Part shown: positions 1 through 28,339 of the stretch, in pieces
Layout of the letters: each line of letters begins with the position of its first letter
Position numbering within the stretch: the first letter of the stretch is position 1
Source: Candidatus Zixiibacteriota bacterium
Lineage (GTDB): Bacteria > Zixibacteria > MSB-5A5 > SM1-73
Direction of reading: 5' to 3'
NCBI GenBank assembly: GCA_043810415.1
Contig: JBDROD010000209.1
Location: 1 to 28,339 of the forward strand
Length of the DNA: 28,339 nucleotides
The notes under the pieces: generated by a model
Told to the model about the DNA's origin: nothing
What the model saw: only the letters and a program-made list of their open reading frames with translations
Database searches by the model: none
Translations under genes and position numbers: made by a program

Positions 1-32
1 AGTTGAGATAATAAAATCCATTAAAGGTGTTT

Positions 33-1799
33 ATGCAGAATATCTTCGAAATCAAACCGGTTGCAGAAACCATGAAGACCCATCCCATTGAATGGGAAAA
101 AATATGGGATGAACTCCCGGTCGGGTTATTCAGAACTTCGAATCTGGGGAAACTGGAATATGCCAATCGTTTCTTTTCCAAGTGGCTGGAGGAGAACGAT
201 AGATCGGTCCCGGAAGGCAAAGATTCGATTCGCCTTCAAATTTCCCGGCTGGTCGACGACTGTGCAAAATCGGGCAGATCCGCTTGGGCCGAGATCGAAA
301 CTACGACAGAATCGGATACGATCATTCGAATATTCCCTTTCCATGCAGGTAAAGGAAGGTGGGAAGGGATGGTGGGTATGGTGGAGAATATCTCCTCTTC
401 GGCAAGCTATCAGGTTAGTCTGCACAAAAAGATAAAGGAACTGTCCATCCTGTGCGAGCTGAGCAAAGTATTGGGCAGCACCCTGAATCTGGAGGAGATC
501 CTCAACATCATCCTGACCGGGGTTACAGCCGGACAGGGATTGGGGTTCAACCGGGCTTTCCTCCTTCTTTTGAACCCGGCGGGAACGATTCTGGAGGGAA
601 AAATCGCCATTGGACCTTCCAACCCGGAAGAGGCTCAGAGGATCTGGAAATCTCTCTCGGATAAGGATCAATCTTTAGAGGAGGTGCTCAAATCATACAA
701 GAACGCTTTAAAGGAGAAGGACGTTTTGGTAAACCAGATGGTGAAGAGACTCAAAATTCCCCTTACCGATCGGAACAATCCGCTGATCAAATCCATGCTC
801 GATAAAAAAGCCCTCCATATCTCATGGGGAAAGGAGAGCGGTGACGAGGACTTGTTTGATCTGCTGCAGACGAATCAATTTGCAGTGGCTCCGCTGATAT
901 CCAAAGACAAGATGCTGGGGGTGATCATTGCCGACAACCTGATCAACCGGAAGCCGATTGAGGACGAGGCGGTCAAGCTTCTCTCCATATGCGCCCATAA
1001 CGCCTCCGCAGCGGTGGAAAGCTCGCAGCTTTATCAACAATTGGCCGATAAGGTGGACAAGCTGGCGGAAGCCAAGAGGAAGATCGCCGAGAGCACCCGG
1101 AGGCTCCTGAAGGTGGAGAGGCTGTCGGTTCTGGGCCAGATCACCTCACAGGTGGCACACGAGCTGAGAAATCCGCTGACCGTCATCGGAGGATTTGCCC
1201 ATTCGATCATGAAGAAAATGGACGTGCAAAATTCAGATTATGAGTTTGTGAAGATCATAGTTAAAGAGACCGAAAGAATGGAGAACATCTTGAACAACGT
1301 GCTTAACTTTTCGAAACCGGATAAGTTTAACTTAGAGATGGTCAATTTGAACGAACTGGTGGACCAGACCCTGGAGATGATGGAGTCGGAGATAGACTCC
1401 ACCAAGCTTTCGATAGTCAAAGCACCTGCACCGGATTTACCTTTGGTACAGGTGAATCCCGATTTAATCCGTCAGGCACTCTTGAACATTTTCCGCAATG
1501 CGGTCTGGGCCATGCCTCAAGGGGGGATACTCTCGGTCGCTACCAAGGCGGTCGATAAGATGGTAAGGATCGAGGTGAAAGACACCGGATTTGGCATCCC
1601 CTCCCAATATCAGGACAATGTCTTCGATGCTTTTTACACCACCAAACCGGATGCATGCGGGTTGGGTTTGACGGTGAGCGCGGAGATAATCAAAAATCAC
1701 GAAGGCAGGATCAGCGTGATCAGTCTAGCGGGGAAAGGCTCCACATTCAATATCGAACTCCCTTCAACCGAGGGAAACAAAGGGGAGGACTGCAGTTGA
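33..1799 (+). CDS. Sensor histidine kinase (PAS-like N-terminus, GAF, HisKA, HATPase_c)
   Basis: H-box SQVAHELRNPL, N-box QALLNIFRNA, G1 DTGFGI, F-box FDAFYTTK, G2 CGLGL. GAF region GLGFNRAFLLL. ATG at 33 follows AAAGG (ORF track starts at GTG 27). Confidence 0.9.
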   Translation: MQNIFEIKPVAETMKTHPIEWEKIWDELPVGLFRTSNLGKLEYANRFFSKWLEENDRSVPEGKDSIRLQISRLVDDCAKSGRSAWAEIETTTESDTIIRIFPFHAGKGRWEGMVGMVENISSSASYQVSLHKKIKELSILCELSKVLGSTLNLEEILNIILTGVTAGQGLGFNRAFLLLLNPAGTILEGKIAIGPSNPEEAQRIWKSLSDKDQSLEEVLKSYKNALKEKDVLVNQMVKRLKIPLTDRNNPLIKSMLDKKALHISWGKESGDEDLFDLLQTNQFAVAPLISKDKMLGVIIADNLINRKPIEDEAVKLLSICAHNASAAVESSQLYQQLADKVDKLAEAKRKIAESTRRLLKVERLSVLGQITSQVAHELRNPLTVIGGFAHSIMKKMDVQNSDYEFVKIIVKETERMENILNNVLNFSKPDKFNLEMVNLNELVDQTLEMMESEIDSTKLSIVKAPAPDLPLVQVNPDLIRQALLNIFRNAVWAMPQGGILSVATKAVDKMVRIEVKDTGFGIPSQYQDNVFDAFYTTKPDACGLGLTVSAEIIKNHEGRISVISLAGKGSTFNIELPSTEGNKGEDCS

Positions 1800-1935
1800 T
1801 TCTCCCATAAGGTTGGTATAAAGGGGAATCAATGATTAACTGCGGTGGTCCAATTCAATGAAGCGGGGAAAAAGTAAAATGCGATTTTACAGAGTGGAAA
1901 AATCGAAGTTCTCAAATTAAACCGGAGGTTATTAA

Positions 1936-2319
1936 ATGGAATCAAAACCTGAGTCGACACCGAGAATACCAACCATATTGGTGGTGGACGATGAGGATCA
2001 CATTCGCAAGCTCTACGAGAAAGAGCTTTCGGAAGAAGGGTATCAGGTGAGAACCACAAATAACGGGGAGGAGGCTTTGAACATAGCCCAGAGCCTGCCT
2101 TTGGATCTGGTGATTCTGGACATAAAGATGCAGGGGCAAAACGGGTTGGAAATCCTGAACGATCTGAAGAAAATAAACCAGAATACACCGGTGATCCTAA
2201 ACTCAGCCTATTCCACCTACAAGAGCGATTTCCAGTCCTGGTTAGCCGATGCCTACATGGTAAAATCACCGAACCTGCACGAGCTGAAGAAGAAGATAAG
2301 GGAACTGTTGAGTTTTTGA
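1936..2319 (+). CDS. Single-domain response regulator (receiver)
   Basis: ILVVDDE acidic pocket, phospho-acceptor LVILDIKM, Ser in NSAY, conserved Lys in YMVKS. GGAGG RBS. Confidence 0.92.
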   Translation: MESKPESTPRIPTILVVDDEDHIRKLYEKELSEEGYQVRTTNNGEEALNIAQSLPLDLVILDIKMQGQNGLEILNDLKKINQNTPVILNSAYSTYKSDFQSWLADAYMVKSPNLHELKKKIRELLSF

Positions 2320-2405
2320 AAAAGTGAAGCGGTTTATAATATTCTGATCTAATTCGGATCGCTGCGGATAACCGATCCGAGAAAACATAATCAACGAGGG
2401 AGTAT

Positions 2406-2807
2406 ATGATAAAATCGCAGGAGATAGAAAAAGCTTCGGATGTGTTGAAATCGTTGGATGAGCTTGCCACCCAGGCACAGGTCATGGCTTCAAATTTAGC
2501 CCACGTAGCTTCCCAGGCCAAAGAGACGGGGAATATTCCCACCCGGGTGTATGAGGACATTCTGAACCTGATCGACCAGACCGGACGCACCACGGCAGAT
2601 ATCGGCAAGACCATCCGGGTGGTGAAAATGGAGGTGGGGAGGCTTTACCGTCTTTCCCGTCACGGAGAGATAGAGTTGGAGAAAAACAGGGAACTGGTGG
2701 AGCGGGTCGAGCGTTCGCTGGAAGCGGTTCTAGGGGAGAGCCAGAGGGTTTTGTACATCATCAAGAAGCTGAAATCGGTATCAGCCAACAATAAATTGAT
2801 CTCCTAA
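2406..2807 (+). CDS. Hypothetical alpha-helical/coiled-coil protein (133 aa)
   Basis: GAGGGAG RBS before ATG, heptad-like helical pattern, co-oriented with neighbours. No family recognised. Confidence 0.7.
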   Translation: MIKSQEIEKASDVLKSLDELATQAQVMASNLAHVASQAKETGNIPTRVYEDILNLIDQTGRTTADIGKTIRVVKMEVGRLYRLSRHGEIELEKNRELVERVERSLEAVLGESQRVLYIIKKLKSVSANNKLIS

Positions 2808-2829
2808 AGGTAAAAATGCGGTCGAAGAG

Positions 2830-2856
2830 TTAAGGATTCAGAATTCCTTCCGATTC
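2830..2856 (+). promoter_or_regulatory. Putative sigma28-type promoter upstream of csrA (weaker match)
   Basis: TTAAGGAT-N11-TCCGATTC. CCGAT core and spacing match the stronger copies at 5512, 20891 and 26581. Confidence 0.4.
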
Positions 2857-2938
2857 AATTTAAGTGTAACTCATGATTCTCTTCGGCAACTTAAGAGTGG
2901 ATTTATCGGGCGTTATATGGTAATCCAAAGAGGGGGCT

Positions 2939-3271
2939 ATGCTGATATTAACCCGGAAATTGGGAGAAAGCGTTACCATCGGGGATGACATAAAGATCAC
3001 CGTTCTGGGAGTGCGCGGACGGCAGGTGCGTTTGGGAATAATCGCTCCCCAGAAAGTGACCATCCACCGAGAGGAGATATATTTCAGGATACAAGAGGAA
3101 AACAAGAGGGCGATCTTAAGTCCGCAGGAGGATGTTTCAAGGATCGCTGCAATACTGAATGAGAACCTACCGGTGCCGCTGGAGGAGGTTTCCAACTCCG
3201 ATTTTTCTGGTACAAAATCTGGAAACGAAAGAGGAATCCATAAAGGCGGCCGAGGAAAAGCAAGAGGATAG
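2939..3271 (+). CDS. csrA: Carbon storage regulator CsrA with extended C-terminus
   Basis: [49 protein letters not shown] is the CsrA signature. The IQEENKRA extension is typical of FliW-regulated CsrA. Confidence 0.96.
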
Positions 3272-3274
3272 CAT

Positions 3275-3454
3275 ATGTTTTTCAAATCTAAGAACAGAAG
3301 CAAGGGTGAGGATTTGAATCGCAAGGTAGAGAAGTTCAGGAAATGGTGGCAGGATGAGTCTCAGGATATATCCATGGATCGATCCAAATCCAAAAAGCAC
3401 AAGCCTTATCCCAAATCGTCCCATTCAAGCTTCGTATATAACGACGAAACTTAA
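3275..3454 (+). CDS. Small basic hypothetical protein, 59 aa (MFFKSKNRSKGEDLNRKVEKFRKWWQDESQ...)
   Basis: ATG 3 nt after the csrA stop, GAGGA RBS at 3264-3268, open to TAA 3452-3454. Below the apparent length cutoff of the ORF track. Confidence 0.45.
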   Translation: MFFKSKNRSKGEDLNRKVEKFRKWWQDESQDISMDRSKSKKHKPYPKSSHSSFVYNDET

Positions 3455-3631
3455 GAAATTCAAAACTTAAAGAGCAAAATTCAAAATTGATTGAAATTTT
3501 GTTTGAGTGAATACCCCATGAATGGATTCAGGAAATGGAGTTCAAGCGGTATATCTATTATCAATCACGAGGTTCTATAAAGTCCTTAGTTTAAAATTAG
3601 GTAAATCATCGAATTGCTTCAGGGGGCTAGT

Positions 3632-4108
3632 ATGAAATGCATGACTGCCAGATTCGGCGAGATAAATTTTAAAGAAGCAGAAGTAATCAATTTTCCCAAG
3701 GGGATTTTAGGCTTTTCCCAGCTTATCCGTTACGTGATCCTGGAGAAGGAGGAGATTGCTCCTTTCAAATGGATTCAATCCGTCGAAGATCCGAACGTGG
3801 CTTTTGTGATTATGAATCCGGTGCAGTTCTTTCCGAACTACAAGCTGGAGATAAACGAAAAAGAGCTGGAGGAGCTGAATTACACCAACTCGCGCGATCT
3901 GATCGCTTACGTCATAGTCAATATTCCGCAGGATATATCTTTGGCTTCCGCCGATCTTTTAGGACCCTTGGTGATAAATTCCAAGAAGAGATTGGCCAAG
4001 CAGGCGGTCATGCCGGAAAGCCCATATACTACCAGGCATTATCTAATGGACGAACTCAGGAAGCGGGAAAGGCGGAAACAACTGGACCGAAAGAAAGCTT
4101 CGGTTTAA
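3632..4108 (+). CDS. fliW: Flagellar assembly factor FliW (CsrA antagonist)
   Basis: T.RFGEI...INFPKGILGF, F.WIQSVEDPNVAFVIMNP, ADLLGPLVIN are FliW motifs. Adjacent to csrA. ATG 3632 after AGGGGG. Confidence 0.93.
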   Translation: MKCMTARFGEINFKEAEVINFPKGILGFSQLIRYVILEKEEIAPFKWIQSVEDPNVAFVIMNPVQFFPNYKLEINEKELEELNYTNSRDLIAYVIVNIPQDISLASADLLGPLVINSKKRLAKQAVMPESPYTTRHYLMDELRKRERRKQLDRKKASV

Positions 4109-4256
4109 TTTAATCCCTTTATCTCACTTAAATATTTGTGGAGAATAAAGAGTATTTGCGATATCTGCCAATAAAATTCCTATTCCTTGCTAATCCCTTC
4201 TAGGATTTCTAATCAGTTGAAGAATTAGATTAATTCAAATTTTAGGGTGAGGTCTC

Positions 4257-5375
4257 TTGCAAATCAAAGATCGTCTGGAATCAAATTCAGATATGAAAGA
4301 AAGGCTAAGGAGAATAGCCACCTTCCCTGCCTCTAAAAGCTTATCTGAATCAAACCGAAAGAATTTACTTTCGCCTTTTGAAGAAGAAAAGATCAGCCTG
4401 ATTCTGGCTGAAGTTTCAAAAGCAAGAGAAATTTATGCAATTCCTCCGACCATTGCCAGAATTTATCTTTCCTCTGCCTGCTACCATAATTGTTCCGGCT
4501 GTTCATTTGCCCACAGCCAAATTGGAGACAAGGTATTTTTAAGCTCCGACCATTTTCGAAAACTGATCGATGATTTGCCTTCCATGAATATCAAGTTGAT
4601 AGATTTGACCGGCGGAGGGGAGCCTACCCTTCATCCCCAATTTATAGATTTCGTAAAGATGTGCATGAAACAGAAATTCCAATTGGCTCTTTTGAGCAAT
4701 GGCACCTGGAATGATCCCCGGTTGATCGATATTTTGGCAGACGGATTTTCTTTCATCCGGGTGAATCTGGATGCGAGCAGCGGAGAGGTTTATGACCAGA
4801 TTCATCGCCCTCCCTTTCGGGGCGAGTTCCAAAGGATGATGAATAATCTGGAAAAGACGATCTCGGAAAGGGAGAAGAGGAAATCGGGTTTGATCATCGG
4901 AGCCAAAGTCAGGCTCAATCAAGTCAATATGAATTACGTGGAAGGGATGATCACCTTAGCCAAAGATTTGGGGCTGGATTATATCCAGTTTCAAATCAAT
5001 CAAAATGATTTGGAAGCACTTCTTCCGGAGCAGAGAAAGAATGTCAATGAAATTCTCAATGAGCTCAAATACCCGCATCATTCGCAATCAATCTATGGTG
5101 AGTTTGAAGAAAAGGAAACCGGGGATAGGTGTTGGGCTTCTAACCTGCAACTGACCATAGATTCTTCAGGTGATGTGTATTCCTGTCCTCATTTCCTGGA
5201 TCAGACGGATGCTTCCCATTTAGGCAATTTCCTCAACCAAACCATGCATGACCTATGGTTGGGTTATGATCATAAACGTAGACTCAAACCTACCAGTATG
5301 AAGGCATGTCCCGTCGAAAATTGCCGATGGCGTTTCTATGACGATGTGATCCGTGAAAGAAACAAAACAAAATAA
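4257..5375 (+). CDS. Radical SAM protein with C-terminal SPASM/twitch domain
   Basis: CYHNCSGC (CxxxCxxC), GGGEPTLHP, RVNLDAS, C-terminal CWASNLQLTIDSSGDVYSCP...C...C. TTG start after GGTGAGG. Confidence 0.9.
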   Translation: MQIKDRLESNSDMKERLRRIATFPASKSLSESNRKNLLSPFEEEKISLILAEVSKAREIYAIPPTIARIYLSSACYHNCSGCSFAHSQIGDKVFLSSDHFRKLIDDLPSMNIKLIDLTGGGEPTLHPQFIDFVKMCMKQKFQLALLSNGTWNDPRLIDILADGFSFIRVNLDASSGEVYDQIHRPPFRGEFQRMMNNLEKTISEREKRKSGLIIGAKVRLNQVNMNYVEGMITLAKDLGLDYIQFQINQNDLEALLPEQRKNVNEILNELKYPHHSQSIYGEFEEKETGDRCWASNLQLTIDSSGDVYSCPHFLDQTDASHLGNFLNQTMHDLWLGYDHKRRLKPTSMKACPVENCRWRFYDDVIRERNKTK

Positions 5376-5511
5376 TACTGCTTTCCTTGATCTTTCAATT
5401 TTCCTGCAGTTATCGACCAATCATAATATTAACGGTTTCCTAATTCCCTTAAAGTCATATCGTCATAAGATAGGTCTGCTCTCTTCATTTGATTCAGACC
5501 ATTTATACGGG

Positions 5512-5538
5512 TAAAGTTTATAGCCACAAGGTCGATAA
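5512..5538 (+). promoter_or_regulatory. Sigma28 (FliA/SigD)-type promoter upstream of flgM
   Basis: TAAAGTTT-N11-GTCGATAA versus consensus TAAAGTTT-N11-GCCGATAA (one mismatch). Confidence 0.85.
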
Positions 5539-5706
5539 AAGTAATAGAGGATGAATTATGAATTTGTTATTTGTTTGAAAGAATAGAATTTGTTTAATTC
5601 GCAGTCCAAATAAACTAAAAATAACGGTATTACCATACAAGACAACGTCTTACCTCAATCAATTTAGAATTTAGCTTGATGTGCAAAAACTTGCACAGGA
5701 GAAAAC

Positions 5707-6015
5707 GTGTACGATAACAGCGGGAAATACAGATTTGAAGAAGAGGGGAAATCCGCTTATTTCTTGTCGGGAGGTAAAGAGACAAGAAATAGGATAAACC
5801 GATTGATTCCTACAACCAAGGATACAGGGAAAAAATCTAACCATCTTCCTTCTAAAAGCAGATCAAAAAAGAGCCAGATGGCATTCAGTCCAGATCCGAT
5901 TCGGGAGGATAAAGTTAAGGCCGCAAAGATAAAAAAACAGAGAGGGGATTACAGCAGCGAGGAGGTTTACCGAAAGATTGCAGACAGGCTGATGGATTTG
6001 TTCGGAATCAAATGA
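5707..6015 (+). CDS. flgM: Anti-sigma28 factor FlgM-like protein
   Basis: Small basic, disordered N-terminus. C-terminal IREDKVKAAKIKKQRGDYSSEEVYRKIADRL matches the FlgM pattern R..KV..lK..I..G.Y....iA..l. Preceded by a sigma28 promoter. Confidence 0.78.
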   Translation: MYDNSGKYRFEEEGKSAYFLSGGKETRNRINRLIPTTKDTGKKSNHLPSKSRSKKSQMAFSPDPIREDKVKAAKIKKQRGDYSSEEVYRKIADRLMDLFGIK

Positions 6016-6261
6016 TACATCGATCCAGCGGAGAGCCGATTAATTGCCGGATGCTCAGAAAATCCTGATATATCACTCAAATTAGAGCTATACCATAAAT
6101 TTTAGTGGGTTATAAAATCATTCATACCATTCCGCCAAAAGCGGAAAAGATTTCATTCTGGATTCTCGCAAACTTCTCCGTCTAATCCACACAGAAAAAG
6201 GCTGTCTGATCTGCTTATCCCGTCCGTATAAAACTTTTACTTCAAGCAGTTCAATTACATC

Positions 6262-6290
6262 TTGACAATGAAAGTGTATGAGAATATATT
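6262..6290 (+). promoter_or_regulatory. Sigma70-type promoter for the tRNA-Val/thrS operon
   Basis: TTGACA-N17-TATATT. Confidence 0.8.
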
Positions 6291-6332
6291 TACCTAGCTC
6301 TTTAGTATTTGTTAGGTTATGGGTGAAAAATT

Positions 6333-6475
6333 GAAGGTATAAGATCAAGGATTGATGGGCGATTAGCTCAGATGGTTAGAGTATCCCGCCGATGGCGGGA
6401 GGGTCGCATATTAGGTGATAGGTGGAAGGTATAAGATAAAGGATTGATGGGCGATTAGCTCAGATGGTTAGAGTA
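6333..6475 (+). repeat. Tandem direct repeat, 51-nt units at 6333-6383 and 6425-6475 (one mismatch), covering the tRNA leader and 5' half
   Basis: GAAGGTATAAGAT(C/A)AAGGATTGATGGGCGATTAGCTCAGATGGTTAGAGTA occurs twice, 92 nt apart. Confidence 0.95.
6357..6407 (+). pseudogene. Truncated tRNA copy (acceptor 5' strand and D arm of tRNA-Val, replaced anticodon arm, no T arm or 3' acceptor)
   Basis: Identical to tRNA-Val through the D arm, then a 17-nt hairpin TCCCGCCGATGGCGGGA, then GGGTCGC. No TTCGA T-loop and no CCA. Confidence 0.75.
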
Positions 6476-6525
6476 CTTGCTTGACATGCAAGGGGTCACT
6501 GGTTCGATTCCAGTATCGCCCACCA
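6449..6525 (+). tRNA. tRNA-Val(GAC)
   Basis: Acceptor GGGCGAT/ATCGCCC, D arm GCTC/GAGT, anticodon stem CTTGC/GCAAG with loop TTGACAT (GAC at 6483-6485), T arm CTGG-TTCGATT-CCAG, encoded CCA. Confidence 0.97.
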
Positions 6526-6568
6526 TATTAGATAACAAAAAGATTAAACAGCATACAGTAAACATAAG

Positions 6569-8494
6569 ATGAAAAACAAAATTACAGTTGTCTTTTCGGA
6601 CGGATCAAAGAGGGAATATCCAGCCGGTTTAACAGTCGCTGAGATATTGCGGGAATTCAAGCCGGAATTATCCCAAACTGCCTTGGCTGCAATTTCAGAT
6701 GGTCGAATGGTCGACCTGTCAGAAAAAGTGGTTGAGGATAGTCAAATCAGGATAATCACCTTCGATTCCAAAGAAGGGAAAGAGTTATTCTGGCACAGCA
6801 CCTCGCATATCATGGCTCAGGCGGTGCAGGATATTTTCCCCGGGGCGAAACTGGATATCGGCCCCTCTGTCGAGGATGGATTCTATTATGATTTCGATAC
6901 CCCCAAAACGTTCGAGCCGGAGGATTTGGTCAAAATCGAAAGGAGGATGGCGGAGATCGTAAAGGAGAATCATCCTTTCATCCGAAGAGAGGTTTCCAAG
7001 AAAGAAGCGGTGGAGTTGTTCCAGCAAAAAGGAGAGAAATTCAAAGTAGCAAGGCTTTCCGAGATGGAAGAGGAAAAGGTGTCTTTATATCAGCACGACG
7101 ATTTCGTGGACCTTTGCCGGGGTCCACACGTTCCGTCCACCGGCATGATCAAAAGCTTCAAACTCCTCAGCATCGCCGGAGCTTACTGGAAAGGCTCGGA
7201 GAAGAATCCGATGCTCCAGCGCATTTACGGAATTTCCTTCCCCTCCCTGAAGGAGATGGAGGAATACTTAAAGAGACTGGAGGAGATGAAGAAGAGTGAT
7301 CACCGGGTGCTGGGGAAAGAGCTGGAGCTTTTTTCCATATCGGATGAAGTAGGTCCCGGGCTGGTGTTGTGGCATCCCAAGGGAGCCATCGTTCGAAGGC
7401 TCATCGAGGATTTTTGGATAACCGAACATCAGAAGAACGGATACCAGCTGATCTATACCCCCCACGTAGCCCGGCTTCATTTATGGGAGACCAGCGGACA
7501 CACCGGATTCTACCGGGAGAACATGTATTCCACCATGAAGGTGGAGGATGAGGAATACCAGATCAAACCGATGAACTGTCCCTTTCACATTCTCATCTAT
7601 AAATCCAAGCTGAGGAGCTACCGGGAGCTTCCTTTGAGGCTGGCGGAACTGGGGGCTTGTTACCGCTATGAGCGATCGGGCGTTTTGCACGGGCTTATGC
7701 GGGTGAGAGGTTTCACCATGGACGATGCCCACATCTTCTGCAAACTGGAACAGCTGGAGGAGGAGGTTATCCAGCTTTTAAAATTCTCCATCTGGATGCT
7801 CAAGACTTTGGGTTTCGAGAAACTGCAGATTTTCTTATCCACGCGCCCGGATAAAGCCATAGGGGAAGAACAAAACTGGGAAAAAGCCACCGCTGCTTTA
7901 AGTCAGGCTCTGGAGAAGGAGAATTTAGAGTTCGAGGTGGATAAAGGGGGAGGTGCGTTCTACGGTCCCAAGATAGACATAAAAATCATCGACGTCATGG
8001 GGAGGCCCTGGCAGTGCACCACCATCCAGTTCGATTTCAACATCCCCGAAAGGTTCGATCTGTGGTACGTGGGAGCGGATGGAAACTATCACCGCCCGAT
8101 CATGATTCACCGGGCGCTTTTGGGCTCGCTGGAGCGTTTCTTTGGCGTGTTGATAGAACATTACGGCGGTGCGTTTCCCTTGTGGCTCTCTCCGGTTCAA
8201 ATTCGACTGATGCCCATCACGAACGAGCAGAACTCCCCTGCGGGTGAAATGCTGGAGAAGCTGCGGGAAGAAGGTTTCCGGGTGGAATTGGACGATCGAA
8301 ATGAGAAGATAAATTTCAAAATAAGAGAGGCGGAGAAAGAGAAAATTCCGTATATGTTCATAATAGGGAAGAAAGAGGTTGCGGAAAATAACGTTTCGGT
8401 ACGAAAGCACAAAGGGGGGGATATAGGTAAATTCAGCTTAGACCAGTTCATCTTGAGGTTAAAGGACGAAGTGAAAAAGAAAGTTACAGAATGA
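6569..8494 (+). CDS. thrS: Threonine--tRNA ligase
   Basis: TGS domain, FWHSTSH editing motif, DLCRGPHV, DHRVLG, KPMNCPFH, RVRGFTMDDAH, GAFYGPKID, HRALLGSLERF. Confidence 0.99.
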   Translation: MKNKITVVFSDGSKREYPAGLTVAEILREFKPELSQTALAAISDGRMVDLSEKVVEDSQIRIITFDSKEGKELFWHSTSHIMAQAVQDIFPGAKLDIGPSVEDGFYYDFDTPKTFEPEDLVKIERRMAEIVKENHPFIRREVSKKEAVELFQQKGEKFKVARLSEMEEEKVSLYQHDDFVDLCRGPHVPSTGMIKSFKLLSIAGAYWKGSEKNPMLQRIYGISFPSLKEMEEYLKRLEEMKKSDHRVLGKELELFSISDEVGPGLVLWHPKGAIVRRLIEDFWITEHQKNGYQLIYTPHVARLHLWETSGHTGFYRENMYSTMKVEDEEYQIKPMNCPFHILIYKSKLRSYRELPLRLAELGACYRYERSGVLHGLMRVRGFTMDDAHIFCKLEQLEEEVIQLLKFSIWMLKTLGFEKLQIFLSTRPDKAIGEEQNWEKATAALSQALEKENLEFEVDKGGGAFYGPKIDIKIIDVMGRPWQCTTIQFDFNIPERFDLWYVGADGNYHRPIMIHRALLGSLERFFGVLIEHYGGAFPLWLSPVQIRLMPITNEQNSPAGEMLEKLREEGFRVELDDRNEKINFKIREAEKEKIPYMFIIGKKEVAENNVSVRKHKGGDIGKFSLDQFILRLKDEVKKKVTE

Positions 8495-8619
8495 AATAAA
8501 AAAGCTGGAGTGGTCAAATTTGGCTGTAGGCAATCGGGATTTGACTCCACCTGTTATCACGAATCACGCTGAAACTTGATGCTCCAGAAAAGATATCGCC
8601 AATAAGGAGGTGAAGAGCA

Positions 8620-9183
8620 ATAAAGCCTAAGGAGATCAGGGTAAACCAGAGGATTCGTTTTTCCCAGGTGAGAGTTATCGGGGAAAGCGGAGAGCAGATA
8701 GGAATCATGGCTACCCGAGATGCTATTCGTATGGCATCCGAGAAGGGGTTTGATTTGGTTGAGGTTTCGCCCCAAGCCAGACCACCCGTCTGTAAGATCA
8801 TGGATTATGGTAAATACAAATACGAGCTGACCAAAAAGGCGAAAGATGCCAAGAAGAAACAACGCCAGTTTCAGCTTAAAGAGATGCGTTTCCGGCCCAA
8901 AACAGAGGAACACGATTATACCTTCAAGATGAGACACCTGCGGGAGTTTTTGACCCAAGGGAATAAAGTTAAGGTGCTGGTTGAATTCCGTGGTCGGGAA
9001 AAAGCACATATCGAGTTTGGTCATAAAATACTGGATAAGCTGAAAGCCGACCTCTCGGATGTCGGAGAACCCATAGCCAGACCGCTGATGGAGGGAAGAA
9101 AACTAACCTTGAATTTTATTCCCAAGTCATCGGAGAAGAGCCCGGCTGTACCCAAAAGCCCTCAAAGTGAGCAGACCCAATAG
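8620..9183 (+). CDS. infC: Translation initiation factor IF-3 (non-canonical ATA start)
   Basis: PPVCKIMDYGKYKYE, KEMRFRPKTEEHDY. AAGGAGGTG SD precedes ATA at 8620, which opens the in-frame IKPKEIRVNQRIR. In-frame TGA at 8611 bounds the start. Confidence 0.95.
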   Translation: MKPKEIRVNQRIRFSQVRVIGESGEQIGIMATRDAIRMASEKGFDLVEVSPQARPPVCKIMDYGKYKYELTKKAKDAKKKQRQFQLKEMRFRPKTEEHDYTFKMRHLREFLTQGNKVKVLVEFRGREKAHIEFGHKILDKLKADLSDVGEPIARPLMEGRKLTLNFIPKSSEKSPAVPKSPQSEQTQ

Positions 9184-9359
9184 AAGGATGAGAAGGCAAT
9201 AGATGATAGTTGGGTGAAGGGATATTCAAAGCGAGCATCTATCTTATCGATAAGCGGGTAATTCGTTTAGCGATTTACTTAAGCAACGTATTATCAGCAA
9301 ATTGATGTTGTCTTTTAACGTATAGTATCAAGCGAAAAAGGAAGACGGAGGTTAATTAA

Positions 9360-9554
9360 TTGCCTAAGATAAAAACCAACAGAGCCGCAGCCAAGCGATT
9401 CAGAAAGACCGGCAGCGGGAAAATCAAAAGAAGCAAAGCGTTCCGCAAACACCTTTTGGGAAAGAAGAGCGCCAAGAGAAAAAGGAGTTTAAGGAAAGCC
9501 GGACTAGTGGATAAAGCCGATCAGGCCAGAATAAAGAGACTACTGGTAATTTAA
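9360..9554 (+). CDS. rpmI: 50S ribosomal protein L35
   Basis: [27 protein letters not shown] start after GGAGG. Confidence 0.98.
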
Positions 9555-9565
9555 GGAGGAATTTA

Positions 9566-9925
9566 ATGCCCAGAGCAACCAATGCAGTCGCTTCCCGAGC
9601 ACGGAGAAAGAAGATATTGAAAGCCGCCCGGGGGAATTATCAGGGAAGAAGAAAACTATATCGCACCGCCAAAGAGACGGTACAAAAGGGGATGACCTAT
9701 GCCTATGCTCACCGGAGATTAAGGAAGAGAGATTTTCGCAGACTCTGGATTGCCCGGATCAATGCTGCGGCCAGATTATATGGTTTATCCTATAGCCTTT
9801 TTATCAGCGGATTGAAGAAGGCGGGTGTGGTTTTGGACCGGAAGATTTTGGCCGATATGGCGGTCAAAGATAAAGAGGGTTTTGCCAAATTAGCCGAGTT
9901 GGTTTCCAAAGAGAAAGCCGGTTAA
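9566..9925 (+). CDS. rplT: 50S ribosomal protein L20
   Basis: [46 protein letters not shown]. Confidence 0.99.
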
Positions 9926-10090
9926 TAATTCAAGCAGATAAATCTATTCTGTTTTTCCATAAATCCAAAAGTGGTCTTTTAAGATCAGCGGTGGAATATT
10001 CCGATTCCTCTTCCCATGAGGAAACTCAAAATCGGTTTCCACCGGTTTACAGTAAGTCGAAACAAGTGACGGTTATCGATTTTTTGTGTT

Positions 10091-11128
10091 ATGCCAAATG
10101 TAAACGAGTTTCAGGATACCATTCATAAAATCAAGAATGAAGCTCTTCAGGAGATCGAGCAGGTTGATCAGTCCGAGGGCTTGGAGCAGATAAGAATCAA
10201 ATACCTGGGAAGAAAAGGGATCATCACCTCCCTTTTGAAAAACCTGAAGGATTTTCCGGAAGAGAGCCGTCCCGCCTTAGGTCAGCTTTCCAACCAGCTA
10301 AAAAAACAGGTAGAGGAGATTCTTCTTCAGCGGTCGCAGAATATAAAGGAAGGGGAGCTTATTCTGAAAAAAGGGAAACCATCCTTAGACTACACCCTTC
10401 CGGGAAGGAGAGGATGGGAGGGGGGGCTTCATCCCATCACCCGGACAAACGAAAGGATCATACAGATCCTCTATGGGATGGGCTTTGAGGTGGCCAAGGG
10501 ACCGGATATCGAGACGGATTATTACAACTTTTCCTCCCTAAACTTCCCCCCCGATCACCCGGCCAGGGACATGCAGGATACCTTCTACATAACAGACGAT
10601 CTGCTTCTGCGGACCCATACCTCTCCGGTTCAGATGAGGGTATTCGAGAAGAGAAAACCTCCGGTGCGGATCATCGCCCCGGGCAGATGCTACCGCAACG
10701 AAGCCATTAACGCCCGAAGCTACTGTACCTTTCATCAGGTGGAGGGTTTTTACGTCGATACCGACGTCACCTTTGCCGATCTGAAGGGGGTTTTGACCGC
10801 TTTCGTCTGGGAGATGTTCGGCAAGGAGACAAGACTTAGATTCAGGGCGAGCTATTTCCCGTTCACCGAACCTTCCGCCGAGGTGGATATCTCCTGTTTT
10901 TTATGCGGAAGCAAGGGTTGCAGCTTGTGCAAACACGCGGGATGGCTGGAGATACTGGGGGCGGGTATGATCGATCCGGAGGTGTTCAAAGCAGCCGGTT
11001 ACGATGAGGAAAAGTACACCGGTTATGCCTTCGGCATGGGGGTGGAACGGATCGCCATGTTGAAATACGGGATAAACGACATCCGGCTCTTTTACGAAAA
11101 CGATTTACGATTCCTAAGGCAGTTTTAA
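10091..11128 (+). CDS. pheS: Phenylalanine--tRNA ligase alpha subunit
   Basis: HPARDMQDTFY, LLRTHTSPVQ, FHQVEG, FPFTEPS, GWLEILGAGM, FAFGMGVERIAM. Confidence 0.99.
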   Translation: MPNVNEFQDTIHKIKNEALQEIEQVDQSEGLEQIRIKYLGRKGIITSLLKNLKDFPEESRPALGQLSNQLKKQVEEILLQRSQNIKEGELILKKGKPSLDYTLPGRRGWEGGLHPITRTNERIIQILYGMGFEVAKGPDIETDYYNFSSLNFPPDHPARDMQDTFYITDDLLLRTHTSPVQMRVFEKRKPPVRIIAPGRCYRNEAINARSYCTFHQVEGFYVDTDVTFADLKGVLTAFVWEMFGKETRLRFRASYFPFTEPSAEVDISCFLCGSKGCSLCKHAGWLEILGAGMIDPEVFKAAGYDEEKYTGYAFGMGVERIAMLKYGINDIRLFYENDLRFLRQF

Positions 11129-13507
11129 ATGAAAGCAAGCTACAAATGGCTTAAAGAGCTGGTCGATTTCGACCTTTCAGTCGAAGAATTGGCTTTTCGA
11201 TTGACCGACGCCGGGCTGGAAGTGGAGAACATCACCACCCTCGGTACGGATCTAAACCGGATGGTGGTGGGGGAGATAAAAAAAGTTGTTCCCCATCCGC
11301 AGGCAGATAAACTCACCGTATGCTTGGTTTCAGTTGGAACTGAGGATCTGCAGATAGTGTGCGGTGCACCCAACGTCAAAGAAAAGGCCAAGGTGCCGGT
11401 TGCCTTAATTGATGCTCGTCTCCCTTCGGGAGAGAAGATCACCAAAAGCTATCTCAGAGGAGTGGAATCCTTTGGCATGATCTGCTCGGAGAAGGAGCTG
11501 GAGATCGGGGAGGATGCAGAGGGGATCATGATATTGGATCCAAAACTGAAAGTTGGGGAGCTGATCAGCTCTGCACTGGAACTGGAGGATCATATCCTGG
11601 ATATCGCCATTACCCCCAACCGACCGGACTGGCTTTCGATGATAGGAGTTGCCAGGGAGGTAGCAGCCTTGTGCGGATCCCGGGTGAAAAACAGTGCAAT
11701 TGCCCTGAAGGAGACAAACCGGATGGCCAATGATATGGTTCAGGTGGAAATTATTGATGCCACCGGCTGCCCCAGATATGCTGCAAGGATTATCGAGGAG
11801 ATCCGCATCTCCGAATCCCCCTTCTGGCTGAAGCGAAAACTGCAATCCGCGGGAATGCGCTCGATAAACAACGTGGTCGACGTGACCAATCTGGTTATGC
11901 TGGAATTGGGTCATCCGCTGCACGCGTTCGACTATAATCTTTTCCCCCAGAAAAAGGTAGTGGTGAGAAGGGCAAAGGAGGGGGAGAAATTCGTTACCTT
12001 GGATCAGGTGGAGCGTACTTTGAACAAAGAGGTCCTGCTCATAACCAACGGGGCGAAAGCGGTAGCCATCGGCGGAATAATGGGTGGTTTGGAGAGCGAG
12101 GTTACACCTGATACCCGCACCGTGCTTTTGGAGAGTGCTTATTTTGATCCCAAGGTTATCCGAAGAGGGCGAATGTTATTGGATCTCTCCACCGAATCCT
12201 CCCAGAGGTTTGAAAGAGGAGCGGATCCCAACGGGGTGACCAAAGCCATGGATCGGGCCGCTCAACTTTTGGCAGATTTGACGGGAGGAAAGGTATTGAA
12301 GGGAGCGGTAGACAATTACCCTTCGGTCATTCAACCGGTTCAGGTAACATTGAGGCCGAAGCGGGTCAATCGAATTTTAAGCACCGATCTTACACCCAAG
12401 CAGATCAAAGACATCTTGACACATCTGGAGATACCCGTCAAGGAAATAGCGGACTTAGAGGTGGAGGTTCCCACCTTCCGACCGGACCTTACCCGGGAGA
12501 TAGATTTGATCGAGGAGATAGTCCGGATTTACGGTTACGGAAACATAAAAACTGACATGCGCGCGCGGGGTAACCTGGTGACGGAAATACACCGGGAGGA
12601 TGAGATCCTCGGAGAGATAAAGCAATTCATGTGGGGAAAGGGATTTATTGAAGTGATCACCAACAATTTGGTCGATCCGGATATCCTGAAGCGATTAAAT
12701 CCCGGAGTGCCGGCGATCGAAATTAAAAATCCTTTAAGCCGGGACCTATCCGTCCTTACCACCACCCTGGTTTATAACTCACTCACCACGGTGAGCTGGA
12801 ACAAGAACCGTCTGGAAAGAAATATAAGGATATTCGAGCTGGGGAAAGTATTCACCGTTTCCGATAGCTCATATCCCCAGGAAAAGTATCATCTGGGAAT
12901 AGCACTTTCCGGAAGCCGGGCACCCCGGCACTGGGAGACCAAGGAGACGGAAGTGGATCTTTACGATCTCAAGGGGGATTTGGAGGAACTTTTGGGTCGT
13001 CTTTCTCTTTCCATCGATTTAGTCCCGGGAAGCCATATTCTTTTTGATCCGGACAATTGCTTCATGGTAAAAACGGGTGATGATTTTATCGGGCTTATGG
13101 GGGGAATCTCCAAAGAGATATCGGACCTTTTCGAGATCAAAGACAAAGTCCTTTGGGCTGAATTGGACGTGGATAAGATGATTTCCCGGGTGCCCCAAAT
13201 GAAAGAATTTTCCCCACTACCCAAATTCCCGCCAGTGGATCGGGATATAGCGGTGGTGGTGGATGAAGAGCTCCTTTCAAAGGAGATTATTGACCAGATA
13301 AAAGAAACCGGGGGAGATTTGGTGGAGGAAGTGGTTTTGTTCGACGTGTATAGCGGAAAGCAGATACAGCCAGGGAAGAAGAGTCTGGCTTGCTCCATTC
13401 GTTACCGCTCTCCCGAGAAAACATTAACCGATGAGGAGGTGGAGGATATTCACCGGAAGGTGATTTTGCAGCTGGAGCAGAGTTTTGGGGCAGCGCTTCG
13501 GCAATGA
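11129..13507 (+). CDS. pheT: Phenylalanine--tRNA ligase beta subunit
   Basis: HPQADKL, IVCGAPNV, RGVESFGMICS, ITPNRPD, RFERG, PTFRPDL..EIDLIEE, C-terminal KTLTDEEV. Confidence 0.99.
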   Translation: MKASYKWLKELVDFDLSVEELAFRLTDAGLEVENITTLGTDLNRMVVGEIKKVVPHPQADKLTVCLVSVGTEDLQIVCGAPNVKEKAKVPVALIDARLPSGEKITKSYLRGVESFGMICSEKELEIGEDAEGIMILDPKLKVGELISSALELEDHILDIAITPNRPDWLSMIGVAREVAALCGSRVKNSAIALKETNRMANDMVQVEIIDATGCPRYAARIIEEIRISESPFWLKRKLQSAGMRSINNVVDVTNLVMLELGHPLHAFDYNLFPQKKVVVRRAKEGEKFVTLDQVERTLNKEVLLITNGAKAVAIGGIMGGLESEVTPDTRTVLLESAYFDPKVIRRGRMLLDLSTESSQRFERGADPNGVTKAMDRAAQLLADLTGGKVLKGAVDNYPSVIQPVQVTLRPKRVNRILSTDLTPKQIKDILTHLEIPVKEIADLEVEVPTFRPDLTREIDLIEEIVRIYGYGNIKTDMRARGNLVTEIHREDEILGEIKQFMWGKGFIEVITNNLVDPDILKRLNPGVPAIEIKNPLSRDLSVLTTTLVYNSLTTVSWNKNRLERNIRIFELGKVFTVSDSSYPQEKYHLGIALSGSRAPRHWETKETEVDLYDLKGDLEELLGRLSLSIDLVPGSHILFDPDNCFMVKTGDDFIGLMGGISKEISDLFEIKDKVLWAELDVDKMISRVPQMKEFSPLPKFPPVDRDIAVVVDEELLSKEIIDQIKETGGDLVEEVVLFDVYSGKQIQPGKKSLACSIRYRSPEKTLTDEEVEDIHRKVILQLEQSFGAALRQ

Positions 13508-13595
13508 GGGGTTGAACCGAAAAATCCGTTCTATGTGAAAAACGAAGGACGTCAAGATTTTCATTTGCAACACACTAAAGAAGCGAGTGTGAAAC

Positions 13596-13892
13596 ATGCA
13601 ATTAGATAATTTTGAAAAACTGGAGGAGAAGATCGTTCAGGCTATGGATCTGATCAGTCACTTAAAACAGGAGAATGAAGAGATATCATCCTCCTACAGG
13701 AAGTTGACTGAGGAGATTCACGGTTTTGAGACCGTAGCGAAAAGTAGAGCTACAGAAGCGGAATTATATAAGCATGAGCTTTCCAGCCGGGAAAGGGATT
13801 TTATAAAAAGGAGGGAGGAGGTAAAAAAGCGGCTGGAGAAGCTGTTGGAGAGACTGGCTCCGCTGGAGAGATCAGAAGAGGAAGCCCGTTAG
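13596..13892 (+). CDS. zapB: ZapB-like coiled-coil cell division protein
   Basis: FEKLEEKI.QA.DLI..LKQEN coiled coil ending ..RLEKLLERL. Position between pheT and zapA. Confidence 0.65.
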   Translation: MQLDNFEKLEEKIVQAMDLISHLKQENEEISSSYRKLTEEIHGFETVAKSRATEAELYKHELSSRERDFIKRREEVKKRLEKLLERLAPLERSEEEAR

Positions 13893-14004
13893 GCCAAAAG
13901 TGTCAACGATATATCGAATTCTAATTTCTCCGAGGACAATAAAACGGGGTATCAACCGGATACTCTGAGTCGGAACAGTATTTGCTGGCTTTACGTTAAT
14001 TTGC

Positions 14005-14033
14005 TTGACAAACAAATAGTATTTGCGTAATAT
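14005..14033 (+). promoter_or_regulatory. Sigma70-type promoter for zapA-rny
   Basis: TTGACA-N17-TAATAT. Confidence 0.75.
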
Positions 14034-14116
14034 TTATTAAGCGAAGTGTTTTTATAGATAGTGTCATTTTAACAGTGGGGAAAAAACAAAAGAGCTTATG
14101 AATATCTTCTTTTAGA

Positions 14117-14431
14117 ATGACTGACCTTATGGAAGAAAAAAAACAATCAGTTAAAGTCAATATTTTCGGTGAGGATTATCCGATCAAAGGTGATTCCGAA
14201 ACCTTTTACATCCAAAAGGTTGCCAATTACGTGGATCTGAAAATGAAGGAGGTGGCAGATAGAATGTCCAACAAGCTGCCTCTTAGAGTGGCGGTTTTGG
14301 CAGCCATGAGCATAACCGACGAGCTATTCAAAGAAAAGGAAGAAAAGGATAAGAAACTCGAGGATGTGGAAGCAAAGTCCCAATCCCTTTTGGATTTATT
14401 GGACGGAAGGTTAAGTCAGGAAGAAAGCTAG
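14117..14431 (+). CDS. zapA: Cell division protein ZapA
   Basis: VKVNIFGEDYPI, VA.YVD.KM.EV, RVAVLAAM.ITDELF. Confidence 0.93.
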   Translation: MTDLMEEKKQSVKVNIFGEDYPIKGDSETFYIQKVANYVDLKMKEVADRMSNKLPLRVAVLAAMSITDELFKEKEEKDKKLEDVEAKSQSLLDLLDGRLSQEES

Positions 14432-14453
14432 AAAGTCTTTTATTGATTTTATT

Positions 14454-14539
14454 CCCCACTTTAGTTGGCTGATTTTGCCAAGAGACATTTTGAAGAGGGA
14501 TATTTACTTCAAAGTCGGCAAAATCAAAAGCTGGTGGGG
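14454..14539 (+). ncRNA. Long interrupted hairpin between zapA and rny; candidate short 6S-like RNA or rny leader structure
   Basis: CCCCAC/GTGGGG, TAGTT/AGCTG, TGATTTTGCC/GGCAAAATCA and ATTTTGAAG/CTTCAAAGT nested stems with internal loops. Lies at a known 6S RNA syntenic position. Confidence 0.4.
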
Positions 14540-14583
14540 TTTTTTCATATAGGGCATTTGCCCGAGGGGAAGGAGAAGCAGTT

Positions 14584-16146
14584 ATGAGCAATATGATGCT
14601 TATCGGTATAGCCGCAGGCGTGGCGATTTTAACTTTTCTTTTGGGTTGGTTTATCAGCCGCAGAATAGGGGAGATGAAGTTAGGCAAAGCGGATGAGCTG
14701 GCAAAAAAGATCATAGAGGAAGCGGAGAAAGAGTCGGAGATAAAGAAGAAAGAGGCGGTCTTAGAAGCCAAGGACGAATGGTACAAAGCCAAGGTTAATT
14801 TCGAAAAAGAGCTGCAGATCAAAAAAGCGGAATTTGGCCGCCTGGAAAAAAGGCTTTCGGAAAGAGAAACGCACTTAGACCGGAAAGTAGATATCTTAGG
14901 CAAAAAGGAAAGAGACATACAGAACCGGGAGAAGATACTTTTTGCCCGGGAGAAAGCGGTTCGTACCAAAAGCGACGAGTTGGATCGGTTGATCTCCGAT
15001 CAGAACAACCAACTGGAGAAGATAGCGCAGATGACCTCGGAGGAGGCCAAGAAGCTTTTGATGGAGAATCTGGAAAGTCAGGCGCGACAAGAGGCATCCC
15101 AGTATATCAAGGAGATCAAAGAGCAGGCCGAGCAGACCGCGGAGAAGGAGGCGAAGAACATCATCATCTCCGCTATCCAGAGATGTGCAGCGGATCATAC
15201 GGTGGAGTCGACCGTCTCGGTGGTCAATCTGCCCAACGAGGAGATGAAGGGGCGGATCATCGGAAGAGAGGGGAGGAACATCCGCTCGTTCGAGACCGCC
15301 ACCGGCATCGACGTGATCGTCGACGATACCCCGGAGGCGGTGATACTTTCCGGTTACGATCCCATCCGCCGGGAGATCGCCAGGATGGCCTTGGAGAAGC
15401 TGACCGTTGACGGAAGGATACACCCGGCGCGCATCGAGGAGGTGGTCTCGAAAGCGGAGAAGGAGATGGAGGTCATCATTCGCGAGACCGGAGAACAAGC
15501 CAGTTTCGACGTGGGGATTCACGGGATACACCCGGAGCTGGTGAAGCTTTTAGGAAAGCTCCAGTTCCGAACCAGCTACGGACAGAACGTACTTCAGCAT
15601 AGCAAGGAGGTGGCATTCTTGTCCGGACTGATGGCAGCCGAGCTGGGATTGGATTCCAACTTAGCCAAAAGGGCGGGTCTTTTGCACGACATAGGAAAAG
15701 CCGTGGACCGGGAGACCGAGGGGACTCATACCCAGATAGGTTACAACGTGGCACAGAAATACGGCGAAAATCCACTGGTTTTGAACTCCATCGCCTCACA
15801 TCACGAGGACGTCATCTCCGAATCCCCCTATTCGGTCTTGGTCCAGGCAGCCGATGCCATCTCAGGAGCCAGACCCGGTGCCCGGCGGGAGACTCTCGAA
15901 GGTTACATCAAGAGACTGGAGAAGTTAGAAGAGTTGGCGGATTCGTTCAAAGGGGTGGCAAAATCGTACGCCATTCAGGCAGGACGAGAGATTCGGGTCA
16001 TCGTGGAACACGAGAAGATCGACGATAAAGGGGCATTGGAATTGGCTGCGGAAATGGCTAAAAAGATCGAAGCCGAGCTGGAGTATCCCGGACAGATCAA
16101 GGTTACGGTAATACGCGAAACCCGAGCGGTGGAATACGCCAAGTGA
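14584..16146 (+). CDS. rny: Ribonuclease Y
   Basis: N-terminal TM, coiled coil, KH motif [16 protein letters not shown] motif [35 protein letters not shown]. Confidence 0.98.
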
Positions 16147-16284
16147 TTTGCTGGTGATAACATCGAATCCTCAGTTTTTAATCCCCTTCTCCAAAGAACG
16201 GGGTGGGGATATCATACTTGGCAAACCGGATAATGTGGTCGAAGATATTTAATTTAGCCGAATTTTATTTTAAGGAAACATAGG

Positions 16285-17109
16285 TTGAACGTACTTTTTA
16301 TCGCAGACATAGTGGGGAGGCCCGGAAGATGGGCGGTTTCTCAAGTTCTCCCCGATTTGAAGAAGACTCATCAGATAGATTTCACCATAGCCAACGTAGA
16401 GAATGCTGCCGGTGGATTCGGTTTGACCAAGGAGATCGCCAAGAAAATCCACTCGTACGGGGTGGACTGTCTCACCAGCGGGAATCACATCTGGGACCGA
16501 AAGGACATCTACCCCTATTTGAACGAGGATCAGCGCGTTCTGCGTCCGGTCAACTATCCGCCCAACGTTCCCGGAAGGGGAGCGGGGGTATTCGAATCAA
16601 AAAACGGCCAAAGAATCGGAGTGATAAACCTGCAGGGAAAGGTTTACATAAAGGAGATAGATTGCCCTTTCCGGACTTCGGATGAGGTGCTTAAGTCCAT
16701 TCAAGAACAAACCAACGTCATCATAGTGGATGTGCATGCCGAAGCTACCTCCGAGAAGATCGCTTTGGGCTGGTACCTGGACGGAAGGGTGTCGGCAGTT
16801 TTGGGAAGCCATACCCACGTGCAGACTGCAGACGAGACCATCCTGCCGCACGGAACTGCGTACATTACCGATGCCGGAATGACCGGAGCGCACGATTCGG
16901 TGATCGGAGTTACCAAGGAGGATGCCATCGCCCGGTTTTTGACCCAGATCCCCCGACGGTTCACCGTGGCAAAGGGGGACGTTAAATTTTCCGGGGTGTT
17001 GGTTGAAATCGATCCCTCCACCGGCAAAGCCCAGAGCATTCAGAGGATCAAGATCGACGTTCCCCGAGAGGAGGAAGAGGAGGGGGAGGACGATAAGGGA
17101 ACTCTTTGA
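16285..17109 (+). CDS. ymdB: TIGR00282/YmdB-family metallophosphoesterase (cyclic phosphodiesterase)
   Basis: FIADIVGRPGR, NVENAAGGFG, TSGNHIWD, DVHAEATSEK, GSHTHVQTADE, TDAGMTG. Follows rny as in Bacillus ymdA-ymdB. Confidence 0.93.
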   Translation: MNVLFIADIVGRPGRWAVSQVLPDLKKTHQIDFTIANVENAAGGFGLTKEIAKKIHSYGVDCLTSGNHIWDRKDIYPYLNEDQRVLRPVNYPPNVPGRGAGVFESKNGQRIGVINLQGKVYIKEIDCPFRTSDEVLKSIQEQTNVIIVDVHAEATSEKIALGWYLDGRVSAVLGSHTHVQTADETILPHGTAYITDAGMTGAHDSVIGVTKEDAIARFLTQIPRRFTVAKGDVKFSGVLVEIDPSTGKAQSIQRIKIDVPREEEEEGEDDKGTL

Positions 17110-17152
17110 TAAAAAGGTAGTGGCGAATTACGTTTATCGGTTGCGAAGATCG

Positions 17153-17187
17153 TTTCGAGGTTCGAAGGTCGGGTATCGAGACTCGAT
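17153..17187 (+). repeat. Five imperfect heptamer repeats with TCG core
   Basis: TCG(A/G) at 17155, 17162, 17169, 17176 and 17183 (period 7). Confidence 0.6.
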
Positions 17188-17256
17188 AGCTCCTCGCACA
17201 GATAGTTTACGGTATTTCTCACTATACAGAATCAATATCTCAAATTAGGAGTTACA

Positions 17257-18132
17257 ATGGCAGCAGAGATCATTGACGGGAAGAAAATTTCTGCAGAGAT
17301 CAAAGAAGGATTAAAAGAAAAAATAAACCGTCTTAAAGAGAGAGGGAAAGTTCCAGGACTGGCTGCGGTTTTGGTAGGGGATAACCCGGCTTCGCAGGTT
17401 TATGTGAACATGAAGGTGAAAGCCTGCGAAGAAATAGGCATCCTTTCCGAAGTTTCACGTTACCCCAAAGAATTACCTGAATCCGAATTGTTGAAGAAGA
17501 TAATTGAATTGAATGAACAAAAACACATTCACGGAATTTTGGTTCAATTTCCCCTGCCGGCTCAGATCAGCGAAGAGAAGGTGATCTTGACCATCGATTC
17601 GAAAAAAGACGTAGACGGTTTTCATCCTTTTAACGTGGGGATGATGGTAGCAGGCAAACCGACTTTTCTGCCATGCACTCCTTTGGGCATTCAGGAACTT
17701 ATGGTCAGATCGGGGCATGATCCCTCGGGAAAGCACGTAGTGATCTTAGGCCGGGGGAGTCTGGTGGGCCGTCCGCTGGCGGTCATGCTTTTTCAAAAAG
17801 CAAATGGTGCCAATGCTACAGTATCCATCTGCCATACGGGCACGAGGAACTTACCTGAGATAACCCGACAGGCAGATATACTGATCGCAGCGATGGGGAA
17901 AGCTCGATTCGTCACCAAAGATATGGTCAAGCCCGGTGTGGTGGTGATCGACGTGGGGACCAACCGGATAGAAGATCCTACAACTAAGTCCGGATATAGA
18001 CTGGTGGGGGACGTCGACTTCGATACAGTCAGCCAAGTAGCCAGCGCCATCACCCCGGTTCCCGGAGGCGTGGGACCGATGACCATTGCCATGCTTCTGT
18101 CCAATACGGTTAGGTCATGTGAGATGCTGTAA
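17257..18132 (+). CDS. folD: Bifunctional methylenetetrahydrofolate dehydrogenase/cyclohydrolase
   Basis: LVGDNPASQVYVNMK, KDVDGFHP, FLPCTPLG, GRGSLVGRP, ITPVPGGVGPMTIAML. Confidence 0.99.
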   Translation: MAAEIIDGKKISAEIKEGLKEKINRLKERGKVPGLAAVLVGDNPASQVYVNMKVKACEEIGILSEVSRYPKELPESELLKKIIELNEQKHIHGILVQFPLPAQISEEKVILTIDSKKDVDGFHPFNVGMMVAGKPTFLPCTPLGIQELMVRSGHDPSGKHVVILGRGSLVGRPLAVMLFQKANGANATVSICHTGTRNLPEITRQADILIAAMGKARFVTKDMVKPGVVVIDVGTNRIEDPTTKSGYRLVGDVDFDTVSQVASAITPVPGGVGPMTIAMLLSNTVRSCEML

Positions 18133-18180
18133 ATAGAGCGGTCAACGGTGTGAGCCAAACGCTTCTTAGCTATAGATCGA

Positions 18181-18202
18181 ATGGTTCGACTTCGCTCACC
18201 AT
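18181..18202 (+). repeat. REP-like palindromic element ATGGTTCGACTTCGCTCACCAT
   Basis: ATGGT/ACCAT stem around TCGACTTCGCTC, recalled as a widespread TTCGACTTCGCTCA intergenic palindrome type. Degenerate inverted partner ATGGTGAG at 18237-18244. Confidence 0.55.
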
Positions 18203-18397
18203 CTTCGACGGATTAAACGGATGGAAAGGATAAAAAATGGTGAGATTGAGCTATCGGAGCCTAGGGTATTTGATAAATTCTAAGCACAGTGAAACGGTTT
18301 GTCGGTGCAAATTTAGGAAGAGCCAATCTATTATCAAGTTGTAGTTTGATTATCTAAAACCCCACCTTTCCTTTCCTCTGAAATATCCTAATACGAA

Positions 18398-18931
18398 GTG
18401 GTTAGATTCAAAATACTAGAGATGTCAACAAACAAGCATAAAGTAAAAGAAGGATACAAGATTGCCCAGTGTTGTTCTCCGCAACTGGTCGATGCCATCA
18501 CTGGATATTACAGCTATAATAATATCCTCATTGTCCACAAAACCACTTGTGACAGTTTGAAAAAAGCGGAAGCAAAGAGATTGGTTCCCCTTTTATGGAC
18601 AGAGATATTGGAGAAAGGTGAAGAGGAACCGGACAAAGATTACCACGATCTGGATGAGGTCGATTTCCGCATATTGCAGCATCATCAATCCATGGGAGTG
18701 GATTACTCCTGGATGGTGGCATCTGCGCTGGATATGGATCCGGAGCTGGTGTTCGAGCGGCATAAAAAACTAAAGGATCTAAAACTTCTAAAACGGGTGG
18801 AACCGGTGATGATCCAATATCGCAAAAACATAGTGGAACACAAATGGATCAAGCACCGGAACCACACCTATTATCAAATTACTTCCAAAGGTGAAAAGTA
18901 CTTGAATTTCTTCGTTTCCCATAACCGGTAG
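18398..18931 (+). CDS. Fusion of a RelA/SpoT-type Cys-rich zinc-finger segment and a DUF2250-like winged-helix domain
   Basis: IAQCCSPQLVDAITGYYSYNNILIVHKTTC resembles the RelA pattern A.CC.P..GD.I.G.......IH..DC. ILQHHQSMGVDY...LLKRV...KHRNHTYYQITSKGE resembles DUF2250. Alternative ATG at 18422. Confidence 0.7.
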   Translation: MVRFKILEMSTNKHKVKEGYKIAQCCSPQLVDAITGYYSYNNILIVHKTTCDSLKKAEAKRLVPLLWTEILEKGEEEPDKDYHDLDEVDFRILQHHQSMGVDYSWMVASALDMDPELVFERHKKLKDLKLLKRVEPVMIQYRKNIVEHKWIKHRNHTYYQITSKGEKYLNFFVSHNR

Positions 18932-19036
18932 TATCTTTTCAATTACTTCCCCTACTCATAAATAGCAGGAAGTGCTTTTGTAATCAGTGAAGCGGATGAA
19001 GTTTGCTTTCAACAAAAAATTCTTTCTGCGCTACAG

Positions 19037-19063
19037 TAAAGAAATCCAAGATTTTCCCGATTA
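19037..19063 (+). promoter_or_regulatory. Putative sigma28-type promoter upstream of the DUF4388 gene
   Basis: TAAA-N15-CCCGATTA (TAAAG -35, 6/8 match at -10). Confidence 0.55.
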
Positions 19064-19136
19064 TAAGTCTATGGGTGATAACGGATATTTCTATAAGTGC
19101 ATCCAGGTCATCAAACGATAAAATCGTGAGTCCACT

Positions 19137-20339
19137 TTGAGCGTAAGCATCAAAACAAAAGAGGTCGGGCTAACCGGAAATCTTAGCACGGTTTCCCTGT
19201 CGGATCTGCTTCAGCTGATCAGCGTATCCGGGAAGACAGGTATGCTGGTCATCTCCAGGGAAAGCCAAAAAAGGGAGATATACTTCAAAAAAGGGGACAT
19301 CATTTACGCCACCTCTATGGGAAGCGAAGATGAGCTTTTGGGAAATCTACTTTTGTCCCAAAGAAAGATCCTGAAGCCGGATTTGGAAAAGGCTTTAAGC
19401 CTGCAGAAACTGACCAATAAGAGGCTGGGGGACATCCTTTATGAGATGAGAACCTTAACCCGAGACGAGGTGATCGAATGTCTCCAGGTTCAGATCGAGG
19501 AAATCATTTACAGTCTATTCGGGTGGAACTCAGGCGAGTTCGTGTTCTATGACGGTAAACTGCCTCACTCCGAACAGATAACCACCCAGCTTGGTACCAT
19601 GAACGTGATCATGGAGGGGAGCAGACGAATCGACGAATGGACCCAGATCAAGGAGACCTTCCCTTCGGATAGTATAGAGCTGTGGGTGATCAGAAACCCC
19701 AAGATAAAGTCGACTTTGGTCAAAATAAGCGTTGACGAGCTGCAACTGCTCCCGTTAATCTCCGGGAACAGAACCATCTCCGAGCTGTTGTCGGTAAGCC
19801 CCTTAAGAGAGTTTCATACTTACAAAGCCCTGTATAATTTGTACAACTCAGGATGGGTAGAAAAGGGGGAGAAGAAAAAAGCCAAGATGCAGGAATTCGA
19901 CGGGGAGAAGCTGATCCATGACGTGCTGATCAAACTGTATTCCCAGTCTTATCAGACCATAGAGAGATTTGTCTCTCAAAAGCTGGGGGAGGGTGCCAAG
20001 ACGGTTCTGACCAGGTGTTTTGAGGTTCAAAAATCTTATAACCCCATCTTGGCCAAGCTGGAAAGCTCCGATAATTTTTTGGATTTTCGCCATCTGAGAA
20101 GCTCTATCGACAAGATGCCCCAGGCGATTCGATTTCATAAACTGACCAGCGCGCTCAACGATCTGCTCTACGAATTCATGAGAGAGATCAACCGGGATTT
20201 AGGCAAAAATGTCACCATGCAAGTGGTATCCCAGATAAAAAAGGATACGGCTCAGGTGGTGGCAGAAAACAGATGGGTGGCAAAGGAATATGAGTTGGAG
20301 GAAGAGATACTAAAAACTTTAAAACAGGGTCAAAGATGA
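19137..20339 (+). CDS. DUF4388 (PatA-N-like) domain protein with MshEN-like repeat
   Basis: LTGNLSTVSLSDLLQLISVSGKTGML.I..ESQKREIYFKKGDIIYA is the DUF4388 pattern. LLGNLLL...LEKAL.LQ...RLGDIL is MshEN-like. NVIMEGSRRIDEW. Confidence 0.85.
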   Translation: MSVSIKTKEVGLTGNLSTVSLSDLLQLISVSGKTGMLVISRESQKREIYFKKGDIIYATSMGSEDELLGNLLLSQRKILKPDLEKALSLQKLTNKRLGDILYEMRTLTRDEVIECLQVQIEEIIYSLFGWNSGEFVFYDGKLPHSEQITTQLGTMNVIMEGSRRIDEWTQIKETFPSDSIELWVIRNPKIKSTLVKISVDELQLLPLISGNRTISELLSVSPLREFHTYKALYNLYNSGWVEKGEKKKAKMQEFDGEKLIHDVLIKLYSQSYQTIERFVSQKLGEGAKTVLTRCFEVQKSYNPILAKLESSDNFLDFRHLRSSIDKMPQAIRFHKLTSALNDLLYEFMREINRDLGKNVTMQVVSQIKKDTAQVVAENRWVAKEYELEEEILKTLKQGQR

Positions 20340-20776
20340 TGATAAAAGAACACCACACTTGCATTTCCAAAAGAGTGAAAAGGATAATAACCGTCTACCT
20401 CTCTACAGGGCTGGTATTATGGGTTGGTCGTATGGCTTTCGCTTTGCCCGAAAGCGAAAATTATCAAGCGGAAATGGGATGGTTTTCATCCAAACCAGCA
20501 TGGTTCACCCTTCTGGATATCCTGCTTCTGATGGGCATTCTCACCTGCTTTTTCATATCGGTAAAGGTTAAATCATTCCTGAGGGATGGGGAGTTAGCAT
20601 CAGGCTGGACCCTCTTTTCCCTCTCCTTCGTTCTTCTCTTCATCGCCCAGCTCCTCAGTTTGTCGCTTAATATTAATCTTTTCAATATACCCTTAAGCCT
20701 AGTCTCCATAATCCGTCTTCTGTCTATCTTTACGTTGGCCTCAGGCATCTATTTTATGAAAAGGGTGTTGAGTTGA
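20336..20776 (+). CDS. Hypothetical membrane protein (signal-like N-terminus plus about 3 TM helices)
   Basis: ATGA overlap with the upstream stop. Hydrophobic segments WFTLLDILLLMGILTCFFISV, GWTLFSLSFVLLFIAQLLSL, LVSIIRLLSIFTLASGIYFM. Confidence 0.75.
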   Translation: MMIKEHHTCISKRVKRIITVYLSTGLVLWVGRMAFALPESENYQAEMGWFSSKPAWFTLLDILLLMGILTCFFISVKVKSFLRDGELASGWTLFSLSFVLLFIAQLLSLSLNINLFNIPLSLVSIIRLLSIFTLASGIYFMKRVLS

Positions 20777-20890
20777 GCGGCAATCATTCCGATTCTAAAA
20801 AATATTCCATCCACCTCCACTGGTGAAACAATCCCTTCAGCCTCCTTTAGCTTCAGAAGCCATTATATATGGCTTTTTTCGACATTCAAG

Positions 20891-20918
20891 TTAAGTATAA
20901 CGATTTGACTGTCGATAA
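20891..20918 (+). promoter_or_regulatory. Sigma28-type promoter upstream of the roadblock-Mgl operon
   Basis: TTAAGTAT-N12-GTCGATAA (TAAG-N15-GTCGATAA). Confidence 0.7.
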
Positions 20919-21091
20919 ACTTTATAGTCAGATTAGGGGATTTCATATAACCTTTCTGAAGGGGATTTTGTTACTAAAATGTTCTGTTACCAAAGGTAAC
21001 CGAATATACGTCAGAGAGGAATAGTGTTTTTTGAAACGGACTTATTCGGACCGGCAGATTTGAGCAGCATCAGCTAAAATCGAGGGAATCT

Positions 21092-21928
21092 ATGTGTCCA
21101 ACTATAGCCATAGAGCTAGACGAAAGAATCGAAAAGTGTGAAAGGATATTGTCGGAAAACCCCGAATCTCTGATATTTGCGGCTCTATCCGATGCCTATC
21201 GCAAGAAGGGGGACCTATCCAAAGCGTTTCATGTCTGTAGCCGGGGGCTTAAGATACATTCGGAGTATGGTCCCGGTCATCTGGTGATGGCAAAGATCAA
21301 TTTCGAAAGGGGAATGTACAGCGAAGCGGAAAAGGAGCTTTACTTAGCCATCAAGTCGGACGGAAAGACCCGGACATCTGAACTTCTTTTGGCTCATATC
21401 TTGTACAAAAAGAATCAGATTAAGGAAGCCAAGAATATACTGGAAGAACTCAAAGCGACCGATCCGGATAACCAAACGATAAACGAGCTTTTAAACGCCA
21501 TTCGGCAAGGCGGTGAGGCGGAAAAAAACTATTACGACACCATAGCGGTCGAGGAGCGGTGGAACATAGAGAAGATTTCGGATCTCAAAGAGGCGGTGGG
21601 TTATTTGAAATCGCTGCCGGGGATACTGGGGGTAATGGTGATCGGGGAGGAGGGATTGATCCGGGAAAGCAAGTTGAATCCCAAGTTCAAGAAAGAACTG
21701 CTGGGGGCTACGGTTATCGACATCACCCAAAGCGCGGATGAGGGATTAACCGGTATAGACTTAGGAAAGTTGGAGCGGATCGCGATAGAGGGACAAAATC
21801 TTGAACTATGGATAACCCGCTTTGATCACCAGACCCTGGTACTGTGCTGCTCTGCCGATGCCAATCTGGGTGCTTTGAAGGTAAGGGTATGGGAGATACT
21901 GGAACAGCTATCTCTGAACATTGGATGA
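21092..21928 (+). CDS. TPR-repeat protein with C-terminal roadblock/LC7 domain
   Basis: FAALSDAYRKKGDL..A...C..GL..H..Y..GHLVMAKI TPR units. C-terminal LKSLPGILGVMVIGEEGLI...ANLGALKV roadblock pattern. Confidence 0.82.
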   Translation: MCPTIAIELDERIEKCERILSENPESLIFAALSDAYRKKGDLSKAFHVCSRGLKIHSEYGPGHLVMAKINFERGMYSEAEKELYLAIKSDGKTRTSELLLAHILYKKNQIKEAKNILEELKATDPDNQTINELLNAIRQGGEAEKNYYDTIAVEERWNIEKISDLKEAVGYLKSLPGILGVMVIGEEGLIRESKLNPKFKKELLGATVIDITQSADEGLTGIDLGKLERIAIEGQNLELWITRFDHQTLVLCCSADANLGALKVRVWEILEQLSLNIG

Positions 21929-21940
21929 TAAGGGGGAGAG

Positions 21941-22870
21941 GTGAATTCAGGATTCAAAGGAGAACTAAAAGGAATACTTTTGGTCTCTTTTTTTATCATG
22001 GTGGTCCCGCTGATTTTCTTCCCCTGGGATTTTGGGCTGAGATGGGATTTTTCCCTCTTATTACATATGCTGATTGAAATATTCTGGTATGTTTTAATAC
22101 TAACCGCCATCCTCTATAGACCATCTATTAAACAGGTTTTGACCGGTACAGTTTTGACTTTCACTTATCGGGTGATTTTGGGGGCTGGATTTGCGGTTCT
22201 TCTGAGGATCATGCTGTCAGAATCATGGTCCGTTGCAATCATGTCGGGTATGTATGGGTATACCCCGGCTTTTCTGCTTCAGGTTTTAATGTCACCCTTT
22301 GTAATCAAGTCATTTGGTGGAGGTTCTATGAAAAAGAAGTTGAAAACCGAACAGGAGCTTTATCCGCAAGAGAGGAAAATACAGAATGCCTATTCTCCTT
22401 ACCCCCCGGAGAGGATTTTCAATGAAAAATCGACGGGGAGAGGATTCTTAACCGGAGAAAAGGATTTGAAATCATGCCGGGTGGACAATCTGGAAAGCAT
22501 TCTGCATTACCTCAAGGAGTATTCTGGAGTGAAAGCCGCCATTCTGGTGGATGAGGAGGGCTTGGTGATAGCTTATGATGCTTCTTCCGATCAGGACGTG
22601 GAGAAGGTGGCTTCTTATGCCCGATGTTTGAAGGAGGCTAATGACCAGGTATTGGGGAAGATAGGGGAACAAACCTCAGAGCGGATCAACATTCACACCC
22701 CCTCTTTGTGGATCTGCTTAAACCGGATAGGCCGATTTCTGCTGGTGGTGGCGGCGGATCATAACACGGACGAATTGCTCTCGGTAAGGATTATGCAGTC
22801 ACTGGCTACGATAAAGAGATATATCCAAGAAAGATACCAGGAAAATATACTAAAAGAAGTGGAGGGGTGA
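21941..22870 (+). CDS. Membrane protein (about 4 TM) with C-terminal roadblock/LC7 domain
   Basis: Hydrophobic N-terminal 120 aa, then LKEYSGVKAAILVDEEGLVIA roadblock signature. GTG start. Confidence 0.82.
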   Translation: MNSGFKGELKGILLVSFFIMVVPLIFFPWDFGLRWDFSLLLHMLIEIFWYVLILTAILYRPSIKQVLTGTVLTFTYRVILGAGFAVLLRIMLSESWSVAIMSGMYGYTPAFLLQVLMSPFVIKSFGGGSMKKKLKTEQELYPQERKIQNAYSPYPPERIFNEKSTGRGFLTGEKDLKSCRVDNLESILHYLKEYSGVKAAILVDEEGLVIAYDASSDQDVEKVASYARCLKEANDQVLGKIGEQTSERINIHTPSLWICLNRIGRFLLVVAADHNTDELLSVRIMQSLATIKRYIQERYQENILKEVEG

Positions 22871-22871
22871 T

Positions 22872-23213
22872 ATGTTCCAGATATTGGAGGAGTTGAACAA
22901 GACCGTCGGAATAAATGGCAGCATGATCGTGGGAAAAGACGGGATCGTTATCGCTGCCGATTTGAATGCTAATCTCCAGGACGAGGCGGTGGGGGCTTTA
23001 GCCGCTTCCATAGTGGACACGGTGAAAAAGTCGATGGAGCGTCTTTCCAATGAGAATTTAAGACAGATAACCGTGGAGGCGAGCAAAGGGAAGCTGTTTT
23101 TGACGGATGTGGGGATAGGCATTCTGGCGGTCACCACCGATCCGCAGGTGAACGTGGGGTTGGTCCGCCTGGAGATCAAGAATGCGGCAGAAAAAATAAA
23201 GATTGCCCAGTAG
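22872..23213 (+). CDS. Stand-alone roadblock/LC7 (MglB/MglC-like) protein
   Basis: LNKTVGINGSMIVGKDGIVIA, EAVGALAASI, NVGLVRLEIK. Confidence 0.88.
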   Translation: MFQILEELNKTVGINGSMIVGKDGIVIAADLNANLQDEAVGALAASIVDTVKKSMERLSNENLRQITVEASKGKLFLTDVGIGILAVTTDPQVNVGLVRLEIKNAAEKIKIAQ

Positions 23214-23255
23214 CCCGCTTAATAATGACCGTTGGCCGTTTGGGGGAGGGAGAAG

Positions 23256-24227
23256 ATGGCATCCATAAATTATGCCTTCAAGGAGATATCGTGTAAGATC
23301 GTTTATTACGGTCCGGGGCTTTCCGGCAAGACCACCAACCTTCAATATGTGCATCAGAAGATCCCCCCTCAGACCAGAGGGGATCTGATCTCTTTGGCTA
23401 CCGATCAGGACAGGACCCTTTACTTCGATTTCCTTCCGGTGAACATCGGGAAGGTGCACGGCTTTTCCACGAAGTTTCAGCTCTATACCGTACCGGGACA
23501 GGTTTACTACAATGCCACGCGGAAGCTGGTTCTGCGGGGAGTGGATGGCTTGGTCTTCGTTGCAGATTCCCAGAAATCCAAAATGGATGAAAACCTGGAA
23601 AGCTATCAGAATTTACTGGATAATCTGGCGGAGTACGGGTATAACCTGGATAAGCTTCCCCTGGTGCTACAATATAACAAAAGGGACCTAACCCCCATAA
23701 TCTCGCTGGAAGAGCTGCAGAAGGCTTTGAATCCTCACCAGTTCCCTTATTATGAGGCAGTAGCCATCCGGGGAGTGGGTGTTTTCGATACTTTGAAATG
23801 CATCAGCAAGATGGTTTTAGACCAGGCCAAGCGCAAGCAGCTGTTTCCGCAAAGAGAGGCGGAGGAAAAGGATTCGGTACTTTCTCCGGTAGCCCTTTCC
23901 CAGACACCCTCAGGCGAGTCAATGGTCGATATGATCGGTTCAACCGCTCCGGCAGAAGGGATGCCGGATACGACAGCAACAGCTGTAGCGGAGGAGGAAC
24001 CGGTATCGGCTGAGGAAAAGATTTTCCCCGAACCAGTAACTATTCCAGAAGAATCAAAACCGGAAGTTGAGCTCAAGATAAAAGAAATGACCGAGGAAAA
24101 TCAAGAGAAGATGGAAATGCCGATCGCTGCATCGAGTCCGACCATAATAAGCTGGTCCGCAGGTAAAAAGACCCGGTCAAAGGGTTTCTTTTTATGGCGA
24201 TTTCTCGGCAGAATATTCAACCGGTAA
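23256..24227 (+). CDS. mglA: MglA-family small GTPase with about 120-aa C-terminal extension
   Basis: INY..KEI.CKIVYYGPGLSGKTTNLQY, DRTLYFDFLP (catalytic Arg), LYTVPGQVYY (catalytic Gln), GVDGLVFVADS, QYNKRD. ATG 23256 after GGAGGG. Confidence 0.95.
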   Translation: MASINYAFKEISCKIVYYGPGLSGKTTNLQYVHQKIPPQTRGDLISLATDQDRTLYFDFLPVNIGKVHGFSTKFQLYTVPGQVYYNATRKLVLRGVDGLVFVADSQKSKMDENLESYQNLLDNLAEYGYNLDKLPLVLQYNKRDLTPIISLEELQKALNPHQFPYYEAVAIRGVGVFDTLKCISKMVLDQAKRKQLFPQREAEEKDSVLSPVALSQTPSGESMVDMIGSTAPAEGMPDTTATAVAEEEPVSAEEKIFPEPVTIPEESKPEVELKIKEMTEENQEKMEMPIAASSPTIISWSAGKKTRSKGFFLWRFLGRIFNR

Positions 24228-24247
24228 AATCAAGCGGAGGTGTGAAA

Positions 24248-24754
24248 TTGAGACAGGACGATTTAGTGATTTATGAAGAACAGATAGAGGATATAGAAAG
24301 AACGCTGAGGCGGTTGATCAAGGATGCACAGGCCAAATGCGTTCTGCTGGTGGACAAGGATGGTCATTTGATCACCCGACAGGGTTTCACCCAGTCCTTG
24401 GACACCACTGCCTTGGCCGCCCTTTTGGCGGGGAGCTTTGCCTCCACCCAGGAGATCGCCCGGCTGGTGGGAGAGCCGGAGTTTTCGGTGCTCTTTCATC
24501 AAGGGAAAAAGGATCACATTCACATCACCTTGGTAGGGGAACGATCCATCTTGGCGGTGATCTTTGATGACCGCACCACCATCGGTATGGTCCGGCTGTA
24601 TGCTAAAGAGATTGCGGAGGATTTAAACCAGATCCTCTCCTCGGAAAAGCAAGAGGAAAGCCAATCGAAAAATGAGCCGGGAACGGAAGTGGATACGGAA
24701 TTTTCCGCTACGGTGGAGACCAGACTGGACGACATCTTTTCCGATAAATACTAA
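24248..24754 (+). CDS. mglB: MglB GTPase-activating protein (roadblock)
   Basis: LVIYEE, AKCVLLVDKDGHLI, DTTALAALLAG, F...FHQG.KD, LAVIFDDRTTIGMVRL and acidic tail LDDIFS parallel Myxococcus MglB. TTG 24248 is 7 nt after GGAGG. Confidence 0.93.
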   Translation: MRQDDLVIYEEQIEDIERTLRRLIKDAQAKCVLLVDKDGHLITRQGFTQSLDTTALAALLAGSFASTQEIARLVGEPEFSVLFHQGKKDHIHITLVGERSILAVIFDDRTTIGMVRLYAKEIAEDLNQILSSEKQEESQSKNEPGTEVDTEFSATVETRLDDIFSDKY

Positions 24755-24840
24755 ACCGATAGCGGCAAAAGGGTTTGGACTATTCTAAATCGGCTAGCGG
24801 ATTACCATTAAAAGGACGGAGTATATTCGGGTAAAAACTT

Positions 24841-26536
24841 ATGTCACGTGAATTGGGAGACATGCTGGTCAAGGCAGGCAAGATATCGGAAGAACAGCTT
24901 GGTCGGGCTTTGGACCTGCAGAAGAGAAGCGATGAAAAGTTGGGAAACATTCTGATCAGGATGGGGATCATCGCCAATGAAGACGAGCTGTCCGAGTTCA
25001 TCGGGCGTCAGCTGAACATCGGAGCCTTGAGGCTTACCGACATTGAGTTGAATCCGGAGGTGGTGAAGATGATCCCGATGGACATCGCCCGGAAGTTCAA
25101 CGTCATCGCCATAGGTAAGCTGGGCAAAACCCTGATCGTAGCCATTTCCGATCCCAACAACATCTACGTGCTGGATGCGGTGAAGTTCATTACCGGATGC
25201 GCGGTACAACCGGTGATCAGTCCGGAGAAGGCCATCCAGAAAGCCATAGATAACTATTATCGTGACGCTGCCGGGATCACCGAGATACTCAAGGGGATGA
25301 AGGAAGGGGATCTGGAGGTGATTGGTGAAAGTGAGGAGGCGCTTACTGAACAAGATTTAAGGTCTCAGGTTCAGGACAAACCCTTGGTCAAGCTGGTAGA
25401 TTCCATCATTGCCGATGCCATACGCCGAGGATGCTCGGATATTCACATAGAAACCTACGAGAAAAAGATCCGGGTCAGATACAGGTTGGATGGGGATCTG
25501 CAGGAGATGTCGCCCCTGCCTTTCAAGTATCGTGCCGCCATCGTTTCCCGGGTGAAGATCATGGCGGATCTGGACATCTCGGAGAGAAGGCTGCCCCAGG
25601 ACGGCAGAATAAAGGTCAAATTCGGAGACCGGGCTGTGGATCTGCGGGTTTCGGTGCTTCCCACTATTTTTGGGGAGAAGGTGGTAATGCGGATATTGGA
25701 TCCCAGGAGCGTCAATGTGGATCTGACGAAACTGGGATTTGCGGAGGCCTCTTTGGCTGAATTCGATAAAGCCATCCATCTGCCTTACGGCATGATCCTG
25801 GTAACCGGTCCCACCGGAAGCGGAAAAACCACCACCTTATATTCTGCCTTAAAGCAGATCAATACGACGGATATCAATATCATGACCGCAGAGGATCCGG
25901 TGGAGTTCAATTTTGAAGGGATAAATCAGGTGGCGGTGAAAAGCGAGATCGGTTTGACCTTCGCCTCGGCCTTGAGATCGTTCTTAAGGCAGGACCCGGA
26001 CGTGGTCATGGTGGGGGGAGATAAGAGACGGTGAGACCGCGGAGATCGCAGTGAGAGCGGCCTTAACCGGACACCTGGTCTTTTCCACCCTGCATACCAA
26101 CGATGCCCCCAGCACCATAGACCGATTGATCGATATGGGCATCCCCAGCTATCTGGTGGCTTCCTGCGTCAGACTGGTTATGGCCCAGAGGATGGTGCGC
26201 AAGGTCTGTACCAATTGCCGGGAGGAGATAAAACTCCCCTCCGAGACTTTACAGATACTGGGGCTGACAGAAGACGAGGTCAAAGACACCAAGATATACG
26301 CCGCCAAAGGATGTAACGAATGTAATAGTACAGGTTATTCAGGAAGGACCGGTATTTTCGAGGTAATGCCCATGAGTCAAGCTATTGAAAGGATGATCTT
26401 AGCTAAAGCCTCCAATATGGACATACGACAGCAAGCCATCGCAGAGGGGATGCTTACCCTGCGGACCGCCGCACTGGGAAAATTGAAAAATGGAGTCACC
26501 ACGGTTGCAGAAGTTATGGCGGTAACGGCATTATAA
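24841..26536 (+). pseudogene. pilB: Type IV pilus assembly ATPase PilB, interrupted by a +1 frameshift (extra G in run 26013-26018)
   Basis: ORF 24841-26034 has the MshEN N-terminus, ERRLPQDGR and Walker A GPTGSGKT. Removing one G restores [23 protein letters not shown] into ORF 26051-26536 (STLHTN, CxxC/CxxC, GRTGIFEV), giving 564 aa. Confidence 0.9.
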
Positions 26537-26580
26537 ACGCAAGATGATAGATCAATTTAAATAAATCTGTCTGGACCGAT

Positions 26581-26607
26581 TTAAGTATCAATCGGCGTAG
26601 TCGATAA
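26581..26607 (+). promoter_or_regulatory. Sigma28-type promoter upstream of pilT
   Basis: TTAAGTAT-N11-GTCGATAA, 56 nt before the pilT ATG. Confidence 0.72.
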
Positions 26608-26663
26608 TATAAGAAGAAACACGTTTTCTTATGATTTAAATATAGAATAAACTGGAGCAAAAG

Positions 26664-27758
26664 ATGGTTACCTTGAGAGAACTTTTGGAGTTAATGGTGA
26701 AGAAGAATGCTTCCGATTTGCATCTGACTACCGGATCACCACCCCAATTGAGGGTGGACGGGAAATTAATCAAGACCGAATGCGATATACTGAACCCAGA
26801 GGATACCAAGAAGCTGGCTTACAGCATAATGAACGAAAAGCAAAAACAGAAGTTTGAGGAGAAAAGTGAGCTGGATTTGTCCTTCGGCATTGAACATCTC
26901 AGCCGCTTCAGATGCAATGTTTTTATGCAGAGGGGAAATGTGGCGGTAGCTTTAAGGCAGATTCCTTTCCACATCCCCAGCTTCGAAGAGTTGGGGGTCC
27001 CTAAAGTTGTAGCGGATCAGGCCAATTTACCCAGGGGTTTGGTGCTGGTAACTGGACCCACTGGTAGTGGAAAATCTACCACCTTAGCAGCATTGATCAA
27101 CAAGATCAATCAGGAAAGGCACTGTCATATTCTGACGGTCGAGGATCCCATCGAATATCTTCACCGGCACAATTCCTCCTTGATCAACCAGCGGGAGGTA
27201 TATGCCGACACCTCCTCTTTCGGCAGTGCTTTGAAATATGCCTTAAGAGAGGATCCGGACGTGGTGATGATAGGAGAGATGAGAGACTTAGAGACCATGG
27301 AATCCACCTTGAATATCTCCGAGACCGGGCATCTGGCTTTTGCCACACTGCACACCAACTCCTGTGCCGAATCGATCAACCGGATAATCGACGTTTTCCC
27401 CAACAACCAGCAGGAACAGGTACGGGTGACCGTTTCCTTCGTCCTTCAGGCGGTGATCAGTCAACAACTGATTCCCAAGATAGGTGGGGGACGGGTTTTG
27501 GCTTTGGAGGTCATGATCTGCACCCCGGCAATAAGGGCTCTTATCCGGGACGATAAAATACACCAAATCTACAGCTTGATGCAGGCCGGACAGAAATACG
27601 GGATGAGGACCATGAATCAATCTTTGGCAGAACTTTATCTTAAACATAAAATCACTTTGGGCGATACTCTGGGCAGAAGCTCCAATATTCAGGAACTTAA
27701 TGAGCTTTTGGCCAGGAAAGCGGAGATAGGACAACGGAGTCATGCAATGAAGGTATAG
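26664..27758 (+). CDS. pilT: Type IV pilus retraction ATPase PilT
   Basis: ASDLHL, GPTGSGKSTTLA, TVEDPIEY, ALREDPDVVMIGEMRD, ETGHL..ATLHTNS, AIRALIR (AIRNLIRE-like motif), GM.TMNQSL. Confidence 0.97.
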   Translation: MVTLRELLELMVKKNASDLHLTTGSPPQLRVDGKLIKTECDILNPEDTKKLAYSIMNEKQKQKFEEKSELDLSFGIEHLSRFRCNVFMQRGNVAVALRQIPFHIPSFEELGVPKVVADQANLPRGLVLVTGPTGSGKSTTLAALINKINQERHCHILTVEDPIEYLHRHNSSLINQREVYADTSSFGSALKYALREDPDVVMIGEMRDLETMESTLNISETGHLAFATLHTNSCAESINRIIDVFPNNQQEQVRVTVSFVLQAVISQQLIPKIGGGRVLALEVMICTPAIRALIRDDKIHQIYSLMQAGQKYGMRTMNQSLAELYLKHKITLGDTLGRSSNIQELNELLARKAEIGQRSHAMKV

Positions 27759-27895
27759 GGATTAGTCTGAGTAAACCGGAAGTATCAGGTTAAACACGAT
27801 GATTCTTTACCGGTGATATGAATTTCATTAACCGTCTTTGATCCGGTTCTACCAGGTTCGGAGTTGTTGTTTTCAGTAAAAGGAAGGAGGTTGCC

Positions 27896-28339
27896 TTGCC
27901 AGTTTTCACATACAAGGGAAAAACGCTGACCGGTACTCAGGTAGCAGGGGAGTTAAAAGTAAAAGATCGTGCGGAACTGGAAAGGATCTTGAGGAGCAAA
28001 AAGATATTGGTTTCCCAGGTGGCCACCAAGCCCTCTCAGATAAGCCTAAGAATTGGCACCGGAATCAAGAAAGTGCACATCTCCCGCTTCACCCGGCAAT
28101 TTGCCACCATGATCACCGCAGGGCTGCCCATGGTTCAGTGTCTGGAGATATTAGCCCAGCAGATGGAATCAGCCAACTTGAGAAAGATAGTCGGGGAGAT
28201 CAAAGAGAGCGTGCAAGCAGGAACCACCTTAGCTGAAGCTTTGTCTAAGCACAAGAAGGTGTTTGACGACCTGTTCGTAAACATGGTGGATGCAGGTGAA
28301 ATAGGGGGAGCTTTGGACGTCATATTGTTGAGGCTAGCC
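27896..28339 (+). CDS. pilC: Type IV pilus inner-membrane platform protein PilC (5' partial, runs off the window)
   Basis: TTG after AGGAGG gives MPVFTYKGK...FTRQFATMITAGLPMVQCLEIL...GTTLAEALSKH.KVF..LFVNMV.AGE.GG.L. Not in the ORF track because there is no stop in the window. Confidence 0.95.
   Translation, partial: MPVFTYKGKTLTGTQVAGELKVKDRAELERILRSKKILVSQVATKPSQISLRIGTGIKKVHISRFTRQFATMITAGLPMVQCLEILAQQMESANLRKIVGEIKESVQAGTTLAEALSKHKKVFDDLFVNMVDAGEIGGALDVILLRLA

Follow-up and report, generated by a model that had tools for sequence, protein, structure and literature searches.

Can regulators of late flagellar genes serve other genes in a lineage that has no flagellum? This question is raised by a 28,339-nt stretch of a Zixibacteria MAG (86.7% complete, 447 contigs), hereafter the window, which is one entire contig and encodes CsrA, FliW, a FlgM-like protein, three roadblock proteins, MglA, MglB and PilB/T/C, all on the + strand (Table 1). 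A preliminary description had reported csrA, fliW and flgM without any flagellar structural gene in the window, together with one common sigma-28-like promoter before flgM, the roadblock-mglA-mglB operon and pilT, and had proposed that pilus and polarity genes have been placed under the flagellar checkpoint regulators.

Gene content and flagellar genes

Profile searches, from which the gene content was read directly, bore out the reported gene set, with FlgM lying below the Pfam cut-off. csrA and fliW are adjacent, a pairing conserved among relatives, and FliW is retained in 34 of 41 relatives, non-flagellated ones among them. MglA is an MglA-type small GTPase, as judged by its match to Myxococcus xanthus MglA, and the PilB, PilT and PilC homologs of a type IVa pilus motor (T2SSE, MshEN and T2SSF matches) are clustered. 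The genes of the roadblock-mglA-mglB operon (21092-24754, +) are separated by gaps of 12 nt, 1 nt and 18 nt, followed by a 34-nt overlap. The frameshift in pilB consists of one extra G in the G-run 26011-26017, which is missing from related contigs; pilB is in a single frame in G001, a better assembled relative of the same genus, and the frameshift is confined to the present assembly.

Table 1. Genes and sigma-28-type sites of the window
Feature	Positions	Strand	Remarks
Weak sigma-28-like site before csrA	2830-2856	+	TTAAG-N14-TCCGATTC
csrA	2939-3271	+	110 aa, CsrA core and ~45-aa C-terminal tail; Pfam CsrA 87 bits; NCBIfam CsrA 102.5 bits (cut-off 73)
fliW	3614-4108	+	Pfam FliW 127 bits; NCBIfam NF009793 130.2 bits (cut-off 130)
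Sigma-28-type promoter of flgM	5512-5538	+	TAAAGTTT-N11-GTCGATAA; 168 nt before flgM
FlgM-like anti-sigma factor	5707-6015	+	102 aa, C-terminal 45 aa conserved; Pfam FlgM 20.2 bits (cut-off 25)
Variant sigma-28-like site before DUF4388 gene	19037-19063	+	TAAAG-N14-CCCGATTA
DUF4388 gene, MshEN-type c-di-GMP motif	19137-20339	+	Pfam DUF4388 118.8 bits; NCBIfam c-di-GMP motif 43.8 bits (cut-off 38)
146-aa ORF overlapping DUF4388 gene	20336-20776	+	
Sigma-28-type promoter of roadblock-mglA-mglB operon	20891-20918	+	TTAAG-N15-GTCGATAA; 173 nt before TPR-roadblock
TPR-roadblock	21092-21928	+	Pfam Robl_LC7
Roadblock, 309 aa	21941-22870	+	Pfam Robl_LC7
Roadblock, 113 aa	22872-23213	+	Pfam Robl_LC7
mglA, 331 aa	23232-24227	+	E 1.4e-79 to M. 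xanthus MglA, residues 9-201
mglB, 186 aa	24194-24754	+	Pfam Robl_LC7 55 bits; NCBIfam MglB 96 bits (under equivalog cut-off 200)
pilB, frameshift-split	24841-26536	+	Pfam T2SSE and MshEN on its two halves
Sigma-28-type promoter of pilT	26581-26607	+	TTAAG-N14-GTCGATAA; 56 nt before pilT
pilT	26664-27758	+	Pfam T2SSE
pilC, start only, runs off contig	27896-28339	+	Pfam T2SSF

The preliminary description had advised a genome search for a sigma-28 gene, for flagellin and for flhA. One sigma-28-family (FliA/WhiG) gene is present on a contig other than the window (C95, 252-aa ORF), scoring 267.8 bits with TIGR02479 (cut-off 189.6); eight ECF-type sigma genes are also present in the genome. FliA exceeds this cut-off in 38 of 41 relatives with 260-280 bits, and the sole further non-ECF sigma factor in the relatives is RpoD/RpoS-like. 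In G001 fliA precedes the histidine-kinase gene of the same syntenic locus by ~3 kb and adjoins a PilQ-like secretin gene. In the searches for flagellar proteins, Flagellin_N, Flagellin_C, FHIPEP (FlhA), Flg_bb_rod and FliG_C have no match anywhere in the 86.7%-complete genome, and we observed FlhA, flagellin and rod proteins in none of 19 same-family genomes, several of which are 95-98% complete and one of which is a single contig. Neither the own genome (G000) nor G001, G002, G006 or G023 contains a Flagellin_C relic as partner for FliW. FlhA, flagellin and rod proteins are all present in six of seven genomes of the class that belong to other orders, and in flagellated Zixibacteria fliW lies between a hook-associated protein gene and the flagellin gene. 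Two sister genera (g8 and g9), and only these, retain an orphan FliP-FlhB-FlhA gate, which is found beside fliA. The profile searches thus support a lineage without flagella that has flagellated relatives in the same class.

Sigma-28-type promoters and their conservation

The strict motif T(A/T)AAG-N14/15-G(T/C)CGATAA matches the window exactly three times, each time on the + strand, in intergenic DNA and on the coding strand of the next gene, as had been described for flgM, the roadblock-mglA-mglB operon and pilT; the weaker copies reported before csrA and the DUF4388 gene were located as well. The chance expectation for the three strict sites is ~0.01 (dinucleotide-preserving shuffles gave means of 0.01 and 0.00). 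No sigma-70-like alternative was found at the three promoter sites, and the + strand of the flgM intergenic region is without any. A genome-wide scan, also suggested earlier, gave a divided answer. In the own genome six strict matches were obtained vs ~0.8 expected, all of them intergenic, and with a loosened pattern 14 of 26 matches are intergenic, intergenic DNA making up ~14% of the genome. In relatives, however, the strict motif exceeds a reversed-pattern control only modestly (6 vs 5, 3 vs 2, 4 vs 3, 6 vs 3 and 2 vs 1), suggesting that the regulon is small and that the pattern alone is not diagnostic. As the enrichment in relatives is marginal, we rested the case on orthologous conservation instead.

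Conservation was observed directly for all three strict sites. The pilT promoter occurs with 0 mismatches in 24 of 25 order-level orthologs, its -10 box being 0.99 identical vs 0.56-0.58 in the spacer and the downstream DNA. The mgl-operon promoter is found with 0-1 mismatch at 27 of 29 orthologous loci, covering all of families f1 and f2, and an alignment of 19 genomes contains as invariant blocks only a T-tract, the -35 and -10 boxes and the ribosome-binding site. It is absent in flagellated relatives and in two family-f4 genomes, and was not seen in G021 as far as the fragmentary contig of this genome extends. At all 27 orthologous flgM loci the promoter is present with ≤2 mismatches. All 11 family-f1 relatives have the DUF4388 site, at -95 to -102, in the form TTAAG-N14/15-(C/T)CCGAT(T/C)A. 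Thus, the motif is conserved upstream of orthologs across the family or order, which had been named as a check on the proposal; of the refuting outcomes listed there, neither a genome devoid of a sigma-28-family gene nor motifs that vary before orthologs was observed. The csrA site is not uniformly conserved; the genus and part of family f1 have the same variant element at -107 to -133, and family f4 has TTAAG-N15-ATCGATAA at -126 and -129. Flanks and spacers of the conserved promoters drift while the boxes stay. The same motif precedes flagellin genes of flagellated relatives, being exact in G035 and having one mismatch in G038 and G036, and degenerate copies occupy the pilT promoter position in three of five flagellated out-group genomes.

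Some candidates for further members of the regulon failed. A signature search yielded seven prepilin-like ORFs (contigs C314, C338 and C430), none of which carries the motif within 300 nt at ≤2 mismatches. There is no clear major pilin among these ORFs. The element TAAAG-N15-GGCGATAA is located ~115 nt before the own fliA, but G001 is without this site, so that we do not claim fliA autoregulation. As for transcripts, only one RNA run (X20) contained the locus, as short contigs at 7% of the sampled words; these metatranscriptome contigs map to the roadblock-mglA-mglB stretch, yielded no 5' ends and do not cover pilT, contaminating DNA being possible.

The bipartite element might be read by another factor, e.g. 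an ECF sigma factor or a DNA-binding regulator, with FliA serving other targets or none. The presence of eight ECF-type genes and the modest genome-wide enrichment of the strict pattern leave room for this explanation, and the link of the element to FliA rests on sequence. Nevertheless, we consider it unlikely. The canonical sigma-28 consensus is TAAAGTTT-N11-GCCGATAA, also given as TAAA-N15-GCCGATAA, and the element TAAAGTTT-N11-GTCGATAA equals it. Moreover, the two boxes stay 14/15 nt apart although the intervening sequence varies, as is usual for the sites of a sigma factor but not for an operator. Finally, flagellated relatives have the element before flagellin genes, and its occurrence before flgM matches known sigma-28 systems (PMC5655016).

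If a sigma-28-type factor reads these sites, the FliA, FlgM, FliW and CsrA genes and the promoters could still be functionless remnants, decaying since the flagellum was recently lost. Loss within the order, the orphan gate of some sister genera and the weak, variable csrA site are in line with decay, but all ORFs are intact and FliA keeps its high scores in 38 of 41 genomes. In addition, the boxes of the mgl-operon promoter are invariant where downstream protein identity is 44-64%, those of pilT are invariant across the order, and the mgl-operon promoter, seen only in two non-flagellated families, looks gained rather than inherited. The relic explanation is thus very unlikely. The pilT promoter, being order-wide and having degenerate copies in the flagellated out-group, may predate the loss of flagella. 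Of the two histories put forward in the preliminary description, co-regulation with flagella or recruitment after losing them, the latter consequently fits the mgl operon, and pilT may have been recruited before. Least probable of all is a flagellated organism with ordinary co-regulation of pili and late flagellar genes, for although the MAG is incomplete and fragmented, other orders of the class are flagellated and the out-group has degenerate sites before pilT, none of the five flagellar families was matched, the 19 family genomes agree, and ~40 such genes in several clusters are expected in a flagellate.

A candidate FliA/FlgM circuit

The FlgM-like protein reaches 20.2 bits with Pfam PF04316, short of the gathering score of 25, and has no match in NCBIfam, and a profile built from the FlgM orthologs matched no PDB sequence. 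However, 13 of 21 orthologs match Pfam FlgM at E<=0.01 (best 3.4e-5) and no other family was matched; both non-flagellated families have FlgM-like genes. A model of the FlgM-FliA complex scored 0.72 in three runs, with 0.00 for the best control and a pLDDT of ~50 for FlgM, whose fold is uncertain; of 80 solved complexes 55 attained the mark used for complex models, as did 3 of 110 mismatched pairs. In this model, which speaks for FlgM binding, the predicted interface places FlgM residues 65-101 on FliA residues 185-246 (region 4). Two GGA boxes occur in the flgM leader, a conserved one at the 5' end and a second at the ribosome-binding site. We discarded the leader as a structured RNA, as its fold z-score is 0.35 and its hairpin upstream of the ribosome-binding site, although of conserved sequence, shows no clear compensatory changes, and an Rfam search of the conserved C42-type locus gave no match.

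Taken together, a repurposed sigma-28/FlgM regulon in a lineage that lost its flagellum is well supported by these comparisons. As the explanation of the whole, we favor, with a probability of about 0.7, that the flagellum was lost, the late regulators were retained, FliA serves pilus and polarity genes and FlgM inhibits FliA. The family would have descended from flagellated ancestors, retaining FliA (sigma-28), FlgM as its anti-sigma factor, and CsrA together with FliW. RNA polymerase with FliA would read near-canonical promoters of TAAAG or TTAAG, 14-15 nt and GTCGATAA, and transcribe flgM, giving negative feedback, the three roadblock genes with mglA (polarity GTPase) and mglB (its GAP) as a presumed operon that possibly extends to pilB, and pilT (pilus-retraction ATPase), probably with pilC. 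From the weaker variant promoters it may also transcribe the DUF4388 c-di-GMP-motif gene and csrA. The conserved C-terminus of FlgM would wrap around sigma region 4 and hold FliA inactive until a presumed signal is received.

Type III export of FlgM finds no FlhA in the own genome or in the 19 family members. Because the family lacks the flagellar export gate, the secretion checkpoint cannot operate as in flagellates, and FlgM must be removed by a route other than hook-basal body secretion, most likely regulated proteolysis by analogy to Legionella oakridgensis. Hence, the proposal that pilus and polarity genes came under the flagellar checkpoint is supported for the conserved sigma-28-type promoters and fails for the secretion step. 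CsrA and FliW may be tied to pilus or polarity functions, as their neighborhood and the weak promoter before csrA, and nothing further, would suggest. An elaborate extension appears doubtful to us: FliW would have a new, non-flagellin partner, CsrA would gate translation of flgM, whose leader has the two GGA boxes, and FlgM would be released upon assembly of pili or contact with a surface, all of which would amount to a 'pilus checkpoint' setting MglA polarity and PilT retraction, with the genera that retain only FliP-FlhB-FlhA being intermediates that export FlgM via a naked gate.

The favored explanation would imply that a regulatory circuit can persist after the apparatus it controlled has been lost, a phylogenetically resolved case of regulatory exaptation. 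A single class spans flagellated, export-gate-only and flagellum-free lineages, FliA being retained (38 of 41 over the cut-off) and FliW in most, and its non-flagellated families have sigma-28-type promoters on pilus-retraction and Ras-like polarity genes. This raises the questions how FlgM is released without a hook, what FliW binds without flagellin and how MglA is transcriptionally controlled outside Myxococcus. For annotation it is a warning against deducing flagellar motility from fliA, flgM, fliW and csrA.

Comparison with known systems

The polarity module resembles that of M. xanthus in its MglA core (193 alignable residues, E 1e-79; PDB 6h17 and 5ymx matched), in its roadblock-type MglB partner and in adjoining type IV pilus genes. 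Unlike in M. xanthus, mglA precedes mglB, the operon encodes three additional roadblock proteins including a TPR-fused one, MglA has a ~130-aa C-terminal extension, and the promoter is of the sigma-28 type.

Bacillus subtilis combines SigD/FlgM with the Hag-FliW-CsrA partner switch, both of which need flagellar export and flagellin. It shares the same four regulator families with the Zixibacteria family, which is without flagellar export and flagellin; no flagellin that could titrate FliW or be a CsrA target occurs in the own genome or the 19 family genomes. The Campylobacter jejuni version of the FliW-CsrA-flagellin switch has been described in PMC4894983.

The use of a sigma-28-family factor for a non-flagellar program in non-flagellates is shared with Streptomyces WhiG and Chlamydia sigma-28. 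The latter is a sigma-28-family factor in a non-flagellated bacterium and directs late developmental genes. To our knowledge, neither system has FlgM, FliW, CsrA or a link to pili. In Streptomyces, RsiG with c-di-GMP is the anti-sigma factor of WhiG, a sigma-28-family factor with sporulation targets (PMC12871210).

Non-flagellated Lysobacter enzymogenes OH11 has likewise co-opted retained flagellar genes for type IV pili, with FlhA, FlhB, FliI and FliR controlling twitching motility (PMC7277350). There, however, a relic of the export apparatus acts at the protein level, whereas in the Zixibacteria family the gate was lost and the link would be transcriptional, via sigma-28 promoters.

The preliminary description knew of no circuit of this form, a statement that does not hold in view of FliA-controlled Tad pili in Bdellovibrio and FliA/FlgM in L. 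oakridgensis. The attack-phase FliA regulon of Bdellovibrio bacteriovorus includes the Tad (type IVb) pilus operon, as shown with a heterologous Escherichia coli reporter, and type IVa pilA was reported not to be FliA-regulated (PMC5430801). In Zixibacteria, too, a flagellar sigma factor would have been extended to pilus genes; Bdellovibrio is flagellated and has Tad/Flp pili, whereas the Zixibacteria lack a flagellum and their putative targets encode the Mgl polarity module and the retraction ATPase of type IVa pili.

According to the account in a review (PMC5655016) of Tlapak et al. 2017, L. oakridgensis is non-flagellated, has lost the flagellar regulon and has kept functional FliA and FlgM; flgM is sigma-28-dependent, and in the absence of a basal body FlgM must be controlled in another way, for which degradation is the probable means. 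The Zixibacteria resemble it, as described there, in the lost flagellum, the retained FliA and FlgM and the sigma-28-type promoter before flgM. By the same account FliA and FlgM alone remain in L. oakridgensis, whereas the Zixibacteria also keep FliW and CsrA, and the review reports no pilus or polarity target for L. oakridgensis, whereas pilT, the MglA/MglB-roadblock operon and the DUF4388 gene are the conserved putative targets in Zixibacteria. Unlike the L. oakridgensis case, the pattern in Zixibacteria extends over an entire family or order within an uncultured phylum.

Predicted sigma-28-type promoters and their conservation

The window is an entire contig, G000:C209, of a MAG that comprises 2.46 Mb in 447 contigs with an estimated completeness of 86.7%, and almost all window genes lie on the + strand (Table). 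Judged by its sequence, the mglA product is a true MglA, matching the Myxococcus protein with an E-value of 1.4e-79 across residues 9-201; it carries a C-terminal extension of ~130 aa past the 193-residue core alignable to Myxococcus MglA. The pilB gene is broken into two ORFs by a single extra G in a G-run (window 26011-26017), which is missing from related-strain contigs of two DNA sequencing runs (at about half depth in one of them, X1). In G001, a genome of the same genus, pilB is in one frame, and the split in the window probably reflects a mistake in assembly or variation between strains.

Table. Features of the window, with the export-gate locus of the sister family f2 in the last line
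Feature	Position	Strand	Remark
GAF histidine kinase gene			ahead of csrA
Weaker site before csrA	2830-2856		as in the preliminary description
csrA	2939-3271	+	
fliW	3614-4108	+	
Radical-SAM/SPASM gene	4257-5375		between fliW and flgM
Strict motif	5512-5538	+	168 nt before flgM
FlgM-like gene, 102 aa	5707-6015	+	
thrS-infC-rpmI-rplT-pheST, zapB, zapA, rny, ymdB, folD			after FlgM-like gene
DUF2250 gene			between folD and DUF4388 gene
Weaker site before DUF4388 gene	19037-19063		as in the preliminary description
DUF4388 gene with MshEN-type c-di-GMP motif	19137-20339	+	
146-aa ORF			after DUF4388 gene
Strict motif	20891-20918	+	173 nt before TPR-roadblock gene
TPR-roadblock, two more roadblock genes, mglA (331 aa), mglB	consecutive		mglA at 23232-24227
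Strict motif	26581-26607	+	56 nt before pilT
pilB, pilT, start of pilC			last genes of window
-10 box of predicted sigma-28-type promoters			GTCGATAA
f2 export-gate genes	G029:C3:104473-119408 (L171 = 108000-114500)		also in G025, G027, G031, G033

The strict sigma-28-like motif T(A/T)AAG-N14/15-G(T/C)CGATAA occurs exactly three times in the window, every time intergenic and on the + strand, with chance levels of 0.01 and 0.00 (means of dinucleotide-preserving shuffles), and no sigma-70-like site is present on the + strand of the three motif-bearing spacers. Genome-wide we found six strict matches against ~0.8 expected, all six intergenic, and 14 of 26 matches to a looser pattern fell into non-coding DNA, which makes up 14% of the genome. 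In the relatives strict-pattern counts barely exceeded those of a reversed-pattern control. The predicted sigma-28-type regulon is small, and the case rests on orthologous conservation. None of the seven prepilin-like ORFs located by a signature search carries the motif.

Upstream of the orthologs, the promoters proposed from the window alone proved to be widely conserved. Across the order, 24 of the 25 pilT orthologs have a perfect strict motif upstream, 59-99 nt from the start codon; among genomes, identity reaches 0.99 in the -10 box, compared with 0.58 for the spacer and 0.56 for the DNA downstream. For the roadblock-mgl operon the motif was found with 0-1 mismatch in 27 of 29 loci, namely every locus of the window's family (f1) and its sister family f2, with the encoded proteins being 44-64% identical; when this upstream region is aligned for 19 genomes of the family, nothing is invariant except a T-tract ahead of the motif, GTTAAG, TGTCGATAA and the ribosome-binding site. 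All 27 flgM orthologs are preceded by T(A/T/C)AAGTTT-N11/12-G(T/A)CGATA(N), which corresponds to the textbook extended sigma-28 consensus. The DUF4388 gene has the variant TTAAG-N14/15-(C/T)CCGAT(T/C)A in 11/11 f1 relatives at -95 to -102. Conservation before csrA is patchy, the variant TTAAGG-N14/15-(A/T)CCGATTC being kept in the genus and part of f1, with near-consensus sites in two genomes of a further family, f4.

In flagellated relatives the large flagellin gene has the same boxes upstream (exactly in G035, with one mismatch in G038 and G036), which links the motif to FliA within the class. Neither the flagellated out-groups nor two f4 genomes have the mgl-operon promoter, and it was not found in the flagellated genome G021 of the same order on its fragmentary contig; this promoter therefore seems to have been gained by the non-flagellated lineage of f1+f2. 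Upstream of pilT, degenerate sites occur at the same position in three of five flagellated out-group genomes (TCAAG-N14-GACGATAA; TTCAG-N15-GCCGATAT; a GTCGATAT box paired with a poor -35), and the link between sigma-28 and pilT may predate flagellar loss.

Conserved sigma-28-like sites also precede genes outside the window. An SPFH protein with a double zinc ribbon (G000:C194:3574-4766, L164, in the window's genome; G001:C19, L155) and a CarboxypepD_reg-PEGA-TPR protein (G000:C368, L167; G023:C1:193408, L161) are candidates for further regulon members. A third site, TAAAG-N15-GCCGATAA, is conserved in G000:C42:1-2400 (L163), G001:C46 (L158) and G002:C28 (L159); the C42 locus has a strong sigma-70-type promoter, TTGACA-N17-TATATT, ~330 nt past it and a long conserved leader, the 481-aa downstream ORF having no Pfam match and the locus no Rfam match.

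FliA, the FlgM-like protein and CsrA/FliW

A Sigma70_r2 search of the window's genome yielded ten sigma genes: eight ECF-type, one truncated RpoD and the sigma-28-family gene that the interpretation calls for, a FliA/WhiG gene of 252 aa on contig C95 (TIGR02479, 267.8 bits versus a cut-off of 189.6). FliA scores are above this cut-off in 38 of the 41 genomes, and the second non-ECF sigma factor of the relatives is RpoD/RpoS-like and no sigma-28 paralog. In G001 (95% complete), where the entire locus is syntenic, fliA precedes the histidine-kinase gene by ~3 kb, in the order PilQ-like secretin, TPR gene, fliA, 491-aa unknown, PilZ gene, GAF gene, kinase, receiver, MCP-like gene, csrA, fliW, DJ-1, flgM, thrS ... 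mgl ... pilBTC. As the PilQ-like secretin gene just upstream (G001:C48, L062:17695-19068:-) and the PilZ-domain gene two genes downstream, past the 491-aa unknown, flank fliA, its neighbourhood is pilus-related. The DJ-1/PfpI gene stands where the window has the radical-SAM/SPASM gene, which is absent there.

The FlgM-like protein scores 20.2 with Pfam FlgM, below the gathering score of 25, and has no NCBIfam and no PDB sequence match; 13 of 21 orthologs match FlgM and no other family. Conservation is limited to the C-terminal 45 residues (IR-EKV-EAK...G-Y...EVY-KIA-RL). The gene is always located a few kb from fliA, preceded by a predicted sigma-28 promoter. In a complex model run with controls, FlgM residues 65-101 pack on FliA 185-246 (region 4) with a score of 0.72 in three runs, the best control reaching 0.00; the mark applied was attained by 55 of 80 complexes of solved structure, against 3 of 110 mismatched pairs. 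The model lends support to binding of FliA by the FlgM-like protein, and its score may stem from resemblance to the sigma-28/FlgM complex of solved structure.

The only pointer to a role of CsrA/FliW comes from the flgM leader of f1 (window 5539-5706; orthologs L064-L079), where TAATAGAGGA is kept right after the -10 box and the inverted repeat TGTGCAA-N4-TTGCACA lies immediately next to the AGGAG ribosome-binding site. The leader thereby has two GGA boxes positioned like those of known CsrA-repressed leaders, and these elements may serve as CsrA sites or as a protein operator. The z-score of the leader fold is not significant and no covariation was seen. CsrA (window 2939-3271 and L135-L154) measures 108-112 aa in f1 versus 80-89 aa in f2 and f4, the C-terminal tail of the f1 proteins being basic and of low complexity. 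The proposed wiring of CsrA/FliW to pili and polarity is not supported, as nothing tested connects CsrA/FliW to either, and neither is the word "checkpoint".

Flagellar genes among the relatives

The lack of flagellar structural genes noted in the window extends to its whole genome (86.7% complete), where Flagellin_N, Flagellin_C, FHIPEP (FlhA), Flg_bb_rod and FliG_C gave no match. We surveyed 40 relatives together with this genome (41 in total). None of 19 f1 genomes and none of 4 f4 genomes yielded FlhA, flagellin or rod proteins, and all three are present in 6/7 genomes of other orders of the class, where fliA adjoins flhA and fliW has the gene for the hook-associated protein on one side and that for flagellin on the other. 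FliW is kept in 34 of 41 genomes. In two f2 genera, which have neither rod proteins nor flagellin, fliA is directly preceded by genes for FliP, a shortened FlhB and FlhA, a set that we regard as an export-gate-only relic from its gene content. The shortened FlhB has 265 aa, covering profile positions 1-239 of 335, and fliW and flgM lie a few kb from this cluster. From the distribution across the 41 genomes it follows that the flagellum was lost within the order, with the late regulators kept.

Relation to known systems

Taken together, the features first noted in the window are confirmed; the sigma-28/FlgM half of the system hypothesis, with its conserved promoters on pilT and mgl, is well supported in silico, and the CsrA/FliW half is not supported. 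In our literature search no report connected sigma-28 with MglA/MglB or pilT, or dealt with the regulation of motility in Zixibacteria. That a sigma-28/FlgM pair can outlive flagellar loss is already known: non-flagellated Legionella oakridgensis retains only FliA and FlgM, its flgM being sigma-28-dependent and FlgM probably being degraded, not exported (PMC5655016). In Bdellovibrio a Tad pilus operon is driven by FliA, as seen with an E. coli reporter (PMC5430801), retained export-gate genes control twitching motility in Lysobacter enzymogenes (PMC7277350), and WhiG serves sporulation in Streptomyces (PMC12871210). New here are conserved predicted targets among the type IV pilus genes and the Mgl polarity genes, and a loss series whose steps are visible among the relatives.

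Follow-up and report, generated by a model that had tools for sequence, protein, structure and literature searches.

A conserved module of MglA, MglB and three further Roadblock proteins beside pilBTC in Zixibacteria

Gene content of the locus

The window analysed here is a whole stretch of 28,339 nucleotides (positions 1–28,339 of contig JBDROD010000209.1, forward strand) from the MAG of an uncultured Candidatus Zixiibacteriota (Zixibacteria) bacterium, GCA_043810415.1, which is 87% complete and comprises 447 contigs. Five plus-strand genes at 21092–24754 encode a TPR-Roadblock, a 4TM-Roadblock, a 113-aa Roadblock, a group-1 MglA and MglB. They are followed 3' of mglB by pilB (frameshifted in the source contig), pilT and pilC, and a PATAN gene and a gene for a small membrane protein lie just 5' of the TPR-Roadblock gene. 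The features are as follows.

19137..20339, plus strand: PATAN (DUF4388) protein, 400 aa; residues 68–119 form an inserted MshEN-type c-di-GMP-binding motif
20336..20776, plus strand: small membrane protein, 146 aa, from hydropathy and homologue sequences
21092..21928, plus strand: TPR-Roadblock, 278 aa; about four TPRs (3–138), short linker, Roadblock fold (165–277)
21941..22870, plus strand: membrane (TM-)Roadblock, 309 aa; four-helix membrane domain (3–137), linker (138–180), Roadblock (184–298)
22872..23213, plus strand: stand-alone Roadblock, 113 aa; Robl_LC7, 50 bits
23256..24227, plus strand: MglA, 323 aa; GTPase core (1–193), low-complexity acidic/Pro-rich tail, terminal basic-plus-amphipathic motif (nucleotides 24180–24224)
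24194..24754, plus strand: MglB, 186 aa from the ATG at 24194
24841..26536, plus strand: pilB, extension ATPase of the type IV pilus; MshEN c-di-GMP motif at the N-terminus
26664..27758, plus strand: pilT, retraction ATPase; TIGR01420, 488 bits
27896..28339, plus strand: pilC, platform protein, 5' part running off the window; T2SSF and PilC models

The original prediction described four Roadblock proteins tightly packed around a single MglA, and this arrangement was confirmed, with intergenic gaps from the TPR-Roadblock gene to mglB of 12, 1, 42 and −34 nt. The four Roadblock domains are the only ones in the source genome, and this mglA encodes its sole MglA-family GTPase. The order mglA–mglB, also part of that prediction, holds here and in every related module found in other phyla; the Myxococcus order is mglBA. 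Absent from the prediction were the PATAN gene and small membrane ORF 5' of the cluster, the 130-aa MglA tail and the pilB frameshift. The open reading frame list places the mglA start at a TTG at 23232, and the true start of MglB may lie 14–24 codons downstream of 24194, as in relatives of 160–170 aa.

Promoter and terminator scans of the cluster yielded no more than expected by chance, so the operon structure is putative. Contigs from a groundwater metatranscriptome span the Roadblock–mglA, mglA–mglB and mglB–pilB junctions with 4–22 differences, which is weak support for the favoured reading given below because of possible DNA carry-over. In the source contig, pilB occupies two frames (24841–26034 and 26051–26536) because the G-run at 26013–26018 is one G too long; its parts are in one frame in 70/70 relatives, and the extra G is missing from contigs of two other public runs.

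The PATAN protein matched PF14332 (E = 1.9e-34; 118.8 bits, cut-off 25) and NF053729 (43.8 bits, cut-off 38), and its gene occupies the same position in 67 of 80 Zixibacteria loci, the remainder being cut by contig ends. The start of the small membrane gene overlaps the PATAN stop (ATGA). Its product begins with a signal-peptide-like N-terminus, contains a conserved GEL-x-x-GW loop along with three hydrophobic segments, had no match in Pfam or NCBIfam, and was detected by tblastn in 30 of the 80 loci.

MglA, MglB and the accessory Roadblock proteins

Residues 1–193 of MglA aligned without gaps to M. xanthus MglA (6h17; E = 1.3e-79), and the protein also matched T. thermophilus MglA (E = 1.2e-70). 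Arg53 (the intrinsic arginine finger), Thr78 (G3 motif) and the catalytic Gln82 are all in place, the segments DRTLYFDF and YTVPGQ share their residue numbering with 6h17, and mglB is directly 3' of mglA, or overlaps it by 34 nt, in line with group 1. The sequence is that of a conventional group-1 MglA, which supplies its arginine finger and catalytic glutamine itself. It exceeds the single-domain size of that group because of its C-terminal tail: the protein has 323 aa here and 300–511 aa in 76 Zixibacteria loci, compared with fewer than 240 aa in 449 of 488 members (Wuichet and Sogaard-Andersen 2014). The linker within the tail varies in length, and a MinD-like basic and amphipathic motif (GFFKRLFG-type) stands at the very C-terminus in 76/76 loci read. 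Many of these proteins end in KKRGFFKRLFG(I/V)K, which closely resembles the E. coli MinD end. As in the MinD membrane-targeting sequence, a terminal basic run is followed by an amphipathic stretch; unlike in MinD, the motif is carried by another GTPase family and follows a disordered tether of 100–300 aa, and membrane binding is a prediction. Elsewhere in the source MglA, the hydrophobic moment exceeds that of the final 14 residues.

MglB matched M. xanthus MglB (6hjm) at E = 6.5e-36 and T. thermophilus MglB at E = 1.3e-18, and its similarity to characterised MglB proteins includes the C-terminal extension. It is orthologous to the M. xanthus GAP, with a score against NF052242 of 96 bits, under the 200-bit equivalog cut-off.

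MglB (55.1 bits), the stand-alone Roadblock (50.0 bits) and the TM-Roadblock (34.3 bits) all pass the 23-bit gathering score of Robl_LC7 (PF03259); the TPR-Roadblock, at 19.9 bits, reaches it only through its homologues. In AlphaFold2 (AF2) models, pLDDT exceeded 90 across the Roadblock domains, which adopt the alpha-beta-beta-alpha-beta-beta-beta-alpha fold, and Foldseek aligned them to Roadblock structures, including LAMTOR2, with TM scores of 0.76–0.89, at an identity to LAMTOR2 of only 15–20%. The TPR-Roadblock model (pLDDT 91.7) contains a complete Roadblock fold at 165–277 that resembles Asgard Roadblocks, LAMTOR2 and MglB (TM 0.8), and its N-terminal part matched TPR_19 (E = 3.4e-10). 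With about four TPRs and a Roadblock domain, the protein looks unlike SgmX of Myxococcus, a larger one with many TPRs that is not known to contain a Roadblock domain. The TM-Roadblock shows three to four hydrophobic segments by hydropathy, and its model comprises four helices at the N-terminus, then a disordered linker and a Roadblock fold on the cytoplasmic side. Within its membrane domain, Glu46, Tyr50 and Arg77 are invariant and conserved even in other phyla. Domain matches and models thus bear out the proposed fusion of TPR and membrane domains to Roadblocks, and the suggestion of membrane tethering gains independent support from the conserved membrane residues and the MglA terminal motif. 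The interpretation in the original prediction is supported in part, with its heteromeric GAP/scaffold complex and its polarity switch as proposals.

The TPR- and TM-Roadblocks evolve fast, with median identities of 38 and 32%. The stand-alone Roadblock is as constrained as MglA (median identity 65 versus 67%; 80 loci), on par with MglA and MglB in conservation, and shows 30 invariant columns in an alignment of 14 sequences. A profile of it searched against the PDB matched Asgard Roadblocks (5e-14), CvnB5 (E = 2.5e-5) and MglB; no chain named MglC appeared at E up to 10, with an MglC chain unconfirmed in the copy searched. MglC (MglB_orphan1) is defined as an orphan gene whose product has conserved FDI and KRR surface patches (PMC4719450), whereas the accessory Roadblock genes all lie near mglA. 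Natural proteins with two Roadblock domains, or with TPRs and two Roadblocks, also exist, which fits pairing between Roadblocks.

The predicted folds match both LAMTOR2 and MglB, which raises the alternative that the accessory Roadblocks form a membrane-anchored GEF or activator for MglA and not a scaffold for the GAP. MglA would then be activated at the membrane and inactivated by soluble MglB. Such a function was proposed for Ragulator towards the Rag GTPases, a Roadblock/longin platform is a fold common among GEFs (PMC3747258), and no RomR/RomX-type GEF was noticed within the cluster. However, sequence and fold do not separate a GEF from a scaffold, and MglC, the sole characterised extra Roadblock of an MglA system, is neither GAP nor GEF (PMC10329633). 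We regard a GEF role as improbable.

Conservation and phylogenetic range of the module

Contig ends apart, gene order was identical in 14/14 relatives and then in 80 further Zixibacteria loci, and the same order occurs on closed or megabase-scale chromosomes. The source MAG is fragmented and its pilB frameshifted, as might be expected if the neighbourhood arose by chance or through an error of binning or annotation; with all the genes on one contig and the same order in 94 loci, this explanation is refuted and receives practically no credence. The predicted physical link to pilB–pilT–pilC is real at this locus, and the module adjoins pilBTC in every Zixibacteria locus that reaches that far. 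The TPR-Roadblock is single-copy in 149 of 151 Zixibacteria genomes sampled. One genome without it (G034, 96% complete) also lacks MglA, any Roadblock and the PATAN protein, and retains comEC–pilB–pilT–pilC–kinase, with comEC directly 5' of pilB. This joint absence, with comEC–pilBTC kept, indicates that the module behaves as a unit, its genes being inherited, and lost, together.

A Roadblock tree placed the stand-alone Roadblock and MglB each in its own clade across four to five lineages (support 85/92 and 100/100), and these separate clades, together with equal constraint, indicate non-redundant roles. The Roadblock domains of the TPR- and TM-Roadblocks did not form single clades, and their monophyly was not rejected. 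These results bear on the possibility that the three extra Roadblocks are alternative homodimeric partners, each binding MglA directly as MglB does and sending it to a different place (membrane, TPR partner) or condition, without a joint complex. All four Roadblocks share an MglB-like fold, and Roadblock homodimers are common, as in Asgard Roadblock and MglB structures. Against such independent partners, the four Roadblock genes are kept together in single copy in 149/151 genomes and the stand-alone and MglB clades are separate, which argues for distinct, interlocking roles; moreover, the paralogue MglC has lost MglA binding (PMC4719450). We consider independent partners improbable.

Outside Zixibacteria, related modules were found on Sumerlaeota-like, Armatimonadota and Planctomycetota contigs. 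The Sumerlaeota-like and two unplaced lineages carry the same five-gene core away from pilus genes, so the tie to pilBTC may be specific to Zixibacteria; they also lack the MinD-like MglA tail. On four contigs of other lineages, the five-gene core is accompanied by a PATAN gene and a response regulator, away from pilus genes. The Armatimonadota module adjoins pilMNOPQ, and related Roadblocks in Gemmatimonadota lie in a chemosensory cluster.

This distribution could also mean that the module acts as a general regulator of membrane or polarity and mainly serves something other than pilus polarity, candidates being DNA uptake (ComEC and pili), adhesion or another envelope process, with pilBTC adjacency as a lineage-specific arrangement. 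The four contigs away from pilus genes, the Gemmatimonadota chemosensory cluster and the position of comEC directly before pilB in G034 are in its favour. We nevertheless find it unlikely, given the unbroken adjacency to pilBTC in Zixibacteria, the Armatimonadota version beside pilMNOPQ, and the fact that every MglA studied so far has a motility machine as its target, pili among them (PMC7519303, PMC3983030).

A candidate Roadblock scaffold at the pilus motor

The reading that we favour, with a probability only somewhat above one half (about 0.55), is that the conserved module constitutes a membrane-resident MglA/MglB switch with an accessory Roadblock scaffold, coupled to the type IV pilus motor. 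By analogy with known systems, we infer that the three accessory Roadblocks provide this coupling. The MinD-like amphipathic helix, on its long flexible tether, would hold MglA at the inner membrane, and the three accessory Roadblocks, dimerising and stacking by way of their Roadblock domains, would build a platform anchored in the membrane. In Myxococcus, MglC acts in this manner between RomR and MglB, and Ragulator serves the Rag GTPases likewise. At the pilus base, the platform would place MglB (off), capture MglA-GTP (on), or both. The TPR arm may dock PilB, the pilus machine or a similar partner, a task that falls to the separate TPR protein SgmX in Myxococcus, and c-di-GMP may enter through the PATAN protein and PilB, which each have an MshEN-type motif. 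The result would be control over the place and time of pilus extension or retraction. Three independent signs suggest the membrane link, namely the conserved TM-domain residues, the MglA terminal motif and the co-located small membrane ORF. Precedents exist for stacked Roadblock dimers that regulate MglA (PMC10329633), for a TPR protein that acts on pili as an MglA effector (PMC7519303, PMC7668184) and for PATAN regulators that bind the pilus motor (bioRxiv 10.1101/2021.06.11.447907).

In the literature searched, we found no paper describing the cluster and no match to a characterised Mgl operon type. The M. xanthus module (MglA, MglB, MglC, RomR/RomX and RomY, with SgmX) uses the same GTPase and GAP families, and it too has an extra Roadblock, there stacked on MglB (MglC), and a TPR protein, there linking MglA to pili (PMC10329633, PMC7519303, PMC7668184). 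Unlike MglC, an orphan gene (PMC4719450), all three accessory Roadblocks are encoded no more than three genes from mglA; moreover, the cluster fuses Roadblocks to TPR and membrane domains, its MglA has a tether and MinD-like end, and the whole set abuts pilBTC. The contrast with Myxococcus drawn in the original prediction was nevertheless too sharp, because layered Roadblocks already occur in RomR/MglC/MglB (PMC10329633): the fused anchors and operon form are new, and layering is not a new principle.

Ragulator is anchored by lipidated LAMTOR1 and not by a transmembrane domain. In Ragulator–Rag, Roadblock-dimer layers (LAMTOR2/3, LAMTOR4/5 and the Rag C-terminal Roadblocks) form a membrane-anchored GTPase platform, a stacking that is only proposed here, and the Rag GTPases carry Roadblock domains of their own. 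Thermus thermophilus provides a minimal group-1 MglA/MglB pair of the same families in a piliated non-myxobacterium; that work crystallised only the two components and describes no accessory Roadblocks, tail or membrane protein (PMC3199381). The Streptomyces conservons (CvnA–D) and group-3 MglA with two MglB genes likewise join an MglA-family GTPase to one or two Roadblocks in operons (PMC4316618), but they belong to other MglA groups without the intrinsic arginine finger, have a histidine kinase and DUF742 as partners, and lack the TPR protein, membrane-Roadblock, PATAN protein and pilus genes. PATAN genes near group-1 mglA were noted earlier (PMC4316618). Cyanobacterial PATAN response regulators are tied to PilB and pilus control, as we propose here (bioRxiv 10.1101/2021.06.11.447907), whereas the PATAN protein of the cluster lacks a receiver domain and carries its MshEN-type motif inside PATAN.

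MglA/MglB is the model for a bacterial Ras-like switch that sets cell polarity, and knowledge of it comes almost entirely from one organism, in which the partners are scattered over the genome and were found one by one. Here, a self-tethered GTPase, its GAP, three Roadblocks that bring TPR and membrane adaptors, and a probable c-di-GMP sensor stand in one block beside the presumed target motor. The cluster also shows that MglA is widely linked to type IV pili beyond Myxococcota. The block offers a compact, expressible set of about seven proteins with which to study small-GTPase regulation by stacked Roadblock dimers at a membrane. Eukaryotic Ragulator–Rag, and the origin of scaffolds of this kind, pose the same question. 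More tentatively, and with the odds against it, the module might be a bacterial Ragulator-like device, in which a polytopic membrane Roadblock, the TPR-Roadblock and the small Roadblock would stack into a membrane-anchored platform to recruit and time a self-tethered MglA at the pilus base; its core (TPR-Roadblock, TM-Roadblock, Roadblock, MglA, MglB, PATAN) would be old and shared by Zixibacteria, Sumerlaeota-like bacteria, Armatimonadota and Planctomycetota, and the membrane Glu/Tyr/Arg would form a sensor or coupling site and not a passive anchor. If so, layered membrane Roadblock scaffolds for small GTPases would be a prokaryotic, not a eukaryotic, invention.

Five packed genes ahead of the pilus motor genes

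The module occupies 21092-24754 on the + strand, where five ORFs are separated by intergenic distances of 12, 1, 42 and -34 nt; the tight packing proposed in the original prediction is therefore borne out, as is the order of the switch genes, since mglA precedes mglB and overlaps it by 34 nt. The ORFs were assigned as follows.

ORFs of the block at 21092-24754
ORF 1, + strand: TPR-Roadblock, 278 aa; TPR_19, E 3.4e-10; C-terminal Robl_LC7, 19.9 bits (cut-off 23)
ORF 2, + strand: TM-Roadblock, 309 aa; Robl_LC7 at residues 188-271, 34.3 bits
ORF 3, + strand: stand-alone Roadblock, 113 aa; Robl_LC7 domain alone, 50 bits
ORF 4, + strand: MglA; matches to Arf, Ras and Gtr1 models
ORF 5, + strand: MglB, 186 aa; Robl_LC7, 55 bits; NCBIfam MglB, 96 bits (equivalog cut-off 200)

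Residues 1-193 of ORF 4 aligned without gaps to the solved MglA structures of M. xanthus (E 1.3e-79) and T. thermophilus (E 1.2e-70), and Arg53, Thr78 and Gln82 carry identical residue numbers in ORF 4 and in these structures; ORF 5 matched the solved structure of M. xanthus MglB (E 6.5e-36). The block thus combines an orthodox MglA/MglB pair with three further proteins of Roadblock fold, one fused to TPRs and one to a membrane domain. NCBIfam contained no model naming the TM-Roadblock or the stand-alone Roadblock. The 3' neighbours of the MglB gene are pilB, pilT and the 5' part of pilC, in an order that is the same in relatives, and the predicted physical link to pilus genes is thereby confirmed. 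The source MAG (447 contigs, 87% complete) also carries pilM and secretin genes elsewhere, and no further Roadblock domains or MglA-family GTPases were found in it. An Rfam search of 18000-28339 gave no matches, and promoter and terminator scans of 18900-28339 yielded no more sites than shuffled sequence, so that the scans do not inform the limits of the operon.

The weak Roadblock match of ORF 1 is genuine, because PF03259 is present in the precomputed annotation of most of the 120 TPR-Roadblock homologues listed, and because the AF2 model (63 sequences, mean pLDDT 91.7) and its Foldseek matches agree with this assignment. In the model, eight TPR-type helices (residues 3-138) are joined through a short linker of low confidence to an alpha-beta-beta-alpha-beta-beta-beta-alpha domain (residues 165-277), for which Foldseek gave target-normalised TM scores of approximately 0.8 to Asgard Roadblocks, LAMTOR2 and MglB. 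Three to four hydrophobic segments lie within residues 1-125 of the TM-Roadblock, as in its relatives. Its model (pLDDT 80) starts with four long helices; a disordered region (138-180) then leads to a Roadblock fold predicted with confidence (184-298), which again had LAMTOR2 and MglB as structural matches. Both fusions that had been proposed, of TPR and of a membrane anchor to a Roadblock, are thus supported. The membrane domain had no recognised relative among the Foldseek matches listed, all of which were Roadblock-domain structures. Because the last membrane helix is succeeded by a lysine-rich segment, the Roadblock domain should lie on the cytoplasmic side. An alignment of 54 TM-Roadblocks placed Glu46 (helix 2) and Arg77 (helix 3) among the invariant positions of the membrane part, with Tyr50 nearly invariant.

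Conserved stretch of the TM-Roadblock membrane part
22076-22171, + strand: TM-Roadblock residues 46-77, with Glu46, Tyr50 and Arg77 within membrane helices 2 and 3

Counterparts outside Zixibacteria retained Glu46 and Tyr50 in 4/4 cases and Arg77 in 3/4. Such a buried acidic/basic pair, shared across phyla, suggests a functional site, for example for partner contact or ion/proton sensing, and the membrane domain may be more than an anchor.

Upstream of the TPR-Roadblock gene lie a PATAN/DUF4388 gene and a small membrane ORF, and c-di-GMP motifs of the MshEN type were detected on both sides of the module.

Features flanking the five ORFs
Upstream of the TPR-Roadblock gene, + strand: PATAN/DUF4388 protein, E 1.9e-34
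19338-19493, + strand: MshEN-type c-di-GMP motif, PATAN residues 68-119; NF053729, 43.8 bits (cut-off 38)
20336-20776, + strand: small membrane protein, 146 aa; start overlaps the PATAN stop
24853-25011, + strand: MshEN-type c-di-GMP motif, PilB residues 5-57; NF053729, 58.3 bits (cut-off 38)

The motif in PATAN occupies the described site of this family's alpha-helical insertion. The small membrane protein, for which no family match was obtained, begins with a signal-like sequence and contains three hydrophobic segments as well as a conserved GEL-x-x-GW loop; translation of its ORF is apparently coupled to that of PATAN, and the ORF is followed by a 315-nt gap to the TPR-Roadblock gene. A DUF2250 gene (18398-18931) just upstream of PATAN was also present in a same-genus relative and lies outside the block conserved in other families.

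After its GTPase core, MglA continues for 130 acidic, proline-rich, low-complexity residues and terminates in KGFFLWRFLGRIFNR. Across 76 Zixibacteria loci, MglA varies in length from 300 to 511 aa and the linker is unconserved, and in all 76 the C-terminal end consists of a basic run and an amphipathic stretch, which in many lineages reads ..KKRGFFKRLFG(I/V)K. We take this end to be closely similar to the membrane-targeting end of E. coli MinD. Three independent features, the MglA tail, the polytopic Roadblock and the small membrane ORF, would therefore place the module at the inner membrane, in agreement with the membrane tethering originally proposed from the fused anchor.

Inheritance and loss of the module in Zixibacteria

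The order PATAN, (small ORF), TPR-Roadblock, TM-Roadblock, Roadblock, MglA, MglB, PilB, PilT, PilC was the same in 14 genomes across the families of the phylum and, contig ends excepted, in 80 further Zixibacteria loci. By the names attached to its homologues, the window comes from a member of Candidatus Zixibacteria. A profile of the stand-alone Roadblock matched genome contigs 241 times, and the best 80 of these matches were all from Zixibacteria, some of them mislabelled Ignavibacteria. Of 151 genomes drawn from across the phylum, 149 have the TPR-Roadblock gene in a single copy. Relative to the proteins of the window, median identity was 70% for MglB, 67% for MglA and 65% for the stand-alone Roadblock, compared with 38% for the TPR-Roadblock and 32% for the TM-Roadblock; these values point to a small Roadblock constrained like the MglA/MglB switch and to faster evolution of the two fused Roadblocks.

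The two Zixibacteria genomes without the TPR-Roadblock gene, G034 and G088 (each 96% complete), yielded neither MglA nor any Roadblock domain, and no PATAN domain was found anywhere in G034. Orthologous pilB, pilT and pilC are nevertheless retained in G034 (70, 69 and 66% identity), where comEC directly precedes pilB and a PAS histidine kinase follows pilC (locus L122, G034:C30:50000-69500). G034 is thus a natural deletion of the entire module in which the pilus motor was retained, as would be expected if the module worked as a unit that serves the motor without belonging to it. In G088, no orthologous pilB was found either, the best match being 40% identical.

In the window itself, pilB is split into two frames (24841-26034 and 26051-26536), because a G-run at 26013-26018 has six bases where the pilB frame needs five. 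The parts are in a single frame in 70/70 relatives, and in Logan contigs from two other public runs one base is missing at precisely position 26013; one of these, a 48-kb contig, comes from a close relative. The frameshift therefore does not belong to the system itself and probably reflects either an error of assembly or a mutation private to the window's population. In a groundwater metatranscriptome library, contigs differing from the window at 0-22 positions covered parts of the TPR- and TM-Roadblock genes and spanned the Roadblock-mglA, mglA-mglB and mglB-pilB junctions. They hint that the module is expressed, DNA carry-over being possible, and do not prove a single transcript.

In a maximum-likelihood tree of 56 Roadblock domains, every MglB fell within one clade (support 100/100), and a recent origin of the extra Roadblocks by duplication of MglB is therefore rejected. 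Fifteen of the 16 stand-alone Roadblocks formed a separate clade (85/92), including a subgroup of twelve sequences, seven of them from Zixibacteria (95/84). TM-linked domains formed two strongly supported clades, Zixibacteria versus others, and TPR-linked domains were dispersed on long branches; AU tests did not reject a single clade for either the TPR-linked (p 0.29) or the TM-linked (p 0.36) domains. These separate clades mark the stand-alone Roadblock as an old orthologous group of its own, inherited together with MglA and MglB. In sequence it matches Asgard Roadblocks (5e-14) and CvnB5 better than it does MglB (1e-4). Its identification as MglC was unsupported, no chain named MglC having matched at E up to 10.

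Among three metagenomic proteins (P0141, P0147 and P0149) are long ones with a pair of Roadblock domains and one in which such a pair accompanies TPRs; all are possibly natural fusions of Roadblock pairs. They would be compatible with, and do not prove, pairing between different Roadblocks. The alternative that the Roadblocks form MglA-binding homodimers acting independently is, in our view, improbable.

Related modules in other lineages

A HMMER search of 1.84 billion representatives with the stand-alone Roadblock profile gave 323 matches below 1e-10, many of them full-length proteins of 111-122 aa. The phylum labels used for contigs outside Zixibacteria are based on a few NCBI-given protein names, and 'Sumerlaeota' on one partial membrane-protein homologue (43% identity, NCBI name Candidatus Sumerlaeia). 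Four contigs (L111, L112, L113 and L115), two of them Sumerlaeota-like and two unplaced, carry the same five-gene core in the window's order. It consists of a TPR protein, a membrane protein of 300-310 aa whose C-terminus is Roadblock-like, Roadblock, MglA and MglB; a PATAN gene comes next, and then a response regulator that ends in a membrane helix. The MglA proteins of these contigs (386-406 aa) have an extension of 190-210 aa that may be a folded domain, and the PATAN proteins of the Sumerlaeota-like contigs also contain the MshEN-type motif. The MinD-like motif was absent from the MglA tail ends of the non-Zixibacteria lineages examined.

No pilus genes were found near the module on these four contigs. 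Related modules thus occur outside Zixibacteria, but adjacency to pilus genes did not extend to all of them. These contigs bear on the possibility that the output of the module is something other than pili, which we consider unlikely; pilB, pilT and pilC follow the module in Zixibacteria, and a pilus locus also follows it on contig L108, on which a Roadblock protein is named Armatimonadota. On L108, the TPR-Roadblock gene is followed by genes for two membrane proteins, one of 1107 aa whose C-terminus faintly resembles a Roadblock and one of 244 aa, and then by Roadblock, a short MglA, MglB and a short PATAN, immediately ahead of pilMNOPQ; the Armatimonadota-labelled L107 begins within the large membrane protein and has L108's genes from Roadblock onward. 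Planctomycetota contigs encode a PATAN-TPR-propeller protein, a TPR protein and Roadblock, and one of them extends to MglA (337 aa) and MglB. A Gemmatimonadota chromosome (L117) has two Roadblocks and two PATAN-TPR proteins within a complete chemosensory cluster, which comprises CheA, CheW, CheR, CheB, CheD and CheC; a 201-aa ORF at this locus may be a divergent GTPase.

A proposed working of the module

We found no description of the cluster in searches for Zixibacteria MglA, roadblock or pili, or for PATAN with roadblock, in a searchable literature that covers mostly non-subscription journals. A 2014 survey of prokaryotic small GTPases, which is older than the Zixibacteria genomes, described variable neighbourhoods of group-1 MglA, in which PATAN genes occurred occasionally and no more than two MglB genes were coupled to MglA (PMC4316618). 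In M. xanthus, the TPR protein SgmX links MglA-GTP to pilus extension (PMC7519303, PMC7668184); the TPR effector is separate in that system, whereas in the Zixibacteria module TPR is fused to a Roadblock. In Synechocystis, the motor of the type IV pilus is a binding partner of PATAN response regulators (bioRxiv 10.1101/2021.06.11.447907). Stacked M. xanthus Roadblocks were likened to Ragulator-Rag by the authors who described them (PMC10329633), and LAMTOR2 was among the structural matches of both fused Roadblocks; we nevertheless regard a Ragulator-like GEF as improbable.

The genes of the Zixibacteria module are inherited and lost together and stand before the pilus motor genes, with c-di-GMP motifs in PATAN and PilB. 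We propose, with a probability of roughly 0.55, that the module is a scaffold following Myxococcus logic with the adaptors fused on. The membrane Roadblock would take the role of the polar landmark and the TPR-Roadblock that of the separate TPR effector, the small stand-alone Roadblock would form the connecting layer, and MglA would be held near the membrane by its own tail.
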